From Pseudomonas phage PhiPA3, in sequence record HQ630627.1: a DNA stretch of 64,000 bases. One strand, 5' to 3'. This document shows positions 1 through 64,000 of the stretch, piece after piece; the stretch's first letter is position 1, and every line of letters begins with the position of its first letter. The translations under genes were made by a program, and so were the position numbers. The notes under the pieces were generated by a model. The model made no database searches. It had not been told where the DNA came from and was given only the letters and a program-made list of their open reading frames with translations.

Positions 1-378
1 TGTTCTTTATATTCACCATCTAAGTCATAGGGATGGATATTCACACATACACACACTTCATCCAACGGATTCCCCATGTTGTCCATGCGGTTAACGTTGT
101 CTTCAGCTAGTACGCGCATGAGGAAAGGCATGATACCCGTCATTACTGAAGCATTAAGGGTATCTGCTGTATTTTGTCCGCCCCGCTCGGCATAGGCTTC
201 TGCAAACTGTTCGTTAGTAATACGCCCTTTGGTTAACACATCCCAGAAATCATTCTCTCGTGTCCAGTAGTCTCTGGTCTTAACCAAATCCACAGCGGCC
301 TCTGGACAGATGCGTTGAATGGTTCCTAGACGTGTATCCAAAAGCGCATCCAAATCAATCAAGATACGCTTAAGCATA
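1..378 (-). CDS. hypothetical phage protein, N-terminal portion (gene continues beyond window start)
   Basis: ATG at 378 (MLKRILIDLDALLDTRLGT...) stays open to position 1. Absent from the ORF track because it is truncated. Abuts the next minus-strand gene. Confidence 0.45.
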
Positions 379-379
379 A

Positions 380-862
380 TTATTCCTTACCTTTGAGCTT
401 CGCCGCCGCTAGTACACTGTTCACCAGACGCATTTGGGTGGAAGCAAATACTAAGAAGAATAACCATTCGTTAGTGCTAAAGGTTTGTTGTAACGTTGGA
501 TAGTTAGCCGCCTTACCCAATATCTCACGATCAACAATGGAACTTTCCACACTAAATGGTACCAGAGATCGAGCCAGGAGATTAATAGCTTCCCCAGGAG
601 ACGACAATTCCATAATGAACGTGGTGGTTGTATTCATCAACGATGACAATAGAGCCTGATTCTCACGGATATCAGACCACAGATGCCTAACTACCAATGC
701 GTCATTCAGCATAAACGTCATGTGGCGTAGGCGTAGTTCAGTAATCAGCGTGATTAGCTTCCCTACGATAATTTCATCTTCTGCCTGCATGAGTTCTGTC
801 AAAGCGACAATCAAAGCTTCCTGCATGTCGATAACGCGAACACTGTTGTCGTTAATAGCCAT
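380..862 (-). CDS. hypothetical protein (160 aa)
   Basis: ORF track; packed in a minus-strand operon, with the upstream gene's stop 3 nt before its start. Confidence 0.5.
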   Translation of the reverse strand: MAINDNSVRVIDMQEALIVALTELMQAEDEIIVGKLITLITELRLRHMTFMLNDALVVRHLWSDIRENQALLSSLMNTTTTFIMELSSPGEAINLLARSLVPFSVESSIVDREILGKAANYPTLQQTFSTNEWLFFLVFASTQMRLVNSVLAAAKLKGKE

Positions 863-865
863 TTA

Positions 866-1540
866 TTAACCCGCAAGATTGTTGTTCAAGTGCATCCCTT
901 TCAGGTACACCGACAACGTCAAGTTAGATTTAGTTTGGCTAGGCGTCTCGGCCATGATCGAATCCAAAGAAGCTTCACCTGTTTCAATGATCGACTTATT
1001 CATGGCATTATAAGCCTTCTCGTCACCCCCTCGGAACTTAATGAGTTCGAGTACCATGTTGTTAAGGCCTTTAGAGGCGTTAACCTGGATCTCTGGGGCC
1101 GATAGACGAGCACCCTTACTATCACCAGCGGCTTGACCAGATCGTTCGTCTACGATGTGATTAGAGCCCGGAATAGAGGACTTCTTCACCAGCATCTGAA
1201 CTTGTCGACGGAACGGAACCAAACCCACCAAATGTTTGTTCTGAGTCTTGTACGTCTGACCCGTTTGAGGGTCAGTCAGAATCAGATGTTGGAAGAGTTC
1301 GTGACCCAGGGCATCAGCAACTTTGTAGTTCTGATTAATACTGAGTTGAGGCTCTTCCAGGTTGGGAGCATAGAGCGCTAGAACTTCACCTGCCTCCAGC
1401 CGCTCCATCCATTCTTCGAACTCTTTGTCATTCATTCGAGCAAAGAGTTCTTCGTAGATCTTTTTGTTGTTCGAGCCAGGTCGGAACATGTCGATGAAGT
1501 AGAGGATTTCACGCTCTACAACTTTGCGATCGCCTTTCAT
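866..1540 (-). CDS. hypothetical protein (224 aa)
   Basis: ORF track, operon packing. No motif recognised. Confidence 0.55.
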   Translation of the reverse strand: MKGDRKVVEREILYFIDMFRPGSNNKKIYEELFARMNDKEFEEWMERLEAGEVLALYAPNLEEPQLSINQNYKVADALGHELFQHLILTDPQTGQTYKTQNKHLVGLVPFRRQVQMLVKKSSIPGSNHIVDERSGQAAGDSKGARLSAPEIQVNASKGLNNMVLELIKFRGGDEKAYNAMNKSIIETGEASLDSIMAETPSQTKSNLTLSVYLKGMHLNNNLAG

Positions 1541-1577
1541 TTAAGACTCCGTATGAATCGTTGGACATACGATTAGC

Positions 1578-1898
1578 TTAGATGGGTTTAGACTCACATT
1601 GGTACATGGCCGTAGCACGGGAGTCAGTACAGGGCGGCAATCGATGTTTAGACAGGAACGGTAAAACCTTCTTCTGGAAATTTGCACACCAAACTTCCAA
1701 TGGATCATTCGCATTAAGCAATGTCCGCAGTTCTAGAGTGGATTGTGCATAACTGGCCAGCAGTAATTGGAAATACTGATTCAGTTGTTCCAGTGTACCA
1801 ATTGCAGGCATGCGGCGATAAAGATCCTCTGACAGTTCCACATCAAAGGCACGGATACGCTGGATAACCATCATTTTTAAATCTACTACGGCGTTCAT
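1578..1898 (-). CDS. hypothetical protein (106 aa)
   Basis: ORF track, same operon. Confidence 0.45.
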   Translation of the reverse strand: MNAVVDLKMMVIQRIRAFDVELSEDLYRRMPAIGTLEQLNQYFQLLLASYAQSTLELRTLLNANDPLEVWCANFQKKVLPFLSKHRLPPCTDSRATAMYQCESKPI

Positions 1899-1918
1899 TG
1901 TTATTTACCTTAGCGGAA

Positions 1919-2374
1919 TCACTGTATTTCACCACAGTCCTCCACCTCATCTGAAATCTGCTTTAAGAATTTGACTATAAGCAAGCGGTGACAAAAGTTT
2001 CCCGCCTTGCAGTAACAACCGAGTGCTAGGCGATCGTGCGCCAATAGCCACTCGAAGTATTCTGGATACGCATGATAGCGATCACCGAGGAGTTGGAAAT
2101 AGAGTTCCTCGTACTCTTGATCGGAAACGGTCCCGGCCTTGTGACCCATGACCATATTCCAAGTCGGGGCGAGCATGCCTTCCCCGCTTTTGACAGTAGT
2201 GTCCAGCATGGGAATGCGCTTAGCGCGTACAGCACGCCACTTAGCGATTTGGTACGTGTATACCTGCATGGAGTCTGTCCTGAATAAAAGGAGTGCCCGA
2301 AGGCACTCATCTTTCTTTAGGTGGAACGGCATGCGGATCATTGGAACCGATGGGTTGGTAACCTTGACCTGCAT
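1919..2374 (-). CDS. hypothetical protein (151 aa; true start may be an internal Met)
   Basis: ORF track. Overlaps the 79-aa ORF 2307..2546, so the start is uncertain. Confidence 0.45.
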   Translation of the reverse strand: MQVKVTNPSVPMIRMPFHLKKDECLRALLLFRTDSMQVYTYQIAKWRAVRAKRIPMLDTTVKSGEGMLAPTWNMVMGHKAGTVSDQEYEELYFQLLGDRYHAYPEYFEWLLAHDRLALGCYCKAGNFCHRLLIVKFLKQISDEVEDCGEIQ

Positions 2375-2546
2375 TGGGTGCTGATATTGCTTTTATGCGT
2401 GCTTCTAGCTCAGCAATCCGAGCATGTAACGCTTGGTTCTCATCCACCAACTCTTCCCAGCTACGACGCTGTGTGATATTTCTGATACCTTCCATGGCGA
2501 ATCGTGGAGCTGCGCTAACTAACTTTTCGTTCACAATAGTCCTCAC
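2307..2546 (-). CDS. hypothetical small protein (79 aa)
   Basis: ORF track. Overlaps the neighbouring ORF in another frame. Confidence 0.3.
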   Translation of the reverse strand: MRTIVNEKLVSAAPRFAMEGIRNITQRRSWEELVDENQALHARIAELEARIKAISAPNAGQGYQPIGSNDPHAVPPKER

Positions 2547-2631
2547 TGGTGGGCGTGGTGGGGGAGTAGGAGCTTTCTTCGGTAAGGGATTACAATCAAG
2601 CAGAGCATTGACGTTCTCCCTATGCTCCGTA

Positions 2632-4089
2632 TCAGGCTGCGGCTTTCGCTAGATCAAGAGGAATGATTTTAGCTTTGTCAGCATCAGACATCCAGTAGGG
2701 CTTATACTCAGAACGCAGCATGCGAATGAGATCGAAGGTCGAAAGGAACTTCTTCTCCACCAGGTGTTCATCTTCTTCACAGACCCAGTAACCGCGAGTT
2801 TGATTCAGGATAACATCCCAATCGTAACCCATAGCCTTCAGGCCTTCGTAGAGTTCTTTCGGGTCCGGTACATCGGTCCAGCGTTGGAACTGGATCAGTT
2901 GCAGCATTTCCGATTGAATTTCAACAGCCCGTTGCAGAGCTGGGTTATCGTTCAGCTTCTTACGTACAGTAGTACGAGATAGCTTCACATCCGGCATAAG
3001 TTCCAGGTAATAGTTCTGAAGGTTGCCACCGATCCCATAACCCGCTTCTTTGCAGTAGTGGAACTCGGACAGCGAAGGCATGATACCTTCAGTCTGCGAC
3101 ACAATCAACGTGAACGGCAGACCAGTGATACCACCTTTACCACGCAGGTTCTTCACTTCCAGAATCCGCAGGTCAGAGTCACCTTCAATGGCGGTGGAAT
3201 TATCCAGCGGATAGACAGGCATCTTATCTTTGTTGAGTAGAGGCTTGTTGGACATTACGTCCCAGACGTTGTTCGGTAGGGAGTAGAAGCCAGAGCTTAC
3301 ACCCTTCAGTACGGTATCCTTCTTCATCTCCGACAGATTACGTTTGTCGGTCGGATACATTTCCATCTGGATGATGTCGCCAACGTGTGCGGTCAGGATC
3401 ATGTAGGTACCAGTCTTGGCACACACCTGAGGCAGCTGGTTGAACAACTGATTCTTCGCTTTACCGTTGGTCATTGCATCGGTGTTGTTACCAGAAGCAC
3501 CGATTGCGTTCTTCTCGTACATATCCGAAACGGCAGTTACGATGAACTTCGAGAAGCTATCGATAAAGCCAGTGGTCGGATACAGGCACTTCTTGTTATT
3601 ACCGTTCACATCAAGGAACGGAGTAGTACGCAAATGGTCTTTCTCTGCCTTCTCTTTCTCGGCTAGAGCTGTGCGGAACAGCTTGAAGAACTCATCACCG
3701 GTGTAACGAGAGAGGTCAGTGAACACGAACTGTTCGTCATCCGCCCAGTTGATACCCTGAAGTTCTTTGATCGAGGCAGCCAGCGCAGTAAAACGAGCAT
3801 CGGGGTTAAGAGTACCCTCGGTGTCGTAAACCATTGAATACGAACCGGGGAAAGCACGGCGAACCATCGCCAGCATGTACACCCCAAGAGCAGTCTTGAA
3901 GTTGTTCGGACGAGAAGCGATACCAGTCAGCGAACCCAGTCCGCCGTTCATGATCATCTCGCCGTGTTTGCCTTGTTCATATTTACCAGTGGATACGTCC
4001 ATCAGACAGCCGATGTTAAGGGCTGGCCGGAAGGCTGGACGTTCGAAATGTTTAGCGAACATCAATGTTACCTTTTTGTGATTAGCCAA
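2632..4089 (-). CDS. hypothetical protein (485 aa)
   Basis: Long ORF with ordinary amino-acid composition. A 'GKHGEMIMNGG' stretch weakly recalls RNAP beta 'GQRFGEME', but its N-terminal position is wrong for beta. Left unassigned. Confidence 0.6.
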   Translation of the reverse strand: MANHKKVTLMFAKHFERPAFRPALNIGCLMDVSTGKYEQGKHGEMIMNGGLGSLTGIASRPNNFKTALGVYMLAMVRRAFPGSYSMVYDTEGTLNPDARFTALAASIKELQGINWADDEQFVFTDLSRYTGDEFFKLFRTALAEKEKAEKDHLRTTPFLDVNGNNKKCLYPTTGFIDSFSKFIVTAVSDMYEKNAIGASGNNTDAMTNGKAKNQLFNQLPQVCAKTGTYMILTAHVGDIIQMEMYPTDKRNLSEMKKDTVLKGVSSGFYSLPNNVWDVMSNKPLLNKDKMPVYPLDNSTAIEGDSDLRILEVKNLRGKGGITGLPFTLIVSQTEGIMPSLSEFHYCKEAGYGIGGNLQNYYLELMPDVKLSRTTVRKKLNDNPALQRAVEIQSEMLQLIQFQRWTDVPDPKELYEGLKAMGYDWDVILNQTRGYWVCEEDEHLVEKKFLSTFDLIRMLRSEYKPYWMSDADKAKIIPLDLAKAAA

Positions 4090-4160
4090 TCACTTTATTG
4101 ATATTGAGAGTAATTTTATGTTAACAGTGTCGCGACTGTGATTAACTCTAGGATCCTAAC

Positions 4161-5123
4161 ATGAAACTCAATGTACTGACCAAGTATTCTCCAGGTATCG
4201 AAAACCACACCATCGAAGATGCGGTGTTTGATCCTTCACTCAACAAGTTCTTCACTGAAGGTGATCCGAACTCTGCTGAACAGACTGCTGAAACAGAAGC
4301 ACTGCCGATTGACCAGACTCCTACGGACAAGCTTTTTGATGCATTGCAAACCGTGTCAACTGAAGCTGGATTTATCGGTAATGTCTCTAACTGGTTTGCT
4401 CGTAAAGCAGGTAACCTGAACATGAACGTTCGGGAAGGTTTCCGTTATCTGACCAGTTGGAACTACGATCCCATGCAGAAACTTAATGTTCTGCAAATGC
4501 GTAACTTTGTTGAAACTTTGGACTACATGACCATTGAAACGCTGCGTGTATCTCAACCCGCTGGTTTTCGTGGTGAACTCCTACCGTATACAACTGGGCT
4601 GCAAAAGCGTGCTCAGATCATGGCTGAGGTAGTAGATAAGGTTATTAAACCTGCCACCGCTCGTTTTGGTCATTATCTGTCCACTCCGGAAGAACGTGCA
4701 GAACGTCGTCATTTCCAATATGGTGCTGAACTGGGCCATGACCTGGATGCACTTATCAAAGCTGACGCTGCTCATTTCTCCAGCAATCGTGTAGCCACTG
4801 CCAAGTTTGGTGAACTATTTAGTTCAATGAATGATTTCATTGAATGTGAACGCAACATGGTAGATGTCAATACCATCCTCAATGGCGGTACTACTTCCAC
4901 CGTGAAGAATGCCGTAGAAGCCCTGAGCCAAACTGCAACTGCTCTGGTGGATCGCATTGCCAAGGATAAAGACATCAAGACTTCCAGCGAATTGGCTAAG
5001 ATGATTGCTGAAGAGATCGCTGAAGTAGCCCGTTGGGTTGAATGGTACTCGGTACAGATGACACGCATCATCGAAACCAACAACGTACTGTATTCGATCG
5101 AACAAGAGCTGCGCGCTATGTAA
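4161..5123 (+). CDS. hypothetical protein (320 aa)
   Basis: ORF track. Followed by bidirectional hairpin terminator 5135-5156. A 'TTTATGTT' motif lies upstream at about 4115. Confidence 0.6.
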   Translation: MKLNVLTKYSPGIENHTIEDAVFDPSLNKFFTEGDPNSAEQTAETEALPIDQTPTDKLFDALQTVSTEAGFIGNVSNWFARKAGNLNMNVREGFRYLTSWNYDPMQKLNVLQMRNFVETLDYMTIETLRVSQPAGFRGELLPYTTGLQKRAQIMAEVVDKVIKPATARFGHYLSTPEERAERRHFQYGAELGHDLDALIKADAAHFSSNRVATAKFGELFSSMNDFIECERNMVDVNTILNGGTTSTVKNAVEALSQTATALVDRIAKDKDIKTSSELAKMIAEEIAEVARWVEWYSVQMTRIIETNNVLYSIEQELRAM

Positions 5124-5134
5124 GACAACATATT

Positions 5135-5163
5135 GCCCTCTCCCGAAGGAGAGGGCTTATGCC
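5135..5163. terminator. bidirectional hairpin terminator (stem GCCCTCTCC, loop CGAA) plus TTATGCC
   Basis: Perfect 9-bp GC stem between convergent genes. Confidence 0.6.
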
Positions 5164-5164
5164 G

Positions 5165-5575
5165 TCACACCTGTTCCCGACGTTCTCTCATGCAGAACTG
5201 CATCAGCTGTTTGAGGTCTTCTATAAACACACATTCGTCCGTGTACAGAAGCCAGCACGGGGTCTTCCGCGCAATGCGTTTATAGAACTTCTCGGAGGTG
5301 AGATCGTTTTTGTCGATCGGAAGAATGCCCTTCCACAGATAAGGCCCAAACAGGGTCGGAAGTCGAAGCGCACTCTCGTCACGAACCAAGCGCATCGTCG
5401 AATTAAGTCTTGCAATCCGAGAACACTCATGGTCACGACATTGCACTAAAGCAGCATGCAATGACGCCATCACACACAGCCGCTTGAGATCATCATCCAC
5501 ACGATTCCAAAAGAATAGCCATAATCCTTCGGCAACTTTGCGGACGGGTCTCATGATTCTGTTTGTAATGCTCAT
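5165..5575 (-). CDS. hypothetical protein (136 aa)
   Basis: ORF track. Ends at the convergent terminator. An antisense + ORF (5042..5449) also exists. Confidence 0.45.
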   Translation of the reverse strand: MSITNRIMRPVRKVAEGLWLFFWNRVDDDLKRLCVMASLHAALVQCRDHECSRIARLNSTMRLVRDESALRLPTLFGPYLWKGILPIDKNDLTSEKFYKRIARKTPCWLLYTDECVFIEDLKQLMQFCMRERREQV

Positions 5576-5586
5576 GGGTTACCCTA

Positions 5587-7059
5587 CTATTTCGGTAAAA
5601 TGAACTGCGTATAGGGAGAGCAGTAGATCGCAGCTCCACCCTCTGCTACAAACACAGTTGAGTATGAATAGGCTAACGGTCCATTCGCAACGATCAGAAG
5701 TTCAACCTTAACCCCGTCACACGATACCCGATTGAGTTGATTCCGTGAAGGAATGTCTTGCGCTAAGACCAACTTGATCTTAACCTTACGTCCTTTGTAA
5801 TCAATCGGAATATCGAGATGCGAGGTGTTCTGGGTAATAGTCTTCTTCAGTTGAGTGACCGTCTTCTTACCGGCCTGTACAGTCTCGTAGAAACTGTCGG
5901 TAATGTCGATTTTGCCAACCGACTCTCCAAGGGTACCAGCCAAGTAATCCGTCAAACGGCGTTCAAGAATATTGAATTCTCCAACTGCCTCGTTAGACAT
6001 CCTGGGTGGATTGAGAGTCCGACTAATCAACGCCATTTCTGGTGTTGACAGCACGCGGATATCATCGTGACGCATGAGTCCAGACAAACCCATAGATTCA
6101 ATCCGTTGACGCTGTTTGGCACTAAAGCAGTTGGCCAGGTTTAGAATACCCAGCTCGGGCATATCACTCCCGTAGGCTTCAGTGTGGATTTTAATCAACT
6201 CTTCAATGTACTCTTCAGCTTCATTGGCTTTGTAGACACCGAAGGTTGCCTCAGAAATCCTTCGTCCAAGTAAAAGATCTGATTTAGCAAGTTTATCTTT
6301 GGCCGTGTCCTTTGGCCGCAGGCCAGCATTATGCATTCGTCCAAGATTATACATGTAGTAGAACCCATCATGGGGCTTACCACTGTTAATCATGAACAGC
6401 AACCGAGACTCCATGATCAACGGACTCACCGGCTTCTTTTTCAATTTGTTGATGGCGTCGCCTTCAACTACTACCTGCACAGGCTCTGCCGTTTTAGACC
6501 CACCCCCCCTCAAGGCGTTTATATCTGCCTTGTCATTGCCCATGTCGCCGGAGTGACCCTCTACCCAAGTCATCTCCAATTTACGACCACCATTAATCCA
6601 CGCATCGCGTTGACTGATGAGATCCAACCAGAGTTCTTTGTTGGGCACTGGAGTACCATCTGGTTTAATCCAGTTGTTTTTAATCCATTTGGGTGACCAT
6701 TGCGTCAGTCCTTTGCGCACGTACTCACTGTCGAGCAACATGGTCAACTGTTTAGCTGGGGTACCAAGGGCGATTTTAAAGCCATTGATGGCAGCGCTAA
6801 GTTCTGCCGTGTTATTGGTCGGGCGATCAACGACCTTACCAAATGCATCGATATAGTCGATCACTGTACAAGTGTCTTCGACGCCAACATCCTTATAGCC
6901 TTTCGCCGTAGGTTGTTGTTTGGTTGCAGCCTTTGACTTCATCGGTGTGTCGGTGTAGGTATACCCGTGCACGCCCCAACCTGCTACGTTCTGACGAAAC
7001 GACCCGTCAGTATATAGCACAATACCATCACACATTGAATGTTCCTCTGTCGTTTCCAT
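5587..7059 (-). CDS. RNase HI-domain fusion protein (N-terminal RNase H, roughly 300-aa unknown C-terminal domain)
   Basis: The N-terminal 190 aa align motif by motif to E. coli RNase HI: 'IVLYTDGS', 'TNNTAELSAAINGF', 'LLDSEYVRKGLTQW...PVPNKELWLDL', 'WVEGHSGDMGNDKADINA'. These include the DEDD catalytic residues. Confidence 0.8.
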   Translation of the reverse strand: METTEEHSMCDGIVLYTDGSFRQNVAGWGVHGYTYTDTPMKSKAATKQQPTAKGYKDVGVEDTCTVIDYIDAFGKVVDRPTNNTAELSAAINGFKIALGTPAKQLTMLLDSEYVRKGLTQWSPKWIKNNWIKPDGTPVPNKELWLDLISQRDAWINGGRKLEMTWVEGHSGDMGNDKADINALRGGGSKTAEPVQVVVEGDAINKLKKKPVSPLIMESRLLFMINSGKPHDGFYYMYNLGRMHNAGLRPKDTAKDKLAKSDLLLGRRISEATFGVYKANEAEEYIEELIKIHTEAYGSDMPELGILNLANCFSAKQRQRIESMGLSGLMRHDDIRVLSTPEMALISRTLNPPRMSNEAVGEFNILERRLTDYLAGTLGESVGKIDITDSFYETVQAGKKTVTQLKKTITQNTSHLDIPIDYKGRKVKIKLVLAQDIPSRNQLNRVSCDGVKVELLIVANGPLAYSYSTVFVAEGGAAIYCSPYTQFILPK

Positions 7060-7086
7060 ACCACACTAGATAATTATCCTACCGGG

Positions 7087-7506
7087 TTATTTCTGTCGAC
7101 AGCTGTCCAACCACGACCTGTGGGCTTGCTCAATTTTGGACCGTTCGGAAGCAATGTATGTTCGCAGAGAATTCGCATAGGCAGATATCATTTTGTCAAC
7201 CTCAGCATCATTAATGGCTAATTCGAGGTCTTCTTCAGATGGCTGCTTAGGTACTTTCCCCGCTGGGGGAAGGTCAAACGGGCCACAATCAGCTAACAGA
7301 CGCTGAGCACTTGAATGTGGTTTGTTTGTTTGTCCCCGCTGTGTTACCGCATTCGTCGTTGTGGTCACGGTCGAATGGTTATCGACCGCCGAAGCGGCAT
7401 AGTGAATCACTGTCTCCTGACTGTTGTAGGTTGGTGCATACAGTACACAACCTGAGAGAGTGATACAAAGTGCTAACAGTAGGTTTTTGGACATGTGATC
7501 CACCAA
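7087..7506 (-). CDS. candidate o-spanin (outer-membrane lipoprotein, 139 aa)
   Basis: Signal peptide with lipobox 'ITLSG|C'. Pro-rich periplasmic segment 'PFDLPPAGKVPKQP'. Lies immediately downstream of a membrane/coiled-coil protein. Confidence 0.5.
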   Translation of the reverse strand: MVDHMSKNLLLALCITLSGCVLYAPTYNSQETVIHYAASAVDNHSTVTTTTNAVTQRGQTNKPHSSAQRLLADCGPFDLPPAGKVPKQPSEEDLELAINDAEVDKMISAYANSLRTYIASERSKIEQAHRSWLDSCRQK

Positions 7507-7517
7507 TCCTTACGGTA

Positions 7518-7808
7518 TTATTTCAGAAGTTCGCCAAGGGCTTTACGACGAGCTTTAAGGGCAGCGTCTTTGTCTAGTGTCGGACAGACTTGGGCGAGTT
7601 GCTTTTTAAGGGCAACATTCTCTGATCTGACTTCGTCCAACTCGCTAACAGTCATGATGAAGCTGAGTAGCAGGATCACCACTACCGCAAACATGAAGGT
7701 AACGTGTTTGTTTTCCAGCATCACTTCTTTTATCGTACGGTCTCCAAATACCGCACGCTTCAGGAAGGGCCAAATGAGGAGCAAGGCTTTAATAGTTACA
7801 CCGACCAT
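7518..7808 (-). CDS. candidate i-spanin or holin-like membrane protein (96 aa)
   Basis: SD 'AGAGGT' 5 nt before ATG 7808. Hydrophobic segment 'FMFAVVVILLLSFIMTV' followed by a coiled-coil-like tail 'SELDEVRSENVALKKQLAQ...KARRKALGELLK'. Ends 11 nt before the lipoprotein gene. Confidence 0.4.
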   Translation of the reverse strand: MVGVTIKALLLIWPFLKRAVFGDRTIKEVMLENKHVTFMFAVVVILLLSFIMTVSELDEVRSENVALKKQLAQVCPTLDKDAALKARRKALGELLK

Positions 7809-8006
7809 GATTACCTCTGTCGTTGATTAACTACGCCTACCCATACAAGCCTAAAGGCTAGAACAATAGACATACTGACAGCATATCTCTGCGGGTTATG
7901 TGTAGCATTTCCGCAGTAGTATACCCGACGTTTTTCAAGTTCACAAGCGTAAGTGACAAATTTTATAGATGGTAACCCATCCAAGCTCCGCTCATGAGGA
8001 AAGCAC

Positions 8007-9320
8007 ATGTACATTCTGAAAGGCTTTTACAGCTATCCAGCGTTAATCTCTAACGTTCCGGATGTTGTTGCTAAGTTTGGAGAACTCTCCAGCAATAGCT
8101 CAACCTATGCAAAAGACAAGACCATCCACACCGGTACGTCCACACCCAACACTTGTTTTATTTCTTTTCATAGCGTAAAGGATGAAACCACTGTTGTAGA
8201 TTTGACAGGTAATATGAAAGACCAAGTCTTGAAGATTGGTGAGTTCATTTATCAGCAATCTATTCAAGGTACAATTCGCGATAACCCTGACGTTCTGCGT
8301 CAGTTGGTTATGGCTGAGTTCGGTACTAAGATCAGTACGTTCACGTCTGGTCGTATGCTGACCAACAACACCATTTGGATGCCGGAATACGTTAAGTTTA
8401 CCGTCATCGAAGCTAATAACCCGAACGAAGTCACTATTTGGCTGTGCGATGAGTCCTTCGCTGCTCAGTACGATGAGTACGAGATCGAGATCGTTCACCC
8501 GCTGGTTCCGTATGACCAATTCTTCCAAGACCCGCTGATTGTTAAGCAATTGCTGGAAGCTTATGATCTCCCAGCTAAGCTGGAAGAAGTTCAGGCAGCG
8601 CGAGGGGATTACCCGTACACATTCCTGAAGGCGTTCATGTTTGCTTATCACAATCCCCGTGATACCACGATGCAGTTCCCTGCACACTGGATTGCGATCG
8701 TTTATGGTCAAGCGGGTAACAACCCCGATTTGATCAAAGACAAGATTGTGAAGGAAATCCTGGAGGGTTCTACCCATCCAAGAGAAGAATGGGAAGTAAT
8801 TCTTCCTGATCTGTTTCTGACCACCGAGTATATTTTCACTCCGTTCTGGAACCAATACTCCGTTCCAAACAGTGATTTCCGAGCAGGGATTTATAGCCCA
8901 ACGGTAGATCCGCGTAAACGGGTTGCTCTGCTGCGTCGTACCGCTCGTGGTTCGGGTTACACGGATGTGTGGGTAAACAACAACTATGAATTGTCTGCCA
9001 ACATCTACAAGTCGATTGCCTTTGGTGCAATTGGTAACCCGAAGAATCGCGGAGGTATCACAAAGTTCAGTCAGAAATGGCCGGACTACATGATCGTATC
9101 GAACGATTCGCCAGATATCGATCGGATGTCTCCAGATACTGTCGCTTGGACCATGTTGTTTAGTAAGTTGCTGAAGGCTGCTGAGGCCATGACTTTGTAC
9201 ACTTCTGTACCGGCTGGTGTTTCTCGAATGGTACGCGATGGCGTCATCTACGCCAGCGCCTACTATAAGAACGTGAACTACATGGTCGTGTCTAAGGCTT
9301 CGGTTGAGCAATTTGGTTGA
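8007..9320 (+). CDS. hypothetical (probably structural) protein, 437 aa
   Basis: ORF followed by hairpin terminator 9331-9358. Antisense ORF 8100..9323 has shadow-like R/S/L-rich composition. Confidence 0.6.
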   Translation: MYILKGFYSYPALISNVPDVVAKFGELSSNSSTYAKDKTIHTGTSTPNTCFISFHSVKDETTVVDLTGNMKDQVLKIGEFIYQQSIQGTIRDNPDVLRQLVMAEFGTKISTFTSGRMLTNNTIWMPEYVKFTVIEANNPNEVTIWLCDESFAAQYDEYEIEIVHPLVPYDQFFQDPLIVKQLLEAYDLPAKLEEVQAARGDYPYTFLKAFMFAYHNPRDTTMQFPAHWIAIVYGQAGNNPDLIKDKIVKEILEGSTHPREEWEVILPDLFLTTEYIFTPFWNQYSVPNSDFRAGIYSPTVDPRKRVALLRRTARGSGYTDVWVNNNYELSANIYKSIAFGAIGNPKNRGGITKFSQKWPDYMIVSNDSPDIDRMSPDTVAWTMLFSKLLKAAEAMTLYTSVPAGVSRMVRDGVIYASAYYKNVNYMVVSKASVEQFG

Positions 9321-9330
9321 CATTATAAAG

Positions 9331-9358
9331 GAGAGGGTTTCGACCCTCTCCTTTTATT
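9331..9358 (+). terminator. intrinsic terminator (GAGAGGGT-TTCG-ACCCTCTC + CTTTTATT)
   Basis: GC stem, UUCG loop, T-rich tail. Confidence 0.55.
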
Positions 9359-9369
9359 AGCTTAAGGTA

Positions 9370-10335
9370 TTGACAATGCGTCGCATCACTTTGAAGCTAG
9401 CAGACAATCCCATCGGCGCTAACCCCCTTGTGGGGCTATACAAGGCCATTACTGCCACGTACGCTAATCTGGGCTTGACTCAAGCAAACTCCGCTGTAAT
9501 CAAAATACAGCCAGCCGCAACACTGGAAGAACCCAATTTAACGATTGTCGTTGTTCGTAAGGATAATGATCCTAACAAAGACTACGAATTCTTTTACAAT
9601 CGTTTCAACATTAATACCTACATCAACAACCCTTACTGGACTGAAGCCGAGGTTCCAGTTGTCCAAGCTATCAACAACTCGAAAGAACTGTTGGCTAAGA
9701 TTGCTACTAAGTCAACCCTTAATCTAACTGAGAAAGATGTTTGGGTAAATATAGCCTCGATCGACTATGCAGGGGGTACGATTACACCCAACTGGTTAAT
9801 GACATGCATCTCTAACTCAGTGTACTTCACAGGTAAATTGATCCTGTGGTTGCATGGTGGCGGTGGTCCAGGTCCTGACCCGGAACCAGGTGATGGTGAT
9901 TATTCTCAGATGTTCCCGGCTTTGTTCTTAAAGCCAGTTCAAACGGGTGTAATTGAAACGTTCATAACCTACACCTATCCTGTTCCGACGTATGCTGAAG
10001 CTATTGGTCGTACTCTGGTATATCTACCGCCTCCGGCAAACAACTGGACGCTAGACGATGACACTGATGAAAACGGAGTCATACTGCCAAATACGTCTAA
10101 TGGTAATGCTGCTACTGTAAAGGCAGGTATGGAATATCGTATTGCCAACCGGAACACGGCTACTTTACGTCTGAGAGTTGACTACAATAACGACTTCCTG
10201 AAGGAAGGCCCGTCAATGATCAGATTTGTTCAACTTGGTCCATGGCAGCGTACTCGTGCTGTGTGTTATGAAAATACCGGCATTGCACCTAAGTGGACAC
10301 TGATAGGCGGTCACCGCACCGTGCCGTGGACGTAA
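9370..10335 (+). CDS. hypothetical protein (321 aa) with Gly/Pro/Asp-rich linker 'GGGGPGPDPEPGDGD'
   Basis: ORF track. Confidence 0.6.
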   Translation: MTMRRITLKLADNPIGANPLVGLYKAITATYANLGLTQANSAVIKIQPAATLEEPNLTIVVVRKDNDPNKDYEFFYNRFNINTYINNPYWTEAEVPVVQAINNSKELLAKIATKSTLNLTEKDVWVNIASIDYAGGTITPNWLMTCISNSVYFTGKLILWLHGGGGPGPDPEPGDGDYSQMFPALFLKPVQTGVIETFITYTYPVPTYAEAIGRTLVYLPPPANNWTLDDDTDENGVILPNTSNGNAATVKAGMEYRIANRNTATLRLRVDYNNDFLKEGPSMIRFVQLGPWQRTRAVCYENTGIAPKWTLIGGHRTVPWT

Positions 10336-10736
10336 TGGAATTCTGTCAGTTCTACCCAGCCGTTAAGAAAATAACCATTAATGAAACCACCATGAAATAT
10401 ACGGCGGTTTCTGGGGATTGTGTAAGCCATCTGTTCTTTACACATGCATCGTTTGATCCAGACAACGTAAGTGGCGAACGGTTTGATGTGGATATCCCTG
10501 CGAGTATTTTAGATCTGTCTCAGGGCGATTACAATTTCACGGTAATAAACAAAACAAATTATCGTTTGTGGGTGAAGTTGTACCAACCACAATGGACACT
10601 TGATTACTACCCCACGACGTTGGTGAGCATTAGGCCAGCCACCTCAGTAGAATTCAAGATGGTTCGTAATCCCCACAATGAAAAATCGTACTGGCTAGTT
10701 TTGGGCGAAGCTAGCAGGGAGTATGACGATGAGTAA
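10335..10736 (+). CDS. hypothetical protein (about 133 aa)
   Basis: TAATG stop/start overlap with the upstream gene (start MEFCQFYPAVKK...). The track's longer version overlaps by 43 nt. Confidence 0.5.
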   Translation: MEFCQFYPAVKKITINETTMKYTAVSGDCVSHLFFTHASFDPDNVSGERFDVDIPASILDLSQGDYNFTVINKTNYRLWVKLYQPQWTLDYYPTTLVSIRPATSVEFKMVRNPHNEKSYWLVLGEASREYDDE

Positions 10737-11202
10737 CGATTATTCACAGTGCACGAACTGGATACAATCTGTTCCAAATGTCTTAATCAATGCATACCCT
10801 GAACGAGGGCGCCATCCGAATCATGCGCCTGAAATTATGGCCTATGCAATGGTCAATCCGAAAGAACTCAAACTGCATGACGCTTTTTTAGTTTTTAGGT
10901 TGCCAGCCAATATTGATTGGGACGGATATAATTGGTTTGGTGCCGTATTGGCGTATGACCCCTCTTTACCCAATGGGTTCCATATGCGAATTGTTTTCGA
11001 TGCTCCCGAAGAAGAGAACCCCGAAGCGGGTGAGATTAACATCTACTACGAGAACGCAACGGAAGACTTCGCAACTCCATTGGGTCTTGACGGTACACGG
11101 ATTGTGAATCGTGACGTATGGGACTTGTACGTGGAACGGGAAGATGGCTCTACGTCGGGTGATTATCGATTAGTTGCTTATGATCCGGGTTATTCGTGGT
11201 AA
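10723..11202 (+). CDS. hypothetical protein (159 aa)
   Basis: ORF track. Hairpin terminator 11208-11238 follows. Confidence 0.5.
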   Translation: MTMSNDYSQCTNWIQSVPNVLINAYPERGRHPNHAPEIMAYAMVNPKELKLHDAFLVFRLPANIDWDGYNWFGAVLAYDPSLPNGFHMRIVFDAPEEENPEAGEINIYYENATEDFATPLGLDGTRIVNRDVWDLYVEREDGSTSGDYRLVAYDPGYSW

Positions 11203-11207
11203 CCATA

Positions 11208-11238
11208 ATGGCGGGGAATCAATAAGATTCCCCGCCAT
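11208..11238 (+). terminator. hairpin terminator (GGCGGGGAATC-AATAA-GATTCCCCGCC)
   Basis: 11-bp stem after the 159-aa gene. Confidence 0.5.
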
Positions 11239-11288
11239 TAAAGGAACTATTGAACCCAATCAGATGACAACCAATTCGAGAACCCGCC

Positions 11289-11921
11289 ATGGCTGATAAC
11301 ACAACCATTCTTGTCCCGCCGCCTAATACAAAAGGCCTATACACGCTGTACGCTCCGTTTGATCAGCAGATGGTACCAAATGAACTGTACACTTGTGCAG
11401 CCATCCGGCGTTTCGAGGACATTGAAAATAATGGTCGTAATGTCTTCTCTGTTTATTACGAACCGTTTGGTCTGACCGAACAACAGTGTCAGTCAGACCG
11501 TGCAGCAGGGCACTTTATCGTTACTCTGCTCTCCACCAAATATCCACCCCTGTACGTACCGACGAGCTTTATCAAGTCGTATCCTAACTTGAACTCGAAG
11601 CAGTACAATCAGGTTATTCTTACTCTGTCGCTAGGTCCTCTTCCGGATGATGTCATTTTAGACTCCGCTATGGATGCGGCAGCCAATGCCGTTAGTGACT
11701 TCCTCGGTGTTACTCCGGAAGTACACATCGGTATCATGCCGCTATCGGATGCAGTTACTCCTGAGCAGCATGAAACCCGTGAGGCGAATCGTTTGGCAGC
11801 TATTGCCAACAGAACCACAGATTACGCCCGTCTCGCTGAAGAACAAGCCAAGAACGCACAACTCTCTCAACGCCTAGCGATTGCCGAGAAAATGCTGAAG
11901 GATAACGGCTTACTCCCTTGA
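11289..11921 (+). CDS. hypothetical protein (210 aa)
   Basis: ORF track. Confidence 0.55.
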   Translation: MADNTTILVPPPNTKGLYTLYAPFDQQMVPNELYTCAAIRRFEDIENNGRNVFSVYYEPFGLTEQQCQSDRAAGHFIVTLLSTKYPPLYVPTSFIKSYPNLNSKQYNQVILTLSLGPLPDDVILDSAMDAAANAVSDFLGVTPEVHIGIMPLSDAVTPEQHETREANRLAAIANRTTDYARLAEEQAKNAQLSQRLAIAEKMLKDNGLLP

Positions 11922-11969
11922 CAACCTTATGTAGTTTCAAACCTCGATATCCCCTTAGTGGAGCTCAAA

Positions 11970-13712
11970 ATGGCCCGTGTTAAACTGTTTCAAATGATCA
12001 ATGCGATCTCAATGGAAGACGTCGAGAAAGCTAACGACGCAAACGTAGAAGTTGAAGGTAAGAAAGACCTCGAACCGCAACTCAAAGGCGATGAAGGTGA
12101 GAAGCCTAACGCAGATGACGTTGATGCCGCTGTTACCAATACCCAAACTACCGAACCGGGTCCGTCCGAAGGCGGTGGCGACGGTACCGCTCAGACTGTT
12201 GACGTGAATCACGTTGAGTCCAGCGATAAAGTAGAAAACCATGTTAAGCCCGTTGACCAAGCCAACAATGGCGAAGGTGACGACGCTCCGGAAAAAGTCA
12301 ATGCTGACGACGATAATGTCGCCACCACTACTTCCGTAGAAGAACATGATAACGACGGTCTGCAAACCATCGAGTCTGGTGAAACCGAATGTGTCGGTGA
12401 AGCGGATGACCTGGTTATGGACATCGAAGAAGTCACCAATGACGTAGATGCTTCCGGTATTACTGAAGCCATCGATTCCAAGTCGGATGCCGTTCAGGGT
12501 ATCGTTGAAGAAATCCGCGAAATGGAAAACGTTGAAGCGGCCGTAGAATCTTACCTGGGCGTTCTGCGTGGCATGCGTAACCGTGGCACCGAGATTTCCC
12601 CGGAACTGCAAGAGACCATGCGCATCGGTCTGGAAGCCATGGATTCGACCTTCTTCAAAGGCTCTGTGGTTTCTGTTGAAGACATCGATGATGGTGAAGG
12701 TCACAAGACTGCTCGTGACGCTACTGAAAGCAAACTGTCGGCTAAAGCTAAGCAGATCTGGGAAGCTCTGAAGCGTGCCTTTATGCGTGCTCTGGCTGCT
12801 CTGCAAGACGTATTCGTTTCCGTCATGAATAACGCCGGCAAACTGAAAGAACGTCTGGGTAAGCTGCGCTCGGAAGTTAACGTTCTTGAAGGTGGTAAAG
12901 AAGTCAAAGTTGCCAACGCCATGGGTCTGTCCATGAATGGCGAGTGGGTAGGTGACTCAGATCAAGGTCTGAAGAACATTCGTCGTACCGCTGACGAAGC
13001 CCTGCTGAACTTCCCCAGCAAACTGGCTGATGGTCTAGTTGCACTGAATCGTCGTTATCGCGACAAAACTCAGGAAGGCATCGAAGCCTACGAAGAAGCC
13101 ATCAACTCGGTTATCAAGATCTACAACCAGTCCTTCACCAGCTTCAAGTCCAGCAATGCTCGTGGTGAAATCACCGATATTGACACCAGTCGCTACAACC
13201 GTATCCTGCTTGGTCCAGTAATGCCGGGTAACCGTGTTCTGGCAGTAGCTTTCAGTTCCACGAAGACTGAAAGCGGCGGTTCTGCTGTCGGTGACACTGA
13301 AGCCAAGAACCTCACCAGCGTGATCAAAGAGAAGCTCGCTACCCTGAACAGTGAAGCCTACTCCGGTACTGTGAAAACCCCGAGTGCTTCTGAAGCACGC
13401 GCTGTTGTTGCTGCTCTGGAAGGTATCGTGGATAGCGTACTGGCTCGTAACGAAGGTCGTACTTCACTCAAGAAGCTGGCTAACATGGTTCAGGGCATCG
13501 CTCAAAACCGTAATGAGAATCCGAGTGCTATGGCCAAAACTCAAGGTGGTCATTGGGTTGACCAGATTGCTATCTCGGTAGCTCGTCGCGCCCTGGAAAC
13601 CAACCACGAGTTGATCGCATACATCATGCGCACCATCAAGACCTACATTGGCTTCCTGGAAGCCAGTATCAAGGCCGAAGCTGGTGGTGAAACCATCAAC
13701 CAAACTGCTTAA
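11970..13712 (+). CDS. hypothetical virion protein with strongly acidic N-terminal 170 aa
   Basis: ATG 11970 with GGAG 6 nt upstream (the track starts at GTG 11958). 'TTATGTA' motif at 11929-11935. D/E-rich N-terminus. Confidence 0.6.
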   Translation: MARVKLFQMINAISMEDVEKANDANVEVEGKKDLEPQLKGDEGEKPNADDVDAAVTNTQTTEPGPSEGGGDGTAQTVDVNHVESSDKVENHVKPVDQANNGEGDDAPEKVNADDDNVATTTSVEEHDNDGLQTIESGETECVGEADDLVMDIEEVTNDVDASGITEAIDSKSDAVQGIVEEIREMENVEAAVESYLGVLRGMRNRGTEISPELQETMRIGLEAMDSTFFKGSVVSVEDIDDGEGHKTARDATESKLSAKAKQIWEALKRAFMRALAALQDVFVSVMNNAGKLKERLGKLRSEVNVLEGGKEVKVANAMGLSMNGEWVGDSDQGLKNIRRTADEALLNFPSKLADGLVALNRRYRDKTQEGIEAYEEAINSVIKIYNQSFTSFKSSNARGEITDIDTSRYNRILLGPVMPGNRVLAVAFSSTKTESGGSAVGDTEAKNLTSVIKEKLATLNSEAYSGTVKTPSASEARAVVAALEGIVDSVLARNEGRTSLKKLANMVQGIAQNRNENPSAMAKTQGGHWVDQIAISVARRALETNHELIAYIMRTIKTYIGFLEASIKAEAGGETINQTA

Positions 13713-13721
13713 GGAACTACC

Positions 13722-14900
13722 ATGACCACCATAGCCGCATGGGACGAAGTTTGCAGTGACTGGGATAAGATCACCAAGATCCAATCCTCGCTCGAACGCT
13801 TTGCGGATGTGCTGGCTGGACGTGACGAAGCTACTGAGGAGATGGCGCAAGTCATCTCCATTGGTCTGGAGTCGATCGACCCTAACTTCGATATCAAAGA
13901 AGGTAGTAAGATCACCCTCCGAGCTATTAAAGAAGGGATCGTGATGGCAGCTAAGGCTGCCCGCGATCTTATTCGTTATCTCTGGGAACTCCTGAACTCA
14001 TTCTACGTCAAATTCACTGGTAGTATCCGTCGAGTTCGTCGTACACAAGAAGGCATTAGTCGTCGACTGGGTAAGCTCGGTTCTAAGACCACTTACCAGA
14101 AGATGTCTGTGTCGGGTATCCAGCGTTTGTCCATTGACGGTAACTTTGTTGGTACCGAACTGAGCAACCTGCAAGATATCCACCAACTAACCAACTACAT
14201 TCTTAATCAGTATCCCAAGAGCGTCGTTAAGATTGCTCGTGACGCTAGTCGCCAGTTCCTGAACATTCTGGATCAAGGTGGTGAGCGTCAGGTCGTGATG
14301 GAAAATGCAGTTGATGCATTTGCTGATATTCTCCAGCGGGACTTCATACCCCCGCAAGGTTTCCGTCCTGTGCAACCACGGGAACTGGGTAGCCTTGAGA
14401 AAGGTGTTAATCGCAGTGAGATCCTGCCAGGTAACGTAGCCTTCCTCTATACTCCGCCAGATGTAATTCGCCAACAGCTGAAGTCTGGTAAGGGTAACCT
14501 GGAGAATATCATCAAGAGTTCGTTCACTATGCAATTCTCTGAATTGCAGCTCAATGTGGCTGACCGTTCTGAACGTGAGATCGAGGTGCCCTCAGTCCGT
14601 ACTTTGAGTGAAATCACCGAAAAGATTTCCAGCATCCTGTCTCTGGCCGAGCGGGCTGAAGCGGGTCGAAAGGACTTCGCCACGGTCAAGGTTGTAGTGG
14701 ACGACGCTATTCGCCAAATTGCTGAGCGTAGTAGTGAAGAGAACAATTCCGGTAATGTGCTATTACATATCACGGGTGAGATCTCTAAGAAACTAGCTGA
14801 GCCCATGGGTTTCTATACCCACTGGTTGGCAGTAACGCTGAACGTGTGGCTGAACTTTGTAAGTCAGTGCATTAAGCATTACGAAGACGAAGGCGTATAA
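13722..14900 (+). CDS. hypothetical protein (392 aa)
   Basis: ORF track. Ends at bidirectional terminator 14903-14937. Confidence 0.6.
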   Translation: MTTIAAWDEVCSDWDKITKIQSSLERFADVLAGRDEATEEMAQVISIGLESIDPNFDIKEGSKITLRAIKEGIVMAAKAARDLIRYLWELLNSFYVKFTGSIRRVRRTQEGISRRLGKLGSKTTYQKMSVSGIQRLSIDGNFVGTELSNLQDIHQLTNYILNQYPKSVVKIARDASRQFLNILDQGGERQVVMENAVDAFADILQRDFIPPQGFRPVQPRELGSLEKGVNRSEILPGNVAFLYTPPDVIRQQLKSGKGNLENIIKSSFTMQFSELQLNVADRSEREIEVPSVRTLSEITEKISSILSLAERAEAGRKDFATVKVVVDDAIRQIAERSSEENNSGNVLLHITGEISKKLAEPMGFYTHWLAVTLNVWLNFVSQCIKHYEDEGV

Positions 14901-14902
14901 CG

Positions 14903-14937
14903 GCATAATAGCCCCTCCTTCGGGAGGGGCGTTATGT
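14903..14937. terminator. bidirectional terminator module GCATAAT-[GCCCCTCC-TTCG-GGAGGGGC]-GTTATG
   Basis: Between convergent genes 13722..14900 (+) and PAAR (-). Extended palindrome. Confidence 0.65.
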
Positions 14938-14939
14938 TA

Positions 14940-15206
14940 TCATTGACTTACTGTCATCTTCGAGTTATCAGTGAGTGTATGGCCACAACTTGCGGCATCT
15001 CCGACTTTACAGATGGGGATTCCTTGTACGCGCAGTTTAGTAGAACCCTGTACCATACGTGCATTGTTGTGTGACCCGTTACCATGTCCTCGAATCTGAT
15101 CACCAAGCTGGGTTGCTACAATACCGCCAATGCGTAATTTAAGTGCACCTGGTCCCAACACCGTACCACCTGCTACAGCGATACCGATTCTTCCGACAGC
15201 TGGCAT
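14940..15206 (-). CDS. PAAR-repeat spike-tip protein (about 88 aa)
   Basis: 'LGDQIRGHG', 'ARMVQGSTKLRVQGIPICKVGD', 'ASCGHTL' fit the PAAR repeat pattern (GD...HG / VGD...CG). Start 15206 has SD AAGGGG; the track's longer 131-aa version overlaps the spike gene. Confidence 0.75.
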   Translation of the reverse strand: MPAVGRIGIAVAGGTVLGPGALKLRIGGIVATQLGDQIRGHGNGSHNNARMVQGSTKLRVQGIPICKVGDAASCGHTLTDNSKMTVSQ

Positions 15207-15216
15207 ATAAATCCCC

Positions 15217-16002
15217 TTAGATGATGTCGAATCCACCAGTAGTGTATTTGGTCGCCCCGGCAGTGACGTCCCAGTTACCAGTGGTGGAAGTAATGGCACT
15301 GGGAGTCCATTCCGTAGTCGAACCGCCACAGACAATCTTCACTGATTGATCTGCTTTGATTTCGATAGACTGCTTCTCTACTTTCACGTACGACTGATCA
15401 GCGTTGATCATCTGCAAACGACGTTCTTTTGCATCCAGTTCGAACATGTCCCCTACATCATCCATGCAATACCAAGAACCGTACTTGGTGTTAAACTGCA
15501 TGGTAAAGGCAAAGGGTTCACCATTTGCCTTAGAGGTACCCATAGTGACGTGACCGTCCATGGGGGACCACTGCATGAAGTAACAAGTTGTGAAGTCAAT
15601 ACCAGCACCACCTGCTTTAGGAGCAGCGTTATACACATAGACAACCGATTCCAGTTGTCTAAGGTTATTACGTAAGCCTAAACACCGCCAGAAGTACTGA
15701 GTGGTGTTAGCCATCCGCCAAATCTCAACCAGTTCACCCCGAACAACATCTGGTGGTGTGGCACGGTTATCTTCACTGGGGAGCCATTCACAGTTAAATG
15801 TTCGGTTGTTGGTAATCTTTACTTCGAAGGTATTGCCTGAGGAATCTAAAGCTTGAATGGTTTTCTGTTGGGGATTGTTGGTTACTTCCCCGTCTGTGGC
15901 GGTGGCGAGTTCTACGGCTACACAGGCGACGTGTCGAGAAGCTCTTGCTTTATTCTCAGCTACACGTCCCAGGCTAACCAGTTTAAACGAGGACGCTTCC
16001 AT
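15217..16002 (-). CDS. candidate baseplate central spike protein (gp5/VgrG-like, 261 aa)
   Basis: Immediately upstream of the PAAR gene. C-terminal beta-strand-like repeats 'IEIKADQSVKIVCGGSTTEWTPSAITSTTGNWDVTAG'. SD GGAG before ATG 16002. Confidence 0.5.
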   Translation of the reverse strand: MEASSFKLVSLGRVAENKARASRHVACVAVELATATDGEVTNNPQQKTIQALDSSGNTFEVKITNNRTFNCEWLPSEDNRATPPDVVRGELVEIWRMANTTQYFWRCLGLRNNLRQLESVVYVYNAAPKAGGAGIDFTTCYFMQWSPMDGHVTMGTSKANGEPFAFTMQFNTKYGSWYCMDDVGDMFELDAKERRLQMINADQSYVKVEKQSIEIKADQSVKIVCGGSTTEWTPSAITSTTGNWDVTAGATKYTTGGFDII

Positions 16003-16068
16003 GGAAACTCCGATAAAATACTGATGTGCTTTTCTCTATAGGGTAACGATCGTTTTTAAGGACTTACG

Positions 16069-18561
16069 ATGCGCATTGTTTATTTTCGGTTGAGCAAATA
16101 TACTCGACTGATGGCGACTAACATTCAATCTTTTGAGTGGACGCCAACCAAGAATCTGATGATCATGATTGGATCTAATGGATCAGGTAAGTCCTCGATT
16201 ATGGATGAACTGTCCCCGTTACCCGCAAAAAAGGATGAATTCGAAAAAGGCGGTGAGAAAGAGGTCCATTGCTATCATCGCGATCACTTTTATGTGGTTC
16301 ACTCAGTTTATGGACATGGTACTGGACGACATTCATTTAAGCGTGATTCAGTTGAATTGAACCCTGGGGGTACATTCAAAGTTCAAGAAGAACTCTGTAT
16401 GCAGGAATTTGGTCTGAACGTCGAACGGCATCGTATCATGACTGGTCGTATTAAGTTCACCAACCTGCCAGTGTCTAAGCGTCGTGAATACCTAACCGAG
16501 ATGTCGGTAGTTAACCTCGACTTCGCCTTTGATACATTTAAGATGGTGTCTACTGAACAGCGTAACCAGAAAGGGGTTATTGACACTATCACCAGGCGCT
16601 TGGTGGCTGAGAACCACGACATTCCATCTGATACGGAAATGTCGCTGATGCGTGATAATGTTGCCGCCATGACTAAACGATTGAATCGATTGTTCCAAGA
16701 GAAGCAATCGAATGCACCGAAGGCGCAGTTCTTCTCCACGGATGCTATCGAACAGGAACGTGAGGCTATTATTACTAAGGCCAAGCAACTGCTTAGGTCA
16801 TACATGTACATTCCATCTAGCGTCAAGTGTCATGGTAGAGATGGTGCGATTGCTCAGCTCAATAGTGTCAAACAGGAACATTCAGCCATCACCGCTGTGA
16901 TCAATCGATTGGCAGAAGAACTTGAGAAGCTTCGTACATCTACTCCACAGTCGATGGAAGTCTCGCCTGATGAGATCAGATCTTTGCGGGAACAATACGA
17001 CACCTTGTTGGACATTTATGTCCGTAAGTCTAATCAAGTCGGTCAATACAATGCCTCGTTCCCGTTGGTGCAATTTGATCTAGCTGGAGATCCTCATCAA
17101 AAACTAGATACTCTGTTTGAACGGTGGTTTGCATCGATCAATGCCTTTCCTGACAATGCTGACGCACGGATGTCACGTGAAGAAGCGGTTACTCGTCAGG
17201 CGCGTCTGAAAGAACTCAAAGGCGTTCGTCGTCAAATCGATGACAAACACCAATCGGTTTGCCAGCGCATTGCACGGATGAAAGGTTGTGAGCATGTTAA
17301 GTGCCCGAACTGTAATCATGACTTCCAACCAGGGGTTGCTGAAACCGAAGCAGTTGAGCTAGAGGCTTCTAAACTTAAATTAGAAGAAGCCATGGATCGT
17401 CTGGATATCGAAGTAAAAGAACATGAAGAGTATTTGGAACAGTTCCAAGATTACTCCGGTCATGTTTACAACTTCGTGCAGATTAACAAAGACTATCCCG
17501 AATTCCATGAACTGTGGAGTTATTGTGCTAGTAAGTTGATCATGTTCCGTACCCCAGCTCAACATAAGACTGACGCCATCATGTGGCATACAACGATGCG
17601 GACTTGGGTGGATGCTCAGCAAGCACTAGCTCGTGCTCAGGTTATCGAACAACGTCTGAAAATCATCGATGAGATCGATCAAGATGCGATCGGTTTCATG
17701 AAGCGCCGGACAGCTGATCTAGAAACCGAGATCAACGAGATGTATACGCGCGCTGATGTCTTTCGTCATGGTGTTCTGGAAATCGAAGAAGCGATTGATG
17801 AAGTTGATAACTACGTTGCTGCTGCTCAAGCAGTCTTTGATGAATATGAGATTTGGCAAACCAAAGTTCGTAATCATTGTGAGCATCTTCTGGACCGGGC
17901 ATATACCGAAGAAATCAGCGCTATTCAACTGGAACTGGCTGAACATAATCGACAATTGAATATCCTGCAACAAAGGGAAACTACAATCCGCACATTGGAG
18001 AACGAAGTAGCCTTATCCACGGAAGCTTATGACGAACTCTCATTGATCATCAAAGCGTTGTCTCCGAAAGGAGGGTTGATTGGTAGATATCTACTAGGGT
18101 TCCTACAGGGGGTGGTGTCTGTAGTGAACGCACACATCGACGAAGTCTGGTCATATCCGATGGAAGTTCTGCCATCACGGGTAGATCGCGATGAACTCGA
18201 TTACCGTTTCCCGCTTAAGGTGGGTGGTGGTAAAGTGATCACTTCAGATATCGAAGATGGTTCGAGCTCTCAGCTAGAAATGGTGAACTACGGTTTCCGT
18301 ATGGCTCAACTGAAGTTCTTAGGTCTGGAAGACTATCCGTTGTTCCTGGATGAATTCGGTCGTACCTTTGATGAACAACATCGGGCTAACCTGATTCCAT
18401 ATCTCAGTCGTTTGGTTGAGAACGGTCTAGTGGAACAGATATTCTATATCAGCCATTTCCAATCAACTCATGGCGCTTTCAATCAGGCCGAGTTCATGGT
18501 CTTGGATCCAACCAACGTGACCGTTCCAGAAGTTTACAACAAGAACGTTGTAATCAAATAG
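16069..18561 (+). CDS. Rad50/SbcC-like ABC ATPase (T4 gp46-like), 830 aa
   Basis: Walker A 'GSNGSGKSS'. Central coiled-coil region with zinc-hook 'KCPNCNH'. C-terminal signature-like 'SSSQLE' plus Walker B 'PLFLDEFG' and H-loop 'ISHF'. Confidence 0.8.
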   Translation: MRIVYFRLSKYTRLMATNIQSFEWTPTKNLMIMIGSNGSGKSSIMDELSPLPAKKDEFEKGGEKEVHCYHRDHFYVVHSVYGHGTGRHSFKRDSVELNPGGTFKVQEELCMQEFGLNVERHRIMTGRIKFTNLPVSKRREYLTEMSVVNLDFAFDTFKMVSTEQRNQKGVIDTITRRLVAENHDIPSDTEMSLMRDNVAAMTKRLNRLFQEKQSNAPKAQFFSTDAIEQEREAIITKAKQLLRSYMYIPSSVKCHGRDGAIAQLNSVKQEHSAITAVINRLAEELEKLRTSTPQSMEVSPDEIRSLREQYDTLLDIYVRKSNQVGQYNASFPLVQFDLAGDPHQKLDTLFERWFASINAFPDNADARMSREEAVTRQARLKELKGVRRQIDDKHQSVCQRIARMKGCEHVKCPNCNHDFQPGVAETEAVELEASKLKLEEAMDRLDIEVKEHEEYLEQFQDYSGHVYNFVQINKDYPEFHELWSYCASKLIMFRTPAQHKTDAIMWHTTMRTWVDAQQALARAQVIEQRLKIIDEIDQDAIGFMKRRTADLETEINEMYTRADVFRHGVLEIEEAIDEVDNYVAAAQAVFDEYEIWQTKVRNHCEHLLDRAYTEEISAIQLELAEHNRQLNILQQRETTIRTLENEVALSTEAYDELSLIIKALSPKGGLIGRYLLGFLQGVVSVVNAHIDEVWSYPMEVLPSRVDRDELDYRFPLKVGGGKVITSDIEDGSSSQLEMVNYGFRMAQLKFLGLEDYPLFLDEFGRTFDEQHRANLIPYLSRLVENGLVEQIFYISHFQSTHGAFNQAEFMVLDPTNVTVPEVYNKNVVIK

Positions 18562-18581
18562 ATTTAAACCCGTTACACGCC

Positions 18582-18589
18582 TATATTAC
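18582..18589 (+). promoter_or_regulatory. phiKZ-type early promoter-like element TATATTAC
   Basis: Exact 'TATATTAC' flanked by inverted repeat CACG...CGTG. About 25 nt upstream of a block of small membrane-protein genes. Confidence 0.4.
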
Positions 18590-18613
18590 AAACGTGATTA
18601 ACAAGGAGCTACT

Positions 18614-18826
18614 ATGGACGCTTCACTGATGAAATTAGTGTTGTTTATGGTTTTGTTGATTACGTTTGTATTGGCTGTAGTATTCTGGGTCTACTGGAAG
18701 ATGGTAGCTTTCGAGAAACTCGAAGAACAGAAGAAAATCATTGCGTGTAAACGCTGGAGAGCTGTATCAAGTTCTGGTGTAACCACCGCAGGTATCTTTT
18801 GTTATTGTGGGCATTGCGATGGATAA
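18614..18826 (+). CDS. small membrane protein (70 aa)
   Basis: One TM helix 'LVLFMVLLITFVLAVVFWVYW'. First gene after early-promoter-like TATATTAC at 18582. Confidence 0.45.
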   Translation: MDASLMKLVLFMVLLITFVLAVVFWVYWKMVAFEKLEEQKKIIACKRWRAVSSSGVTTAGIFCYCGHCDG

Positions 18827-19112
18827 ATTCGATAGTCTCGCAGGTTTGGTATGTTTCCTCGTATTGCTTTTCTTCGTAGGGAAGATTATCTTGTCGGATA
18901 TTTTCTCAACTCTAGAGAAGCAACAACATGATGAACTGCATAAACAACATGCGGAGCAGTTACGTCTTGATGCCGAACGCTATCAAGAACGATTAAACGA
19001 AATTGGTCGGGGTCGAATAGACATTGGGTATGTTTTCGATTACGAAGATTGGTTACTAGATAAACAAGACCATCAGCGTAATGGAACCCATTATGAAGTC
19101 ATCAACATTTAG
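18807..19112 (+). CDS. small membrane protein (101 aa)
   Basis: TM 'LAGLVCFLVLLFFVGKIIL'. Terminator hairpin 19112-19127 at its 3' end. Confidence 0.45.
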   Translation: MGIAMDKFDSLAGLVCFLVLLFFVGKIILSDIFSTLEKQQHDELHKQHAEQLRLDAERYQERLNEIGRGRIDIGYVFDYEDWLLDKQDHQRNGTHYEVINI

Positions 19113-19136
19113 CCTCCTTCGGGAGGCTCTATGTCG
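19112..19136 (+). terminator. hairpin (GCCTCC-TTCG-GGAGGC) plus TCTATGTCG
   Basis: After the 101-aa TM gene. Confidence 0.55.
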
Positions 19137-19157
19137 TAAAACCTAAAAGGTGTTATC

Positions 19158-19532
19158 ATGAGCATCGCCGCGATGATGAATCGTATCGCGAAACGTATCC
19201 GTTTGATCCAGGTATGTCCAATGAGGGTCTACGTGACCCTTAGAGCGGCCACAGGCGCGTATTTCGACGTAGACATAGACAACGGTAGCTTTTGCTTTAC
19301 TGTGCGTTCTAGCGCGTCTGAAGGGCGCCGCGTGATGGGTACATTTCAGATCGATTCAGAAACCGGTTGGGTGATGCTGACTAGTTTCTATAACGAGATG
19401 TATAGTACCGAGTTCGGTGACCTATTACATTCAATTGACAGGACTCTGGAACTGCACAAAGATTGCTATGGGTTAGTCATCAACAATCTCCAGTTAATGG
19501 AGGAAGACGCTCGCGTCCGTTGGTTTCACTAA
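19158..19532 (+). CDS. hypothetical early protein (124 aa)
   Basis: ORF track. Confidence 0.5.
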   Translation: MSIAAMMNRIAKRIRLIQVCPMRVYVTLRAATGAYFDVDIDNGSFCFTVRSSASEGRRVMGTFQIDSETGWVMLTSFYNEMYSTEFGDLLHSIDRTLELHKDCYGLVINNLQLMEEDARVRWFH

Positions 19533-19546
19533 AAGGAAGAAAGAAT

Positions 19547-19801
19547 ATGCATGGCAAAAGTAATGATCTGTTCAGTGGTATCTTCGCTAACTTCTTCAAT
19601 ATCGATAAACCCAAGGTAGATACCTGGGTGATTGAGGTTGCTGGGCAACGCTCCACCATTCTCCCAGGTGAGTATCACTCTGAACGAAATGCACGTTTGG
19701 CGTGTGAAATCATCAACATGACCCCAACAACCGAACTGGTGGAAATCTTTGGTCATGGTTCGTGCCGACTGAACCCAGTCAAAACCCAAACCAAAGCTTA
19801 A
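19547..19801 (+). CDS. hypothetical early protein (84 aa)
   Basis: ATG 19547 with 'AAGGAAGAAAGAAT' RBS. The track's longer start lies inside the upstream gene. Confidence 0.45.
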   Translation: MHGKSNDLFSGIFANFFNIDKPKVDTWVIEVAGQRSTILPGEYHSERNARLACEIINMTPTTELVEIFGHGSCRLNPVKTQTKA

Positions 19802-19838
19802 TCACCAAACTAATTCAATTTAGAAAAAGGAAATTATC

Positions 19839-20234
19839 ATGTCTCAAGTAGCTCGTATGGCCACCGCTCTGCATCAACTCAACATCGCCATGTCTCAGGT
19901 TCAGGAGGCTGCCAAGCAACTGATGAAGGAAGGTGATCCGCGCACCGTGGAAAAGTTCGCGGATGAATACAGCGGCCTGACCTTCCGTGAAGCCCACATC
20001 TACCTCTTGGACTCCGGCACCAAAGTGGCCTACACCATCGAACAACTGAAAGAAGTGCTGTACCTGCAAGACCTGGAATCCATCCACCCGGATCGTAAGG
20101 GGTGGCGGGAAGCCGCCAAGGCTGCATCGCACACCATCCTCGCCATCAAGGAGCTGCGCACTCAGTTCCCTGAGCTAGATGTCCGTTCGGCGAAGCTGAT
20201 CGTCGAAGCCTATCGTGAGGGTCTGTTTGAATAA
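19839..20234 (+). CDS. hypothetical protein (131 aa), GC-rich gene with host-like codon bias
   Basis: ORF. Conspicuous CTG/GCC/ACC/ATC codon preference, and many antisense shadow ORFs typical of high GC. Confidence 0.55.
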   Translation: MSQVARMATALHQLNIAMSQVQEAAKQLMKEGDPRTVEKFADEYSGLTFREAHIYLLDSGTKVAYTIEQLKEVLYLQDLESIHPDRKGWREAAKAASHTILAIKELRTQFPELDVRSAKLIVEAYREGLFE

Positions 20235-20250
20235 CAGCACCAACTGACGG

Positions 20251-20283
20251 CATAACGCCCCTCCTTCGGGAGGGGCTTATGTC
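20251..20283 (+). terminator. module CATAAC-[GCCCCTCC-TTCG-GGAGGGGC]-TTATGTC
   Basis: After the GC-rich 131-aa gene. Followed by an early promoter element. Confidence 0.6.
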
Positions 20284-20304
20284 TACTAAATTTTTTTTCA
20301 CATC

Positions 20305-20312
20305 TATATTAC
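20305..20312 (+). promoter_or_regulatory. phiKZ-type early promoter-like element TATATTAC
   Basis: Exact 'CTATATTAC' right after terminator 20257-20276. Precedes the 46-aa TM ORF and the 142-aa ORF. Confidence 0.4.
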
Positions 20313-20357
20313 CTATCTGAGCAATATCCCGCTGGCTCAAGCATGAGGTAAATAAAA

Positions 20358-20498
20358 ATGGGTTGGAAAAGTTATGTTGCCCTGTCATTGGGCGTGGTAC
20401 TGGGCGCCGTGATCTTCGTTGCAATCAGTGAAGATGGTTTACCCGAGCGAATCGAAAACATCGAAGAGGCTGATGCCAGTCCGATCAATATTGAGTGA
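20358..20498 (+). CDS. very small membrane protein (46 aa; below ORF-track cutoff)
   Basis: ATG 20358 about 45 nt after the early-promoter-like element. TM 'VALSLGVVLGAVIFVAI' plus acidic tail. Confidence 0.3.
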   Translation: MGWKSYVALSLGVVLGAVIFVAISEDGLPERIENIEEADASPINIE

Positions 20499-20504
20499 TC
20501 GGTT

Positions 20505-20933
20505 ATGTACAAGAAACTCACCGCACTTAAACGACACTACAGACGAGAGCGTATTCTCGACCTGTTCCTAGATCCGGAAATTAAGGAGAAGCTCGCACAC
20601 ACTCCAATGTTCTGGAGAGGCGAAGAGATCACGTTCTATTGGAACGGATCTGAGCTGCGGTATTATCATCTCGATCGAAATGGGGATTGGCGAGTCCTCA
20701 TTGCAGATGAAGGCTTTCTACACAGCATCAAGATACTTCAGTATGATTTTTGTAAGATCACAGGAATCCCCTATAAGGGACCTGAGATCGATAAGAGCGT
20801 ATCAGTTGATGTAATGCCAGTAAGGACAAGGAATCAATGTAAGGAGGAAGCTGAAGCTCTATTTGGAATGTTTGGTGTTGGTTCACTGTTAGCTCTAACG
20901 AGTTTATATATCTACAAAGCTTGGAAGAGATAA
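20505..20933 (+). CDS. hypothetical protein with C-terminal TM (142 aa)
   Basis: ORF track. C-terminal 'GVGSLLALTSLYIY'. Confidence 0.5.
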   Translation: MYKKLTALKRHYRRERILDLFLDPEIKEKLAHTPMFWRGEEITFYWNGSELRYYHLDRNGDWRVLIADEGFLHSIKILQYDFCKITGIPYKGPEIDKSVSVDVMPVRTRNQCKEEAEALFGMFGVGSLLALTSLYIYKAWKR

Positions 20934-21039
20934 TGTACTCGGGTGTTTATGATTTGTAGCTAGGACTAAAGAATTCGGAGGGAGGCTTTTTATATTCTTT
21001 TATCCTACAGTTCTTTTCTATAAACACCAAGGTATAAAC

Positions 21040-21498
21040 ATGAGCAGCATCATTCGATACAACATCAAGACTGCGAATAAACCGATTCTTGATGTTCTAC
21101 ATCTGTATCTGGGTATTCGTGAAAGAGTCGATGAAGTCAACAAGACTGTAATCGACGGAACTACTGTAGAACTGAACCTAGTCCTGGTAGTAAACCATCG
21201 CTATATCCGAGACTATGATGAGATTGCCGATACATTGGCAAATCTATCAAAAGGAACTCCGTATGAACTCTACATACTGAGTAATCGATTCCTGTTCAGT
21301 TGGATGACTGATAACTTCAATGACCTGGGTGGTTTACAAGAACGTTATCAGACTGTTTTGGAAAGTGATGTCTATGGTACCGTATACGACACCACCAGAG
21401 CACGATACACGAAAACACCGGAATGGCGATCCCCACATTTAGGATGGGCTGAGACCTTTAATCGGGGTTTCAATAGTTTGGTGAGTGTATTTGGATAA
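21040..21498 (+). CDS. hypothetical protein (152 aa)
   Basis: ORF track. Bidirectional hairpin 21509-21530 follows. Confidence 0.5.
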   Translation: MSSIIRYNIKTANKPILDVLHLYLGIRERVDEVNKTVIDGTTVELNLVLVVNHRYIRDYDEIADTLANLSKGTPYELYILSNRFLFSWMTDNFNDLGGLQERYQTVLESDVYGTVYDTTRARYTKTPEWRSPHLGWAETFNRGFNSLVSVFG

Positions 21499-21501
21499 GT
21501 C

Positions 21502-21539
21502 GGCATAAGCCCCACCCGAAAAGGTGGGGCAATATGTCG
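21502..21539. terminator. bidirectional module GGCATAA-[GCCCCACC-CGAAAA-GGTGGGGC]-AATATGTCG
   Basis: Between convergent genes. Confidence 0.6.
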
Positions 21540-22058
21540 TTAGAAACCAAGAAGTGCTTCTTCTTCTTTGCGTGCCTTTTCACGAATAGCTTCCATGCGT
21601 TCAGTGAATTCTTCCGAAGTCTCAGCGATCACACCGATTTCGTCTTCACCTTCAGCATGGGTAAATTCGCCCAGATCTTCTTGATCGATTTGTGGTTCCA
21701 TACCACGACCATCACCTTCAGTGGCGACGAATGGGTTCTTGTTCTTTGCATTTTGAATAAATGCAGCCATACCAGCCAATAGGTCTGCCGAAGTACGGTT
21801 GGCTTCCTGATCGACACTGATACGCTTGTTAGCGATCGCTGTACGATCCATGGAGTCCATGACCTTAAGCATGGTATCAACAGATTCTTTATCTGTAGGG
21901 ATGGTTCCTACTGGATTGGAGAACGCCAGCTGATGCAGAATGCGTTGTTTGGTATTCTGAGTATACTGGATCTGTTCTTCATAGGTCATGTCCGAGTATT
22001 GCCGTTCAGGCTCTACTGGTACAAATACGTGGGGCTTCTCAGCGGGATACTGTTCCAT
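21540..22058 (-). CDS. hypothetical acidic protein (about 172 aa), lone minus-strand gene inside a plus-strand early block
   Basis: Start 22058 (MEQYPAEK...) has SD 'GAGAGGTG'. Convergent with 21040..21498 on a shared hairpin. Very acidic C-terminus. Confidence 0.4.
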   Translation of the reverse strand: MEQYPAEKPHVFVPVEPERQYSDMTYEEQIQYTQNTKQRILHQLAFSNPVGTIPTDKESVDTMLKVMDSMDRTAIANKRISVDQEANRTSADLLAGMAAFIQNAKNKNPFVATEGDGRGMEPQIDQEDLGEFTHAEGEDEIGVIAETSEEFTERMEAIREKARKEEEALLGF

Positions 22059-22117
22059 GGGACACCTCTCGTTGGTAAAAATACCCAACGGAATAACTAT
22101 ATGCCATAAAATGCGGA

Positions 22118-22675
22118 TTGGAGTTCTATACAATGATTACAAGGCTACGCCAATGGTGGCGCGGACTATCGGCAACACCCAAACAAAAGTATACCCGCTG
22201 GCTGGAAGAGATCAATGAAATCCCTACGTTATCAGAGGAACTCCCCGACGCATTAGTTGAGCTCTGGCGGCGAATCGACGTTGATGCAATCAGTCGTCAA
22301 AACCCCCGAGTGATGATGTCAGCCTTCTTCGAGCTGCGTCATGCCAATATCCAGGAATTGATCCAAACCCTACATCAGGTCAATGACCACGTTGCATCGG
22401 GATCAGCTTCTAAGATTGAATACCTATCGAAGAACGATTTCATTAAGCATCGCGAAATGTCCTTGGATAATTATTTCGTGGATGCTGAAAATTACGCTGT
22501 CGATATTAAAGAACATCTATCCCAACTTAAAGACTTGCTGATTACCCATGGTCAGATTCTGGAAATTAAGGAGGAGAGTTTTTATCGTCGCATGTTAGGT
22601 CGCTTATACTTCGATGTACTAGCACTGACAGAAACACTCGTTAAACATATGCAAGAGGGCACCGATATGAAGTAA
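22118..22675 (+). CDS. hypothetical protein (185 aa)
   Basis: ORF track. Confidence 0.5.
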   Translation: MEFYTMITRLRQWWRGLSATPKQKYTRWLEEINEIPTLSEELPDALVELWRRIDVDAISRQNPRVMMSAFFELRHANIQELIQTLHQVNDHVASGSASKIEYLSKNDFIKHREMSLDNYFVDAENYAVDIKEHLSQLKDLLITHGQILEIKEESFYRRMLGRLYFDVLALTETLVKHMQEGTDMK

Positions 22676-22727
22676 CTGGGAATACGATCACGAAACCTTT
22701 AGTTCAATTCACCGTAGGTGTAAAGCA

Positions 22728-23483
22728 ATGGATTCTATCAAGGACCTTTTGGCTGATCCTCTTAAGGGTACCAAACAGGCTCAGGGCGTTCTGTGTTATT
22801 TGTTTCGTGAAGTGTTGTTATGGCGTAAGATTAATTGGTTTACCTGGAATCGTCGTCAGAAAGCATACTTCGAGAAACCTCACAACGCAGTCAATCCCGA
22901 TAAAGGGAATCTGAATAAAGCGTTGAAGGCTGATGACATGAACTGGCCAGGCTTCAAGAAAGGGATCGACTTCCTTAACCCGGAATCCGCTACCCTGGAA
23001 GTGAAGCTGAACTGGACCCATAAGGAAAGTACGAGCTATGTGATTGTCATCGACCCCACGGAAGATGAGAAAAATCCCACAGTCAATAATTTCCCATGGC
23101 AGGACTGCCCGATCTTCAAAAGTGCTAAACCCGCTGAAACATTGATGTCTCATCTTTTTCGTCACATTGTGGCGGAGGAAGGGAAAGGTGAACCCGACAT
23201 CATGGTCTGGTGGGAGAAGAAGTTCGATGACTACATTAAGAACCCAGTTAATGTAGTTGGCCTGAACCAAAAGGAAATCAACCAAAACATCGCAGCATTG
23301 CGACGTTCGTTGATGGAAGCTCGCATGTCATGGAACGTGTTCCGCCGTGGATTGCATTTGTTGCGGCCTCGCTCGGAGGAATACATTCTGACGCTCCACT
23401 GGACGACAGACCCGGAAATGAAGAAAACATTACCGGACTCGATTCACCCAATCAAGATCGCCGACCCGTACTTTGTGGAATAA
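22728..23483 (+). CDS. hypothetical protein (251 aa)
   Basis: ORF track. Antisense ORF 22818..23285 judged a shadow. Confidence 0.55.
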   Translation: MDSIKDLLADPLKGTKQAQGVLCYLFREVLLWRKINWFTWNRRQKAYFEKPHNAVNPDKGNLNKALKADDMNWPGFKKGIDFLNPESATLEVKLNWTHKESTSYVIVIDPTEDEKNPTVNNFPWQDCPIFKSAKPAETLMSHLFRHIVAEEGKGEPDIMVWWEKKFDDYIKNPVNVVGLNQKEINQNIAALRRSLMEARMSWNVFRRGLHLLRPRSEEYILTLHWTTDPEMKKTLPDSIHPIKIADPYFVE

Positions 23484-23487
23484 CTCG

Positions 23488-23865
23488 ATGGATAACACAA
23501 TCGACCTCAGCTCCCCTCAATGCCCAGAAGTATTGCAGTTTCATGGAAGCCACCTGAAATGGACTGCGACAGGTAAGGCATTTTACAGCTGGAATGGATT
23601 GCGACTTTACCTGATCACCGGTAAACAACATCCTAAATACCTCGATGGTATCGGACTGGAAGAAGCTGGTGTTGAGAATAAATACGAGTTTGTCGAATCG
23701 CTGTACCAACAGCTGGAAGATGCACTACGTATTAACATCGCGAAGTTTCCTCTGCTGCGCTTGAAGTTGAACAAGCGTACGCGAATCATCTGGACGGCTT
23801 ACGGTATTACTCCGGCTGAAGAGGAATGGGTGAAAATTGTTCAACGCGTAGTGGCGAGCATGTAG
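23488..23865 (+). CDS. hypothetical protein (about 125 aa)
   Basis: ATG 23488 just after the upstream stop (MDNTIDLSSPQ...). Terminator 23879-23907 follows. Confidence 0.45.
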   Translation: MDNTIDLSSPQCPEVLQFHGSHLKWTATGKAFYSWNGLRLYLITGKQHPKYLDGIGLEEAGVENKYEFVESLYQQLEDALRINIAKFPLLRLKLNKRTRIIWTAYGITPAEEEWVKIVQRVVASM

Positions 23866-23878
23866 TTGAAGGACATGG

Positions 23879-23907
23879 GGCGTCTCCGAAAGGGGACGCC
23901 TTATGCC
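23879..23907 (+). terminator. hairpin (GGCGTCTCC-GAAA-GGGGACGCC) plus TTATGCC
   Basis: After the 125-aa gene. Confidence 0.5.
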
Positions 23908-23952
23908 TCCAATTGTATGACCTATTATTTTTTTGTCTGAACAGGTGTAACC

Positions 23953-25125
23953 ATGCCTACTCTCGCATCAGCTTCCTTTACAGGTATACCAACAGATCCC
24001 GTCAAAACGGTGGATGCCTATAAAGACGTAGTGGACACAACCCTACAGAACACGCTTCAACCTAAAATCTCTGCCTTTGAAATTGGCATGGATGACCTGC
24101 TCGCCAAAACTACCAAAGTTGTAAAAGGTATTGGTAGTAGTTTGTTGGGTAGTGGAGGTATTGACCTCAACCAAGCTAAAGATCGAATCGTTGATGCCTT
24201 AAAAGGCTCCCGTTCGAGCATTGTGTATTTGGGAGAAGCCCTAGAACGTTCGATTAACGAAGAACTCACTGGAACCGATACAGGTACAGGTTACGTCCGC
24301 AAGGCTACGGATATGCTCGATGGCGTAAAAGCCATCATGCAGAACAAAGAGTACTACTTCGAAAATGGAAACTTCCAAGGTGTCAACGGCATCATGGGAT
24401 TCTTGGGAGATCTGACCAATAACTCCATTCTTCGTGCAGTTGACTTGGGTGCCAATGCTGCCATTCTGAAAGGAGTGTTATCCCAGGTATCAGCCTGGGG
24501 GATTCCTGATCTGGTTGATACCACATTCGGGGCATCGTGGAATGACCAGTACAAGCGCTATGATTACCAGTATGACGATAATTTCCGATTCACTGTAGCC
24601 AAGCGTACATCTAAAGATCTCTCGCCGGGCACTGATCTGCTCACCATTGATCGCATCATGGTACATGGTGGAGATATGGCCCTGGTTGCTGAGAACCCAG
24701 ACTTCCCTATCCAACTGCTGAGTTCATACGTGTTCCCAGCTGGTACTGTACCCGGTGGTCCATTCCCAGTAATGATCCCAGATCCAGCTAATCCAAGCGG
24801 CCCTATGATCCCTGACCCGGAAGGTACACAGACCGTACCCAATTACGCGAATGAACTCGCATTGTTGTTGGAGATCATGGATCGCTTGAAACCAGACTGG
24901 TTCTATTACTTGCGTCGAGTATTTATTGATCGGAATGGCGATGGCGATTATTACCGTGATGATAAGGTTTGGAATCTTCGGGTTATTGCTCAAGCTTCTC
25001 AAGATGCAACAACATTACTGTTAACCAGTGATGAGCACCGTGATGCTGTTCTGACTGCTCCGTTTTATAAGGTGGAGAGTGCCACAGCTGAACTCAAAGC
25101 GATGTATCCCTACTTTGCTGAATGA
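23953..25125 (+). CDS. hypothetical protein (390 aa)
   Basis: ORF track. Hairpin 25138-25155 follows. Confidence 0.6.
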   Translation: MPTLASASFTGIPTDPVKTVDAYKDVVDTTLQNTLQPKISAFEIGMDDLLAKTTKVVKGIGSSLLGSGGIDLNQAKDRIVDALKGSRSSIVYLGEALERSINEELTGTDTGTGYVRKATDMLDGVKAIMQNKEYYFENGNFQGVNGIMGFLGDLTNNSILRAVDLGANAAILKGVLSQVSAWGIPDLVDTTFGASWNDQYKRYDYQYDDNFRFTVAKRTSKDLSPGTDLLTIDRIMVHGGDMALVAENPDFPIQLLSSYVFPAGTVPGGPFPVMIPDPANPSGPMIPDPEGTQTVPNYANELALLLEIMDRLKPDWFYYLRRVFIDRNGDGDYYRDDKVWNLRVIAQASQDATTLLLTSDEHRDAVLTAPFYKVESATAELKAMYPYFAE

Positions 25126-25130
25126 CAACA

Positions 25131-25164
25131 TAAACGCCTCCCTTCGGGGAGGCTTTATATTTGA
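25131..25164 (+). terminator. hairpin (GCCTCCC-TTCG-GGGAGGC) plus TTTATATTT
   Basis: After the 390-aa gene. Downstream 'CCTATATCAC' resembles an early element. Confidence 0.5.
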
Positions 25165-25219
25165 ATGCATCTAAACCCTATATCACTAACATGAATCCAA
25201 TAACCAAGAGGAAAATACA

Positions 25220-25480
25220 ATGACTGAACGTTTGAAATCGGTATGGGTTGCTTGCTCCCTGTTGCGGACACGGTGGCCCACTATCCAAGATCTTCCGGTC
25301 GGTGAAGACTATCATGTCATCGTTAAAAATGACTCACTGATGGTCTTCAAAGGTCAGACTCCTGTCGGTTCTATGCATAGAACTGATAGCGAGCCACGTA
25401 TCTTCGAGGGGCATACTCTTGAAGAATTTACCAAGGTCGTTCTGGACTTGGAATACGATACCCATGAGGGTCATCGTTAA
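25220..25480 (+). CDS. hypothetical protein (86 aa)
   Basis: ORF track. Hairpin 25489-25516 follows. Confidence 0.45.
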   Translation: MTERLKSVWVACSLLRTRWPTIQDLPVGEDYHVIVKNDSLMVFKGQTPVGSMHRTDSEPRIFEGHTLEEFTKVVLDLEYDTHEGHR

Positions 25481-25488
25481 TGCGATAT

Positions 25489-25521
25489 AAAACCCTCCCC
25501 GCCAAGGGAGGGTTTTATGCC
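25489..25521 (+). terminator. hairpin (AAAACCCTCCC-CGCCAA-GGGAGGGTTTT) plus ATGCC
   Basis: Stem extended by A:U pairs. Confidence 0.5.
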
Positions 25522-25609
25522 GTTCAGAGTGTTAACGCAAACTGAATGGAGTGGTAACCGCGGTCCCGCTCTCGCAAAAGTACCGTAGACAAAACTAAAA
25601 GGGCCACCC

Positions 25610-25921
25610 ATGAAATGGTCTTTTATCAACGAGCCATTCCGGCGCCTTTTACGGGTGCGGGACGTGGTTTGTAACCGAGATTATTATCTTACTACTGAAG
25701 GTTGGACGCCGGATGAAGTGGATAATACTCTCGCATATAATACGGTAGCAGAGTATAATAAAGCTCTGGCCCGTGCTAAAATGGATGTATTAAACGGTTT
25801 GTTCAGCAACAACGTGTTGTTGGACGGTCTTGATGTAACCCAGGAAGTCATCGACGGTAACGTTAAGCTTGTCAGGTGGCCTCCAAGTTGTGAACTACAT
25901 CACGTGCAGCTAGCTGCCTAA
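25610..25921 (+). CDS. hypothetical protein (103 aa)
   Basis: ORF track. Bidirectional hairpin 25931-25952 follows. Confidence 0.45.
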   Translation: MKWSFINEPFRRLLRVRDVVCNRDYYLTTEGWTPDEVDNTLAYNTVAEYNKALARAKMDVLNGLFSNNVLLDGLDVTQEVIDGNVKLVRWPPSCELHHVQLAA

Positions 25922-25924
25922 GAA

Positions 25925-25975
25925 CATAAAGCCCTCTCCTTCGGGAGAGGGCGATTATGCTTTCTTTTTTTTTTA
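25925..25975. terminator. bidirectional module ACATAAA-[GCCCTCTCC-TTCG-GGAGAGGGC]-GATTATGC plus T13 run
   Basis: Between 25610..25921 (+) and the minus-strand late operon. Confidence 0.6.
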
Positions 25976-26812
25976 TCGTTTCCGCATGTAGTGCGGAATA
26001 CGAGCTGGCTGTTTGCGCGTCCAACCGAGTTGTTCGATCAGTTCGCTTACATCCATATTCGCATCAGACTCCAGACCCAGTGATTTCTGTTTCATTGCCT
26101 GATCCTGCATACCCCAGAGAGTAGCAGGTGTAATGACAACTTCAGTTTCAGCAAAGCTTTCTAGTGCTGGTGACTTATACTTGTTAGCGATGTAAATACC
26201 GCCTTCACCCACAAAGTCCCATGTAGAAATCTCACGGGTGTATTTGATGCCACGCATCATGTCATCTTGAGTAATCGAACGTACCGAACAATAGGTGTTG
26301 ATACTCGGATTATCGAGCGACTCTTTGAAGATATGGCCGAATGGACCGTAAGGCTTGACTTCACCTACGACCATTTTGACCCGACGACCTTCCTCATTGA
26401 TGGTATCAACAATGGACAGTGCACGGATGTGCGCACAGACGCGATCGTCATCGATTTTGCGGATACGTTGCAGATATTCCCGATCAGACAGTTGTCGTTT
26501 AACAACACGACCTTCAACCAGGATTTCTTCCCAGGGTTCAGGATGCTTGAACTCCATGAACAGTACGCCCTTTTTCAGACGACGCATCAGCGGGCTGTCA
26601 GGGTTGAACATGGAGACACCACTGGCTTCGTCATAAAACATACCAGCAGAGTTATGGGTACCATAGGCACCGAGAACGACTGTGTAATAACCGTCCGCAC
26701 TTGGGGCAAGAATGCCCTTCTTGTCAGTACCGGCGAGCATCGTACAACCAATGCGGACTTGGTTGGCTACGTTGTTAGCGCGCTGCGGTTGCGTTCCGAA
26801 TTGCATTTGCAA
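25973..26812 (-). CDS. hypothetical virion-module protein (279 aa); possible prohead protease, by position only
   Basis: Last gene of a minus-strand late operon. Occupies the position phiKZ gp175 has relative to vRNAP and gp181. No catalytic motif verified. Confidence 0.55.
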   Translation of the reverse strand: MQMQFGTQPQRANNVANQVRIGCTMLAGTDKKGILAPSADGYYTVVLGAYGTHNSAGMFYDEASGVSMFNPDSPLMRRLKKGVLFMEFKHPEPWEEILVEGRVVKRQLSDREYLQRIRKIDDDRVCAHIRALSIVDTINEEGRRVKMVVGEVKPYGPFGHIFKESLDNPSINTYCSVRSITQDDMMRGIKYTREISTWDFVGEGGIYIANKYKSPALESFAETEVVITPATLWGMQDQAMKQKSLGLESDANMDVSELIEQLGWTRKQPARIPHYMRKR

Positions 26813-26817
26813 CCCCG

Positions 26818-27540
26818 TTAAGTTCTCAAGAGTTCTTCGATTACTTCGACAGACTCACTCGGATTCACCAGAGCAGAGTTGATACTGTCGCTAAAGTAAG
26901 CACCATTAAGTTTCGAGGTTGTATCCGAGGTGTTCCAAATTACCGAGCGGAAAGGCACAGTCACCGGAGGGACCTTACGTACGTCATCGTGGCTGGAAAG
27001 CCTGTGACGATACAACCTAGTCATATCATCCGGATCACGAGCGATAGTGGAGATAATCAGCTCTACGATCGAACGACCACCTAGGTTAACCCCAGCATGT
27101 AGATCAGCTGTCTCAAACATCTTAGCCATGTCGTAATAGTCCATATACCAAGGGATGTTTCCCTTAGAAATGAACTCATCGTACATGTAGTACGCCAAGG
27201 TATCGTTCACAACCAAAGCCGTGGAAAAGAACACCTTATCACCCGCCTCAAACGAGAACTCGTAATAGGGTTCACTCTCGATCACTACCCGTTCTGTAGA
27301 ACTGGGGAGGATCCGCATCATGGCAATGGTGTTCGATACTCCGTAGTATTCTTCATTGAAGATGATCGGGAAGAAACCTAAGATGAAGACCTCCGAACCT
27401 AACACGGCCAGATTCTTCGCTGTGAATCGCTCAGGGATCTGAATTTTACAGGCAGCATTGGTAACTACGCTACCATTCTCTAGTTCAGTGAGGTGCGTGA
27501 GAGCACGAGCAGCATCACGCTTAAGAGATCTTACGTTCAT
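26818..27540 (-). CDS. hypothetical protein (240 aa)
   Basis: ORF track, operon packing. Confidence 0.55.
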   Translation of the reverse strand: MNVRSLKRDAARALTHLTELENGSVVTNAACKIQIPERFTAKNLAVLGSEVFILGFFPIIFNEEYYGVSNTIAMMRILPSSTERVVIESEPYYEFSFEAGDKVFFSTALVVNDTLAYYMYDEFISKGNIPWYMDYYDMAKMFETADLHAGVNLGGRSIVELIISTIARDPDDMTRLYRHRLSSHDDVRKVPPVTVPFRSVIWNTSDTTSKLNGAYFSDSINSALVNPSESVEVIEELLRT

Positions 27541-27549
27541 AGGAAACCT

Positions 27550-28236
27550 TTAAATAGACGAACTCATCAACTTGCTCAAGTCTCTTAGCAAGTTCTTCTT
27601 AATGGTGTCGAAGCCTTCGTTACTCTGCATATCCAGCTCAGTGTCACTATCGATAGCGCCTTTGATCACAGCTATTACTGCACGACAAATCAAGTCAGCA
27701 TCAGTGTCATGCTCGACACTGTGACGCAATTTATGCCAGGTCTGTTGTAACTCTTCTACATATTTGTTAGTACTGAGCAGATTAGTGCGGTCATTCAAAA
27801 CGTCCACATAAACCCTAGCCGCAGATTTAAGACCATCTCGACTGAGAGTAGACAATTCCTGTGTTGGCCGAGCAGGTAGACCATGGAGTTTAAGCTCCAA
27901 GCCTTCGGCCTCTTCAACAGCGTTGGGATTATCTTGCTTGGCCTGTACAATTTTCTTCAGAGGTGCAGTACTAGCATCGAACTTTTTCAGGGTAGCAATG
28001 TTACCCTGGATCGACTTATTGAAACCCGCTATCAGGTTTTGGAGAGTGGACCCGATGTTGTCGGTTATGTAAGTTCCATACTTAAAACTTACCTTGCCTT
28101 TCTTTGGTTGGCGCTTCTTCAACCACTCGTCGTTGAGATAAGTATCTTTGAGGATTTTTATATCCTCTTTGGTACCTGTTAGTTTAGGTGCAGCACTGAA
28201 CAGTCCAAAGAGTTCGTTACTGAATGTGACTGTCAT
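27550..28236 (-). CDS. hypothetical protein (228 aa)
   Basis: ORF track, operon packing. Confidence 0.55.
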   Translation of the reverse strand: MTVTFSNELFGLFSAAPKLTGTKEDIKILKDTYLNDEWLKKRQPKKGKVSFKYGTYITDNIGSTLQNLIAGFNKSIQGNIATLKKFDASTAPLKKIVQAKQDNPNAVEEAEGLELKLHGLPARPTQELSTLSRDGLKSAARVYVDVLNDRTNLLSTNKYVEELQQTWHKLRHSVEHDTDADLICRAVIAVIKGAIDSDTELDMQSNEGFDTIKKNLLRDLSKLMSSSI

Positions 28237-28502
28237 AACTGCCCCAATTGGAATTTTAAAATAGAATGGAAAACATCGCTATCGCGACCATTGTGGTATG
28301 CTAAGCTACGGGTACGTTCTTCAGGGGTAAGGGTTCCATGAGGACCAGCACCCTGTTTGATTTCTGCGCAACGTACGAGCTTGGCAGAATAAGACAAAGT
28401 TGGATCTAAACCGAGGGCATCAAACACGGGATTGTGTTGAGTGTTCTCTTCCCCAGCCTTCTGCATCCATACATCAGAAGACTCACCCCGACGCTCTTCC
28501 AA
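28233..28502 (-). CDS. hypothetical protein (89 aa)
   Basis: ORF track. 4-nt overlap with the downstream gene. Confidence 0.4.
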   Translation of the reverse strand: MEERRGESSDVWMQKAGEENTQHNPVFDALGLDPTLSYSAKLVRCAEIKQGAGPHGTLTPEERTRSLAYHNGRDSDVFHSILKFQLGQL

Positions 28503-28549
28503 GCGCCGGAGTTTGTCTTCGATGTCGAATGTTTCAGTAGAAGACTGGC

Positions 28550-30337
28550 TTAGGCCAAAGGGGCCTCTTCCTCTTCTTGCTCTTCTTCAGCCTGCTCTTC
28601 TGCTTCTACCTCAGCTTCATCCACAACGGATTCTTCTTCAGTTTCAGCAGCTTCTTCCTCGGTCAGTGCACCGGCCTCGGCAACGCTGTCGTACGGATCG
28701 GCTTCAGTCTCTTCAACTTCATCGAACTCGTCTTCACCTTCCGCCATCGGTGGCAGACCATCGTCAGATTCCGGAACGGATTCAACGACGTCTTCATCTA
28801 CTTCAGCTTTCCCTTCTGCTTCTTCTTGGAAGAGAGGTTCAGCACCCGTTTCACTTTCGGCTTCAGCTTCCGGCAGTTTAGCATTCGGATCGACATCTGC
28901 TTCGAAGTCTTCTACCTTGATCTGTGCAGCTAGGAACAGAGCTACCAGCGAGATCAGACCTTGGGTATTCAGTTCACGAACAGAAGCATCCGGGAAGTGT
29001 TGACCGTATTCGTCGATCGCTTGCAGGTAATCCAGATACGTGGACTGCGGGAAGTACACTTTGCAGATCAGAGTAGCGAACACCGTGTAGGGGTTCTTGG
29101 TGTCTTCAATGCGAATGTAGCGCATGGCATCGGCCAGTACACCACGTAGGTTCGGGATAGCACGATCTTTCAGTGCAGTCTCGTTAACCTGCGACATGAA
29201 GGCAGCAACGATATCTTGACGGCGACTACGTTCGGCTGCATCGATAGCAGCTTGCTTGATCAGCGGGTAAGTGGCAACCCAACGATTGACCAGGTAATCG
29301 GATTTGGCTTCGATGGAAGCCACGGTGTCCAGACCAGTACCTTCGATAGCTGCACCCAGAATGGCTTGGATGTTGCCACCTTTAGCCAACCACTGAGGAG
29401 CTACGTCACCATTGATGATTACAACCACCTTACGGTTTTCGATGTACTTATCAGCGTCGTAACGCAGAACCAGCTGCTCACGCTCACGGGCTTCAATACG
29501 ACGAGCATAAGCACGCAATACATACGAACCCAGCATTTCGTGAAGCAGGCGAACAACGTTGTTCCATTCGTCCAGTGTTACCGATTCACCCGGAACAGTT
29601 TGCGGGTTTTCGATGTAGTGACCGCAGATGAAATACGCCATCAGCAGTTCATCAATATTGAACGGAGCATTGGCCAGACGCAGGAAGTCCAAGCTGGCTG
29701 GATTAACTACATGACCAGTACCGAACAGAGCCGTCCATACAGCTTCAATACGTTCAACCGGAATCTTCAGTGCCCATTCAGTAACCTGCTCTTGATCCAG
29801 GTGTGGGTTATTGACAGCCACCATCTCAATGATGGTTTCCGCCGACAGAGGCTTGAGCATGAAGGTACGGTATTCAGCCAGCGGGCGAACACGAGCGTAA
29901 CGATCATTGATGTGGTTAACCAGACGCGGATCGTTGTGGATAGGGTCGTAGTTGAAAGACTCTACACGGCAATCAGCTTGAGAGCTAGCACCCTGACGAC
30001 TGGCGTAATCATTGTGCATTGCGGTGATAGCCGGGATGATCACGTTTTGGGTATTGAACTGCACACGTGCAATTGCGGTGTGCAGGTTGGCGATCATGGC
30101 CTCACGTTCATCGTCAACCGATGCTGGAGTTTCCTGGTTGATTTCTTCGAAGTGGTCTTCTACCGATGCAGCCAGTTCATCAGACATTTCAACCTTGTTG
30201 GGTTGTTCGTCTACGTTCAGGCCATCAGCAAAGACACCCACCGGGGTATCCATGTTAGGGACAGTAAGAACTCGCCCATCGCGAGTGAAGGATTGGGCCG
30301 CATCACGTACCGCATCCATAGAGGTAATCTCGGACAT
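28550..30337 (-). CDS. hypothetical virion protein with extreme poly-acidic C-terminal tail (595 aa)
   Basis: ORF. The last 120 aa are almost purely E/D/A ('EEQAEEEQEEEEAPLA'). No beta' motifs such as a bridge helix or trigger loop. Confidence 0.6.
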   Translation of the reverse strand: MSEITSMDAVRDAAQSFTRDGRVLTVPNMDTPVGVFADGLNVDEQPNKVEMSDELAASVEDHFEEINQETPASVDDEREAMIANLHTAIARVQFNTQNVIIPAITAMHNDYASRQGASSQADCRVESFNYDPIHNDPRLVNHINDRYARVRPLAEYRTFMLKPLSAETIIEMVAVNNPHLDQEQVTEWALKIPVERIEAVWTALFGTGHVVNPASLDFLRLANAPFNIDELLMAYFICGHYIENPQTVPGESVTLDEWNNVVRLLHEMLGSYVLRAYARRIEAREREQLVLRYDADKYIENRKVVVIINGDVAPQWLAKGGNIQAILGAAIEGTGLDTVASIEAKSDYLVNRWVATYPLIKQAAIDAAERSRRQDIVAAFMSQVNETALKDRAIPNLRGVLADAMRYIRIEDTKNPYTVFATLICKVYFPQSTYLDYLQAIDEYGQHFPDASVRELNTQGLISLVALFLAAQIKVEDFEADVDPNAKLPEAEAESETGAEPLFQEEAEGKAEVDEDVVESVPESDDGLPPMAEGEDEFDEVEETEADPYDSVAEAGALTEEEAAETEEESVVDEAEVEAEEQAEEEQEEEEAPLA

Positions 30338-30346
30338 GATGTCTCC

Positions 30347-30589
30347 TTAAATACCCAGCAGTTTAGACACACGAGCTACCAGGGCAGCTTGGATATCCGG
30401 TTTAGTCAGAAACTCGCCTTCCAGTGTGGCGGCGTGAGAGTCAGAGCCCAGGGACCGAACGATAGCTTCGGCCCCCAGTTCAGCAACAGCGGTCAAAACT
30501 GCTACGTTCTGACCGTGTGCAACGTTACTACTTAGCTTTTGCATTTGTGGTTCCTCGATATACGCCTGCAATATGCTTGGACAATGCAC
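30347..30589 (-). CDS. RNAP beta-subunit C-terminal region I homolog encoded in a +1-shifted short ORF (65-80 aa)
   Basis: 'VAHGQNVAVLTAVAELGAEAIVRSLGSDSHAATLEG' parallels bacterial beta '[40 protein letters not shown]'. The frame stays open upstream to 30628 ('CLLNSFQPRAFCSVHCPSILQAY', compare '[23 protein letters not shown]'). Overlaps the 3' end of ORF 30528..31784 in another frame. Confidence 0.45.
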   Translation of the reverse strand: MHCPSILQAYIEEPQMQKLSSNVAHGQNVAVLTAVAELGAEAIVRSLGSDSHAATLEGEFLTKPDIQAALVARVSKLLGI

Positions 30590-31784
30590 GGAGCAAAATG
30601 CTCGTGGTTGAAATGAGTTTAGGAGACATTACCATCCGTTCCTCTACAGAAGTATTGCCGAAGATCAGATCAATCGGAGTACCGTCTTCCGTTTCGTTAC
30701 GACCTTCCATTACCCGAGAGATAACAGTTTTCATCTGGTTACCGAGTACACCTTTATCACCGACACCACAAGAGATGTCATGGTCGATATAGATGCGGAT
30801 AACCATGTGGTCTGGTTCAAGGATTTGACCTTTCACACGGAACGACGAATCCACTTCACCGGTAAACACCGGTTGATTCAGAGACTTCGCAATATCTGCA
30901 CGTTGTTTGTCAGAGGCGCGAGCGATCGCTTGCAGGTTCTCGGACATGTCTTCGATGTCACCATGATAGTAACATTCGATCTTCGACACAGTACCGACAA
31001 CTTTAGCACGCGGGGTGTGCGCAGCCAGTCGACGCAGCGTTTCAATAGCCGCATCGCCAAACAGCGTGTTCTCTGCGGTTTCGGGGTCTTCGATTATACA
31101 TAGAATTGAATTCAGGTCGACATGGTCTCCCCGCTTCACCAATTCTGAAACATGTTGATCAAAGCGAACAGTGATGTTCTTAATGTCGGTGGTCTGTGTT
31201 TGTAGGCGCACAGCCAGTTCTTTCGAAATGGTTGAGCCGTCCTCCAATGTATCGAGGTTATCACAGAAAGCCACCGTTGCCATACATCCAGCTTTCCACA
31301 ACACTTGGCCCGGAGCATAACGGTCCGCAGTGAAGTACTTACGGTTGTACGCGATCGTATCACCATGTTTGAACTTGTCACCTTTCTTCAGATCAGTTAC
31401 CAAGTCATGTGGATAGTTCACACCAGCAGCGGTGCCATGAACGATCCCCAGAGGCGAACTCACGATTTCTCCATCAGCGTATTTAACGGTAATGCCATGC
31501 TCGTCAACCGAGATAACTTCACCGTCTTGTTCAGCAGCAGTAGCGAAGATGGAACTGGTACGCTGTGCTACAATTTGCTCGTAGCCGGTACGCACTGGAG
31601 TTACTTCGTAACCATCAGCATAGATACCTTGCTGTTGCTGAATACTGATAAATCCGACGCGTTTCATCGAGATCTTCAGATAGTTCGTTAGACTATCCCG
31701 TGCGTTTAAGCACTGCTCTAGGCTTTCCCTAGATGTCGAGACTATATCTTCCCCTACGTGAGAGGCTTCCCATTTCGAGCCCAC
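30528..31784 (-). CDS. RNAP beta subunit, exon-2 portion (real coding sequence begins about 31644; the first 46 codons of the ORF are intron)
   Basis: 'SIQQQQGIYADGYEVTPVRTGYEQIVAQ' (compare 'NMQRQAVPL..KPLVGTGMERAVAV'). 'TVAFCDNLDTLEDGSTISKEL' (compare '[21 protein letters not shown]'). 'GDKGVLGNQMKTVISRV...EDGTPIDLIFGNTSVEERM' (compare 'GDKMAGRHGNKGVISKI...[20 protein letters not shown]'). Confidence 0.75.
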   Translation of the reverse strand: MGSKWEASHVGEDIVSTSRESLEQCLNARDSLTNYLKISMKRVGFISIQQQQGIYADGYEVTPVRTGYEQIVAQRTSSIFATAAEQDGEVISVDEHGITVKYADGEIVSSPLGIVHGTAAGVNYPHDLVTDLKKGDKFKHGDTIAYNRKYFTADRYAPGQVLWKAGCMATVAFCDNLDTLEDGSTISKELAVRLQTQTTDIKNITVRFDQHVSELVKRGDHVDLNSILCIIEDPETAENTLFGDAAIETLRRLAAHTPRAKVVGTVSKIECYYHGDIEDMSENLQAIARASDKQRADIAKSLNQPVFTGEVDSSFRVKGQILEPDHMVIRIYIDHDISCGVGDKGVLGNQMKTVISRVMEGRNETEDGTPIDLIFGNTSVEERMVMSPKLISTTSILLRALSKHIAGVYRGTTNAKAK

Positions 31785-32999
31785 TTGAGCCCTACACCGT
31801 GATAAGCGGTTAGTCGTTGAACCTTACCCATATCTTTCGACTTAGGGTCTTGGCTGCTGATTGTCCAATCTATCTCGTTTTCAAACCGTCAATACCTGCT
31901 TTCGCGGTACTTGTGGTGAGACAGCTCTAAGGACGTTCCAGCAATTAGAGAAGATACCATCTAGATATCGCTATCTAGTGGGACTGTATCTATTAAATCT
32001 TTGTAATAGCCATAGCGATAGCCATCACTATAAACTTTGTTACCTTTGGATTTCAAACGTTCATTTAACGTAGTGGGTTTTAAGAACATTGACGATGCGC
32101 ACATGTGTGGAGATTCGAAGGCAATCCTTCTACCATTTTCACCAATCAACAGCACGGGTTTCTTCCCAGCTAAAGCCATGTCAAGGTAAGGATCATCAAC
32201 TATTCGCCATTCATCGGTATCCCATCGAATCTGACGGAGACCAGGTATGATTGGTTGAGTTGGATCGTTTATCCATTGGCTAACAGTAGGTAATGCAAAC
32301 CCAATAAATCTAGCTGCATCTGTGAGACTGACGAATTCAGTAATTTCACCGGAAATGAGACACTTTATTAAAACTTTCCGATGATTTAGGTTAGCTTGAA
32401 TCTCTTTATCAATGTCAACTGGTATATACCAAGGTTTATCACTAATGCGTCGATACTGTCGTTTCTCGGGAAACACACGCTCCTGCCCGACTTTGACTCG
32501 GTATGAGATAGCGTCTTTCGATAAACCGTAATATCGACCGCAGTCAATGTAACTGGGGAAAGTGCGAACTTCCCCTGTGATAGAATCCCTGACTTCAATT
32601 GGAATACATTTATCAGAAATTCCAATCTCTCCAGCATGCTCAATATTGCGTTGAGCGGTTACCCATTCTAAGTTATCAAGGCGGTCATCGCCTTTTATGC
32701 CGTTTTTGTGATTCACCACCAGTTTAGTTATATCTGAATCAAAGGGAATGTAGACGAATGCTAGTAATCGATGTCGTCCCCATGTAAGAGTAACTCCATG
32801 ATCGTCCGTCAAACGTAGGTTAACGTAACCAGCTGGATTAACACTTCCCTCCATGAGAGAGCAAGTGTGAAAGCTGTATACATCCCCGTCCCTTGAAATA
32901 AGATATTTACTGTAACCAGGAATCGGCGAGAAATCCTTTAAGTTTATAGCCATGTCTATCCTCCAAAAACACTATAACATTGGAGTATAGACTTCACAA
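31645..32999 (-). mobile_element. Group I self-splicing intron (about 1.35 kb) carrying an HNH homing-endonuclease ORF; boundaries approximate to within a few nt
   Basis: Minus-strand RNA shows canonical core elements. P is 'AAUUGCUGG' (rc of 31938-31948). Q is 'CAGCAGCCAAGACCCUAAGUC' (rc of 31839-31859), near-identical to Tetrahymena Q. R is 'GGUUCAACGACUAACC' (rc of 31808-31823). S is 'AAGAUAUAGUCUCG' (rc of 31737-31750). The 5' exon ends in U and the intron ends in G before exon 2. It interrupts the invariant beta motif DDANRALMGANMQRQ. Confidence 0.75.
31961..32953 (-). CDS. HNH homing endonuclease (intron-encoded, 330 aa)
   Basis: SD 'GGAGGA' before ATG 32953. NUMOD-like N-terminus 'YSKYLISRDGDVYSF'. 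HNH motif 'VVNHKNGIKGDDRLDNLEWVTAQRNIEHA'. Lies wholly between the two halves of a split conserved beta motif. Confidence 0.85.
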   Translation of the reverse strand: MAINLKDFSPIPGYSKYLISRDGDVYSFHTCSLMEGSVNPAGYVNLRLTDDHGVTLTWGRHRLLAFVYIPFDSDITKLVVNHKNGIKGDDRLDNLEWVTAQRNIEHAGEIGISDKCIPIEVRDSITGEVRTFPSYIDCGRYYGLSKDAISYRVKVGQERVFPEKRQYRRISDKPWYIPVDIDKEIQANLNHRKVLIKCLISGEITEFVSLTDAARFIGFALPTVSQWINDPTQPIIPGLRQIRWDTDEWRIVDDPYLDMALAGKKPVLLIGENGRRIAFESPHMCASSMFLKPTTLNERLKSKGNKVYSDGYRYGYYKDLIDTVPLDSDI

Positions 33000-35900
33000 A
33001 CATTCAATAAACAATAACAATCATCGTTCATTGAACCTACGGCCAACAATGCTGACGTAGACAGCATCTTAGCGTGACCGTCTGTTTCTTTATCGAACAT
33101 GCGGGTCGTACCACGCATGCTGACAAAGTTAGCGTCAGGCGAGAGGTAAGCAATTACACCCACGTCACCGGAGTCTACTGTCGATTCCGAAACCACACCT
33201 ACGTCAGCTTCACCGTAGATACGAGTACGCGCCACCATCGATGTTGGACCATGGCCACCATCACCACGATAGGTCATGGCTTCTTGCTCTCGCAAGTTGG
33301 CGATCGGGTTGGAGTCTTCAATCGTTGCGACAGTCGGATCCTGAACAATCTTGCGCCAGATTTCGTGTTGGTCAAGAATGATCTGTTGATCAGCAGAACC
33401 TTCACGGTTGTTGTACACCTTAGCGGCTTGGTTCAGAGACTTGTAAATGGCCCCAGCCATGCGTTCATAGCCACGATAACGCATGTAAGCACCGTCGACC
33501 TCACCCGGAGACCAATCGTTCATCAGAAGCTCTACAGAACGATACAGCAATCCTTCGAAGTCCGTTGGCTCACCCATCTCCTCCAAAATACCTTTGGTGA
33601 TGGGATCCACCCAGGAATTAAACAGATGGGTAATCTCTTTGGCGTAGCGACTAGACAACCCAGCCTCTTCCAGAACACGGTAATACACGTCACGACGGTC
33701 GAAGTCATAACGAGAAAACTTCTTCAGTGATTGATGATACCGTTTAAAGCCAGCGAGCACGAGTTGTGCTTTGTAGTCCTGACGAGAGAACACAAGGATC
33801 TCATCAGCAAAGGCTAACGTGTAGTCGTCTTGGGAGACCTGAATGCGAGTACCGCGCTGGTGTTTATCGTACTTGACCCCCAGCTTGTTTAACAGATTGG
33901 TCAGACCACCATGGAACCCAAGGATGAATGCTAGTGGAATCTCTTTGTTAGAGACCGACATAACAATCGCTTCTAACGGTGCCTTGGTCAGATTCAGCCC
34001 AACCATGTCAACCAGTGTACCCATTGGTTCGAGATCATTGCCATCTTGCAAGTAGAAGTTACCTGCTTGATCTAACATGATAGGTTGACCTTCACGGACA
34101 CCTGTCATGACGTAACCATCTTTCTCGAACTGCGTTACATCCAGATGGAACTTCTCTCGGAAGTAATCTACACGGTCAGCGTACTTGAAGTACAACTGGT
34201 TCTTACCATTATCGAACGCTTGGAACGCACCACCCATTGCAGAATACACACGAGGCAATACGTAAGCTGATTGATCCAGCTCAGCGTAACGGACGTTGGT
34301 GATCGATTGATCATTGGGATCCAGAGCACGAGCGGTGATCTGACGAACCAACCACACATCGTAGTTGTTGACAGCCAATCCAGAACGAGACACGAAAGTC
34401 TTGTTATAGTAGCTGGTCAATGCCACTCGGGTTGGGTTAACTTTACGGATCGGTACGTCTGCCCGCTGCATCCGTTGGCGGTAGGTGACCCCATTAGAAC
34501 GGAAACGACCATCACGATCAATCACCGGAATGCGGAAACGCAATTGGCTAGAACGACCACGAATCGGCTTCACTGTCACAGTGAATGATTGGTAATGGTT
34601 CATGGCGTCTTGCACTTCTTCCATCTTGATATCGGTCACTGCGATACCTTGCTGTTGAATAGCCAGGACCGAGTTCATGATGTCTTTAGGTAGCAACGTC
34701 TTGTTGTACTTACGCACCATCGCCTTGTGTTTAGCACCGAGCATCGACTTATCGAGGATCGTCGTTTTGTCGGCGAACTTCACTTCAGGGATAGCGTAGT
34801 CTTCGGCTGCATACTGCATGGCTTCCGCAATCGTCTTACCTGAACCAAAGGGATCCGGCAGGGACTTATAGCTGCTAGCGTCTTCTACAGCCTGTTCGAA
34901 GGTACGGGGTGAGATCATACCCACCTGATACAATTCAAACGCTTTAGCCCCTACACCATCGACCAATGGATCATCAGTCTCAAAACGAGGCAGAGCGGAT
35001 TTGGTAGCCTTACCGTCAGAAACGTTAAGGGTCTTCTCAGCTTCTACTTCTTTGACCAGTGGTGCAGTTTCTAACGGATCTTTCTCAATAACCAGCGTCG
35101 TGATTTCGAGCTCAGACTCCGGAGGAGGATTGTAGGTGACTTCCATCAAACCCAGGTCAAGTGTTTTCACAATCGACGAATCGTCTTTACTGGAGTCATC
35201 CACTACATCACCTACGTCAACGTCTTCAGCCTCTTCTTGAGGCTCAACGTCATCAGTGGGTTCAATGTCTTCATCTTCCGATACCACATCAGTGGGTTCT
35301 TCCAACGCGGTGGGGCTAATCGCTACATCACTACTGTCCTGTTCAACCAGAGTATCATTACCATGGTTGTATTCCACCAGCGTGGTCAGCAAGCTCAGGA
35401 TACGGCGTTGCATCACGTCTGGGGTATAGACGACTTCCAGACCCAGTTCGTCGACGTACGACTCTTGAGCAACAGTGAGCTGTTCTTCTTCAAACTCAGG
35501 AGACTTCCGCCATTCTTCCAGTAGACCCAGATTGATCACAAAGAACGAACCTTGTGCACGGATCAGGAAGTTGATCTTCTCGTAAGCTTCACGTGGCAGA
35601 ACAGACATGAACGAAGTTTCACGACTGTTACCAAAGAAGCGGTACAGATCAAAGATGTTCAATACCGCCGGCGTGCGGAACTTCTCCAGCAGGGCTTGAG
35701 TTTGACCTTTGGAGAACTGGACAAATTCTGAATACAACGGAATCGATTCTGGAATATGGATCTCGATGAACTGGTTCCAACCGAACCGTTTATGTGCATC
35801 TACCACGCCATCCCAGAAGGTAGCGGTGTTATTGACCCATCGATACCATCCAGCTTTATAGTTAGCTTGGTACTTATAAAGGTCATTGAGCATGTTGTAG

Positions 35901-36262
35901 TTGAACACTGCTACGTTTTGCAGGTTAAGCTTAACAGCCTCGTCTTTGCGCAGTGGTTTGAAGAAACGATGTTGACGACGGAACTCTTGTTCGAGTGTGG
36001 TCGCAATAACGCTGGTACGCCGTGCGTTACCATCAAGTGTCTTCAGTTCCAACTTGTGTTCAATGAACGACTTCCCCATCAACCGCGCAAAGATGGGATC
36101 CGATTGACTCGGACCCCGAACAGCGTAGTTGTCGTCGAAGAACTGGTAAACAGTCTCCAAAGGAAGCTCAAGTTTCTTGACGGCATGAAGTCTCGGCTTC
36201 TGCAACTCACTAGCCTGCTTGAGGCCATAGTTCTTAAGAAACTGTGCTATTTTTAAGCGCAT
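32972..36262 (-). CDS. RNAP beta subunit, exon-1 portion (N-terminal and middle regions; real exon ends about 33000, the last 9 codons are intron)
   Basis: 'KEIPLAFILGFHGG' (compare beta 'IPIxxLLRALG'). C-terminal 'YRGDGGHGPTSMVARTRIYGEADVGVVSESTVDSGDVGVIAYLSPDANF' (compare '[51 protein letters not shown]'). Ends '...LLAVGSMNDDCYCLLN' (compare 'SLIPFLEHDDANRALM'), then diverges. Confidence 0.75.
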   Translation of the reverse strand: MRLKIAQFLKNYGLKQASELQKPRLHAVKKLELPLETVYQFFDDNYAVRGPSQSDPIFARLMGKSFIEHKLELKTLDGNARRTSVIATTLEQEFRRQHRFFKPLRKDEAVKLNLQNVAVFNYNMLNDLYKYQANYKAGWYRWVNNTATFWDGVVDAHKRFGWNQFIEIHIPESIPLYSEFVQFSKGQTQALLEKFRTPAVLNIFDLYRFFGNSRETSFMSVLPREAYEKINFLIRAQGSFFVINLGLLEEWRKSPEFEEEQLTVAQESYVDELGLEVVYTPDVMQRRILSLLTTLVEYNHGNDTLVEQDSSDVAISPTALEEPTDVVSEDEDIEPTDDVEPQEEAEDVDVGDVVDDSSKDDSSIVKTLDLGLMEVTYNPPPESELEITTLVIEKDPLETAPLVKEVEAEKTLNVSDGKATKSALPRFETDDPLVDGVGAKAFELYQVGMISPRTFEQAVEDASSYKSLPDPFGSGKTIAEAMQYAAEDYAIPEVKFADKTTILDKSMLGAKHKAMVRKYNKTLLPKDIMNSVLAIQQQGIAVTDIKMEEVQDAMNHYQSFTVTVKPIRGRSSQLRFRIPVIDRDGRFRSNGVTYRQRMQRADVPIRKVNPTRVALTSYYNKTFVSRSGLAVNNYDVWLVRQITARALDPNDQSITNVRYAELDQSAYVLPRVYSAMGGAFQAFDNGKNQLYFKYADRVDYFREKFHLDVTQFEKDGYVMTGVREGQPIMLDQAGNFYLQDGNDLEPMGTLVDMVGLNLTKAPLEAIVMSVSNKEIPLAFILGFHGGLTNLLNKLGVKYDKHQRGTRIQVSQDDYTLAFADEILVFSRQDYKAQLVLAGFKRYHQSLKKFSRYDFDRRDVYYRVLEEAGLSSRYAKEITHLFNSWVDPITKGILEEMGEPTDFEGLLYRSVELLMNDWSPGEVDGAYMRYRGYERMAGAIYKSLNQAAKVYNNREGSADQQIILDQHEIWRKIVQDPTVATIEDSNPIANLREQEAMTYRGDGGHGPTSMVARTRIYGEADVGVVSESTVDSGDVGVIAYLSPDANFVSMRGTTRMFDKETDGHAKMLSTSALLAVGSMNDDCYCLLNVCEVYTPML

Positions 36263-36267
36263 GGTTT

Positions 36268-37920
36268 TTAGTCTCTAGCGACTGGATCACCAGTCATGTA
36301 CCTGAGGGTGAGGTTCAGCGTGTGAATGTTGATACTAAACGCCAAGCCACCACCAGCTTTGATGTAAGCCAAACGAGATTTGAAGAACTTATCGGATTCC
36401 TCGATTGCCTCTTTGGAGTACACGGCATTAAACGATACCGTGTCACCATCGAAGTCGGCAGTGAGTGGAGCCAGGACCGCTGGCGATACCGACGTAGAGT
36501 CGTGCCACTGCGCAATTTCGTTGAGTTCAAAGACGGGGTATTCGATAGCTGGTTGTGCGGTTAGATCCCTCTCCCAGTTGTAATCCAATGGATAACGCAT
36601 CTCACCTTTTACAGTGGTCTTAACGTACATCTTCATCGGGATCGAACTGTTGTAGTTCTCTACTGGATAGCGGGTAACGAATGCGGAATTCTTGTACCAC
36701 ATAGGTAAACCAGCGAGGTAAACCAACTCGGAATAAGTAATCGGACGAACGAACTTCTTGTGACGATCTTTCGGTAGATCTTCAATGTCACGGAAGATCT
36801 TGTAGTTCTGTTGATCATCCAAATAAACCAGTGCTAGATAGTGATCAGCAATCTCAATCGGCCGACTACGTTGGTCAATAACCTTGAGTTCGTTAATGAC
36901 TCGCTCAAGCCCTTCTGGCGTACCCCAAGTATCGAGGTCTTCAGCAGTGATGTCAACCCATTCCCGTTTGAGCGTCTTCTTATTAACCAATTCAACGCGG
37001 TTAGAGATACTGTCAAAGATCTCACCGACCACTGAATTCCGCAGATGGAAGATCGTCTTGGGTTTAACAGAGACGGCGCCTTGATACAGACCTACCACCG
37101 CATCTTTAAAGCGTGGTCGGTTGGGCGCATCCAGATCCGCAGCGTTAGTATCCAATGAAGAGATCACGTTACGCGTACCGTTTTGTACACGACGGGAAGC
37201 CCACTTGGATTGGATGTAGCCGCCCTTACCAGAAATCAACCGTTCAAAATGACCATAGATCTCCAGTACTGTGTTCTGCATGGCAACACGTTTACGGTCG
37301 TAGATACTCAGGTCGTCGTTAGGACCAAAGAACTCAGGCACACCAAATGACTGGTTGAGTAGATAACGATATTTTTCGTTGATCTCATCCATCGATACTC
37401 GACCGTCAGCGTCGATCTCAGCTTCACGGTAAGCGGCTGGAACAACCAACACATCTTGCATGATACACCGATCTTTGTACTTCTCGATCAGCTGAAGACG
37501 GTTCAGACGGATACCGGATTTGGTACCCCCGAATTCAATCTTACGCCAGTTGTTAAAGAAGAATGTATAACCGGTTTGACCTTCGAGTTCATTAGACCGA
37601 GCGAAATCTCTCCCTATTGGATCGAACACAGCAAAGGCTTTACCCAGGATGATTTCTTCGTAGAATGCCCTGAGTTTGATTAAGTTTCGGTAGATTACTG
37701 GGTGGATAATATCAAGTCCTAAGTGGATGTAACCGAAGTTGCCTTCACGTTGCTTAGAGCCAACTCGCCCGAAGATCTCCACCGAGAACAAACCTTTCTC
37801 ATGGAAGTTACCACCGGTACCTTCAAAGATCTCATGACTGGTGACTTGTCCCACGCGTAGCAACTGAGCCTTGGTAGGGATCAGTAGATCAATGTTAAAT
37901 GGGACTAACGCTTTCCTCAT
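36268..37920 (-). CDS. RNAP beta' subunit, N-terminal fragment (550 aa) with catalytic Mg-binding motif
   Basis: 'TADFDGDTVSFNAVYSKEAIEE' (compare beta' '[23 protein letters not shown]') near the C-terminus, as expected for a split beta' N-terminal subunit. SD 'AAGAGGAAAG' before ATG 37920. Confidence 0.8.
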   Translation of the reverse strand: MRKALVPFNIDLLIPTKAQLLRVGQVTSHEIFEGTGGNFHEKGLFSVEIFGRVGSKQREGNFGYIHLGLDIIHPVIYRNLIKLRAFYEEIILGKAFAVFDPIGRDFARSNELEGQTGYTFFFNNWRKIEFGGTKSGIRLNRLQLIEKYKDRCIMQDVLVVPAAYREAEIDADGRVSMDEINEKYRYLLNQSFGVPEFFGPNDDLSIYDRKRVAMQNTVLEIYGHFERLISGKGGYIQSKWASRRVQNGTRNVISSLDTNAADLDAPNRPRFKDAVVGLYQGAVSVKPKTIFHLRNSVVGEIFDSISNRVELVNKKTLKREWVDITAEDLDTWGTPEGLERVINELKVIDQRSRPIEIADHYLALVYLDDQQNYKIFRDIEDLPKDRHKKFVRPITYSELVYLAGLPMWYKNSAFVTRYPVENYNSSIPMKMYVKTTVKGEMRYPLDYNWERDLTAQPAIEYPVFELNEIAQWHDSTSVSPAVLAPLTADFDGDTVSFNAVYSKEAIEESDKFFKSRLAYIKAGGGLAFSINIHTLNLTLRYMTGDPVARD

Positions 37921-37952
37921 TTTACTTTCCTCTTAGGGGTTAGCGGTTAACG

Positions 37953-37960
37953 ATATGACT
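37953..37960 (+). promoter_or_regulatory. candidate late-promoter-like 'ATATGAC' upstream of the giant virion gene
   Basis: Same TATG(Y)C word that follows most terminator hairpins. Lies in the 52-bp divergent region between the vRNAP genes and the gp181-like gene. Confidence 0.25.
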
Positions 37961-37984
37961 GTTTAGATATCGATGGAGTTAACT

Positions 37985-40900
37985 ATGGCCAGCAAAAAGA
38001 CCACGCTGCCAAAGCCCAAGGGGATCAATCCCCAAGGGTCTATTGTTCAGCTTGATCTTGACGACTTTGATGATCTGTTTGACGAAGACTTCGGATTGCC
38101 CAAAAAGAACAGTCCGTATACGGACTTCAAATCGGGCCTGAAGAGTGGATTCCTCGACAAATTCAAGACCACCACGGTTCTCAAGAACTTCCTACGTCAT
38201 GCAGCACCAGATGGATTCAACCGCTTGTTCGGCGTGTATGATGATCTTGTTACCAGTGCAAAAGACATCAAGGATTCTGTTGAGCGTACCAACGCTGCTG
38301 ACTTGGATTATCTGGGTCGTAAGGCAAAGTCTTATTTGCCGTACCTGGAAAAACACATTCCTAATACGCTTTACAAATCGATGGACGAAGGTCTGTCGCG
38401 TAAGCTTGAGCAATATAACTACGAAATGGAAGCTGGTCGTGACCAGATTGCCATCCGTAAACGGGCTCAGCAAGCTGCTGATGAAAATGAAATCAAGGCA
38501 GCACTCGACCAGAACACCCTGGTAAGTAAAGAGAACTTCCAGCGCTCCGAGCAAGGCATTATTAAACGTGCCGCCATGGAGAAGGCTGAAAGAAATATTA
38601 GGGATAAGATTTCCGCAGGTCGTTTCGATTTTACATCTCGTGCAATGAGCATGGCTGTAGACAGCCTGACTCGGATCTCTGCTTATCATGAGCAAGTAAG
38701 CTACGGGATGCAACGTAAGAGTCTGGAACTTCAGTTCCGTTCTTACTTGGGTATTCGTGATCTGGTTCGCCTGACAGAAGCCAACATGGAACTTCAGGAC
38801 CGTGCTTTCCAAGCATTGGTTCGTAACACTGGCATCCCGGAACATAAGAAAGCGGGCATGGGTAGTGGTTTACTTGGCTTTGGTGACGGTAGAGGTAATG
38901 CCAGTTTCGCTAAAGCCTTGGCAGGAGCCGCTTTCTCCACTCTTCCTGGCTTCATGGGGAACTGGGGTGGTCAGGTAGAAGATCGAGTTAAGAAGTCTCT
39001 CAGTGGTCGCTTGGCAGACATCGTTTCGGCTGCTCGTATGGGTGAGGGGGCTGGTTCCTTCTGGGATCAGCGTTACAATCTTGCCGGTATGATGGCTGGA
39101 GAATTTGGTTCTGATGTAATCAATGATCACATTGCCCCATGGCTGGGTTCTAAACTCCGACCTGGTGCTACTAGGTTAGCCCAGCGATTTGGTGGGCGCC
39201 ATAACCAACTGAACTATACGCTGGACAATATCCCAGCCTTCTTGCAAGAGTTTGTTAACAACTCGCAAAACCAGTACGGTTGGAAAGGCACCGTCCGTGA
39301 CATGATAGCTCCGTTCATCCCTCAGTTCTCCTTAAAGGACCGACTGGATAATGGAACCTATCAAACAATTGACCAGCAAACTGCTTTTAACCAGTTGACA
39401 CAACGGTCGATCACTGAAGTCATTCCTGGCTTACTGTCACGTGCAGTACAGGAACTGCGTATGATCCGTACTGGCCGTAATGATGTTGAGCGGGAAGTCT
39501 TTGACATCACTACTGGTAAATTTACGGTTGAGAAAACTGCTCAAGACAACGTCATGCATCGCGTTATTCCCAAGACGGCTATTCGTAACACGTCCGGAAT
39601 GATCAATGATGCACTCAATAACCTCGATCAAGAAGGTCAGTTGTCTCCAGCGGCACGTAAAGCTCTCAGCGAGAGGTTACTGCGTGATGCTTCAACTAAT
39701 CGTCGTTTTGACCCTAACGCATATATCCGTGCTGGGGGTTACGCTGATGGTCTGTCGCCGGATGTTACAAACGAACTCAGTCAGTTCTTCCGTGGGAAAT
39801 TCCAGTTCGACGACAAAGGTAAGATGACGGATACCGCGGCCAACCATCAACTCCGTGATGAGTGGTCTCGGGCTTTCTTGGACATTCGTAGTGTTTCACG
39901 TGATCCGATAAAAGAGATTCATCGCCTGGTGAACGCCGGTCATACCGAATCTCTGCGTATGCTCGGTATCATCGTTACTGAACAAGGTCAGGATAAGATC
40001 AACTACAACCGCGTTTGGGAAATCCTGCGTAGTGGTGTTTCGGATAACAATCCGTACGCTGGTGGTCCGATGCCTGATCCGGAACAAACGGGTACTCCTG
40101 GCGATAAGGGTTTTGTTGGTCCTGCCTATCCAGGTGCTGCGAAAGCTGGTGCATTAAATGCGATGGTGAGATTCCGTCGTAAATATGCCCCTGAAGAACA
40201 ACGCGCTCGTGACGAGTGGAACAAGTTTGCAAACAACATGCGTGGTCGTTACGGTTCCGCTGCTGACCAAATCAGGGAAGCTGGCGGTTTCGGAGACTGG
40301 ACCAATTCGATGTATGGTCGGTATAGCCCGAAAGTATCCGGGATGGCCACCGACGTAGTCGAACGAGCTAAAGCGTTCGCTGAGCGCCATAAGCCCGGTG
40401 CTGTTGATAGCATGATGAGTCGAGCCAAGGCTCTGGCTGGAAACTTCTTCCCCAACGGCCTTAGTGCTGGCGGTGTGTTGGATGCAGCCATGGGTTATGG
40501 GAAGAGCGCATATAGCCAGGCTATGTCGCAGATGCCTGGGATGAACGACGCCGCTGGCTCGTACGTCCAAGAGGGAATGAATAAGATCATGGACTTGTAT
40601 TCCAAGTTCGATCCGAAAGTACCCCTTATCAAAGGCACCGATTTCATCCAAGGTAAGCTCATTGACCTGAACACCAAGAAAGTCATTACGAAACCCAGTG
40701 ATATCACAGGTGCTGTGATTAACATGGCTGGTATGACTGTCCTCACAGCTCAAGAAGCTGCAAACGGTCTGTTCGATATTACGGGTCAGATGGTCATTAA
40801 GACATTGACCAATAATGGTGATATCTCTAATGCCGTATCTAAAAATACTGGTGGAATGGGTGCTGCTGCGAACGACGCAGAAAATCCTAACGAGGAGAAA

Positions 40901-43900
40901 GACCTAGAGGAACAAGACTGGTGTATCGACGGTGATCCGGATCCGATTATCACATCCCGTGGTCTGAAGAACGGTTCGTATTTCGATTCGGTAACAGGTG
41001 ACGTGGTTACGAAGCTGAACGAAGTTAAAGGAGATATTCTTGACAAGTTCGGTAACATCGTAGCGACAGCTAAAGAACTTGCAGTTGGTTTGATCTCTCG
41101 GAAAACGGGTAAGCGTTGGCGTTTGAAGAAAGGCCCGAAAGCCATTCTGAACATCATGGGTAAACTGGGTAAGTTTGGTAACATGACAGCTCACCAAGCT
41201 GCCTGGGGTATGATTAAGTTTGGTGCTAAGGCTGCCTTAGGTATTGCCTCAAAAGCATTTAACTTTGTGGTGGAAACACAGAACGCTTATCTGCCTGATT
41301 CTGATGACCCTGTATTCGAACGTCGTAAGTGTCATAATGGCGAATACTTCGATGAGAAGGGTAATGTGATCGAGAACTTCGCTGATGTCTATGGACAAAT
41401 CTACGATGCCAAAGGAGAACCCATTCTACCATTAGAACAGTTCAAGGATCTCATTAACTACGACGGCACTAAACATATCCTGGCTAAGAACAAAAAGCTT
41501 ATTCGACGTACATTAAATCGCGGCATTCGAGCTTTGCGAAAGAAATACGTCAACATGTCTAAGCGTTATTGGAAATGGTTGGGACGCACCAGCGCCAAAC
41601 TTGCCCCCAAGGTGGGTAGAAAACTCCTCGGCGGTTTTGCTAGCGCCGGTGGAGCTATCATGAACCGTCTTGTGGAGCGAGTTCCTTACGAAGACTTTGA
41701 AACGACGGATCAAGTATTGTTGGGTCAGATCCTGGAGACTCTACGGGGTACTCAGGAACAGCAAGTCCGCGAAGGTAGCTGGCAAGATCAAGCCGCTAAG
41801 AAAGCAGAAGCCGCAGAACGAGAAAGCCTCTTTGGAAGCTTAGGTGGACGCAAAGGCGAAGGTGATCAAGAGAAAGCCCAGAACATCTTCATGAGAGGTC
41901 TAACCAAGGGACTGCAAAGTGTCTTTAGTAAGATCACTGGTAAAGATGCTGATGAAGATTCCGGTATCATGGATCTCATCTTGGGTGGTGGTAAGAAAGG
42001 CGGTGGTAAAGGTCGATTGGGTGGGATGCTGGCTCGTGCAGCTCCATACGCTGCGGCCGGTGCTGCTACAGCGGTAGGTACAGCCATTACCGCGAAGAAG
42101 TTCAATGATCAAGGATTTGACGGCAAGGAAAGCGGCTTACTCACCGCACTGTCGGCAACAGCTCCGGGCAAGTTAATGACGGACTGGATCATTGCTCCAA
42201 CCATGTTGAAATTCAAGAACGTTGACAAATTGACGAAGCCGTTCATTCTGCTTCGGATGGCGCAGTACGGTATTACTGACCTTGATCAACAGAGTAAGAT
42301 CTTTACTCTTGAACAAGAGTTCGAGAAATCCGCAACACGTGGTGAACGTTCTGACATCAGCATGGAAGCCGTAGGTGCGAAACGGGTATTTGAGATTCTG
42401 GATATCAAACCAGATGACAAAGCGCGTATCAAAGCGATGGCTGATTGGTTACAACTTCGTTTCCGACCGATCTTCAACGCCTATCTGAACGCTCTGCATT
42501 CAGTAGACAAAGATAATATCAATGTCACTGAGATGGACGACAAGCTCCCCAATGAGTTAAAGGGTGCTGTACTGGAAAAAGTGAAGTTCCCGATGCTTGG
42601 GGATACGCCGTACCAGTACCGGATGAGTCCGTTCGATCCAGAAGGCAAGCTGGAAGATACAACTGCGGATATCACGGAACGCTTTGAGAAGTACACCAAG
42701 ATGTTTGCAGGGGTTAAGGCCCTAGCTTTAGCGAATAAGAATAAAGTCGCTAGAGACAAGGCCATGGCAGGCGAAGCTGCCAGTACTGTTCAGGATGCAG
42801 CTAAAAAGGCTGTAGACACGGCAGTTAAAGGTAGCCCGCTGAGTATGGTTGCTCCCGGTGTTCCTTCACCATTGGCTCCAGTAGATCCGAAATCTAAGAT
42901 GCAACTCAAGACAGCCTTGGGTGGCACTGCGGTAATCACTGGTGTAGGTAAGCTAGGTAGTTCTCTGACTGGCCTACAGGCAATCCGTATGCGGGCTTAT
43001 GGTCTGCAAACGATGGCCTACTCTGACGTACAAGCGTTGCTGTCGTTGGAGGCCAGGTTTGTAGAAGGTCTGAAGATCAGTAACGGCGAGGCAAATTACA
43101 CAGGGGATACGGAAGATCTGATTCAGACTACCGCCCCACTGTTTGGTAAGGACCCTTCCGATGGATCGAAAGATAGAGTTGGGTACGTAAACTGGTTACT
43201 GTATCGCTTTGCTCCGGCATTCCGCGCATACATGCTAGCCTCTTCCCAGTTTGCCCCCAGCGCCAACCTAAATGGATTGGAATCCAAGCTCAAGCCTGGT
43301 GATAAAGTAACTGTTGCAAACGCTGTATTGGGTGCTGCTGATGGTGGGAATTCAGTCTGGAAACAAGCCAGTATCTTCGAGATCAAAGGAGACCCTGAAG
43401 ATCTTAAGAAATTGGCCGAAGCCGACTTGGAACACTTAAAGCAAGAAGCAGAGAAAGACATTGCTGCTTCCCCAACTCAATCAGCGGGTTCTCAGGCTGC
43501 TGGTAAGGCAGCTGCTGATGCCGGTGGTTCATTTGCCGACAAAGCAGTAAGCAGTATTAAGAATGCCTGGGAGAAGACGAAAGACACCGCTGCAACTGCT
43601 TGGCAAAATACCAAAAATGCAGTGAGTGCTGGCGTTGACAACGTCATGGACATGAAAGATGCGGCAACGTATCGCATGGGTCTGGCGGGCGAAGTCAAAG
43701 CAACAGGTAATACCTACGGGTCTCTAGCCCAAGGTAATGGTGGTCAGTGGGAACAAATCCCCATGCCTAAGCAAAACAAATCCGCAGCAGCTGCTCGTGA
43801 GACGCTGTCGGTTGTAGCGCAAATGGTGGGGGTACCTGTTGAACTGTTGATGATCTTCTGTGCTATCGAGTCCAGCTTCGACTGGAATGCTCGGGCAGGT

Positions 43901-44944
43901 ACGTCTAATGCATCTGGTTGGTTCCAGTTCATTAACAGTACTTGGGACGGCATGATCAAGAAGTACTCGGCTAAGTATGGTTTACCCGCCGATACGCCAC
44001 AGCGGAGTCTCCGGATGGATCCTCGGATCAACGCCCTGATGGGTGCCGAGTTCGTCAAAGAGAACTTCACGATCCTGCAAAATGCGTTGGGTCGTGCTCC
44101 GACTGACGTTGATCTGTACGTTGCACACTTCATGGGGCCATACGGCGCTAAGAAGTTCCTGATGAAAGATCAGAACTCCATCGGTGCCGCTGTATTCCCG
44201 AAAGAAGCCGCTGCTAACCGGACAATCTTCTACAAGAACAAAGGTACTGGTCCTGCCCGTACCCTTGGTGAAATCTATCAGACCTTCGAATCCTTGGTCG
44301 CTCGTTTCCGTAAGATGGCGGGTGGTACCGGTTCGGACGTTAAGATGCCACAACAGCCTGGTGAAGAGAAATCTTCTCAGGAACTTGCTGAAGAACAATC
44401 CAAGCAGGCTGCAAAATCTGGGAGTGCAGCAATTAGTGCATGGGATGTGGATACCTCTGACAATGCCAGTGATGCTGCCGTCGCAAGATCGGAAGCCTAT
44501 CTGGCAAATCAGGGTAAACCACAAGTACCGGTTTTACCGGGTATTACCCCCATGTCCACTGCGCCTGTACCGGCTGGCACTACATCGCCAGATGGTACGC
44601 AGACTGGTGCAACGCCATCTGCGGATTCAGGCGTGAGTGTGGCTGCTGCTGGTACGAATGCACGTGTGGAAGCTGCACAACAGCAAAACACCATTCGCCA
44701 GCATGAGATTCGTCAATCGCAACAAGTTCAACAGAAAGCAATTGATGTGCAAGGTGAGCAACTCGCAATCCTCATCCAGATTCGAGATCATCTCGCTATT
44801 CTGGTTGCCGCTGCACAATCAAAAGGTTCTATTGAACAGCAACAGGTACAGACCGGCAGTGCAGGAGGCGGTAATAATATGACCTCTACTCAACGCACCA
44901 GCCGGCCGGCCCTTGATCGGCCATCACCGCTGAAGCTGCAATAA
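37985..44944 (+). CDS. giant virion-associated protein (about 2,320 aa) with C-terminal lytic transglycosylase (SLT/lysozyme-like) domain; phiKZ gp181-like
   Basis: SLT motifs 'ELLMIFCAIESSFDWNARAGTSNASGWFQFINSTW' and 'AHFMGPYGA' at nt 43790-44190, with catalytic Glu in 'AIESSF' at about 43868. Followed by a Q-rich coiled C-terminus. ATG 37985 with GGAG upstream (the track starts at 37973). Confidence 0.85.
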   Translation: MASKKTTLPKPKGINPQGSIVQLDLDDFDDLFDEDFGLPKKNSPYTDFKSGLKSGFLDKFKTTTVLKNFLRHAAPDGFNRLFGVYDDLVTSAKDIKDSVERTNAADLDYLGRKAKSYLPYLEKHIPNTLYKSMDEGLSRKLEQYNYEMEAGRDQIAIRKRAQQAADENEIKAALDQNTLVSKENFQRSEQGIIKRAAMEKAERNIRDKISAGRFDFTSRAMSMAVDSLTRISAYHEQVSYGMQRKSLELQFRSYLGIRDLVRLTEANMELQDRAFQALVRNTGIPEHKKAGMGSGLLGFGDGRGNASFAKALAGAAFSTLPGFMGNWGGQVEDRVKKSLSGRLADIVSAARMGEGAGSFWDQRYNLAGMMAGEFGSDVINDHIAPWLGSKLRPGATRLAQRFGGRHNQLNYTLDNIPAFLQEFVNNSQNQYGWKGTVRDMIAPFIPQFSLKDRLDNGTYQTIDQQTAFNQLTQRSITEVIPGLLSRAVQELRMIRTGRNDVEREVFDITTGKFTVEKTAQDNVMHRVIPKTAIRNTSGMINDALNNLDQEGQLSPAARKALSERLLRDASTNRRFDPNAYIRAGGYADGLSPDVTNELSQFFRGKFQFDDKGKMTDTAANHQLRDEWSRAFLDIRSVSRDPIKEIHRLVNAGHTESLRMLGIIVTEQGQDKINYNRVWEILRSGVSDNNPYAGGPMPDPEQTGTPGDKGFVGPAYPGAAKAGALNAMVRFRRKYAPEEQRARDEWNKFANNMRGRYGSAADQIREAGGFGDWTNSMYGRYSPKVSGMATDVVERAKAFAERHKPGAVDSMMSRAKALAGNFFPNGLSAGGVLDAAMGYGKSAYSQAMSQMPGMNDAAGSYVQEGMNKIMDLYSKFDPKVPLIKGTDFIQGKLIDLNTKKVITKPSDITGAVINMAGMTVLTAQEAANGLFDITGQMVIKTLTNNGDISNAVSKNTGGMGAAANDAENPNEEKDLEEQDWCIDGDPDPIITSRGLKNGSYFDSVTGDVVTKLNEVKGDILDKFGNIVATAKELAVGLISRKTGKRWRLKKGPKAILNIMGKLGKFGNMTAHQAAWGMIKFGAKAALGIASKAFNFVVETQNAYLPDSDDPVFERRKCHNGEYFDEKGNVIENFADVYGQIYDAKGEPILPLEQFKDLINYDGTKHILAKNKKLIRRTLNRGIRALRKKYVNMSKRYWKWLGRTSAKLAPKVGRKLLGGFASAGGAIMNRLVERVPYEDFETTDQVLLGQILETLRGTQEQQVREGSWQDQAAKKAEAAERESLFGSLGGRKGEGDQEKAQNIFMRGLTKGLQSVFSKITGKDADEDSGIMDLILGGGKKGGGKGRLGGMLARAAPYAAAGAATAVGTAITAKKFNDQGFDGKESGLLTALSATAPGKLMTDWIIAPTMLKFKNVDKLTKPFILLRMAQYGITDLDQQSKIFTLEQEFEKSATRGERSDISMEAVGAKRVFEILDIKPDDKARIKAMADWLQLRFRPIFNAYLNALHSVDKDNINVTEMDDKLPNELKGAVLEKVKFPMLGDTPYQYRMSPFDPEGKLEDTTADITERFEKYTKMFAGVKALALANKNKVARDKAMAGEAASTVQDAAKKAVDTAVKGSPLSMVAPGVPSPLAPVDPKSKMQLKTALGGTAVITGVGKLGSSLTGLQAIRMRAYGLQTMAYSDVQALLSLEARFVEGLKISNGEANYTGDTEDLIQTTAPLFGKDPSDGSKDRVGYVNWLLYRFAPAFRAYMLASSQFAPSANLNGLESKLKPGDKVTVANAVLGAADGGNSVWKQASIFEIKGDPEDLKKLAEADLEHLKQEAEKDIAASPTQSAGSQAAGKAAADAGGSFADKAVSSIKNAWEKTKDTAATAWQNTKNAVSAGVDNVMDMKDAATYRMGLAGEVKATGNTYGSLAQGNGGQWEQIPMPKQNKSAAAARETLSVVAQMVGVPVELLMIFCAIESSFDWNARAGTSNASGWFQFINSTWDGMIKKYSAKYGLPADTPQRSLRMDPRINALMGAEFVKENFTILQNALGRAPTDVDLYVAHFMGPYGAKKFLMKDQNSIGAAVFPKEAAANRTIFYKNKGTGPARTLGEIYQTFESLVARFRKMAGGTGSDVKMPQQPGEEKSSQELAEEQSKQAAKSGSAAISAWDVDTSDNASDAAVARSEAYLANQGKPQVPVLPGITPMSTAPVPAGTTSPDGTQTGATPSADSGVSVAAAGTNARVEAAQQQNTIRQHEIRQSQQVQQKAIDVQGEQLAILIQIRDHLAILVAAAQSKGSIEQQQVQTGSAGGGNNMTSTQRTSRPALDRPSPLKLQ

Positions 44945-44950
44945 CTTTGA

Positions 44951-44980
44951 GGCCACTCCTTCGGGGGTGGCCTTATTTCG
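44951..44980 (+). terminator. hairpin (GGCCACTCC-TTCG-GGGGTGGCC) plus TTATTTCG
   Basis: After the giant gene. Confidence 0.5.
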
Positions 44981-44995
44981 TCAAAGGAAACCAAC

Positions 44996-46972
44996 ATGGC
45001 AACCGATATAAAACCAATTTGGTTACGACAAGCCTTTCTGTTGCCCGTATCCGACAACAAGAAACACTTCGGCTCTGGCACTCGCCGCCGCTATGCTAAC
45101 TCAGCAGCATTTAAATTCACCAACACCACATTAGGTGGTAGCTTCGCTATTAACATGTTACCCCAATACACCAGGTATGCAGACATTCGTCAACCTGGTC
45201 GGGGTCGAACATACGAACAACGTTTCGATGGCATGGGGCGGTATTATTCCGAAGCTCATGATGACACCAAGCAAGAACTACACATGTCGTTCGGTGTGCC
45301 ACGTTTTAGTAGTTGGTCTGGATTCTTCACGAACTTCTACGACCGCTCAGCTGCTGCATTAGCCAACACCGGTGTAGCTGGTGGAGCTTGGTATAACTTG
45401 GGTAACGTTGGCGGGTTATTGGTTACATTACCACTGCAACCGTTTATCCTGGGTATTACAGGCGTTTCTAAAGTTATCTCGTTCCTGTCCAAGACTCAGC
45501 CCTCTAAATGGTTCTATTTCAAACCGACCATGCACGCATATTGGTCAGCGGTTAATACCTTGGCAAACGAATTTGCTATCGGCCTTGGTATCACCCCATG
45601 GGTTTGGGATAACACAGCTAAACCACTGACTGATCCAGGTCAATCGGTTTCGGAAGAAGACGTTAAAGGAATGCACAAAATCTTCCCAGGGTTATTCCGT
45701 GAAGATGGTGGTGTAGACATTATGGCTCTTGCTGGTCGTACACAGCGAATGTCTGACCAAGCACAGCAAAACTTTAAGGCCATCGCTGAGAAAGCCGAAT
45801 CCATTGAAGCACTGCAAGCGGCGGTGGATGAAGAATACTCCAAGATGCCTGACGACCCAGGCGCTGGTGCAGATGCTCGTAAATACTTCCTTGATTATCT
45901 AAAAGCAGATAACCGCGCAGCAGACGACTCTGGTATCGTAGATACGGAATCGTTTAGTACGTGGAAAGACCTCAAAGGAGTTTACGACTTCGTGGTCGGT
46001 GCACAACACGACGGCATGCAATTTGTTACTCTGCGTGCTGATTATAATGGGGAGGTTTCCGAATCTTTCAGCAACTCCACACGCGATGTTGGTGTCGCTC
46101 AAACCCTGAATACTAAGGTGGGGGAAGGGCGCGCCGCTTCATTTGACTTCATGGGTGGTAACATCACTGAAGGGGTTGGAGCAGCTGTGGACATGGTCAA
46201 GAGTTTTGTTTCTGGGGCACTGGATACTATCAACATGAATGGTCTGGCTACGTTAGCGGGCGCTGCATTTGTTGATGTACCGGAATACTGGGACAGTGCA
46301 ATGGCATCTTTGCCGTCAGCACAATACACGATTCCCTTGATCAGTCCGTATGGTAATGTTATCTCCCGTTTCATGAATATCTACATTCCGCTGGCTATGA
46401 TTCTCCCGATGGGCTTGCCCCGTTCGGCTGGTCGTTCAGCGTACACAGCTCCGTTCATTTGTCAGATCTACCACAAAGGTCGCGTACAAAGACAACTGGG
46501 CATCGTAGATTCTATACAGATTCGTCGTGGTGTAGGTAATGTCGGCTGGAACGCCGAGCATCAGATGCTCGGTTGTGAAGTTACCATCAGTGTCAAAGAC
46601 CTCTCTAAGCTCATGCACATCCCAATCAAAGGTGGCTTCGCTAGTCCGTCATGGCTAGGTACAGTTACTCGGGGTGCGGTAGCAGAGCTTGCTGACCTGG
46701 CTGGTGGTGAGGGCGCACAAGCTGCTGCCATTGCCTTAACCAACGGCGCGGTCTGGGATGAACAGAGTTTGTTCAACGACTACGTTGCAACACTGTGTTC
46801 TCAATCCTGGGCTGATCTGTATTACGCTGGAAAGCGTTTAAACCTCAATATCACTCGTGTAACGCAAGATTTCAAATCTTGGAAGTCCCCATCCAACTTC
46901 ATGAGTTGGGTACTGGACGGCGAGGTTGCACGGACGGTCTCTGCATTCATGCAGACAACTGATCGCTTCTAA
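44996..46972 (+). CDS. hypothetical virion protein (658 aa)
   Basis: ORF following hairpin 44951-44972. Confidence 0.6.
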
Positions 46973-46982
46973 AGGAAAAACT

Positions 46983-47351
46983 ATGTCTCTTCTGAAAACC
47001 ATCGGTCTTAAACTCATTGGCGCCAAAGGCATTGCCGAAATTGAAAGCGCTGCCATTGCTTCGGCTGCAAGTGGCATCATCTCCAAAGCGGTAGATGAGG
47101 CAACCCCACGCATCACCCGTGAAGCTATTGCCGCTCAAACCTACACCGAACTGCGTGTACGCCTCCTTAGTAAACTTCTGGGTGGCGAAGACAATGTAAT
47201 TAGCTGGGCTGATAAAGTAGCCGAATCTAAGCTCCAAAACAAAAATCCGGTGGTGCTGCGTAGCAAGCTAGTGAAAGAACTCAAGGAAATCACAGGCGAT
47301 AGCACTCGTGCTGGCGCTACTGCTGATCTGCTCCTTGATTCCCTGAAGTAA
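46983..47351 (+). CDS. hypothetical protein (about 122 aa)
   Basis: ATG 46983 (MSLLKTIGLK...). The track's longer start overlaps the upstream gene. Confidence 0.5.
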   Translation: MSLLKTIGLKLIGAKGIAEIESAAIASAASGIISKAVDEATPRITREAIAAQTYTELRVRLLSKLLGGEDNVISWADKVAESKLQNKNPVVLRSKLVKELKEITGDSTRAGATADLLLDSLK

Positions 47352-47362
47352 GGAGAGACCGA

Positions 47363-47848
47363 GTGCTTCATTTCATCACCCCAATGATTCAAGCGTGTCG
47401 AGCTGTATTTGACAAAGAAGCTCTGAAGAAGAGTATCACGAACAAATTGACGAAAGAAGACGTCAAGCAATTGGCGCTCCAACGTCTGTCTCGTGAAGAG
47501 ACTGCACAGCTGGCTGCGAAAGCACACGGTCACGCTAGTTTCGAACAACTGATCGAGCAGTGGAACACCAGTTTATTGGGGCGCCCTGAAGCACTTGAAC
47601 ATCAAGCTCGTAGTGTGATCCTGCGTAATTGTCCTGATGCTCGTGCTTCGGACTCCTTTGAGCAATTTACTCTCCGGGCATTGGTTAGCGATACACTACT
47701 CGCTGAGCAAACAATGAAGAACATGCTCAAGAAGAAATCCTATGTACTGACAGCAGTCAAATATCGTCTGCCAGGCATTACCAAATCCGAAGCAAACCTG
47801 ATGGTTGAACTCCTGGTTCAACTGTCCAAAACTTACAGGGGCAATTAA
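47363..47848 (+). CDS. hypothetical protein (161 aa, GTG start)
   Basis: ORF track. Confidence 0.45.
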   Translation: MLHFITPMIQACRAVFDKEALKKSITNKLTKEDVKQLALQRLSREETAQLAAKAHGHASFEQLIEQWNTSLLGRPEALEHQARSVILRNCPDARASDSFEQFTLRALVSDTLLAEQTMKNMLKKKSYVLTAVKYRLPGITKSEANLMVELLVQLSKTYRGN

Positions 47849-48417
47849 TGAAAGGCATGAATTGGGCACTGAGTCTTGAGGACCAAGAAGGTCAGGCTCA
47901 AGAAGTAGACGTGAATAACGTCGAATCGGAAACCGAGGTAAAGGATCTCGATCAGGGCAATCTGGATGTAGACAACGCCAACAAGGAATCTCAGCCTGAT
48001 ACGGTCCATGCGGATACTGAGGGCGATGTCTCCAACGAAGAGGCTACCTACGCTGCTGCAACGGGTGCATCTACTATCGAAGCTTTCGCTCCCGATAAAT
48101 ACGGTTGTCCCAAGCGTTTCGTCCTGTCAGGCTTTGATGCTTCCAGCAACCCGGCAGCTGATATCAATGACAACAAGCTCCAGTGCGTACTGCTGATGCA
48201 AAACGGTACGCTACCGGAAGTAGGTAAGAATGGTATCACTGCTGAAGATCTTCTGCGTGTTGTTGAAGAGCTTTTCGTGGGCTATCAATCAGGTCCGTTT
48301 GCGTGTGAAGAGAACGAGTCTGTTCTGTTCCATGTTCGTGCCGCTCAAGCGAAGATTCAGGCTCGTCTGTATCGTCGTCGTGAGGAAGGTACTGAAGGGA
48401 CCTACCAGGGTCACTAA
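47848..48417 (+). CDS. hypothetical protein with acidic N-terminus (189 aa)
   Basis: ORF track. Hairpin 48428-48445 follows. Confidence 0.5.
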   Translation: MKGMNWALSLEDQEGQAQEVDVNNVESETEVKDLDQGNLDVDNANKESQPDTVHADTEGDVSNEEATYAAATGASTIEAFAPDKYGCPKRFVLSGFDASSNPAADINDNKLQCVLLMQNGTLPEVGKNGITAEDLLRVVEELFVGYQSGPFACEENESVLFHVRAAQAKIQARLYRRREEGTEGTYQGH

Positions 48418-48420
48418 CGA

Positions 48421-48453
48421 CATAAATGCCCAGCTCAGGCTGGGCTTTATGCC
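48421..48453 (+). terminator. module CATAAAT-[GCCCAGC-TCAG-GCTGGGC]-TTTATGCC
   Basis: After the 189-aa gene. Precedes an early promoter element. Confidence 0.55.
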
Positions 48454-48462
48454 ATTGTAAAA

Positions 48463-48470
48463 AGTTTCAA
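48463..48470 (+). promoter_or_regulatory. phiKZ-type early promoter-like element TATATTAC
   Basis: Exact 'CTATATTACA' centred in the palindrome GTTTCAAATCT...AGATTTGAATTGAAAC. Precedes the zinc-ribbon gene and the triplicated family. Confidence 0.4.
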
Positions 48471-48512
48471 ATCTATATTACAGATTTGAATTGAAACCAT
48501 TGAGGCTTTACC

Positions 48513-49046
48513 ATGGCACTGTCTGATTGCTATCAATGTTGGGAAACACCCTGTAAATGTGGTCATGACTACATGGATTGGACAGAGAAAGATCTGAAGG
48601 GGCAAATCGCAATGCTTCAAGGTGTTCTCCATTCCAAGCAAACCAAAGAAGCCAGCAAACTAGCTGGTGAGGAAATGGTGCGCTACGAGATCCGTGATCT
48701 CATTCCTGTCCGGGTGAAGTACTATCACGGCACCTCTGTAAAGGTACAGGCTCTGGATGCACCGACATACTCGATGTTTAAACACCGTCGTCTACAGGAA
48801 ACCTCTGGGCATTTCCAGTTCGATCCAGCTGATGGTAAATGCATATCTGGTTCCGGGGATAAACCCTGGGCTTTCTCGGTGTCGATCAAGATCGGCGAAG
48901 GACCTGACGATTGGACGTATTCGCTGAGTGCATTCAACACCAACGAATTCGCCGCGCCGCATTACGACGCTAATATTCGGGTAGAATTCATCATTCGGGA
49001 TCGTGTCGTGTACTTACCCAAATGTACCTTGCTGGAGCCGGAATGA
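48513..49046 (+). CDS. hypothetical early protein with N-terminal Cys-rich zinc-ribbon-like motif (177 aa)
   Basis: 'CYQCWETPCKCGH'. First gene after early-promoter-like TATATTAC at 48463. Confidence 0.5.
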   Translation: MALSDCYQCWETPCKCGHDYMDWTEKDLKGQIAMLQGVLHSKQTKEASKLAGEEMVRYEIRDLIPVRVKYYHGTSVKVQALDAPTYSMFKHRRLQETSGHFQFDPADGKCISGSGDKPWAFSVSIKIGEGPDDWTYSLSAFNTNEFAAPHYDANIRVEFIIRDRVVYLPKCTLLEPE

Positions 49047-49405
49047 ATTCACAATTGATCATCTACATCGTGAATGGGGCATATACCCGAGAGCAGATTG
49101 AAGCGCACAGCAAAGTCCCTTTCGTGGAAAACCTATCCGAAGCGGCTGATCAACCAGTGGTGTTCACTCCATATACCCGAAGTAAGGTAATTAGGTACAG
49201 ACAAGAGAATAGAATCAATCTGTTTCTCACCCCGGACTTTGATAAGTCGATTTCGATGCTGCACGAGAACCATGGGCGTTACTTCCAGATAAGTCTCTTG
49301 GGTATCAAGGACTATAACGACAATTGCAATATGGTTCCACTGGGAATCGAACATCTGAATATGTTTGATGAAACATACGAACGGAAGATGAAGGAAAAAC
49401 GATGA
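49043..49405 (+). CDS. member 1 of a tandem triplicated paralogous gene family
   Basis: ATGA overlap start with SD GGAG. 'LIIYIVNGAYTREQIEAHSKVPFVENLSEAADQPVVFTPYTRSKV' is paralogous to the next two genes. Confidence 0.5.
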   Translation: MNSQLIIYIVNGAYTREQIEAHSKVPFVENLSEAADQPVVFTPYTRSKVIRYRQENRINLFLTPDFDKSISMLHENHGRYFQISLLGIKDYNDNCNMVPLGIEHLNMFDETYERKMKEKR

Positions 49406-49737
49406 CACTCAAAGCGATTGTCTACATCCACAACAATGCTTTCACTCCGGAGCAGATTGCTGAGTTCAGCAAAGTTCCGTACATGGAAGTCATTGACCTG
49501 AACACCACCCACCCCATGGTGTTCACTCCGTACAGCTCCGACCTGATCATCCAATACAAGAACACGATCCCGTACCAGATGATTGTTTCGGTGGACCCAA
49601 CCCCCGAGCAAGAAAAAGAGCTGCGGCAGCATACCCTGAAAGATGGGATTTACAGCCTGAGCTACGTCACGGGTGAGATCAATCAGGACCAGTTCCTGAT
49701 GTGGGACGCTGAATACGACAACATGGCGGCGGTGTAA
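49402..49737 (+). CDS. member 2 of the tandem paralog family (111 aa)
   Basis: 'LKAIVYIHNNAFTPEQIAEFSKVPYMEVIDLNTTHPMVFTPYSSDLI'. Confidence 0.5.
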   Translation: MTLKAIVYIHNNAFTPEQIAEFSKVPYMEVIDLNTTHPMVFTPYSSDLIIQYKNTIPYQMIVSVDPTPEQEKELRQHTLKDGIYSLSYVTGEINQDQFLMWDAEYDNMAAV

Positions 49738-49739
49738 GT

Positions 49740-50096
49740 ATGAAACTCAAGGCAGTGCTGTATGTGGTCAATGACGCATTGACCAAAGAAGAGATCGTTG
49801 AGCACACGAAGATCCCATTCGTTGAGAACGTAGATCTGGAAACGGAACATCCGATCGTAGCTACGCCGTATAATGCGGAGAAAGTCAAATCTCACCAAAG
49901 CGTCGTACAGTATCAGTGCTTCATTGCCCACGAGTATGAAACCACTGAGAAACTGCTGAACGAGGAGCTGGGTGAACGTCCGCGTAATACCACTTATATC
50001 ACCTATCATGGGTCGGATGTACCTGGTAAACGTCTTAGCCCAGGTCACCTGGATGCCTGGAACTTTGAGTACGATCGTCTTCTGAATGAGAGTTGA
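49740..50096 (+). CDS. member 3 of the tandem paralog family (118 aa)
   Basis: 'LKAVLYVVNDALTKEEIVEHTKIPFVENVDLETEHPIVATPYNAEKV'. Confidence 0.5.
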   Translation: MKLKAVLYVVNDALTKEEIVEHTKIPFVENVDLETEHPIVATPYNAEKVKSHQSVVQYQCFIAHEYETTEKLLNEELGERPRNTTYITYHGSDVPGKRLSPGHLDAWNFEYDRLLNES

Positions 50097-50119
50097 ACTA
50101 ACTCAACTCAGAGGCTACC

Positions 50120-50368
50120 ATGAAGGAATTCATTGTTCTCAACGAAGAAAAGATCCAATTCGAAATCAAGCGATTCCCTATTGAGAAGGCAGTAGAGGAA
50201 TCGGCCTGGCAGAACTTCGTTCACGATCTCAATAACGAGGTCGTGGAATACGAAGACTGGGAGGTGGAACAAGAGATCTACTTCGAAGAGGCAAGAGAAA
50301 TACTCACCAAGTTCGGGCAGAACTATATCCCAGAACCCGGTGAGTGCATCATCGCTGTACAACCATAA
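50120..50368 (+). CDS. hypothetical acidic protein (82 aa)
   Basis: ORF track. Confidence 0.4.
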   Translation: MKEFIVLNEEKIQFEIKRFPIEKAVEESAWQNFVHDLNNEVVEYEDWEVEQEIYFEEAREILTKFGQNYIPEPGECIIAVQP

Positions 50369-50398
50369 CACATCGATATAACACAAGGAATTACTCAC

Positions 50399-50809
50399 AT
50401 GTCCAAAGATCTGAAGAGCGTTGCTTTCGCGGAAGAACACCTGAAAGGCGTAGTCACCCTGGACGACGCCAATCGCCTGACCGGCCTCGATGACCTGTAC
50501 GAGAAGCACGTACTCGAACCCCTGGGTCTGACCCTGGAGATCGAGAACAAGCGTGAGAAGGCGGCCGCTGAGCTCTTCGCTGGCGTTACTTATCACGCCG
50601 GTGAACTCTTTGCCGGCGCCATGAAACAGGACCCGAACATCAGCGAACTGGCGTTCAGCTACCCCATGGGCAAACACGCCACCGCATCTGGCGTGTTCAA
50701 CCGTGAAGGCAGCCATGTCGTGCTGGCAATGACCAGCAAATGGGAAACCGCCGAAATGAAACGTGTGGTGGCCCACGTCAACACTCTGTTCGACGAAATC
50801 AGCAACTAA
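50399..50809 (+). CDS. hypothetical protein (136 aa), GC-rich gene with host-like codon bias
   Basis: ORF. Strong GC3 bias; the long antisense shadow ORF 50108..50776 is a symptom of this. Hairpin 50817-50836 follows. Confidence 0.5.
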   Translation: MSKDLKSVAFAEEHLKGVVTLDDANRLTGLDDLYEKHVLEPLGLTLEIENKREKAAAELFAGVTYHAGELFAGAMKQDPNISELAFSYPMGKHATASGVFNREGSHVVLAMTSKWETAEMKRVVAHVNTLFDEISN

Positions 50810-50816
50810 TGGTTGT

Positions 50817-50847
50817 GGGGTACCTTCGGGTACCCCATTACTCTTTT
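50817..50847 (+). terminator. hairpin (GGGGTACC-TTCG-GGTACCCC) plus ATTACTCTTTT
   Basis: After the GC-rich 136-aa gene. Before tmk. Confidence 0.45.
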
Positions 50848-50867
50848 AATTTTTTGAAGGAAATACA

Positions 50868-51956
50868 ATGTTCAATCCGGCAGTTCAAAAGTTTGTTGTT
50901 CTGGAAGGTGATGAATTCTCTGGTAAGAGTTCGGTTCGCAAAGCGCTGGTCGAGCGACTGGAAGCTCTCAATGTCCCGCATCAAGTTTTCCGTGAACCGG
51001 GCGGTACTCCGTTCGGTGAAGAGATCCGTGAGATCCTGCTGCGCAAAGGCGATGAACAGATCAACCAAGTCTCCGACATTCTACTGCACCAAGCCTACCG
51101 TGCCCAGAATGTCCGTGAGATTATCAAGCCGGCTCTGGAAGCGGGTAAGCTGGTCCTGTCTGAACGCTTCATTATTTCCACTTACTGTCTGAACGTCGTA
51201 CCGTATCTGGAAACCAATCCAGAACTGCAAGACCTGTTCATGGGTACCCTGCCGTTCGTAACTCAAGGTATTCCAGAACCGATTACTTTCATGCTGCGTC
51301 TACCCGAAGAAGAGCGGATGAAGCGTGCTGACGGGCGCAAGCTCGATCGTTATGAAGATATGCCTGCCGATCACGTAGCTAAAGTTTCTAAGGCCTACCG
51401 TGAGCTGCAATTGCCAAGCATGGTTGAAGTTGATGCTACACAATCGATCGAAAAGATCGTTGACTTCATTCTGGACGTGCTGACCCAATTCGACGATCGA
51501 GAAACTCAACGGCTGGCGGACGAAGCGCAGCGTAAAGCACTAATGGCTGAGGCCGAAGTGCCGACCCCAGAAGAACCAGTTGCAAAAGGTTCCAGTGAAG
51601 CTGAAGAATCTCAGCCGTTTGATCTGGAAACCGCGCTGGAAGCCTACGCCCAGACCAATATCGTTCCTGAACTGTTCCCGCGTCTTACCCAAGAAGGCGA
51701 CGCTGAATATCAAGCCAATGCTATGAAGTACTGGCGCGAACTCGCTAAGAAAATCGTAGCCAAGATCTTCAAGCAAACCGGGGAGGACCAGTCGATCTTC
51801 CAACCTCACCGAGTCGGTCAACTGAACAGCGAGATCCATTCTCTGTTCCATTACCATGCACGCTTCGAGTACATGATGGATGAACTCCGAAAAGACGGAG
51901 CGTTCGGTGAGGACTCCACTGAGACTGGAGTCACGATTGAAGACCCTGCTGTCTGA
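50868..51956 (+). CDS. tmk: thymidylate (dTMP) kinase with roughly 150-aa acidic C-terminal extension
   Basis: 'KFVVLEGDEFSGKSS' P-loop, 'FREPGGTPFGEEIREIL', 'LLHQAYRAQNVREIIKPALEAGKLVLSERF'. All collinear with E. coli Tmk. SD GAAGGAAA. Confidence 0.8.
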   Translation: MFNPAVQKFVVLEGDEFSGKSSVRKALVERLEALNVPHQVFREPGGTPFGEEIREILLRKGDEQINQVSDILLHQAYRAQNVREIIKPALEAGKLVLSERFIISTYCLNVVPYLETNPELQDLFMGTLPFVTQGIPEPITFMLRLPEEERMKRADGRKLDRYEDMPADHVAKVSKAYRELQLPSMVEVDATQSIEKIVDFILDVLTQFDDRETQRLADEAQRKALMAEAEVPTPEEPVAKGSSEAEESQPFDLETALEAYAQTNIVPELFPRLTQEGDAEYQANAMKYWRELAKKIVAKIFKQTGEDQSIFQPHRVGQLNSEIHSLFHYHARFEYMMDELRKDGAFGEDSTETGVTIEDPAV

Positions 51957-51978
51957 ACCATACACAGCAGTACTTGCT

Positions 51979-52236
51979 ATGGATCGGCAAGATAACTATA
52001 AGCCAACGCCAATGACCACTAAACATGTTCGGCGGGACAATCTATGGCGCTTTATTAATGAAGAGTTCAAAGCCTTCGCTAATGGAGTGCCAGTTCGCGT
52101 CATCTTACAAGATGTAACCAAGCACAACGCCGTTGTGGCTAACTACTACCACCGCAGGGATTCGTACACAGTGAAGATTAGCTCTTTCCTGCAAAACTAC
52201 CTGCACGTCGATAAAAACATAGGAATCGTTAGCTAA
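51979..52236 (+). CDS. hypothetical protein (about 85 aa)
   Basis: First ATG after the tmk stop. The track's longer ORF begins inside tmk. Confidence 0.35.
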   Translation: MDRQDNYKPTPMTTKHVRRDNLWRFINEEFKAFANGVPVRVILQDVTKHNAVVANYYHRRDSYTVKISSFLQNYLHVDKNIGIVS

Positions 52237-52481
52237 TGAGTGACAAACTCTCTCTGAAGAAAAACGCCTCTGAATATACTCCGGCGACTGAACTAGGTGA
52301 TCTCACTCAGTACGTGGAGCGTACATTCGTTTGTAACCGTAACGGCCAAGTCACCGCAGTCAAATTGGCTGAAGTGAAGAACCGTAACGTGCGGCTCGAA
52401 TATCCGGGCGGTCGTGCTGACTCGTTCAGCCTTCCTCAGGAAAAGTTCCGTAAGCTCTATCAACTGGCACCCGCCGCTTGA
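52236..52481 (+). CDS. hypothetical protein (81 aa)
   Basis: ORF track. Hairpin 52488-52505 follows. Confidence 0.4.
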   Translation: MSDKLSLKKNASEYTPATELGDLTQYVERTFVCNRNGQVTAVKLAEVKNRNVRLEYPGGRADSFSLPQEKFRKLYQLAPAA

Positions 52482-52487
52482 ATTTCA

Positions 52488-52515
52488 GGGAGCCTTCGGG
52501 CTCCCTTTCTATTTT
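52488..52515 (+). terminator. hairpin (GGGAGCC-TTCG-GGCTCCC) plus TTTCTATTTT
   Basis: Before the secreted-protein gene. Confidence 0.45.
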
Positions 52516-52523
52516 GCTAAGGA

Positions 52524-53231
52524 GTGATGATGCGTTACATTCTACTTTGTTTGCTGGTACTGGCTGGCTCAGTATGGGGTAATCCGGTAAAAGACCCAGT
52601 GGTCTACAAACATGTACCGTATTGGTACACTGTCCAAACTCCAAAGGAAATCTCCTGTGTCTATACACCTGGAGCGAATATGGGGATGTGCGGTGTTCCC
52701 AATTATCCGGATGAAGTAACGGTATCTGTTACCCGTCGCTCTGATTACACCGAGGAACGCGCCTACAGGGTCGCAACGTATATCCAGTACGTCTGCATTG
52801 ACGGTGTGTGTTCCGATGCGTATGGAGCAATTGGAGGCGTTCTAGAGGGTGAAGTAGGCATCACGTACTGGGAGCTTCCTCGTGGTTACTATGTGACTAC
52901 CGAGCAAGGACAATACAAAGCTTACAAGCATGGGAACGGACCGCTGGCACAGCGATTTCCGATCCGGGATGTACTGCTCAACGGTGAATCCATCGATGGT
53001 TTTTACGTGTCGGTTGAACAAACACAAAATCTTTACAATGTACACTGCAATGTTCAAACACAACGCTGTGAATATCTGGGGCGTGAGCTGACGCTGTTGG
53101 AACTCGCTCAATTGGTACCCTTTGTGAAAACCGATATGTGCGATGCGTATCTGTGCTATATCAACAGCAACAAAGCCATGGTGGCTGGGATAAACCCTGA
53201 CCGTAAGGATATCTACGTAGGGCTACGATAA
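52524..53231 (+). CDS. secreted/periplasmic cysteine-rich protein (235 aa)
   Basis: Sec signal peptide 'MMMRYILLCLLVLAGSVWG|NP'. 8 Cys in the mature part. Not a lipoprotein. Confidence 0.55.
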   Translation: MMMRYILLCLLVLAGSVWGNPVKDPVVYKHVPYWYTVQTPKEISCVYTPGANMGMCGVPNYPDEVTVSVTRRSDYTEERAYRVATYIQYVCIDGVCSDAYGAIGGVLEGEVGITYWELPRGYYVTTEQGQYKAYKHGNGPLAQRFPIRDVLLNGESIDGFYVSVEQTQNLYNVHCNVQTQRCEYLGRELTLLELAQLVPFVKTDMCDAYLCYINSNKAMVAGINPDRKDIYVGLR

Positions 53232-53566
53232 TGGGTGAATTCTTTATTGACGACCGGCGTCAAATCGAGATGTACCTACTCAGTGAAATACAGGCTAAGG
53301 TCCGTGCATCTCATCTACGGGTAAAATGGTTAGCCGATTACAACGTGTTTGTCGAAACCGTCAGTGAAAGAATTGCTGTAGCCATTCTCATCACCAAAGA
53401 TAGTAAAATCTTGGTACTGACGTACGACATTCAACGTGATCCCACGATATGGAAGACATGGGATGACCATATCAACCCCGATACCGCCATTCACAAACAA
53501 CAATTCAATCGAAACGAGATTGATCCTGCTGCAACTGTGGTTATCTTGGAATTGATGTCCGTGTGA
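53231..53566 (+). CDS. hypothetical protein (111 aa)
   Basis: ORF track. ATGA overlap start. Confidence 0.45.
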   Translation: MGEFFIDDRRQIEMYLLSEIQAKVRASHLRVKWLADYNVFVETVSERIAVAILITKDSKILVLTYDIQRDPTIWKTWDDHINPDTAIHKQQFNRNEIDPAATVVILELMSV

Positions 53567-53567
53567 A

Positions 53568-53615
53568 CATAATAGCCCTCTCCCGAAGGAGAGGGCGTTA
53601 TGCCATTATTTTTTT
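53568..53615 (+). terminator. module ACATAAT-[GCCCTCTCC-CGAA-GGAGAGGGC]-GTTATGCC plus T-run
   Basis: Same stem sequence as 5135 and 25931 (repeat family). Confidence 0.55.
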
Positions 53616-53652
53616 ACTTGTTTCGTCACCTTATGTACCCAAGGAGAATTTA

Positions 53653-54012
53653 ATGATCAACTGGATCCGACGACACTATAAACGTAGACGCTGTAGTCGT
53701 GGTGAATTAATAGCTATTAATGAGTTGATACTCAAGGCAGCTCGACGACAGAATTATGACCTAGCTCACCTGATCTCTTACCTTGGTGATGGTAATGACC
53801 CAGTTGTACTAGACCAGATCAGAAATGAATTCTATAGTTTGTACCATCATTACAGATCGGTGTTTGATCCAGCTGACTTCGGTAAAAACTATCGAACCAA
53901 GTTAGGTCAGAACCTTATGGAAGCTGATCTAAAGATCGGTCAGTTTAAAGAACTGTGCGACAAGCATGGCATTGATTATTCCCACATTGTAGCAAACGAT
54001 ATTCCGTTCTAA
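53653..54012 (+). CDS. hypothetical basic protein (about 119 aa)
   Basis: ATG 53653 with 'AAGGAGAA' RBS. The track's longer ORF would overlap terminator 53575-53596. Confidence 0.4.
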   Translation: MINWIRRHYKRRRCSRGELIAINELILKAARRQNYDLAHLISYLGDGNDPVVLDQIRNEFYSLYHHYRSVFDPADFGKNYRTKLGQNLMEADLKIGQFKELCDKHGIDYSHIVANDIPF

Positions 54013-54021
54013 GGACACCCC

Positions 54022-54384
54022 ATGGATTTCCAAACTCTGTTTGAATTGTTCTTCCTTTTACTCGTTGGTCACGCTGTCTGTGATTACGCTTTACAAAACG
54101 ATTTCATGGCTATGGCCAAGAATCACACTACCGAATTGGGTAAGATATACTGGAAGTTCGTTTTGCCATCACATGGATTAATCCATGGGGGTTGGGTGTA
54201 TTTTGCTACAGGTTCAATTGCTTTTGGTGTACTGGAAACCATCATCCATTGCATCACCGATTACTTGAAGTGTGGTAATAAAATCAGCTTCAATACAGAT
54301 CAATGGATTCACATTGCTTGTAAAGTTCTTTGGGTTATCTTGGTTGGATTCCAGTTCGACTTCCTCGATTTGCTTCTTTTCTGA
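54022..54384 (+). CDS. hypothetical multi-pass membrane protein (120 aa)
   Basis: Hydrophobic segments 'LFELFFLLLVGHAV', 'WVYFATGSIAFGVL', 'VLWVILVGFQF'. Confidence 0.5.
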   Translation: MDFQTLFELFFLLLVGHAVCDYALQNDFMAMAKNHTTELGKIYWKFVLPSHGLIHGGWVYFATGSIAFGVLETIIHCITDYLKCGNKISFNTDQWIHIACKVLWVILVGFQFDFLDLLLF

Positions 54385-54389
54385 CTACG

Positions 54390-54415
54390 GCCTCCCCTCG
54401 GGGAGGCTCTATGCC
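54390..54415 (+). terminator. hairpin (GCCTCCC-CTCG-GGGAGGC) plus TCTATGCC
   Basis: After the membrane-protein gene. Confidence 0.5.
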
Positions 54416-54423
54416 GCTATTCT

Positions 54424-54945
54424 ATGAATCAACGGCACTTTGGGGGACACATGCCTCTTACCTGTACCAAAGTCCCAGAGATAGACCAATTTGTAACCGA
54501 AGGGAAGCATATCGGCTATTTCGGAAAAGAGGACAATATAACCGACCTGCCGTCTGTGATTGGCGATTGGAATATCCGAGCGATCTATGATCGGGTGAAC
54601 CCCACAACAGGATACATCGTTGCGGTTCCTTCGAATACACGTACCCGCGTTATTTATAATACTGGGCGTGCAAATTGGCTGCAATCACTCGGCTACACTA
54701 GTAAACAGGCTGACTTGTATATCAGGGCGAGCACTATCGTGAATGGTCGTTGGGACCATCGCGTTGCTGAATTTGTACTGAAACATTTCCACATGGACGA
54801 TTACGTCATTGAGGAAGTAATACAGAGCGATCGCCCTAAGAAAGTTTGCCAAGAAAACAACATTAATACCAAACTCTCAGCGCGTAAGATTTTGACAGCC
54901 TGTCAGATACTTTACAACATGCGCTTTACTCTGGTAGGGGCCTAG
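54424..54945 (+). CDS. hypothetical protein (173 aa)
   Basis: ORF track. Hairpin 54937-54950 follows. Confidence 0.5.
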   Translation: MNQRHFGGHMPLTCTKVPEIDQFVTEGKHIGYFGKEDNITDLPSVIGDWNIRAIYDRVNPTTGYIVAVPSNTRTRVIYNTGRANWLQSLGYTSKQADLYIRASTIVNGRWDHRVAEFVLKHFHMDDYVIEEVIQSDRPKKVCQENNINTKLSARKILTACQILYNMRFTLVGA

Positions 54946-54960
54946 GCCCCTATTTATTTC
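54937..54960 (+). terminator. short hairpin (GGGGCC-TA-GGCCCC) plus TATTTATTTC
   Basis: After the 173-aa gene. Confidence 0.4.
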
Positions 54961-55004
54961 GTCGTACGCTATTCTATGACTTTAAATCGTAAAGGTTTGA
55001 CCCT

Positions 55005-55439
55005 ATGAATTTTTTCGTTGATGCCGAATTCGACGTACCCACTGATAAACTAATCTCTTTAGCGATCGTCTCTGAAGACGGTAACCGTGAGTTCTATGAA
55101 GTTATAGACTATACTGGGATTCAGGATGAATGGGTAATGAAAAACGTTATTCCCATTCTTCAGAAGGAACCTGTATCGTTTGAAGAATTCCAAAACAGAT
55201 TGGCAAAGTTTGTGCAGCAATTTGCTGGCATGCACATTATCGTAAACCACCCGAATGATGTACTCTATTTCAACAGAGCTCTGTTGCAGGAGAAAGGTAA
55301 GTGGATTATGATTCAGCCATTGACTTTTGAGATCGACGACGACCTCAGCGGGAAAGGTTCCAAACTTTTACACAACGCGTTACATGATAGTCGAGCGACG
55401 CGAATCGACTGGCTAAAGAAGAACGGATTTCAGCCTTGA
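55005..55439 (+). CDS. DnaQ-like DEDDh 3'-5' exonuclease (144 aa)
   Basis: Exo I 'FVDAEFD', Exo II-like 'IIVNHPNDVLYF', Exo III 'LHNALHDSRAT'. 'TCTATGAC' motif upstream at 54973. Confidence 0.65.
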   Translation: MNFFVDAEFDVPTDKLISLAIVSEDGNREFYEVIDYTGIQDEWVMKNVIPILQKEPVSFEEFQNRLAKFVQQFAGMHIIVNHPNDVLYFNRALLQEKGKWIMIQPLTFEIDDDLSGKGSKLLHNALHDSRATRIDWLKKNGFQP

Positions 55440-55513
55440 AGCCTCTCGAATAGATAACGTCTAGACCGAATATATCTGGAACATTAAATGTTACCGTCTG
55501 TGGACTATTAAAA

Positions 55514-56185
55514 ATGTCTGTTTATGAGCAAATGACCAACCAACCAGATCGCAAGTGCAGATCTGAAACACTACTGCGCTTACTGATCTCCACAAGTTAC
55601 CCCCATGCAACATTAGCCGATCTCACCTTTGCTTTCTCCAATCATAGCGGTCAGAAAGATCTTGATGAACTAGAGAAGATTGCTATACAGATGAAGGACG
55701 TTGAGCGATCCTTCGATATGTTTGACTTCATTCGATGCATCGAGCTTAAACGCCAGGGTGAGCAAATTCAAATCCAGGTTAAACGTCTGGACTTTGATCC
55801 GACTATGCGTACGCTGGAAGACAGTTCCGATACACATGAAGCAATGGCAACCAGTTCAGTTCATCTGACCGATGAACGAGTGAATCTTGCCGATGTCGAT
55901 GTACTAGCTACCCGCTTGCTTGAAATTTTCTATCGTTCTCAAGTTAAAGTGAAGAAGAAAGGGAACGAGATTGCAACTACGGTTTGGAAGAGTCGAACCA
56001 AGCATATTGATCGCCGTAATCCGAAAGCAGAGACAAAAGTTGTAGAAGCTGAATTGGATTTCCAAGCAGCTATTGAAATGATCTCCACGTCTCTTCGCAA
56101 GCGCCGCTTCCACATCCTGTTGACACAGAATACAATTCTACTACTGGATCAGAAGAGCCGCATTTGGGGTGTGTCCAAAGCGTGA
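55514..56185 (+). CDS. hypothetical protein (223 aa)
   Basis: ORF track. Confidence 0.5.
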   Translation: MSVYEQMTNQPDRKCRSETLLRLLISTSYPHATLADLTFAFSNHSGQKDLDELEKIAIQMKDVERSFDMFDFIRCIELKRQGEQIQIQVKRLDFDPTMRTLEDSSDTHEAMATSSVHLTDERVNLADVDVLATRLLEIFYRSQVKVKKKGNEIATTVWKSRTKHIDRRNPKAETKVVEAELDFQAAIEMISTSLRKRRFHILLTQNTILLLDQKSRIWGVSKA

Positions 56186-56358
56186 GTTAAAAACTTACAC
56201 TTTCCCCAATGATATAGCCAAGGCAGTACGCGTAAGCGCTGCACATTAAGGGGGTGATCCAGCCAATACTTAACCTGATACGTTAAGGCATTTGCGGGAG
56301 CAAAAGCGAGTATCTAACTACGGCGCCTTGGACTAGCTTGGAGCATCGATTCAAGCGG

Positions 56359-56391
56359 CATAACAGCCCAGCTTCGGCTGGGCTTTATGTC
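56359..56391 (+). terminator. module GCATAAC-[GCCCAGC-TTCG-GCTGGGC]-TTTATGTC
   Basis: Inside the 260-bp non-coding region upstream of the helicase. Confidence 0.5.
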
Positions 56392-56446
56392 GTCTTACTC
56401 GGGAGCCAATCTTATGACTTTCTAAAATCCTGACGGAATCACTCAC

Positions 56447-59400
56447 ATGTTCGATACATTTCGCACGCTCTTCAGCGGACTAGACGTAAAAGAAACCGAC
56501 ACGGAGATTATCATCAGTGGTGTAGCTGCTAATGAGATCATTCGTGATATGGACAAGTTCTGGAAGACTACCAAGTTGACTGGGAACATGTTCAATAATG
56601 TCTCTCGTCGCTCGATGAGCTTCTATAAGTTCTTTGCTCCAGAAGTCATGTACATGCTGGAGAACATCAAACACTACCGGAATCGTTGGACGTCTATTAA
56701 GGCGATCAATGCGATTCGCGAAGCGTTGATGGAACATACCTGGTTAAAGGGTACCATTCCAGTTGATCCCAATACTGTACCTGGTCGTTTGGATCTACGT
56801 AAGCTCCAGAACTTACATTTTGACGCAATGACCTACCAGATGGAGTATTTCCAGAACTACTCCTATAGACTCGACCAATACGGTTTAAAAGGTGATCTGA
56901 TCGCAGCTGCTGCCGGCACAGGTAAAGCCCAGCCGCTAACTTCCATGGTCAAAGTACCGGGTGGTTGGAAAGCCATGGGTAATATTCAAGTAGGTGATGT
57001 TGTTACTGCTTGGGACGGTACTCCAACTAAGGTAACTGGCGTTTATCCGCAAGGAAAGAAACAAACCTTTACCGTCACCTTCAAAGACGGCCGGACCACC
57101 AAAGCCTGTGACGAGCACCTGTGGAATGTGTACTGCCAAGATTGGACCCGTTACGGTGGAACCGGGTGGCGCGTAATCAACACCTTGGAGTTATTCGGTC
57201 GTATCCAAAGCGGGAAACAACGGCTGTATGTGCAGTTGTGCAAATCCGAGGAAGGTATTGATGTAGAACTTCCCATTGATCCTTACAACCTGGGAGTTAT
57301 CCTTGGTGACGGATGCATCAGCTCAAACTGTGTGTCGGTGACTAGTGGTGACCCGCAGCTCTTCACAGAGTTCGCTAAAGCCCTTCCAGAAAATCTGGAA
57401 TTGATCACCCGTGATGACATCACGATGGGCGTAATCAACAAAAAGGGTGAACGTAATCCGTATACCAGTGCGTTGCGTGAGATGGGGCTACTTGGTGAGA
57501 ACTCACTGACTAAGTTCATCCCGCAAAACTACCTGATGGCGTCCACTGCACAGCGTTTGGCTTTGGTTCAGGGGCTGATGGACACCGATGGTACTGTTGA
57601 TGTTAACAGTAGCCTGAGTTTCTCGACCAGCAGTTACATGTTGGCCAAACAATTCCAGTATCTGATTCGTTCGCTAGGTGGAATCGCGAAGATCTCGTTC
57701 AAGGAGCCAACCTACACCTACAATGGTGTTAAACAGTACGGGAACATGTCGTACCGGGTACTTGTCCGCTTCGATGTGCCATCAGCTCTTTTCCGACTCG
57801 ACCGCAAGTTAGCACGGTGCAATGACAATCATCAGTACACGGAGAATCTTCGGTTGCAGATCAAGCATGTGAACGTGTCAGACCGGGTAGAGTGTCAATG
57901 CATTCAGGTAGAGCATCAGGACCACCTGTACGTTACCGATGATTTCATTGTGACGCACAACACCTACATGACTTCAGCCATTGCAGAAATGCGCAGTGCG
58001 GAGTTGATTGTTGTAATCTGCCCCAAACAAGCATTAGAAACCGTCTGGTTAGAATCTATCCCCGATATGTTCAAAGCCAAACAGAGCGTCTGGAGTTCAG
58101 CGAATAAACACGCTCCCTATAAAGGTGAGCGTTGGATTGTTTGCCACTACGACGCTATGGATCGACTGATCGAACTACTCCGTGATCAGCGAGTCTATAA
58201 AGGTAAACGGGTTGTAACTATCCTTGATGAATCCCACAACCTGAACGATCCAAACTCGGCTCGGTCTTTGTACTATCAGACCATCTGTAAGATCCTAGGT
58301 AGCGAAGACAATCTGTTTGCATCGGGTACACCGGTGAAAGCACTTGGCTCTGAACTAATCGGTTTACTGCGTGTGGTGGATGACATGTTCACACCAGCGG
58401 TAGAAGAACGGTTCCGCAAGATGTACGGTAAAGAAGCCAGTAAAGGTCTTGATATTATCCGTCATCGCTTGGGTCTAATGTCCTTTAAGGTGGAGAAGAA
58501 AGAAACTGGTCTCCAACCTCCGATCATGAAGCCGTATCCAATCAAGATCCCCAATGGGGAACTGTTCACGCTACCGATGATCAAAAAGGACATGGAGAAA
58601 TTCATCAATGAACGCTGGGCTTATTATAAGTCCCGTCGTCCGAATGATGAGAAACTCTGGAACCAGATGTTGGATATCCATCGCAAGTCACTCAAGACAC
58701 GCGATCAAGTCAAAGCCTTTGAAGACTACCTGCGTTTGGTAGAACTCGTTAAGCGTACTCCTGACCCTCGTTACATCGGTGAGGAAATCAAGGCAACGAA
58801 CGTTTACGAGAAGCGGATCTTTGAACCGACCCTTCCACGCACGATGATCCATCAGTTCCGTGACATCAAGTCCGTGATCAAATACACCAACCTTAAGATC
58901 CAAGGTGAATGCCTGGGTCGAGTGTTGGGTGGTAAACGGATTGAAGCGCACGTAGCGATGGTTCCGTATATCGATTGGGTGGGGATTGTTGAGTCTACTG
59001 AGAAGAAGACGATCATGTTCACAAGCTTCGTTGAAGCGGTGGAAGCGTCTGAAATTCACACTACTAAACTAGGGATGAAACCCACAGTTGTGTACGGTAA
59101 GACGACAGGGGATCTAGCAGGCATCGTTAAACGCTTCGATGAAAATAAGTCCATCAACCCATTGTTAGCAACCTTCGCTTCGCTATCTACAGCTGTACGC
59201 TTGACCATGGCTGACACCATGATCCTATTGAACTCTCCATTCCGTGCCTATATTCTGGAACAAGCCATCGCGCGTATCTATCGCATGGGTCAAGACTCGC
59301 AAACTTACGTCTACCAATGCACACTTGATACGGGGGAGGTTCCGAACATCTCTACGCGATCCGCTGACATCCTGGCGTGGTCTACTGCTCAAGTGGAAGC

Positions 59401-59617
59401 GATCATGGGTATCAAGTCTCCTCTGCAAATGGAGGATGCGGCCAGCTTTGAAAATCTAGCTGAAGAACTCAAGTACGATGAGAACCGAATCATGCATCGG
59501 ATTCTGGCTAATGCTTTCGAAGCGTATGGTATTGAAATTTCCCAAGAAGACTTCATTGTGAAGTCTGTTGTTAAACACAAACCTTTAGTGCCCGCATACA
59601 TGCGGTTCGGAGGATAA
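56447..59617 (+). CDS. SNF2-family (SF2) helicase interrupted by an intein (1,056-aa precursor; about 711-aa mature)
   Basis: Extein motifs: Walker A 'AAAGTGK/T' restored by intein removal, DExH 'ILDESHNL', motif III 'SGTP', SNF2 motif VI 'QAIARIYRMGQDSQTYVY'. Confidence 0.85.
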   Translation: MFDTFRTLFSGLDVKETDTEIIISGVAANEIIRDMDKFWKTTKLTGNMFNNVSRRSMSFYKFFAPEVMYMLENIKHYRNRWTSIKAINAIREALMEHTWLKGTIPVDPNTVPGRLDLRKLQNLHFDAMTYQMEYFQNYSYRLDQYGLKGDLIAAAAGTGKAQPLTSMVKVPGGWKAMGNIQVGDVVTAWDGTPTKVTGVYPQGKKQTFTVTFKDGRTTKACDEHLWNVYCQDWTRYGGTGWRVINTLELFGRIQSGKQRLYVQLCKSEEGIDVELPIDPYNLGVILGDGCISSNCVSVTSGDPQLFTEFAKALPENLELITRDDITMGVINKKGERNPYTSALREMGLLGENSLTKFIPQNYLMASTAQRLALVQGLMDTDGTVDVNSSLSFSTSSYMLAKQFQYLIRSLGGIAKISFKEPTYTYNGVKQYGNMSYRVLVRFDVPSALFRLDRKLARCNDNHQYTENLRLQIKHVNVSDRVECQCIQVEHQDHLYVTDDFIVTHNTYMTSAIAEMRSAELIVVICPKQALETVWLESIPDMFKAKQSVWSSANKHAPYKGERWIVCHYDAMDRLIELLRDQRVYKGKRVVTILDESHNLNDPNSARSLYYQTICKILGSEDNLFASGTPVKALGSELIGLLRVVDDMFTPAVEERFRKMYGKEASKGLDIIRHRLGLMSFKVEKKETGLQPPIMKPYPIKIPNGELFTLPMIKKDMEKFINERWAYYKSRRPNDEKLWNQMLDIHRKSLKTRDQVKAFEDYLRLVELVKRTPDPRYIGEEIKATNVYEKRIFEPTLPRTMIHQFRDIKSVIKYTNLKIQGECLGRVLGGKRIEAHVAMVPYIDWVGIVESTEKKTIMFTSFVEAVEASEIHTTKLGMKPTVVYGKTTGDLAGIVKRFDENKSINPLLATFASLSTAVRLTMADTMILLNSPFRAYILEQAIARIYRMGQDSQTYVYQCTLDTGEVPNISTRSADILAWSTAQVEAIMGIKSPLQMEDAASFENLAEELKYDENRIMHRILANAFEAYGIEISQEDFIVKSVVKHKPLVPAYMRFGG
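56927..57961 (+). mobile_element. Intein (345 aa) with LAGLIDADG homing endonuclease, inserted in the helicase P-loop between GTGK and T
   Basis: Block A-like 'AQPLTSMVKVPGGW..IQVGDVVTAWDG'. LAGLIDADG motifs 'LGVILGDGCIS' and 'LVQGLMDTDGTV'. C-terminal 'FIVTHN' followed by +1 Thr. The first residue is Ala rather than Cys/Ser. Confidence 0.8.
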
Positions 59618-59619
59618 TA

Positions 59620-60006
59620 ATGGCACGTTCTACAGCCGCAACAATGCTGGCAGCACTTCAGAAGTACTTTACTAAAGTTGAAGAGCGATTAGATAGTGGT
59701 GGCAGTGGTGGGGTGAATGCCCTGTATTTTGCAAATGGCTCTATTGCAGCCGGTGCTACCACTCAGAAAGATCTAACTACGATTACTGGTGCACCGACTG
59801 GCAAAGATTGGCGCTCGGCAATTGTGCAAGTACTGGTCAAAGATGTAACGGCCGGTTCCCCTACTCTAAACTGCTGGTTAGATGGTAGTGCATTATTCAC
59901 GTATGGCATTGATGAAGCTGGGGTATTCAAGATCACTAACTTGAGTACGACCGGACAACTCTACGCTGTCACCATTCTTGCCCCCTCTTCCGCTAAAATT
60001 GGTTAG
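59620..60006 (+). CDS. hypothetical protein (128 aa)
   Basis: ORF track. Starts 2 nt after the helicase stop. Confidence 0.5.
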   Translation: MARSTAATMLAALQKYFTKVEERLDSGGSGGVNALYFANGSIAAGATTQKDLTTITGAPTGKDWRSAIVQVLVKDVTAGSPTLNCWLDGSALFTYGIDEAGVFKITNLSTTGQLYAVTILAPSSAKIG

Positions 60007-60013
60007 GTGATGT

Positions 60014-62494
60014 ATGGTCTACGCCATTCCAGATAAAGCCGCAGGGAAATATGCATCGGCTCAAACGGTAAACTGGACGTTCGCCGCTGGCGTGGTAGGT
60101 TATACTTGGAACACCGGGGATACTCCCCCGGTGATTTCCGAGTATATTGCCTACGATAACCAGACTCCTCAGAATCCTTTCATTGCTGTTACTCAAGATG
60201 GTAGCGGTAAAGTGGTTTACGATGGCGGTTTCCCTAAGTGGTTAAACAATCAGTTAGGGTCAACTACAACCACTACACCGTTTGCTAATTTGACGATTGG
60301 TCAGAAATACTTCGTTAACGCGTTGAACTTCATCGCTAGTCCTGATCGACCTAAGAAAGTTCTATTCTTAGGAGATCGCCTGTTTACTAACAGTGGTGGA
60401 AGTTACCAGATTAAAGAAACGGCTCCTGGTGGATTCAAGACTTTCATTGAGACGCTTTCCGCCGTTGCTGGCTATATCCCCACTATCAAAGATTCGGGCG
60501 ATTATGGTGGTTCATCGCTTAATCCAACTTTAGTTGAGATGGACCAATACGCCGCCGTTGTGTTGGTAGCTACAGACACAACTAAAGTAGCTGGATGGTT
60601 CACTGCGAATGCTCTGTTAGATATCCAGACATATCGCCGTAATGGTGGTGGTATATTCATCATTACCGATGATGGTCCGGAGATTTCCGACATTGCTAAC
60701 GCATCACCGACTCCAACAAACGCTTTCTTCTGTACAGCCAACCAACTGGCGGTAAAGTTTAATTGCTGGTTCTCTGGTAATTACAACCGCACGCCTATCC
60801 TGGTCAGTGAACTAAAAGCTAATTACGGTGATCATCCGTTATGGCAGGGTATGGCCGATACAGATATGTTTCCAGCCGGTGGTTCAGAGTCACGTGTTTA
60901 CGTAAACTCGGTAGCACTGTCAGCTCCGTCTGCATTGGCTACGCCTATCGCCAGTTCAGCATTGACCAAAGTTAACTTCTTGGTAAAGTTGGCAGATGGA
61001 TCATTCCACACGGAGACATATGGCTATACCACAAATGGATCGGACATTGTCCAATACCTTAACCGAGCAGCCAACAACGTCGTGGTTACCGCCCTGGATA
61101 CGGGCGTAAACAATAGCGCGGCCCTAGACTTTAACATCACACATACCACATCAGGTACGTTGGTGGCGTATATTCGACGCTACAAAATTGATAGTCAGTC
61201 TGTAGTGAATGTGGGTGAGGTTCGATACGTTCCTGGACAAGGGACAGTAACATCCTGGTATGCCTATAATGGCATCGTTCCCGTTCGAAATGGTGATAAG
61301 ATCTATGTTGATTTTATCGCGCCGTTCGAATACCACTCGGAATTGCCCGTAACACGTTACATGCCTCCAATGCATGGTATCGTTAAGACACTAGCTGATG
61401 CAGCGAAATGGATTCGTCCACGCTATTCGACTGGTTCGTTAATATCGGTTATCCGTAGGGCTGTAGAAGAAGCCGCTGGTCAACACCCAGCTATGGGGAT
61501 GGATCAGTGGACAGGCACTGCTCAACATGTAATGGGTTTGGCCAATTTCTATGCTGATCTATTGGATCGTCCACGCACTCAGGCAGTAGCCTATTCGACA
61601 ACCGCAGCTATTACAGCAGCATTGCCGACTCTGACGCCTCCTGATGCATCAGCCATCTTTAACAAATGGGCACGTTTTTCTAACAATGCCTATTATCCGG
61701 CTGGCACTACCCCAGAAGGGGATGCCGCATCTTGGACATGGGATGACACGACTAAGCAGGCAATTCAGACAGTAAATTCGGGGACGTATAACGGTTTCTT
61801 GTCTGATGAAACTCCTATGGTGTGGACGTTAGATGTAACTCTCCAGAGTAACAACATTGACGATGATTTCAATGGTATCGTGATCTGTTTTGATCGCGAT
61901 GAATCAGCGGGTATCAACCGTACATTAAGTGTTGTTGTTAACCGTGGAGCTATGGGTTTTGGTACCCTACCACATCCATGGCCTAACTTAATGTTACTAA
62001 CGGGTTTCGAACGTGGCAATCCAGCACATGCTGAATGGAAAGTCTTCGGACAAAGTTCAGTGGGTGATCCAACTGATACATCAGGATGGAATGGTTCTTA
62101 TAGACGTCTGTTCATTTCCCGTCGAGCAGATCAGATAACCGTACAGGCATCTGATTGGAACTCTACGGTACTCAATAATGTTCACACCCTAACACTGGAC
62201 CTGACATCTGATCCCCTACTGGCTCGCTTTCGTGGACCTAAGAGGTACGGCTTGAGTAACCAAAGCCAACCTGATTCGTTTTTCAAGAACATCAACTATG
62301 TTGGTGAACTGCAACGAAATCTGGCATTGGACATGCAAGCGAACAAAGTTTACTTCTACACCAGTAATGGTTGGTTGTTATTGAACGGAGTACTCATCCA
62401 CGACCTCTATGGATGGCCTCGTACACTGGAATCTTCAGTGGATGGTTCTGTGTGGCACTTGAACCAAGATCGAACAATCACCCGCATTTCGTAA
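60014..62494 (+). CDS. large virion protein, possibly fiber or baseplate component (826 aa)
   Basis: Long ORF rich in T/N/G/S/Y. Bidirectional hairpin 62504-62524 follows. Confidence 0.6.
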   Translation: MVYAIPDKAAGKYASAQTVNWTFAAGVVGYTWNTGDTPPVISEYIAYDNQTPQNPFIAVTQDGSGKVVYDGGFPKWLNNQLGSTTTTTPFANLTIGQKYFVNALNFIASPDRPKKVLFLGDRLFTNSGGSYQIKETAPGGFKTFIETLSAVAGYIPTIKDSGDYGGSSLNPTLVEMDQYAAVVLVATDTTKVAGWFTANALLDIQTYRRNGGGIFIITDDGPEISDIANASPTPTNAFFCTANQLAVKFNCWFSGNYNRTPILVSELKANYGDHPLWQGMADTDMFPAGGSESRVYVNSVALSAPSALATPIASSALTKVNFLVKLADGSFHTETYGYTTNGSDIVQYLNRAANNVVVTALDTGVNNSAALDFNITHTTSGTLVAYIRRYKIDSQSVVNVGEVRYVPGQGTVTSWYAYNGIVPVRNGDKIYVDFIAPFEYHSELPVTRYMPPMHGIVKTLADAAKWIRPRYSTGSLISVIRRAVEEAAGQHPAMGMDQWTGTAQHVMGLANFYADLLDRPRTQAVAYSTTAAITAALPTLTPPDASAIFNKWARFSNNAYYPAGTTPEGDAASWTWDDTTKQAIQTVNSGTYNGFLSDETPMVWTLDVTLQSNNIDDDFNGIVICFDRDESAGINRTLSVVVNRGAMGFGTLPHPWPNLMLLTGFERGNPAHAEWKVFGQSSVGDPTDTSGWNGSYRRLFISRRADQITVQASDWNSTVLNNVHTLTLDLTSDPLLARFRGPKRYGLSNQSQPDSFFKNINYVGELQRNLALDMQANKVYFYTSNGWLLLNGVLIHDLYGWPRTLESSVDGSVWHLNQDRTITRIS

Positions 62495-62496
62495 CG

Positions 62497-62532
62497 ACAT
62501 AAGGCCCCTCCATTACGGAGGGGCTCTATGAC
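62497..62532. terminator. bidirectional module GACATAAG-[GCCCCTCC-ATTAC-GGAGGGGC]-TCTATGAC
   Basis: Between convergent structural genes. Confidence 0.6.
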
Positions 62533-62534
62533 AT

Positions 62535-63503
62535 TTAACGCACCAGTTCTAAGAACGGTAAATAACCGCGTGTAGTTCCGCCAGTTGCCGTCGTTGTAGA
62601 TGCTAACGTACCGAAGTTAGTAGTCGTTCCACGTTGAACAGCCTGACCATTCGACAACACAGCTCCAACTTGGAACGTCACACCAAACCCTGAGTTACGG
62701 TTATACGAAGTCGTAATGTCCTGACTGTTGTATTTGTCGCGCAACCACGAGTACACAAACGACGAACTCTGTACAGTGTACACTCGGTCGATCGTACTGG
62801 TAACTTGGTCACCAATAACGGCCATACCTGTTGCAGCATCCGTTAGGTCAGTGTAAACAATGCGATCACCCAAACTAGGTGCGTACACCTTGTAAACATT
62901 CGACCCGTTGGTGTAGGTCTTACCCTGGACAGTAGCCGTTAACGTACTGGTCACAGTGGACGGTAGATCACTGAAATAATCCCTTGCTTCAGGGAACATG
63001 ATACCGGCTTCGTAGGTAGCTTTCCAGTTCACCCCAGAGAAGAAGCTATGGTCTGGGATATAGATCGTCTTACCATTTACTTGGAACTTATGGCAGTTGA
63101 CCGGCAGGTTAGTACTATCGACGAAGTTACCAGTGGACAGAGCTAACTGACTACGGAAAGCGGTTCGATCTACGATACTGGTAAAAGCTACTGTACCAAA
63201 ATAACCATTCCAGAAATCGCCCAGGAGTGGCGTAGTTCCACCAGGGCCAGGATTGGTGTACTCGGCAATAGCAAAACTACGACGCATCGCTGCTACCGTG
63301 CGGCTATCAGGCAACACGTTGACGATGTAATAATGGTAAACGGTGTCCTTTACAGCTGTCGTGTCATCCCATGTTGTGGTGCCTGCTGCTAGGGTAGCAA
63401 TGGGAGGTTCCACCACTTCTGTAATAGAATTCACTCTGACAGAACCACGGTAGATTTTGATGCTTGACACGGTCCCGAAACTACTAAGATTGAGTCTAAT
63501 CAT
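62535..63503 (-). CDS. hypothetical structural protein, fiber-like composition (322 aa)
   Basis: ORF track. Convergent with 60014..62494. Confidence 0.55.
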   Translation of the reverse strand: MIRLNLSSFGTVSSIKIYRGSVRVNSITEVVEPPIATLAAGTTTWDDTTAVKDTVYHYYIVNVLPDSRTVAAMRRSFAIAEYTNPGPGGTTPLLGDFWNGYFGTVAFTSIVDRTAFRSQLALSTGNFVDSTNLPVNCHKFQVNGKTIYIPDHSFFSGVNWKATYEAGIMFPEARDYFSDLPSTVTSTLTATVQGKTYTNGSNVYKVYAPSLGDRIVYTDLTDAATGMAVIGDQVTSTIDRVYTVQSSSFVYSWLRDKYNSQDITTSYNRNSGFGVTFQVGAVLSNGQAVQRGTTTNFGTLASTTTATGGTTRGYLPFLELVR

Positions 63504-63511
63504 AACTCACC

Positions 63512-63982
63512 TCAGAAGTCGAGTTTCAGTACGGGAAGGAAGCTTGCCGATGTGTTAGCCGAGATAGCCACAGATACCATGTTTTGCATGTTACCAGTGC
63601 TGCTGCGAACGAAAGCTTGCGCAACGTCAGTACGGTAAGTAGCTAGGTGATAGCCAGTAATACCGCCAGAAGTGATATCAGCCGGCCAATCGTTAGAGTC
63701 CCAACGTACCTGACTCCACGACTGCGCTATGTTACCTGTCGCGCCGTACGCGTACAAGCGTTCGAAAGTACGGCTGATGAAATCCGTACCGTCTACAGCA
63801 GCTGTACCGCCGGCAGAGTTGTAAGCATCCGCTGGCATCCACGGGAGACAAACTCGGAACAGATGCCCCTTAATCTCCCACTGACGATATTGCTCAGATT
63901 TATTCGCTGTAGTCAACGCGGTTTGCATACCGGCATTCAAACGATCCCAGTTATCGCCGGGTGCATTAAACGCCATCCCCAT
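63512..63982 (-). CDS. hypothetical structural protein (at least 156 aa; may extend past window end)
   Basis: ORF track. Upstream of the 322-aa gene in the same operon. Confidence 0.45.
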   Translation of the reverse strand: MGMAFNAPGDNWDRLNAGMQTALTTANKSEQYRQWEIKGHLFRVCLPWMPADAYNSAGGTAAVDGTDFISRTFERLYAYGATGNIAQSWSQVRWDSNDWPADITSGGITGYHLATYRTDVAQAFVRSSTGNMQNMVSVAISANTSASFLPVLKLDF

Positions 63983-64000
63983 TCGGTAGATATCTTGCCA

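Follow-up and report, generated by a model that had tools for sequence, protein, structure and literature searches.

TATG-tailed hairpin modules at gene ends in the phiKZ-like phage PhiPA3

Terminators and late promoters of phiKZ-like phages

Putzeys et al. (2024, Microlife, PMC10914365) mapped 61 3′ ends of phiKZ by ONT-cappable-seq and identified them as terminators with the consensus BCCYCCCCHWWDGGGRRGGBYTTATKYYGT. The motif comprises a pyrimidine-first GC stem (GCCYYCC..GGRRGGC), a loop of 4 to 6 nt, and the tail YTTATKYYGT; it lies between genes, after their ends, and forms bidirectional pairs at convergent genes. In 201phi2-1, a motif A, described as resembling the phiKZ motif, joins a motif B to give an elongated hairpin, and these two-motif terminators are reported there to be the stronger ones (Microb Biotechnol 2024). 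Canonical bacterial bidirectional intrinsic terminators (A-tract, hairpin, U-tract) are built similarly: release occurs about 8 nt past a GC hairpin, and the sequence upstream of the hairpin, being complementary to the tail, acts as the tail for the opposite strand and may lengthen the stem. The phiKZ late promoters share the word TATG with these terminators; it is the necessary core of the promoter, and its G is position +1 (Yakunina 2015; nvRNAP-p119L structures).

We analyzed a 64,000-nt stretch of Pseudomonas phage PhiPA3 DNA (HQ630627.1; hereafter, the window), which is phiKZ-like (chimallivirus) jumbo-phage DNA syntenic with phiKZ gp147-gp203. The two phages differ, with an SbcC identity of 44% and a GC content of 47.5% in the window phage versus 36.8% in phiKZ. 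An initial annotation of the window had described dispersed hairpins flanked by CATAA and TTATG and had offered two explanations: a terminator coupled to a late promoter, or a termination or processing signal for the phage RNA polymerase that lacks a canonical U-tract. Judging from sequence comparisons, these modules are very probably transcription terminators that depend on a hairpin (intrinsic type), like those mapped earlier in phiKZ and 201phi2-1. They have a common anatomy, exceed chance in number, occupy particular gene junctions, are orthologous to mapped 3′ ends, and differ between phages by compensatory stem changes.

Anatomy, enrichment, and placement of the modules

All 13 sites listed in the initial annotation are GC-rich hairpins followed directly by (T)TATG, and, as had been stated, 5135, 25931, and 53575 share one stem, GCCCTCTCC. 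An independent scan for perfect hairpins (stem of at least 6 bp with at least 5 GC pairs, loop of 3 to 7 nt) returned 27 in the window, including every listed site except 23901, which has one G·U pair and therefore falls outside the scan. With one further module that had been overlooked, there are 14, with GC stems of 7 to 9 bp and core folding energies of -11 to -21 kcal/mol; upon folding, CAUAA/UUAUG flank pairing adds 2 to 14 kcal/mol to the core hairpins. Some details of the earlier description hold only in part. The loop was said to be mostly UUCG, which is half right: of the 13 sites, 5 have TTCG on the + strand, and 2 others have CGAA there and hence TTCG on the opposite strand. The sequence after TATG reads C/T and then C at 10 of 13 sites, not at the remainder. 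The upstream mirror word, placed at most sites, is an exact CATAA at 8 of 13 and CATAT at one; it is partial at 19111 and 23879 and not clearly present at 25487 and 54390.

The invariant part of the tail is TTAT, with a frequent, not universal, G. Among 23 tails, TATG is followed by a pyrimidine at +1 in 21 and at +2 in all 23, by G at +3 in 14, and by T at +4 in 17. Compared with phiKZ, G at the K position is more frequent, and TTCG is a commoner loop than ATTAC/GTAAT, the loops seen in that phage. The upstream mirror word is missing from the published phiKZ consensus but is visible in the published -60..+40 sequences. Canonical intrinsic tails are U runs, whereas the module tail is UUAUG-YYG, and its sequence is conserved among phages that infect different genera; most module tails fail the canonical U-tract rule (at least 5 T in 8). 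A generic terminator scan of positions 1-20000 caught two of three TATG modules (5135 and 14911), with a total of 16 hits versus 15.6 in shuffled sequences.

Five modules are two-sided and are assigned to no single strand. Module 1 (5125-5165, hairpin 5135-5156, stem GCCCTCTCC/CGAA/GGAGAGGGC) separates the convergent gp153 and gp154 homologues, with tails TTATGCCGT on the + strand and AATATGTTGT on the - strand. Module 2 (14900-14940, hairpin 14911-14930, stem GCCCCTCC/TTCG/GGAGGGGC; + tail GTTATGTTAT, - tail TATTATGCCGT) occupies the convergent junction of the gp163/gp163.1 homologues, and Module 5 (21500-21540, hairpin 21509-21530; + tail AATATGTCGT, - tail TTATGCCGA) that of the gp168/gp169 homologues. 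Module 9 (25921-25962, hairpin 25931-25952, stem GCCCTCTCC/TTCG/GGAGAGGGC; + tail GATTATGCTT, - tail TTTATGTTCT) is convergent with the head-protease (gp175) homologue. The last, Module 14 (62494-62534, hairpin 62504-62524; + tail TCTATGACAT, - tail CTTATGTCGT), is also at a convergent junction.

Five of the remaining modules likewise have tails on both strands and no single strand assignment: Module 4 (20247-20285, hairpin 20257-20276; + TTATGTCTA, - GTTATGCCGT), Module 7 (25125-25162, hairpin 25136-25153; - GTTTATGTTGT, + TTTATATTT, the latter without G), Module 10 (48417-48455, hairpin 48428-48445; + TTTATGCCAT, - ATTTATGTCGT), Module 11 (53565-53606, hairpin 53575-53596, stem GCCCTCTCC/CGAA/GGAGAGGGC; + GTTATGCCAT, - TATTATGTTC), and Module 13 (56355-56393, hairpin 56365-56384, TTCG loop; + TTATGTCGT, - GTTATGCCGC). 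Module 7 is the one absent from the earlier list; its mirror word gives TATG on the - strand only. An early-promoter-like box, TATATTAC, follows both Module 4 (at 20305-20312) and Module 10 (at 48474-48481), and TATATCAC follows Module 7 at 25179-25186. Four modules are assigned to the + strand. Module 3 (19111-19137, hairpin 19111-19128, TTCG loop, + tail CTATGTCGT) is at a co-directional junction, with the upstream ORF's stop codon overlapping the stem base; Module 6 (23879-23909, hairpin 23879-23900, + tail TTATGCCTC) has one G·U pair and a GAAA loop; Module 8 (25487-25523, GC core 25493-25512, + tail TTTTATGCCGT) is lengthened by ATAAAA/TTTTAT to a 13-bp stem; and Module 12 (54390-54417, hairpin 54390-54407, + tail TCTATGCCGC) has no mirror word.

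The repeats are real and far from chance. In the window, TATG falls within -3 to +4 nt of the stem end at 23 of 54 hairpin flanks, versus 1.05 expected (binomial P = 2.5e-25), and does so on both strands at nine hairpins. Matches to GGNNTTATGYYGT with at most one mismatch number 18, versus 3.3±1.8 in shuffled sequences, and none of 100 shuffles reaches 18; the rigid phiKZ consensus, with up to three mismatches, finds three window sites and none in shuffles. Among the 32 TATGYYG words in the window, 14 are preceded by a hairpin at least as strong as -12.9 kcal/mol and one more by a hairpin of -10.4 kcal/mol; the background rate for hairpins of -10 kcal/mol or stronger is 3.9%.

According to gene orientation, modules occupy all five convergent junctions, none of the five divergent ones, and 9 of the 56 co-directional ones (convergent versus divergent, Fisher test p = 0.008). 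Presence at convergent and never at divergent junctions indicates an element of the terminator type rather than the promoter type. The tail is found on both strands in 5/5 convergent modules. Half of the co-directional modules also keep the whole tail in antisense orientation, although no gene ends on that strand; these antisense tails may serve to extend the stem or to block antisense transcription.

A variant with a T-rich tail (the TTTATTTCGT type), not listed earlier, occurs on the + strand at four positions. The hairpin at 9327-9363 has a purine-first stem (AAAGGAGAGGGT/TTCG/ACCCTCTCCTTT) followed by TATTAG, so that the tail reads TTTTAT across the stem end, and four relatives have the same type at the same junction. 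The variant at 44951-44981 has one G·U pair and a tail, TTATTTCGT, without G, and follows the 2323-aa gp181 homologue; that at 52487-52516, with the T-rich tail TTCTATTTTG, follows the gp189 homologue. The fourth (54935-54962) is the hairpin TAGGGGC/CTAG/GCCCCTA with the tail TTTATTTCGT.

Orthology with mapped 3′ ends and a proposed mechanism

The window and phiKZ have their hairpins at the same syntenic junctions. For eight hairpins of the window, the orthologous phiKZ junction has a mapped 3′ end. Module 1 corresponds to the pair T070(-)/T071(+), Module 2 to T076, Module 5 to the hairpin with T081(-), Module 10 to T088, which precedes the early promoter P099, and Module 13 to the pair T092/T093 after gp200; among the variants, 9327 corresponds to T074 and 44951 to T087, and T090 is at the same junction as 52487. 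The junction of Module 9 also has a hairpin in phiKZ, PA1C, 201phi2-1, and Phabio. At six orthologous junctions compared across five phages, stems vary at 4 to 6 positions, yet each is fully paired in its own genome; the changes are compensatory, and structure is kept while sequence is not.

Functional evidence comes from 201phi2-1. Three of its 3′ ends (179,552, 183,876, and 189,851) were assayed in a terminator trap in P. chlororaphis, and those at 179,552 and 183,876 performed at least as well as lambda T0 (Microb Biotechnol 2024). The assay relied on the host polymerase in uninfected cells; activity with host RNA polymerase in vivo is a further property shared with canonical intrinsic terminators. 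All three ends, the tested ones that could be located, belong to modules of the window type and lie 8 nt past the module stem (14925-45, 19252-69, and 25229-44 of the compared stretch), and the one at 179,552 is orthologous to Module 2. Motif B is presumably the CATAA mirror word. The suggestion that the modules are termination signals with no canonical U-tract agrees with the phiKZ motif (PMC10914365), the orthologous 3′ ends, and the 201phi2-1 terminator active in vivo. That the signal serves the phage RNA polymerase does not follow from the in vivo assay, in which the host enzyme was at work.

We propose that the RNA would form a GC-rich stem, in many cases capped by a UUCG or GNRA tetraloop, and that the polymerase would free the transcript about 8 nt past the stem, within the AU-rich tail UUAUG-Y-Y-G, which would replace the U-tract. 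Since the upstream (ACRR)CATAA is the reverse complement of the tail, it would provide the same tail for transcription of the opposite strand, and the terminator would work in both directions; in RNA, it could also pair with UUAUG and add 4 to 9 pairs to the stem. The hairpin-adjacent TATG would not be a late start point, this role being left to separate hairpin-less TATG boxes. Termination at the modules in PhiPA3 itself, and the polymerase responding to them, are what we infer. On this reading, the transcription-unit ends of the window would comprise 14 TATG-type and at least four T-rich terminators, with predicted 3′ ends 8 nt past each stem. Terminators are now set apart from late-promoter boxes, which share TATG with them and invite confusion. 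Some observations fit the terminator reading less well: most tails fail the U-tract rule, half of the co-directional modules have antisense tails, the mapped 3′ ends could also come from trimming, and G-Y-Y-G beyond UUAU is strongly conserved, which a simple weak-hybrid model does not require.

Other readings of the TATG tail

One possibility refines the terminator reading: the phage's own multisubunit RNA polymerases may recognize the tail sequence itself as a cue to pause and release, which would hold the enzyme 8 nt past the hairpin in place of a U-tract. We regard this as rather unlikely. In phages that infect three host genera, the same tail accompanies unrelated stems, and its word is identical to the nvRNAP promoter core. 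Ralstonia phage RP31, whose stems are unrelated and purine-first, has the tail on 14 of 30 flanks (P = 1e-17), with G at +3 in 12 of the 14, and Erwinia phage Deimos-Minion has it on 6 of 20 flanks (P = 1e-6), with CC-G in 5 of the 6; these phages infect different hosts and have phage polymerases in common. Specific reading of the tail would explain why it is kept from Pseudomonas to Ralstonia and Erwinia phages while stems change. GP123 binds non-template TATG sequence-specifically, and chimallivirus polymerases might conceivably read TATG-Y-Y-G through the beta-lobe pocket that recognizes non-template TATG at late promoters, a suggestion we make with considerable reserve. T7 RNA polymerase, a single-subunit enzyme, responds to a sequence-specific pause and termination signal of class II (ATCTGTT) that needs no hairpin. 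The likeness is one of analogy only, namely, a short conserved sequence that is read by a phage polymerase and aids pausing or release; for the module tail, sequence-specific reading is hypothetical.

Several observations weigh against a dedicated phage signal. In uninfected P. chlororaphis, the host polymerase terminates efficiently at 201phi2-1 modules, so that activity requires no phage enzyme. Among the phiKZ units examined, TATG-type tails end none of 5 early (vRNAP)-promoter units versus 9 of 19 late ones, which would favor such a signal, but the contrast is not significant (p = 0.12), and in the window a unit apparently starting from an early-type box (18582) ends at the TATG-type Module 3. 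T replaces G in many mapped phiKZ terminators, Aeromonas phage PS1 gives a weak signal only, and our literature search turned up no data on termination by nvRNAP or vRNAP in vitro. The tail nevertheless bears on a question raised in the phiKZ polymerase papers, that of what the enzyme recognizes beyond TATG; were the tail read specifically, one four-base word would flag where late transcripts begin and also where they end. Purified nvRNAP already exists.

It is improbable that the hairpin-adjacent TATG is itself an nvRNAP late promoter, such that a transcript end and the next start coincide, as the initial annotation had offered. TATG, with G at +1, is indeed the necessary core; eight co-directional modules place a sense-strand TATG 11 to 62 nt before the next start codon; at 19111, 25487, and 54390 we found no other promoter-like box in the spacer; and phiKZ P049 starts about 5 nt past a terminator TATG, on an overlapping second TATG. 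Yet modules are present at 5/5 convergent and 0/5 divergent junctions, and a promoter at the former would yield antisense RNA only. The model late promoter p119L has no hairpin, nor do P083 and P088, and phiKZ late promoters are found at divergent junctions or immediately before genes. None of the listed phiKZ late starts P008-P126 is on a hairpin-adjacent TATG; in that listing, the five closest use a second TATG 5 to 42 nt downstream. The window has the same layout, with a second TATG 14 to 36 nt past the terminator in several spacers: TGTATGACC after Module 6 (TATG 23916), 34 nt upstream of the gp174-homologue start; CCTTATGTA after Module 11 (53630-53638), upstream of a likely start at 53653; and CTTATGACTTT after Module 13 (TATG 56413), 31 nt upstream of the next start. 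Terminator TATG is followed by YYG, whereas in a hand count of those listed -50..+1 strings that run past the G, the base after a phiKZ late start is A eight times, T four times, G three times, and never C.

Modules lack the placement expected of promoters, upstream of transcription units and at divergent junctions; the divergent positions hold conserved TATG boxes without a hairpin, and orthologous promoters of this kind exist separately from the modules. The initial annotation had rightly noted TATG words without a hairpin upstream of late genes. The + strand box GAGAGTAATTTTATG (4103-4120, 41 nt upstream of the gp153-homologue start; TATG box at 4115) is also that of phiKZ P083, which the phiKZ supplement gives as validated by Ceyssens 2014. 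The + strand box AACAACCTTATGTAG (11920-11934), upstream of the gp162 homologue, equals phiKZ P088; this box at 11929 is kept in the window, phiKZ, PA1C, and 201phi2-1 and is weaker in Phabio. A third + strand box, AACGATATGACTGTTTA (37948-37964), lies at a divergent junction upstream of the gp181 homologue; this site (37953) is kept, as AACGATATGA, in 5/5 Pseudomonas chimalliviruses, and the phiKZ listing has no transcription start at that position. The hairpin-less box TCTATGAC of the initial annotation (TATG at 54975) follows the 54935 variant. These boxes are a separate, conserved class of late promoters, distinct from the modules, which are very probably not combined terminator-promoters.

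It is quite improbable that the modules are RNA 3′-end processing or stabilizing elements that are read through, the ends arising where an exonuclease halts at the hairpin or an endonuclease cuts in the tail. Very stable tetraloop hairpins protect 3′ ends well, ONT-cappable-seq ends alone do not distinguish termination from trimming back to a protective hairpin, and mapped ends on the phiKZ - strand are only 2 to 5 nt past the stem. Read-through, however, does not fit the loss of downstream reporter in the 201phi2-1 terminator traps, the three assayed ends lie exactly 8 nt past the stem, the spacing typical of intrinsic termination, and the conservation of the tail exceeds what a roadblock needs.

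Least probable of all is a DNA-level palindrome with an incidental RNA hairpin, that is, a mobile repeat (REP/MITE-like) or a site bound or cleaved by a dimeric protein. Several features would suit it: the inverted repeats are nearly perfect over as much as ~45 bp, three stems are identical, both half-sites fit one consensus, two modules flank a gp201-203 homologue block that is inverted relative to phiKZ, and the phage encodes an SbcC-like protein. But orthologous stems diverge freely with pairing kept, which points to an RNA or structural constraint rather than a sequence-specific DNA site. In addition, the tail is confined to the transcribed strand in one-sided modules (19111, 23879, 54390, and most Deimos-Minion sites), and placement tracks gene ends. 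Recent mobility is largely refuted by synteny of the sites in five phages with 44-57% protein identity, where stems diverge by compensatory changes.

Rfam gave no covariance-model match for the modules; across the window, a group I intron (31716-32004) was its sole match at gathering level.

Anatomy and frequency of the module

An unbiased scan of the window returned 27 perfect GC-rich hairpins, that is, 54 flanks. On 23 of these flanks, TATG sits between −3 and +4 nt relative to the stem end, against 1.05 expected (P=2.5e-25), and in nine hairpins it is present on both strands. In the 23 tails, the bases after TATG are Y (21/23), Y (23/23), G (14/23), and T (17/23). The word GGNNTTATGYYGT, with at most one mismatch, occurs 18 times in the window versus 3.3 times in shuffles. 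Of the 32 TATGYYG words, 14 have a hairpin of −12.9 kcal/mol or stronger in front of them, and one further word has a hairpin of −10.4 kcal/mol; hairpins of −10 kcal/mol or stronger occur at a background rate of 3.9%.

The initial annotation had described a GC hairpin directly followed by (T)TATG at 13 positions, and all 13 show this arrangement. The three identical stems it reported are real, and the pattern as a whole is highly non-random in the window. The mirror word CATAA and the tail are reverse complements of each other, and the unit as a whole forms an inverted repeat, ACRRCATAA-N-[stem-loop-stem]-N-TTATGYYGT. The loop was said to be mostly UUCG; this sequence is found in 5 of 13 modules on the + strand, and as CGAA in two more, but calling it the majority was an overstatement. 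One module (25136–25153) and a T-rich variant of the tail (hairpins at 9327, 44951, 52487, and 54935) had been overlooked.

The TAA stop of the upstream gene often lies 8 to 10 nt before the stem, at a fixed distance (14898–14910, 48415–48427, 62492–62503, and the mirror positions). The stop codon is part of the palindrome's outer edge, TAACGRCATAA being the reverse complement of TTATGYCGTTA; therefore, convergent genes end symmetrically against the hairpin.

Correspondence with mapped RNA 3′ ends in related phages

Among the products encoded in the window (47.5% GC) are homologues of the beta subunits of the phiKZ virion RNA polymerase, internal head proteins, a 2323-aa tail protein, a UvsX-like recombinase, an RNase H, and an SbcC-like protein. 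The last of these shares 57% identity with its counterparts in phiPA3-like P. aeruginosa phages (PA1C, PS119XW), 55% with that of Phabio, 51% with that of 201phi2-1, and 44% with that of phiKZ, and the phiKZ order from gp147 to gp203 is kept almost gene for gene. Given these identities and this gene order, the window can be assigned by sequence to a Pseudomonas-type chimallivirus. A near-identity DNA search of 14000–22000 in phage records yielded no more than a 90-nt patch, IMG/VR does not contain an exact copy of a 40-mer taken from the window, and a tRNA scan of the window found none.

In phiKZ, RNA 3′ ends have been mapped by ONT-cappable-seq (Putzeys et al., Microlife 2024; PMC10914365). 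Sixty-one predicted intrinsic terminators have in common a stem-loop with a TTAT stretch after it, and their consensus is BCCYCCCCHWWDGGGRRGGBYTTATKYYGT (PMC10914365). The window tails match this consensus position by position; as a rigid 30-nt pattern with up to three mismatches, it retrieves only three window sites because stem lengths vary. A similar motif A (n=59) is known from 201phi2-1, where co-occurrence with a motif B gives a longer hairpin (PMC11512511). The phiKZ 3′-end sequences, available in the supplement of the bioRxiv version (10.1101/2023.10.13.562163), carry the same CATAA...TTATG palindrome, for example, AACAGCATAAGCCCTCTCC-CAAA-GGAGAGGGCATTATGTCGT at T071.

The same hairpin finder, run on the syntenic 50 kb of phiKZ, PA1C, 201phi2-1, and Phabio, found the module again at the same gene junctions. 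Against mapped phiKZ 3′ ends, the hairpin at 5135 (gp153/gp154) corresponds to T070 (−) and T071 (+), that at 9327 (after gp157) to T074, 14911 (gp163/gp163.1) to T076, 21509 (gp168/gp169) to T081, 44951 (after gp181) to T087, 48428 (after gp184) to T088, 52487 (after gp189) to T090, and 56365 (after gp200) to T092/T093. MAFFT with RNAalifold gave no consensus structure for 20 orthologous modules, the 5′ arms being misaligned, and a stem-anchored comparison was used in its place. At six junctions in five phages, the stems differ at four to six positions, each stem being perfectly paired in its own genome, while the flanking words are unchanged. Changing stems between fixed flanks are what one sees when a conserved structure is coupled to a tail whose sequence is conserved.

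Termination itself has been assayed for eight 201phi2-1 terminators, each placed between a pair of reporters in P. chlororaphis. Three of the tested 3′ ends, at 179,552, 183,876, and 189,851, fall within the 201phi2-1 stretch that we examined, each exactly 8 nt past the stem of a module (14925–45, 19252–69, and 25229–44 in the coordinates of that stretch). The first, an orthologue of window module 14911, and the second performed equal to or better than lambda T0. In phiKZ, + strand 3′ ends (T071, T076) also lie 8 nt past the stem, and − strand ends lie 2 to 5 nt past it, with a method resolution of about 2 nt. Because of the reporter assay and the 8-nt spacing, we conclude that the 201phi2-1 elements terminate transcription in vivo with the bacterial polymerase, at intrinsic-terminator spacing. 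The window modules are thus very probably phiKZ-type, largely bidirectional, hairpin-dependent terminators. Modules with a TATG tail are of an already known kind, that of the published phiKZ motif.

Between 118 and 250 kb of phiKZ, the TATG tail is found at all eight − strand 3′ ends of hairpin type, and the + strand has 8 TATG and 28 T-rich tails (hand-classified from the published sequences; 10.1101/2023.10.13.562163). Therefore, TATG tails cluster at convergent, bidirectional junctions.

The homologues of gp203, gp202, and gp201 (56447–62494) are on the + strand, whereas they are on the − strand in phiKZ (compared stretch, 203000–216000); the block is inverted and is flanked by two two-sided palindromic modules, 56365–56384 and 62504–62524. 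An orientation-independent terminator would keep working after such an inversion. The gap from gp200 to the next gene, which includes the first of these modules and its tail, is unusually long for this genome (261 nt); about 180 nt of it (56186–56364), without a called ORF, could house a small gene or noncoding RNA. The gp178 homologue (virion RNA polymerase beta; − strand, 30528–36262) is in two pieces, 32972–36262 and 30528–31784, separated by a group I intron at 31716–32004 (Rfam RF00028, 67.8 bits, E=4.8e-15). The intron ORF (31961–32953; 330 aa, 31% identity to the phiKZ gp179 region) probably encodes a homing endonuclease, and in 201phi2-1 the annotation of the homologue records an interruption by a mobile element. 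Antisense within this ORF, a weak hairpin, AAGGCG-gtcat-CGCCTT (−8 kcal/mol), is followed by TTATGCCGTT (32662–32704, + strand); it could represent a module copy that has degenerated or that blocks antisense transcription.

Possible roles of the mirror word and the tail

The mirror word supplies the opposite strand with its tail, and in the RNA it can base-pair with UUAUG. Folding in flanks of ±13 nt lowers the energy of the core hairpin by 2 to 14 kcal/mol on one or both strands, and the 201phi2-1 authors found elongated-stem, two-motif terminators to be stronger. When coupled variation of mirror and tail was looked for at single sites, every variable position proved to be Y/Y, and any combination leaves a G·U pair on one of the two strands. 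The full antisense tail is kept in half of the co-directional modules, and in the published sequences many one-directional phiKZ terminators keep the upstream CATAA even without the downstream G. We infer that the kept sequence may extend the stem, block antisense transcription, or both.

Two distant chimalliviruses have the same tail next to stems of quite another, purine-first type. In Ralstonia phage RP31 (28% SbcC identity to the window), it occurs on 14 of 30 flanks (P=1e-17), as in GCCAGGAGGG-gaaa-CCCTCCTGGC-TCTTATGCCGT; in Erwinia phage Deimos-Minion, it occurs on 6 of 20 (P=1e-6), in most cases on one side only, that of the sense strand. For Aeromonas phage PS1, the signal was no more than weak. 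Since the tail is kept across host genera while stems drift, these comparisons suggest that something phage-encoded may read it, and one or the other of the phage's two RNA polymerases would be the obvious candidate. Yet phage-specific, sequence-specific reading by such an enzyme seems unlikely: the host polymerase is enough in the reporter assay, many mapped terminators have T in place of the G, and the tail does not associate significantly with promoter class in phiKZ (TATG tails in 0/5 early versus 9/19 late units, p=0.12; a rough test with nearest-promoter assignment, hand-classified tails, and partial tables). Multisubunit polymerases share the elemental pause consensus G-10/Y-1/G+1. The 3′ end ...UUAUGYC followed by G, with GG about 10 to 11 nt upstream in the stem, resembles this consensus, a likeness that would serve host and phage enzymes alike. 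Our literature search found no paper linking the tail to reading by a phage RNA polymerase, and searching for the tail as a literal word returned only a PCR primer from the Klebsiella chimallivirus Miami. ChmC, a nucleus-associated RNA-binding protein, was considered as a module binder; no binding motif has been reported for it and its binding is close to start codons, giving no link.

Probable terminators and neighboring promoters

The initial annotation also proposed, as one of two alternatives, that the tail TATG is itself a late promoter, which our results do not support. With a handful of antisense ORF calls corrected, the junctions in the window number 5 convergent, 5 divergent, and 56 co-directional, of which modules occupy 5/5, 0/5, and 9/56, respectively; all five convergent modules have the tail on both strands. 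A promoter at a convergent junction would yield antisense RNA only, and the divergent junctions, where promoters must be, carry hairpin-less boxes rather than modules. These are GAGAGTAATTTTATG 5′ of gp153, equivalent to the phiKZ start P083 (marked as validated by Ceyssens 2014 in the supplement, 10.1101/2023.10.13.562163); AACAACCTTATG 5′ of gp162, equivalent to P088; and AACGATATGA 5′ of gp181. They are kept in five phages, the gp162 box being weaker in Phabio. The four hairpin-less TATG sites noted initially are thus genuine, but they belong to this separate class of conserved boxes rather than to the module.

Among phiKZ starts P008 to P126, the portion of the start table consulted, no late-class start falls on a hairpin-adjacent TATG. 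In the same portion, five starts lie just 3′ of a terminator, each on a second TATG: P049 (~5 nt past it), P075 (10 nt), P054 (20 nt), P016 (~25 nt), and P078 (42 nt). The model late promoter p119L is without a hairpin. In the window, modules 23879, 53575, and 56365, as well as hairpin 54935, have a second TATGAC/TATGTA box 14 to 36 nt past the TATG of their tail. The window and phiKZ share this layout of a terminator and then a separate promoter, and the intergenic architecture pairs the two as distinct signals.

An early-like box likewise follows module 48428, as P099 follows T088 in phiKZ, and module 20257 also has a TATATTAC box. AT-rich boxes matching TATATTAC, the core of phiKZ early (virion RNA polymerase) promoters, lie at 18582–18589, 20305–20312, and 48474–48481, and a similar one, TATATCAC, at 25179–25186. 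Those at 20305, 25179, and 48474 are 25 to 30 nt downstream of modules 20257, 25136, and 48428, and the box at 48474 aligns with P099. A perfect 15-bp inverted repeat of a class distinct from the terminator modules, TAATGGCGGGGAATC-aataa-GATTCCCCGCCATTA (11206–11240), lies 5′ of the gp161 homologue; at this position phiKZ has a different palindrome, GCGGATC...GATCCGC, 5′ of late promoter P087.

What the first reader, a model, noticed from the sequence alone, without database searches (positions are those of the whole stretch)
31645..33000. Group I intron with an HNH homing endonuclease splits the phage RNAP beta gene inside its invariant 'DDANRALMGANMQRQ' motif
The 1096-aa ORF ends with '...LLAVGSMNDDCYCLLN', which matches bacterial beta '...SLIPFLEHDDANRALM'. 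It then diverges for 9 codons to a stop. The motif continues ('SIQQQQGIYADGYEVTPVRTGYEQIVAQ' against 'NMQRQAVPL..KPLVGTGMERAVAV') at codon 47 of the downstream 418-aa ORF. Between the two halves lie a free-standing HNH ORF and about 310 nt carrying textbook group I core elements: P AAUUGCUGG, Q CAGCAGCCAAGACCCUAAGUC, R GGUUCAACGACUAACC, S AAGAUAUAGUCUCG. The 5' exon ends in U and the last intron base before exon 2 is G. The first 46 codons of the 418-aa ORF (MGSKWEASHVGEDIV...) are intron sequence that happens to be open; they overlap the S element. My splice model joins ...CLLN-V-IQQQQG..., but I could not find a convincing P1/IGS pairing, so the 5' junction is uncertain by a few nt.
Basis: partly seen in the sequence, partly recalled or inferred. 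Interest (0 to 1): 0.8.

Follow-up and report, generated by a model that had tools for sequence, protein, structure and literature searches.

The report
Known ΦPA3 RNA polymerase mobile intron

Summary
Rfam finds one group I intron in the 64-kb window, at 31716-32004 (-), 67.8 bits, E 4.8e-15. It lies between two halves of an RNA polymerase β gene, next to an HNH ORF.

Exact protein look-ups show the window is Pseudomonas phage PhiPA3: gp211, gp210 and gp209. This element was published by Birkholz et al., Science 2024 (PMC11620839). gp210 is an intron-encoded HNH nicking homing endonuclease, inserted right after two conserved Asp residues of the vRNAP β subunit. It nicks ΦKZ gp178 and gives ΦPA3 a competitive advantage.

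Exon 1 ends at 33020 (…MNDD), the intron is 33019..31668 (1352 nt), and exon 2 starts at 31667 (MKRVGFISIQQQQ…). CYCLLN is intron sequence. The first 39 codons of the 418-aa ORF are intron, not 46.

The ORF therefore sits in the loop of an extended P1 hairpin and is not free-standing.

Group I introns occupy this site in six other jumbo phages, one of them offset by 3 nt. Splicing of the ΦPA3 intron has not been shown at the RNA level; support comes from the homologous 201φ2-1 intron.

Novelty: already known. Interest: low.

The parts
33020..36262 (-). Exon 1 of the virion RNAP β gene (true coding part of ΦPA3 gp211; 1081 codons, ends ...SMNDD, last base U33020)
   Evidence: tblastn of the intronless PA1C β protein, residues 1-1074, ends at 33020. 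The 1096-aa ORF is AEH03634.1, PhiPA3. Its last 15 residues are intron-encoded.
31668..33019 (-). Group I intron, 1352 nt (starts UGUUAUUG..., ends ...GAUCUCG; terminal G = G31668)
   Evidence: Boundaries come from homology with one intronless and six intron-containing orthologues and from the exact match of the deposited 201phi2-1 spliced protein to this junction model.
32994..33022 (-). P1 5' strand: exon G33022-A-U33020, intron U33019-G-U33017, a 4-nt bulge (33016-33013), then a helix extension (33012 to about 32994)
   Evidence: MFE fold with the ORF replaced by GAAA. The homologous pairing is seen in 201phi2-1, phiRU, 2050HW, C-ZP2022 and HPP-Temi.
32955..32992 (-). Hairpin that encloses the gp210 Shine-Dalgarno (GGAGG, 32964-32960; AUG at 32953)
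   Evidence: MFE -14.8 kcal/mol, z = -2.78, 1 of 200 shuffles as stable. The equivalent hairpin in 2050HW has different stem sequence and z = -3.55. C-ZP2022 has none.
31961..32953 (-). gp210: HNH nicking homing endonuclease, 330 aa, catalytic His82 in VVNHKNG; located in the terminal loop of P1
   Evidence: Exact match to AEH03633.1 / YP_009217289.1, PhiPA3. Pfam HNH_3 29.5 bits, cut-off 24.8. I-HmuI (1U3E) E 3.3e-8. Nicking and the H82R mutant were shown experimentally in PMC11620839.
31982..32006 (-). P1 3' strand with the internal guide sequence ACAGUC (31987-31982; G31984 pairs with U33020); overlaps the last codons of gp210
   Evidence: This element sits directly 5' of P2 in all introns at this site. 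C-ZP2022 shows a compensatory change (exon GACGAU, guide GUCGUC).
31961..31978 (-). P2 hairpin CUAGAUA-GCGA-UAUCUAG (7 bp, GNRA tetraloop); its 3' strand contains the gp210 stop codon UAG (31963-31961)
   Evidence: Read directly from the sequence. MFE folds of ΦPA3 and 201phi2-1 give the same hairpin; HPP-Temi, 2050HW and phiRU fold a different-sequence hairpin at this position, and the C-ZP2022 construct shows none.
31716..32004 (-). Catalytic core (P2-P9) matched by Rfam Intron_gpI. P 31946-31938, Q 31859-31839, R 31823-31808, S 31750-31737. A 36-nt insert between P7 and P3' is read as P7.1/P7.2.
   Evidence: cmscan 67.8 bits, gathering score 50, E 4.8e-15, full-length model match 1-253. Element coordinates.
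31668..31715 (-). 3' tail after P9: two small hairpins (GUGC-UUAAAC-GCAC; GAUAGU-CUAACGA-ACUAUC) and UGAAGAUCUCG ending in the terminal G31668
   Evidence: The 3' ends of all seven introns align: hairpin, then UGAAGA-N(3-5)-G, then the exon. The spacing is 10-12 nt in six of them, which favours G31668 over G31665.
30528..31667 (-). Exon 2 of the β gene (= ΦPA3 gp209 as deposited, 379 aa + stop; starts AUG AAA CGC = MKR...)
   Evidence: PA1C residues 1076-1453 align from 31664. MKRVGF...AKAK is AEH03632.1, PhiPA3. The spliced product aligns colinearly with Thermus β across the junction.

Best explanation
The window is part of Pseudomonas jumbo phage ΦPA3. Its virion RNA polymerase β-subunit gene (homologue of ΦKZ gp178) is interrupted by a 1352-nt mobile group I intron (33019..31668, minus strand). 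The insertion is directly after the second Asp codon of the conserved DD(A/P/M)(N/K)R... motif.

Inferred from sequence and homologues:
- The ribozyme folds with an unusually long P1 hairpin.
- The last three exon bases and the first three intron bases (GAU|UGU) pair with the guide element ACAGUC at 31987-31982, giving a U33020·G31984 wobble at the splice site. A helix of about 19 bp extends this pairing.
- The gp210 ORF sits in the terminal loop of that hairpin.
- Guanosine-initiated self-splicing would join ...GAU GAU to AUG AAA CGC. The product is a 1460-aa β subunit reading ...SMNDD-MKRVGFISIQQQQ...

Shown experimentally by others for this exact protein:
- gp210 is an I-HmuI-like HNH enzyme. 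[quoted passage not shown]
- This promotes homing and interference competition between co-infecting phages.

Weaker inference:
- The gp210 ribosome-binding site lies in a hairpin, and the ORF's last ~15 codons overlap the guide sequence and P2.
- Translation of gp210 and folding of a splicing-competent P1/P2 on the same RNA molecule are therefore probably mutually exclusive.
For: Identity:
- The exact protein sequences of the three products are PhiPA3 gp211, gp210 and gp209.

Intron:
- RF00028 hit above the gathering score, the only Rfam hit in the window.

Junction:
- Intronless PA1C orthologue.
- Same site in 201phi2-1, HPP-Temi, 2050HW, C-ZP2022 and phiRU, with stop codons right after GAU GAU in three of them.
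- The deposited 201phi2-1 spliced protein equals the ...DD|MKR... model, and the alternative ...DDC|KR... is absent from the collection.
- That 201φ2-1 junction is backed by proteomics and two spliced ONT reads (PMC11512511).
- The Science supplement notes 15 surplus residues in annotated gp211.
- The spliced product aligns colinearly with Thermus β HDDANRALMGSNMQTQ.

P1:
- MFE folds recover the same pairing in 5 of 6 introns.
- A blind scan ranks it first in three introns and tied second in one.
- C-ZP2022 has a compensatory change (GACGAU with GUCGUC), and BONAISHI pairs GACGGU with GCCGUC.

Endonuclease:
- Pfam HNH_3 and homology to I-HmuI 1U3E.
- Published nicking assays, the H82R mutant and ΦKZ escape mutants at D1072.

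Foreign origin of the ORF:
- 41.5% GC against 48-49% in the exons.
- ORF-less but otherwise homologous introns in 201phi2-1 and HPP-Temi.
Against: - No RNA-level demonstration of splicing for ΦPA3 itself was found. The Science paper calls the intron 'putative', and neither its main text nor its supplement mentions RT-PCR, cDNA or a secondary structure.
- In ΦPA3 the contiguous P1 is only 6 bp (3 exon + 3 intron). In the blind scan it is outranked by chance matches inside the 1-kb ORF. The assignment therefore rests on positional homology and on the helix extension.
- No convincing P10 pairing with the 3' exon was found.
- Exon 2 begins with AUG, so separate translation of gp209 cannot be excluded from sequence alone.
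Confidence: 0.9

Rival explanations
1. Split subunit without splicing. The intron core is an inactive relic, and the β subunit works as two separately translated polypeptides: gp211 (with 15 extra C-terminal residues) and gp209 (initiated at AUG 31667). ΦKZ-type RNAPs already have β and β' split into separate polypeptides.
For: - Exon 2 starts with AUG in ΦPA3 and 201phi2-1 and was deposited as a separate CDS.
- ΦKZ-type RNAP genes are naturally split (PMC7598289).
- No direct splicing data exist for ΦPA3.
Against: - The core matches the full RF00028 model above the gathering score. It is retained in ORF-less versions at 70-87 bits, which argues for selection on splicing.
- The break lies inside an invariant catalytic-cleft motif that is uninterrupted in about 280 of 290 phage homologues.
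- HPP-Temi and 2050HW have CCG/CCA (Pro) rather than AUG at the start of exon 2, so no start codon is available there.
- The 201φ2-1 spliced product is supported by proteomics and two spliced reads.
Confidence: 0.05
2. Exon 1 runs through ...DDCYCLLN, splicing removes 33000..31645, and exon 2 resumes at ...(V)IQQQQG.
For: U and G are present at the proposed boundaries, and there is a superficial resemblance of DDCYCLLN to DDANRALM (the finding; sequence).
Against: - PA1C and all other orthologues read DD-x-KR(V/I)(G/N)F(I/V)SIQQQQ, with a single residue between DD and KR.
- KRVGFIS, which the model discards, is conserved exon sequence.
- In HPP-Temi, 2050HW and phiRU the frame hits a stop directly after GAU GAU.
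- The 201phi2-1 deposited protein fixes the junction.
- Only the DD|MKR junction gives a colinear alignment with Thermus β.
Confidence: 0.01
3. A free-standing HNH gene plus a small (~340 nt) intron. The endonuclease gene lies outside the intron, between two cistrons, and only 32010..31668 is removed.
For: - ORF-less introns of 336-348 nt exist at this site in 201phi2-1 and HPP-Temi.
- The ORF has its own Shine-Dalgarno.
- The Rfam match begins only at 32004.
Against: - Exon homology stops at 33020, upstream of the ORF.
- The first ~30 nt after 33020 are homologous to the 5' end of the ORF-less 201phi2-1 intron. They pair with the sequence after the ORF to form P1.
- Removing only 32010..31668 would leave about 1 kb of foreign sequence with stop codons in the β reading frame.
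Confidence: 0.02

Closest known systems
ΦPA3 gp210 mobile intron in the vRNAP β gene gp211/gp209 (Birkholz et al., Science 2024; PMC11620839)
   Same: It is the same locus. The protein sequences are identical. The insertion point after the two conserved Asp is the same, as are the catalytic His82 and the conclusion that annotated gp211 carries 15 surplus residues.
   Different: Nothing differs biologically. That paper treats the RNA part as a 'putative' group I intron inferred from a protein alignment. What is added here:
- the covariance-model hit;
- nucleotide-exact boundaries;
- the P1/guide pairing located after the ORF;
- the placement of the ORF in the P1 loop;
- the list of other phages with this site occupied.
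201φ2-1 gp273/274 intron (GenBank NC_010821; ONT-cappable-seq paper PMC11512511)
   Same: Same gene, same insertion point, same AUG as first exon-2 codon. The core is about 85% identical. The P1 3' strand is identical and P2 differs at two compensating positions. Rfam score 87.4 bits.
   Different: It has no endonuclease ORF: 336 nt, with a ~45-nt loop where ΦPA3 carries gp210. It does have some direct evidence of splicing, from proteomics and two reads.
Serratia phage 2050HW / Haymo, Pectobacterium phage ParM-25 and Vibrio phage C-ZP2022 β-gene introns
   Same: Same layout (β exon 1, HNH ORF, core, β exon 2) at the same DD|xKR site. The HNH is 43% (2050HW group) or 38% (C-ZP2022) identical to gp210, and the 2050HW-group core is 73% identical.
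   Different: - The hosts and phage genera are different.
- Exon 2 starts with Pro or Ala codons.
- The 2050HW ORF stops about 10 codons earlier, inside the P1 3' strand rather than in P2.
- The C-ZP2022 core scores below Rfam's gathering score.
- In the records examined (2050HW, C-ZP2022) the two halves are annotated as separate genes.
Bacillus phage SPO1/SP82 DNA polymerase group I intron with I-HmuI (PDB 1U3E)
   Same: A phage group I intron in an essential polymerase gene that encodes an HNH endonuclease which nicks one strand of the intronless allele. gp210 is a sequence homologue (E 3.3e-8). PMC11620839 cites it as the paradigm.
   Different: - The host gene differs (DNA polymerase).
- gp210 is about twice as long (330 aa against 174 aa).
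- From general knowledge, not tested here: the I-HmuI ORF occupies a different peripheral loop.
ΦKZ RNAP-gene introns and endonucleases (gp56, gp72, gp179; gp55, gp180), as listed in PMC11512511
   Same: Group I introns and HNH endonucleases that interrupt multisubunit RNAP genes of the same phage family. gp210 shows weak similarity to PHIKZ072 (25% identity). The intron core shows 68-70% similarity to several ΦKZ-group introns.
   Different: Their insertion sites and genes are different. ΦKZ gp178 itself is intronless at this site and is the target of gp210.

Membership tests
Group I catalytic intron (Rfam RF00028) | Conserved P3-P9 core scoring above the curated covariance-model threshold | tested here: met
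   67.8 bits against a gathering score of 50, E 4.8e-15, model positions 1-253 of 253. The P/Q/R/S elements align to the consensus.
Group I catalytic intron (Rfam RF00028) | P1 helix in which the last exon base U forms a U·G wobble with an internal guide sequence | tested here: met
   U33020·G31984 lies within GAU|UGU / ACAGUC plus a ~19-bp extension. The pairing is positionally conserved in 6 introns, with a compensatory change in C-ZP2022. Caveat: only 6 contiguous bp in ΦPA3, and not the top hit in a blind scan of the full intron.
Group I catalytic intron (Rfam RF00028) | Terminal G as the last intron nucleotide | tested here: met
   G31668 directly precedes AUG AAA CGC. A G is at the equivalent position in all seven introns.
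Group I catalytic intron (Rfam RF00028) | P10 pairing between the guide sequence and the start of the 3' exon | tested here: inconclusive
   No convincing complementarity between AUGAAA and the bases 5' of G31984 was seen by inspection. P10 is weak in many introns (general knowledge).
Group I catalytic intron (Rfam RF00028) | Guanosine-dependent self-splicing in vitro or exon ligation in vivo | not testable with these tools
   No RNA data for ΦPA3 were found. The homologous 201φ2-1 intron has proteomic support and two spliced reads.
Subgroup IA group I introns (typical of phages) | Extra P7.1/P7.2 hairpins between P7 and P3' | tested here: inconclusive
   A 36-nt insert (ACCGCUUAUCACGGU...GCUCAAGUGGGC) sits at that position in the Rfam alignment, and two small hairpins can be drawn in it. 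No subgroup-specific model was run.
HNH homing endonucleases of the I-HmuI type | HNH catalytic motif above the Pfam threshold, and homology to I-HmuI | tested here: met
   PF13392 HNH_3 29.5 bits, cut-off 24.8, residues 77-103. 1U3E E 3.3e-8 over residues 9-108.
HNH homing endonucleases of the I-HmuI type | C-terminal NUMOD-type DNA-binding modules | tested here: inconclusive
   NUMOD1 20.7 bits (cut-off 22.8) and I-HmuI_NUMOD-like 16.5 bits (cut-off 27). Both are below threshold.
HNH homing endonucleases of the I-HmuI type | Site-specific nicking of the intronless allele at or near the insertion site | not testable with these tools
   Shown experimentally for this exact protein in PMC11620839: plasmid nicking, the H82R dead mutant, and ΦKZ escapers at D1072.
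Chimalliviridae virion RNAP β subunit (ΦKZ gp178 family) | Full-length colinear homology to intronless orthologues and to the bacterial β catalytic-cleft motif across the junction | tested here: met
   PA1C 71% and 81% identity over the two exons. Thermus β alignment spans the junction. Synteny with gp175-gp180 homologues in 201phi2-1 and PA1C.

The most novel reading that the evidence does not exclude
ΦPA3 forms a phage nucleus that separates transcription from translation. The anatomy found here shows three things. The gp210 start codon and Shine-Dalgarno are buried in local and long-range helices. The ORF sits in the P1 loop. Its last ~15 codons overlap the guide sequence and P2. This could mean that splicing and endonuclease expression are alternative fates of the same RNA. 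Precursors that fold and splice in the nucleus would yield β mRNA plus an excised intron whose ORF is structurally masked. Only unspliced or misfolded molecules exported to ribosomes would yield gp210, and ribosomes translating them would then block P1/P2. That would make the intron a built-in regulator of the dose of a self-toxic nuclease, not just a passenger. The Science supplement reports a 10-fold ΦPA3 fitness cost when gp210 is expressed in trans. Nothing here tests this idea directly.
Probability: 0.15. Interest if true: 0.45.

Novelty: already known. Interest (0 to 1): 0.15.

Why it matters
The element matters biologically. It is the first case in which an intron-encoded homing endonuclease was shown to give its host virus a competitive advantage (Birkholz et al. 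2024). That is published work on this same phage, so the finding adds no new biology.

This re-analysis adds three incremental points:
- Nucleotide-exact intron boundaries and an RNA secondary-structure model, with the guide sequence downstream of the ORF.
- Evidence that the GenBank records still annotate gp211 with 15 intron-encoded residues and gp209 as a separate gene.
- A list of six further jumbo phages, on Pseudomonas, Serratia and Vibrio hosts, in which the same DD|xKR site is occupied. Two further phages (Serratia Haymo, Pectobacterium ParM-25) carry the same HNH+core pair. In the HPP-Temi, 2050HW, BONAISHI and C-ZP2022 records the two halves are annotated as two 'RNA polymerase beta subunit' genes or hypothetical proteins.

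Tried and rejected
- Local P1. I first looked for the guide sequence in the first ~30 nt of the intron. GUUAUUG at +2..+8 is perfectly complementary to the exon CGAUGAU, but it leaves a 1-nt loop, so it cannot be P1. A second copy at +9..+15 needs a bulge or a U·U at the splice site. I rejected both in favour of the downstream ACAGUC element once phiRU and 201phi2-1 showed contiguous helices across the splice site.
- Alternative junction. Exon 1 ending GAU GAU UGU with the intron ending ...CGAUG (x = Cys) also satisfies the U/G rule. I rejected it for three reasons. The deposited 201phi2-1 protein has Met. Three homologues have a stop codon there. The 3' tail spacing would be 14 nt instead of 10-12 nt.
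- Blind scan for the best U·G-centred helix. It does not single out the proposed guide sequence in the two longest introns, and I report this as a weakness.
- ORF-clamping inverted repeat (32960-32940 / 32037-32017). I looked for a conserved counterpart in 2050HW and C-ZP2022 and found none.
- Other features in the window. A search for gp210 paralogues, further introns or tRNAs found none.
- Literature. A search for RNA-seq or proteomic evidence of the ΦPA3 junction found none. It turned up only a different ΦPA3 intron, at genome coordinates ~55.0-55.5 kb, in PMC10449902.
- Megablast of the locus against the phage collection gave no hit above 77% identity, so ΦPA3 itself appears to be absent from that collection. 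Identity had to be established by exact protein look-up.

Full report
**Observation**

- A 1096-aa ORF (32972-36262) ends ...LLAVGSMNDDCYCLLNVCEVYTPML.
- A 330-aa ORF lies at 31961-32953.
- A 418-aa ORF (30528-31784) begins MGSKWEASHVGEDIV..., with SIQQQQ at codon 47.
- The quoted P, Q, R and S strings are at 31946-31938, 31859-31839, 31823-31808 and 31750-31737.

A scan of the whole window against Rfam gives a single hit: Intron_gpI at 31716-32004 (-), 67.8 bits against a gathering score of 50, E 4.8e-15, covering the full model. Nothing else appears even at E<=0.1.

**Identity of the locus**

Megablast of 30400-36400 finds only ΦKZ-like Pseudomonas jumbo phages, at no more than 77% identity. 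The syntenic gene in 201phi2-1 and PA1C is the virion RNA polymerase β subunit, the ΦKZ gp178 homologue.

Exact-sequence look-ups settle the identity.
- The 330-aa ORF is AEH03633.1 / YP_009217289.1, 'putative endonuclease [Pseudomonas phage PhiPA3]'.
- The 1096-aa ORF is AEH03634.1.
- The product that starts at MKRVGF... is AEH03632.1, protein 209.

The window is therefore ΦPA3, and the three ORFs are gp211, gp210 and gp209.

**What is already published**

Birkholz et al., Science 2024 (PMC11620839) describe this element.
[quoted passage not shown] - Purified gp210 nicks plasmids carrying the intronless ΦPA3 gp211/209 sequence or ΦKZ gp178, and the H82R mutant is inactive.
- ΦKZ escape mutants map to D1072, at the homologous site.
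- The endonuclease gives ΦPA3 a competitive advantage.

The window's ORF has His82 in VVNHKNG. The paper's supplement states that the GenBank annotation of gp211 contains 15 extra residues. Neither the main text nor the supplement mentions RT-PCR, cDNA, Rfam or a secondary structure. The RNA side was inferred from a protein alignment.

**Splice junctions**

The intronless PA1C orthologue (1453 aa) aligns with residues 1-1074 ending at window 33020 (...MNDD) and residues 1076-1453 starting at 31664 (KRVGFISIQQQQ...). One residue, Pro in PA1C, lies in between.

Six other phages have the gene interrupted at the same place: 201phi2-1, HPP-Temi, Serratia 2050HW, Vibrio C-ZP2022, Pseudomonas phiRU and Vibrio BONAISHI. 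In HPP-Temi, 2050HW and phiRU the codon after GAU GAU is UGA or UAA, so the 5' splice site must lie right after the second Asp codon.

At the 3' side, all the introns end with a hairpin, then UGAAGA-N(3-5)-G, then one codon (AUG, CCG, CCA, GCG or GUC), then AAA/AAG CGN.

For ΦPA3 and 201phi2-1 a second formal option exists: exon 1 ...GAU GAU UGU, giving x = Cys. I built both candidate 201phi2-1 products. The ...HDD|MKRIGF... version is exactly YP_001956996.1, and the Cys version is not in the collection. That annotation rests on proteomics, and two ONT reads 'exactly matching' it were later reported (PMC11512511).

Conclusion for ΦPA3:
- Exon 1 is 36262..33020.
- The intron is 33019..31668 (1352 nt, from UGUUAUUG... 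to ...GAUCUCG).
- Exon 2 is 31667..30528.
- The spliced product is 1460 aa.

The spliced product aligns colinearly with Thermus β across the junction: NDDMKRVGFISIQQQQ against HDDANRALMGSNMQTQ, E 3.5e-5.

CYCLLN is intron and MKRVGFI is exon. 39 codons of the 418-aa ORF are intron, not 46.

**RNA anatomy**

The ORF-less 201phi2-1 intron shares both ends with the ΦPA3 intron. The first ~30 nt after the 5' splice site are homologous, and so is a block starting ACAAAGAUUUAAUAGAUACAGUCCCACUAG, which in ΦPA3 lies at the 3' end of the gp210 ORF.

In phiRU the exon/intron sequence GAU|UGAG pairs contiguously with CUCAGUC. The same (A)GUCC element sits directly 5' of P2 in every intron.

In ΦPA3 the pairing is as follows:
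- G33022-A-U33020|U33019-G-U33017 pairs with A31987-C-A-G31984-U-C31982, giving a U33020·G31984 wobble.
- A 4-nt bulge follows.
- Then 33012 to about 32994 pairs with about 32006-31988.

Unconstrained MFE folding of the 5' domain, with ORFs replaced by GAAA, recovers this P1 in ΦPA3, 201phi2-1, 2050HW, C-ZP2022 and phiRU. HPP-Temi folds 3 nt out of register on the GAUGAU repeat. C-ZP2022 provides a compensatory change (exon GACGAU, guide GUCGUC). BONAISHI, whose junction is shifted by one codon, pairs GACGGU with GCCGUC.

A blind scan of every G in each full intron gave mixed results. The site ranks first in HPP-Temi, C-ZP2022 and phiRU and tied second in 201phi2-1. It is not among the top hits in the two longest introns, ΦPA3 and 2050HW. 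For ΦPA3 the assignment therefore rests on positional homology plus the long extension. I found no convincing P10.

P2 is CUAGAUA-GCGA-UAUCUAG (31978-31961). Its 3' strand contains the gp210 stop codon. The ORF thus sits in the terminal loop of an extended P1, and its last ~15 codons overlap the guide sequence and P2.

A 36-nt insert between P7 and P3' in the Rfam alignment suggests P7.1/P7.2 and hence a subgroup IA intron. No subgroup-specific model was run.

**The endonuclease**

- gp210 passes Pfam HNH_3 (29.5 bits, cut-off 24.8). NUMOD matches are below threshold.
- It is homologous to I-HmuI, PDB 1U3E (E 3.3e-8).
- Its closest relatives are the equivalent ORFs in the Serratia/Pectobacterium phages (43% identity) and Vibrio phage C-ZP2022 (38%), in the same position of the same gene.
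- Its GC content is 41.5% against 48-49% in the exons.

**Distribution**

A 200-aa probe across the junction hits 290 phage records. In 281 of them a single place covers at least 80% of the probe, and most of these are one uninterrupted piece. The inserts in 201phi2-1, 2050HW and HPP-Temi score 87.4, 82.6 and 70.5 bits on RF00028. Those in phiRU, C-ZP2022 and BONAISHI score 38-40 bits, below the gathering score, with E<=1e-6.

**Rival explanations**

- *Split β without splicing.* Exon 2 starts with AUG and was deposited as a separate gene, so this reading is possible on paper. Several results argue against it. The core is intact and retained in ORF-less introns. HPP-Temi and 2050HW have no start codon at that position. 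The 201φ2-1 data support splicing. The break lies in an invariant motif. I give it about 5%.
- *Free-standing HNH gene plus a short intron.* Exon homology ends upstream of the ORF, and P1 encloses the ORF. I reject this reading.

**Verdict**

The finding is real and was correctly classified. It is a previously published element of a well-studied phage, so it is already known and of low interest. The useful corrections are the exact boundaries, the location of P1 and its guide sequence, and the fact that the ORF is intron-internal. The one substantive gap is that splicing of the ΦPA3 intron has not been shown at the RNA level.

Noticed in passing
window 32955-32992 (-); L004:2944-2971: The Shine-Dalgarno of gp210 (GGAGG, 32964-32960) is enclosed in a hairpin: -14.8 kcal/mol, z = -2.78, 1 of 200 shuffles as stable. 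The homologous ORF in Serratia phage 2050HW has an equivalent SD-enclosing hairpin with different stem sequence (z = -3.55). C-ZP2022 has none. This suggests translational masking of the endonuclease.
   Followed up: partly
window 32940-32960 and 32017-32037 (-): A 21-nt inverted repeat (18/21 Watson-Crick plus 1 G·U) pairs the gp210 start-codon region (GAUAGACAUGGCUAUAAACUU) with a segment ~55 nt before the ORF's stop codon, looping out ~900 nt of ORF. It is the best such pair in the intron, and 1 of 200 shuffles reaches it. It is not conserved in 2050HW or C-ZP2022, so its significance is unclear.
   Followed up: partly
L005 (Vibrio phage BONAISHI MH595538) 1801-2318: The intron in the BONAISHI β gene appears to be inserted one codon further downstream (GAC GAC GGU| ... 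UAUUG|AAA CGU) than in the other six phages. Its candidate guide sequence GCCGUC matches that shifted exon end. The core scores only 37.9 bits on RF00028.
   Followed up: partly
L003 (HPP-Temi PP968062), L004 (2050HW NC_048668), L005 (BONAISHI), L007 (C-ZP2022 OM319461); window 32972-33019 and 31667: Public annotations of this gene are inconsistent. Several records list the two exons as separate 'RNA polymerase beta subunit' or hypothetical genes with no intron feature. ΦPA3 gp211 still carries 15 intron-encoded residues, and gp209 is annotated as a separate protein that starts at the first exon-2 codon.
   Followed up: yes
window 31665-31667; L001:4922-4924: The single residue between DD and KR is Met (AUG) in ΦPA3 and 201phi2-1. 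It is Pro in intronless PA1C and in the intron-containing HPP-Temi and 2050HW, Ala in C-ZP2022, Val in phiRU and Gly in BONAISHI. It is unknown whether the AUG is a by-product of intron-exon co-evolution or allows back-up initiation of exon 2.
   Followed up: partly
window 28550-30337 (-): The 595-aa ORF downstream of the β gene (ΦKZ gp177 homologue by synteny) ends in a very acidic, low-complexity tail of about 100 residues (…EEEAAETEEESVVDEAEVEAEEQAEEEQEEEEAPLA).
   Followed up: no
outside the window (ΦPA3 genome ~55.0-55.5 kb): PMC10449902 reports a second ΦPA3 intron, joining ORFs 53811-55004 and 55455-56444 into one RNAP-related protein. ΦPA3 therefore has at least two interrupted RNAP-type genes. 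Only one intron lies in this window.
   Followed up: no

Follow-up and report, generated by a model that had tools for sequence, protein, structure and literature searches.

A 345-aa insert in a helicase gene of the window (by which we mean the entire 64,000-nt stretch of DNA analysed) is very probably a class 3 intein that contains a LAGLIDADG homing endonuclease and is seated between the Lys and Thr of the helicase Walker A motif (GTGK↓T, the arrow marking the insertion point). It occupies precursor residues 161–505, at positions 56927..57961; this and all other features described here are on the + strand. The reading is based on the lack of any counterpart to the insert in intein-less orthologues, on homology to the intein of mycobacteriophage Bethlehem, and on a structure model. 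The insert has the general makeup of an intein: it is a removable in-frame segment, its HINT fold contains blocks A, B, F and G, and it has the block B His (B10), the terminal His-Asn pair and a +1 nucleophile. A tblastn search with the intein found no second copy elsewhere in the window.

The interrupted helicase and the borders of the insert

The precursor gene (56447..59617, from the ORF list) encodes a 1056-aa SNF2/SF2 helicase interrupted by the intein. By alignment, the N-extein (residues 1–160, 56447..56926) ends with the first half of Walker A, which motif coordinates place at residues 154–160 (AAAGTGK, 56906–56926). The C-extein (residues 506–1056, 57962..59614) starts with the Walker A Thr and runs through the DExH-type motif II, ILDESH, which is conserved in the orthologue alignment, and through Helicase_C. 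An SNF2/SF2 helicase is recognized in the combination of GTGK↓T, restored by splicing, the DExH-type motif and the Helicase_C domain. Pfam found ResIII, SNF2-rel_dom and Helicase_C domains, and the gene matched PHROG 62, DNA helicase, at E 4.5e-154. Its orthologues are phiKZ gp203 and 201phi2-1 gp300 (tblastn and alignment; extein identity 58–69%), both of which carry virion-protein annotation, and gene order around it is that of phiKZ gp203-202-201. These domains and orthologues, with the Walker A site itself, confirmed the host proposed by the first-pass annotation.

The insert translates as AQPLTSMVKV...DDFIVTHN and is followed by TYMTS; its VTHN C terminus falls at protein residues 502–505, with Thr506 as the +1 residue. 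Six intein-less orthologues (phiKZ gp203, 201phi2-1 gp300, HPP-Temi, Phabio and two IMG/VR contigs) read GTGK↓T(Y/F) here, in an alignment that has neither gap nor ambiguity at the junction. Because these orthologues read GTGK↓TY or GTGK↓TF at the exact junction, the intein borders are fixed independently. The borders given in the first-pass annotation proved base-exact by translation and by this alignment, and homologues without the insert agree with the junction it proposed.

Its further claim, that excision at VTHN/TYMTS restores GTGKT, was borne out by in-silico splicing. The computed masses are 120.5 kDa for the precursor, 81.8 kDa for the 711-aa spliced product and 38.8 kDa for the intein. 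The ResIII match rises from 23.6 to 43 bits upon removal of the insert (E 5.2e-5 unspliced vs 5.9e-11 spliced) and then spans the junction; the spliced protein also matches SNF2-rel_dom at E 2e-6 and Helicase_C at E 2.4e-7.

Assignment to class 3

Class 3 inteins lack Cys, Ser or Thr at position 1, have Trp at B12, Cys at F4 and Thr at G5 (WCT), and usually have Thr or Ser at +1; their hosts are helicase-type ATPases, SNF2 included, and insertion is mostly in the P-loop (PMC2807308, PMC3196547). The signature is complete in the window, with Ala1, Trp66 (B12), Cys325 (F4), Thr343 (G5) and Thr+1, accompanied by His64 and by His344-Asn345. Residue 1, Ala (GCC, 56927..56929), provides no nucleophile; its position follows from translation and the orthologue-fixed junction. 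The block B core CDEHLW (57107..57124) contains Cys61 (B7), His64 (B10) and Trp66 (B12), aligned to Bethlehem Ser62, His65 and Trp67. Cys325, at position 4 of block F (57899..57901), aligns to Bethlehem Cys320, and from the role of that residue (PMC2807308) it is the predicted initiating nucleophile and branch point. Block G and the junction, V-T-H-N↓T (57950..57964), comprise Thr343 (G5), His344 (G6), Asn345 (G7) and Thr+1, as placed by alignment and by the NCBIfam model intein_Cterm.

Family statistics were taken from the best 120 of 595 database relatives at E≤1e-5, with 121 sequences counted at block B. Among these best 120 of 595, His B10 was found in 121/121 and Trp B12 in 120/121, while Cys F4 and the block G Thr, His and Asn were each found in 119/119; the +1 residue was Thr in 102 and Ser in 17, and the insertion site followed GxGK in about 88. 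Ala1 was present in 109 of the 112 that had their N terminus (best 120 of 595), so on this count Ala1 is the rule in the intein family, and no oddity.

The first-pass annotation had taken the Ala to imply either a class 2/3-like mechanism or a diverged start that had been mis-placed. A later start would turn this into a class 1 intein beginning at a nearby Cys, Ser or Thr, with Ala as part of the extein; Thr5 and Ser6 of AQPLTS are close at hand, and BLAST and MAFFT alignments to the Bethlehem intein both have a 2-residue gap near the N terminus. Such a start would, however, leave AQPL within the Walker A loop, where the GTGK of intein-less orthologues runs directly into TY. The distance from residue 1 to the conserved Trp14 is the same 13 residues in the window (A1), in Bethlehem (P1) and in gp41-1 (C1), and the 109 relatives (best 120 of 595) that likewise start with Ala have it directly behind GK, in unrelated host proteins. 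The class 1 nucleophile (Cys, Ser or Thr at position 1) is replaced by Ala, and no other junction fits the orthologues. We give class 1 practically no chance; the orthologues, and a register that runs without gap between residue 1 and Trp14 in the Bethlehem, gp41-1 and window inteins, exclude a mis-placed start.

In class 2 inteins the +1 residue attacks the N-terminal junction directly, with no block F intermediate; KlbA alone is known to harbour this class, whose marks are Cys+1, Ser G6 and Asp F4 (PMC4031507, PMC3196547). Ala1 is common to KlbA inteins and the one here, but it is the sole class 2 feature found: the other positions are Thr+1, His G6 and Cys F4, the host is an SF2 helicase, and sequence homology runs to class 3 inteins. 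A KlbA-type intein is extremely unlikely. Of the earlier class 2/3 suggestion, then, the class 3 half stands, on WCT, Thr+1 and Bethlehem homology, and the class 2 half does not.

Class 3 inteins form a monophyletic clade, to which this one may belong: pairwise homology to the proven class 3 inteins (Bethlehem, Msm DnaBi1 and Mch DnaB1) is strong, and the near relatives (best 120 of 595) carry WCT. The signature residues are to be regarded as necessary, not sufficient, because WCT and Ala1 grafted onto a class 1 intein were insufficient for splicing (PMC7664689).

Comparison with known inteins

Class 3 has as its prototype the 'DnaB' intein of mycobacteriophage Bethlehem (MP-Be; Tori et al. 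2010, PMC2807308), which is now assigned to the terminase large subunit, as TerL1-c (Kelley et al. 2016, PMC5050341). We located it at AY500153 7260-9971; it matched with E 8e-31 and 29% identity (window intein residues 2–345 vs 140–481). Both inteins are phage-borne and consist of HINT plus a LAGLIDADG endonuclease, at 341 aa for MP-Be and 345 aa here. They differ in residue 1 (Pro in MP-Be, Ala here), in B7 (Ser in MP-Be, Cys here) and in site, which is a terminase for MP-Be and the SNF2 helicase Walker A GK↓T here. Mutagenesis found His65, Trp67, Cys320, Ile321, Phe330, Thr339, Asn341 and Thr+1 to be important in the Bethlehem intein (PMC2807308); the aligned counterparts here are, in order, His64, Trp66, Cys325, Ile326, Tyr335, Thr343, Asn345 and Thr+1. 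Bethlehem gp52 carries a separate, class 1 intein.

Msm DnaBi1 and M. chimaera DnaB1 (6bs8, 6rix/6riy; PMC6195587, PMC7664689) are class 3 inteins with Ala right after the GK of a helicase P-loop, as here; a primer sequence in PMC7664689 encodes G-K-A-L-A-L-D. They are mini-inteins of about 130–145 aa without endonuclease, in the bacterial replicative helicase DnaB, unlike the intein here, which is full-size, has an apparently intact LAGLIDADG domain, and is in a phage SF2 helicase. According to papers citing it (PMC3196547, PMC4031507), the Deinococcus radiodurans (Dra) Snf2 intein (Brace et al. 2010) was verified experimentally as class 3. By the description in those papers it is likewise in a Snf2-family helicase, with a bacterial chromosome as host and a proposed phage origin, whereas the host here is a jumbo phage. 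As for jumbo-phage papers, the one on MIJ3 describes a different intein, class 1 and split, in PolB, and the one on an Erwinia jumbo phage makes no mention of this intein.

The insert adds a member to the known class 3 inteins and is a real but ordinary feature. Little changes scientifically: the literature since 2010 has covered class 3 inteins, their Ala or Pro starts, WCT, the preference for helicase and terminase P-loops and the phage origin proposed for them.

Splicing fold and homing endonuclease domain

The search for a Hint domain in the insert, suggested with the first-pass annotation, gave a divided answer. The matches of Pfam Hint-type models all fell short of threshold (Hom_end_hint E 0.004, 17.5 bits vs a cutoff of 32.1; Hint E 0.16). 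The Hint fold is supported instead by sequence matches among PDB entries, by intein_Cterm, by the predicted structure and by fold search. The PDB matches were the gp41-1 intein (E 1.3e-10), Msm DnaBi1 (6bs8, E 5.9e-7) and Mch DnaB1 (6rix, E 1.2e-5), and intein_Cterm scored 18.5 bits, above its cutoff of 15.6. An AlphaFold model of the intein had pLDDT 95.1 and pTM 0.93. Its top Foldseek matches were intein homing endonucleases (TliVMA 1e-17, PI-SceI 1e-15, PI-PfuI 7e-11), and the class 3 mini-inteins MchDnaB1 and Msm DnaBi1 matched the HINT domain of the model at target TM 0.77–0.80.

Inserted in the HINT domain is a LAGLIDADG homing endonuclease domain, recognized by two motifs with Asp and by its fold match, which extended to I-DmoI. 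Domains of this type have an alpha-beta-beta-alpha-beta-beta-alpha fold with two LAGLIDADG helices, at the end of each of which is an acidic residue that binds metal. Motif 1, LGVILGDGCIS (protein residues 282–292, 57290..57322), was found by motif search; it is helical in the model (H124–133 in model numbering, which has 5 extra N-terminal residues), and its core, LGVILGDG, keeps the acidic Asp. Motif 2, LVQGLMDTDGTV (protein residues 373–384, 57563..57598), was identified through Pfam LAGLIDADG_3 and likewise retains Asp in its core, LVQGLMDTDG. LAGLIDADG_3 matched at E 2.5e-11 over intein residues 209–265, and Hom_end matched at E 0.004. Both motifs are where they had been reported in the first reading, and the LAGLIDADG domain search proposed there was positive.

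Predicted splicing pathway and possible regulation

The splicing mechanism set out here is inferred from four homologous inteins (Bethlehem, Dra Snf2, Msm DnaBi1 and Mch DnaB1); the splicing chemistry, the splicing competence and the endonuclease activity of this copy are inferred alike. With its P-loop split, the 120.5-kDa precursor would be unable to bind ATP properly. The usual linear thioester would be impossible with Ala1; Cys325 of block F is instead predicted to attack the Lys160-Ala1 peptide bond, presumably with the assistance of His64 (B10), Trp66 (B12) and Thr343 (G5). The result would be a thioester-linked block F branched intermediate, of the thiol-labile type demonstrated for the MP-Be and Dra Snf2 inteins (PMC2807308); class 3 splicing depends absolutely on Cys F4. 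Cyclisation of Asn345 would then free the 38.8-kDa intein, and an O-to-N acyl shift would yield the 711-aa helicase with intact GTGKT.

Inactive class 3-like inteins do exist (PMC3196547), and the insert could be a decayed, non-splicing remnant, with the helicase either inactive or working with the insert in place; compare the Arthrobacter FB24 intein pseudogene Arth_1007. The endonuclease decay in the related alleles of BRkr and SL2 (see below) would fit. We nonetheless regard a remnant as highly unlikely. The splicing residues are all intact, both here and across about 119 relatives (best 120 of 595); among them are His B10 and Cys F4, which the Arthrobacter intein lacks. The host is moreover a conserved virion helicase with full-length exteins, 58–69% identical to intein-less orthologues. 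This intact extein reading frame implies splicing, as 345 aa within GKT would abolish nucleotide binding.

Could splicing, if it occurs as predicted, also be conditional? A disulfide formed with the F4 Cys of Msm DnaBi1, a class 3 P-loop intein, inhibits that intein reversibly (PMC6195587), and by analogy oxidation or zinc might restrain a splicing-competent class 3 intein through its Cys61 (B7)–Cys325 (F4) pair. B7 is Cys in 104/121 sequences (best 120 of 595 relatives), in place of the Ser of the prototype and the Thr usual in class 1 (PMC2807308). The analogy is loose, however, the DnaBi1 partner Cys48 being outside the splicing blocks (PMC6195587), and B7 is dispensable in the Bethlehem intein (PMC2807308). 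Such a switch is very unlikely. Decidedly unlikely too is the fuller proposal that a Cys61–Cys325 disulfide or zinc pair would make maturation of the virion-packaged helicase depend on the redox or metal status of the infected cell, or that packaged precursor would splice only after injection. If that is true, the intein would be more than a selfish passenger: it would time, post-translationally, the activity of a jumbo-phage enzyme that acts early. We return to the unconditional class 3 reading in what follows.

Distribution and probable homing among jumbo phages

Inteins with the same class 3 signature were found in the same gene and at the same GTGK↓T site in the Pseudomonas jumbo phages BRkr, phiHQ, phiLBG22, PA1C, PS119XW, HHBS36_1 and SL2. 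Identity to the window intein is 82% for BRkr, 64% for PS119XW and 54% for SL2. The phage of the window, a phiKZ-like jumbo phage, is of a lineage distinct from these intein-bearing phages, with exteins ≤68% identical and no nucleotide-level match to them. With the gene and 24 kb around it, a nucleotide search of INPHARED phages turned up phage Noxifer alone, over 215 bp at 77.5%, and an exact-protein look-up found no entry in public assemblies identical to the precursor. The C-extein identified four relatives in an IMG/VR scan, none above 67% and all without intein.

Similarities of inteins and exteins are at odds in these phages. Between the window and BRkr, exteins are 68% identical and inteins 82%, while between BRkr and PS119XW exteins are 98.9% identical and inteins 64%; HPP-Temi has no intein, though its exteins are 93% identical to those of BRkr. 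Such disagreement indicates homing, as judged from sequence identities. An endonuclease with both catalytic Asp would cut intein-less alleles during co-infection, and repair would copy the intein in; homing would explain why the intein is patchily distributed and why, in related phages, intein and extein similarities conflict. The candidate endonuclease target is the region GGTAC(A/G/T)GGTAA(G/A)↓AC(C/A)TA(T/C) of intein-less alleles. The intein also marks genetic exchange among phiKZ-like phages that co-infect a host.

The alleles also differ in state. Motif 1 of BRkr reads GAG rather than GDG, with loss of the Asp that the window copy retains, and in the SL2 intein some 70 aa have gone from the endonuclease. 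Decay is thus visible in certain alleles of this intein, so activity cannot be assumed. The PS119XW intein starts with Ser1, as opposed to Ala1 in the window. The copy in the window looks intact in its splicing and endonuclease parts, and could serve protein-engineering or homing studies as a natural full-length class 3 intein.

Annotation in phage records

GenBank records of this gene and its orthologues (BRkr, phiHQ, PA1C, PS119XW, SL2 and others) contain no intein annotation. Their deposited labels are 'hypothetical protein', 'DarB-like antirestriction' or a pair of split helicase CDSs. The practical value of recognizing the intein is in annotation, as false family labels arising from it spread through phage records: it causes matches to 'terminase large subunit', 'DNA primase', 'DnaC-like helicase loader' and 'RNA polymerase beta subunit'.

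An intein interrupting the Walker A loop of a phage helicase

The 1056-aa helicase precursor ORF (56447..59617, + strand) has, by tblastn against phage genomes, phiKZ gp203 and 201phi2-1 gp300 as its orthologues. The former is labelled 'DEAD/DEAH box helicase / structural protein', the latter 'putative SNF2 domain helicase; identified using mass spectrometry'. This jumbo-phage group encodes a Swi2/Snf2-type SF2 helicase, its distribution following that of the phage RNA polymerase subunits (PMC7824862). Genes 3' of the helicase match the virion-protein families of phiKZ gp202 and then gp201, keeping the phiKZ order. This gene order, together with a member of the phiKZ_IP internal head protein family (11958-13712) and a 2323-aa protein (37973-44944) that carries an SLT lysozyme domain, marks the window, as judged by gene content, as DNA of a phiKZ-like jumbo phage. 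RNase H-like genes lie at 5587-7059 and 55005-55439. The sole nucleotide-level match in INPHARED was 215 bp, to phage Noxifer, and the nearest IMG/VR relatives reached at most 67% protein identity; a look-up of the exact precursor protein in public assemblies gave no match. The lineage apparently lies close to 201phi2-1, to Phabio and to the Pawinskivirus group.

Translation places a 345-aa insert (AQPLTSMVKV...DDFIVTHN) at 56927-57961 (+ strand), between AAAGTGK and TYMTS, so that the first-pass annotation of a P-loop insert holds to its exact coordinates. We aligned seven helicase orthologues, the window included. The insert occupies an identical position in the window and in the Pseudomonas jumbo phages BRkr, PS119XW and SL2; in phiKZ, 201phi2-1 and HPP-Temi, GTGK runs straight into T(Y/F). 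The insert is likewise missing from Phabio and two IMG/VR contigs, and the junctions are as clean in the DNA as in the protein. Deleting residues 161-505 in silico restores GTGKT, as had been predicted. The Pfam ResIII match, which scores 23.6 bits in the unspliced precursor (E 5.2e-5, covering profile positions 41-146), rises with the deletion to 43 bits (E 5.9e-11, covering 6-146) and now crosses the junction. The precursor has a computed mass of 120.5 kDa, which splicing would divide between a product of 81.8 kDa and an intein of 38.8 kDa, in agreement with the expected 711-aa product and 38-kDa intein.

Class 3 signature

Class 3 inteins are defined by a non-nucleophilic residue 1 and three residues not adjacent in sequence, the WCT triplet (Trp in block B, position 12; Cys in block F, position 4; Thr in block G, position 5), with +1, the first C-extein residue, usually Thr or Ser; their hosts are DnaB, RecG, SNF2 and terminase proteins, with the ATPase P-loop as the main insertion site (PMC2807308, PMC3196547). 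The prototype, known as the 'MP-Be DnaB' intein, is actually within the terminase gene of mycobacteriophage Bethlehem (PMC5050341); we located it at AY500153 7260-9971. By blastp the window intein matches it over residues 2-345 (E 8e-31). Aligned window/Bethlehem pairs are Cys61/Ser62 (B7), His64/His65 (B10), Trp66/Trp67 (B12), Cys325/Cys320 (F4), the following Ile326/Ile321, the block F aromatic Tyr335/Phe330, Thr343/Thr339 (G5), His344/His340 (G6), Asn345/Asn341 (G7) and Thr/Thr (+1). Every Bethlehem residue found important by mutagenesis falls among these pairs (PMC2807308).

Aligners open a two-residue gap between the two inteins near the N terminus, a result of 'QPL' occurring in both. 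The conserved Trp14 nevertheless stands at an equal distance from residue 1 in the window (A1), Bethlehem (P1) and gp41-1 (C1) inteins, so Ala1 is the first intein residue. The orthologue junctions agree, confirming Ala rather than Cys or Ser at position 1; they rule out the misplaced start that the first-pass annotation had held in reserve, and with it a class 1 intein. Ala1 had been taken to imply class 2- or class 3-like splicing. Class 2 is ruled out by Thr+1, His G6, Cys F4 and the host protein (PMC3196547, PMC4031507); the class 3 part fits the WCT triplet, Thr+1 and the Bethlehem homology. By its sequence, then, the insert is a class 3 intein at the classic P-loop site of a phage SNF2-type helicase. 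The class 3 mini-intein Msm DnaBi1 similarly has Ala right after the P-loop GK, the published primer encoding G-K-A-L-A-L-D (PMC7664689).

Domain content and predicted fold

Hint and LAGLIDADG domains had both been anticipated. Pfam recovered the second (LAGLIDADG_3, E 2.5e-11), while its Hint-type models stayed below threshold (Hom_end_hint, E 0.004; Hint, E 0.16); the splicing domain was instead recognized by NCBIfam intein_Cterm (18.5 bits, cutoff 15.6), by PDB sequences and by fold. The N-terminal splicing region matched the gp41-1 intein (E 1.3e-10) and the class 3 inteins Msm DnaBi1 (6bs8, E 5.9e-7) and Mch DnaB1 (6rix, E 1.2e-5), and the middle region matched PI-SceI. The intein, extended by five flanking residues per side, was modelled with AlphaFold2 from 68 homologues, at a mean pLDDT of 95.1 and pTM 0.93. 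The model's best PDB fold matches were full intein homing endonucleases (TliVMA, E 1e-17; PI-SceI, 1e-15; PI-PfuI, 7e-11), and its splicing domain alone gave target-normalised TM of 0.77-0.80 against class 3 mini-inteins.

A large class 3 family

Database search yielded 595 relatives of the intein at E<=1e-5, with PhoH, DnaB, SNF2, RecA-like, AAA and ABC ATPases among their hosts. Among the best 120 of these, Ala is at position 1 in 109 of the 112 with the N terminus present and Gln at position 2 in 102; about 88 have GxGK directly before the insertion. A second preferred site, in about 23 of these 120 closest relatives, follows (M/L)RGR and precedes T(L/F) in PhoH-family ATPases (P0049, P0050, P0063, P0067, P0074 and others). 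We aligned the intein regions of these 120 with the window (121 rows). All 121 keep His B10, and 120 of the 121 keep Trp B12; there is no exception to Cys F4, Thr G5, His G6 or Asn G7 (119/119 each), and at +1 there are 102 Thr and 17 Ser. By these counts the window intein is typical of its family, which is large and uniformly class 3, and its Ala1 is the family consensus and not an oddity. All 120 listed homologues are at most 604 aa, and the roughly 1050-aa GenBank jumbo-phage helicases are not among them, probably a property of search and candidate selection rather than of biology.

The phage SNF2 P-loop niche was already described for class 3 in 2010 (PMC2807308), and a Deinococcus radiodurans class 3 intein, likewise in an Snf2 helicase, is cited as experimentally characterised (PMC3196547, PMC4031507). 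The window intein is thus an ordinary feature of a known type, correctly observed and interpreted in the first-pass annotation.

Proposed splicing pathway

By homology, with chemistry after PMC2807308, PMC3196547 and PMC4031507, Cys325 would attack the Lys160-Ala1 peptide bond to give a block F thioester branched intermediate; the N-extein would transfer to Thr+1, giving the block G branched intermediate; Asn345 cyclisation would free the intein; and an O-to-N shift would yield the helicase with a whole GTGKT. Cys F4, His B10 and Thr G5 have been described as a protease-like catalytic triad (PMC7664689). ATP binding should be impossible with the intein in place, because 345 residues split the Walker A loop. 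The orthologous helicase is present in virions, so splicing presumably precedes packaging. With every catalytic residue intact and the exteins under conservation, a dead, non-splicing remnant is unlikely, although WCT and Ala1 by themselves failed to make gp41-1 splice (PMC7664689).

B7 is Cys (Cys61, 57107-57109) in the window and in 104/121 aligned family sequences; it is Ser, and dispensable, in the class 3 prototype and usually Thr in class 1 inteins (PMC2807308). Cys61 should lie close to catalytic Cys325 and the N-terminal scissile bond, and could be a redox or zinc trap, or structural. This conserved Cys beside the catalytic one, and the redox control of Msm DnaBi1 (PMC6195587), invite the speculation that splicing is conditional. 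Two residues ahead of Cys325, ECQCI (57890-57904) has a further Cys, Cys323; the resulting CxC motif is common to BRkr and SL2 and absent from PS119XW (ETQCI) and the family consensus.

Annotation of intein-bearing genes

About 21 deposited jumbo-phage records, duplicates counted, contain the same intein allele, and none of their annotations that we inspected names it. The deposited genes are variously labelled 'DarB-like antirestriction', 'RNA polymerase beta subunit' or 'terminase large subunit', or the helicase is split as two CDSs; this looks like intein-driven contamination. Through the intein alone, the precursor (56447-59614) hits PHROG 'terminase large subunit', 'DNA primase' and 'DnaC-like helicase loader'. 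Annotation correction is the main use of the finding, since the intein draws these spurious family hits.

Probable homing, and allele variation

The LAGLIDADG-like motifs at protein residues 282-292 (GDG) and 373-384 (TDG) both keep their acidic residue, and the endonuclease therefore looks intact, as read from these motifs. Window and BRkr share 68% extein and 82% intein identity. Conversely, BRkr (L003:1501-4653) and PS119XW (L004:1501-4647) share 98.9% across exteins and 64% across inteins, and HPP-Temi, with exteins 93% identical to those of BRkr, has no intein. Such mismatch would arise from homing and from the replacement of one allele by another among co-infecting phages. The PS119XW intein keeps W, C and T, while its first residue is a potential nucleophile, Ser (SLRL...) in place of Ala; the comparison with BRkr points to independent invasion or allele replacement. 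Motif 1 of BRkr reads LGVILGAGGIS, GAG for GDG, with the Asp lost, and in the SL2 intein (L005:1525-4431) about 70 residues are missing between the two motifs. BRkr and SL2 seem to carry copies of one and the same intein that are endonuclease-dead or in decay, consistent with a homing cycle. The window intein is slightly richer in GC (49.7%) than its exteins (44.8% and 47.2%).
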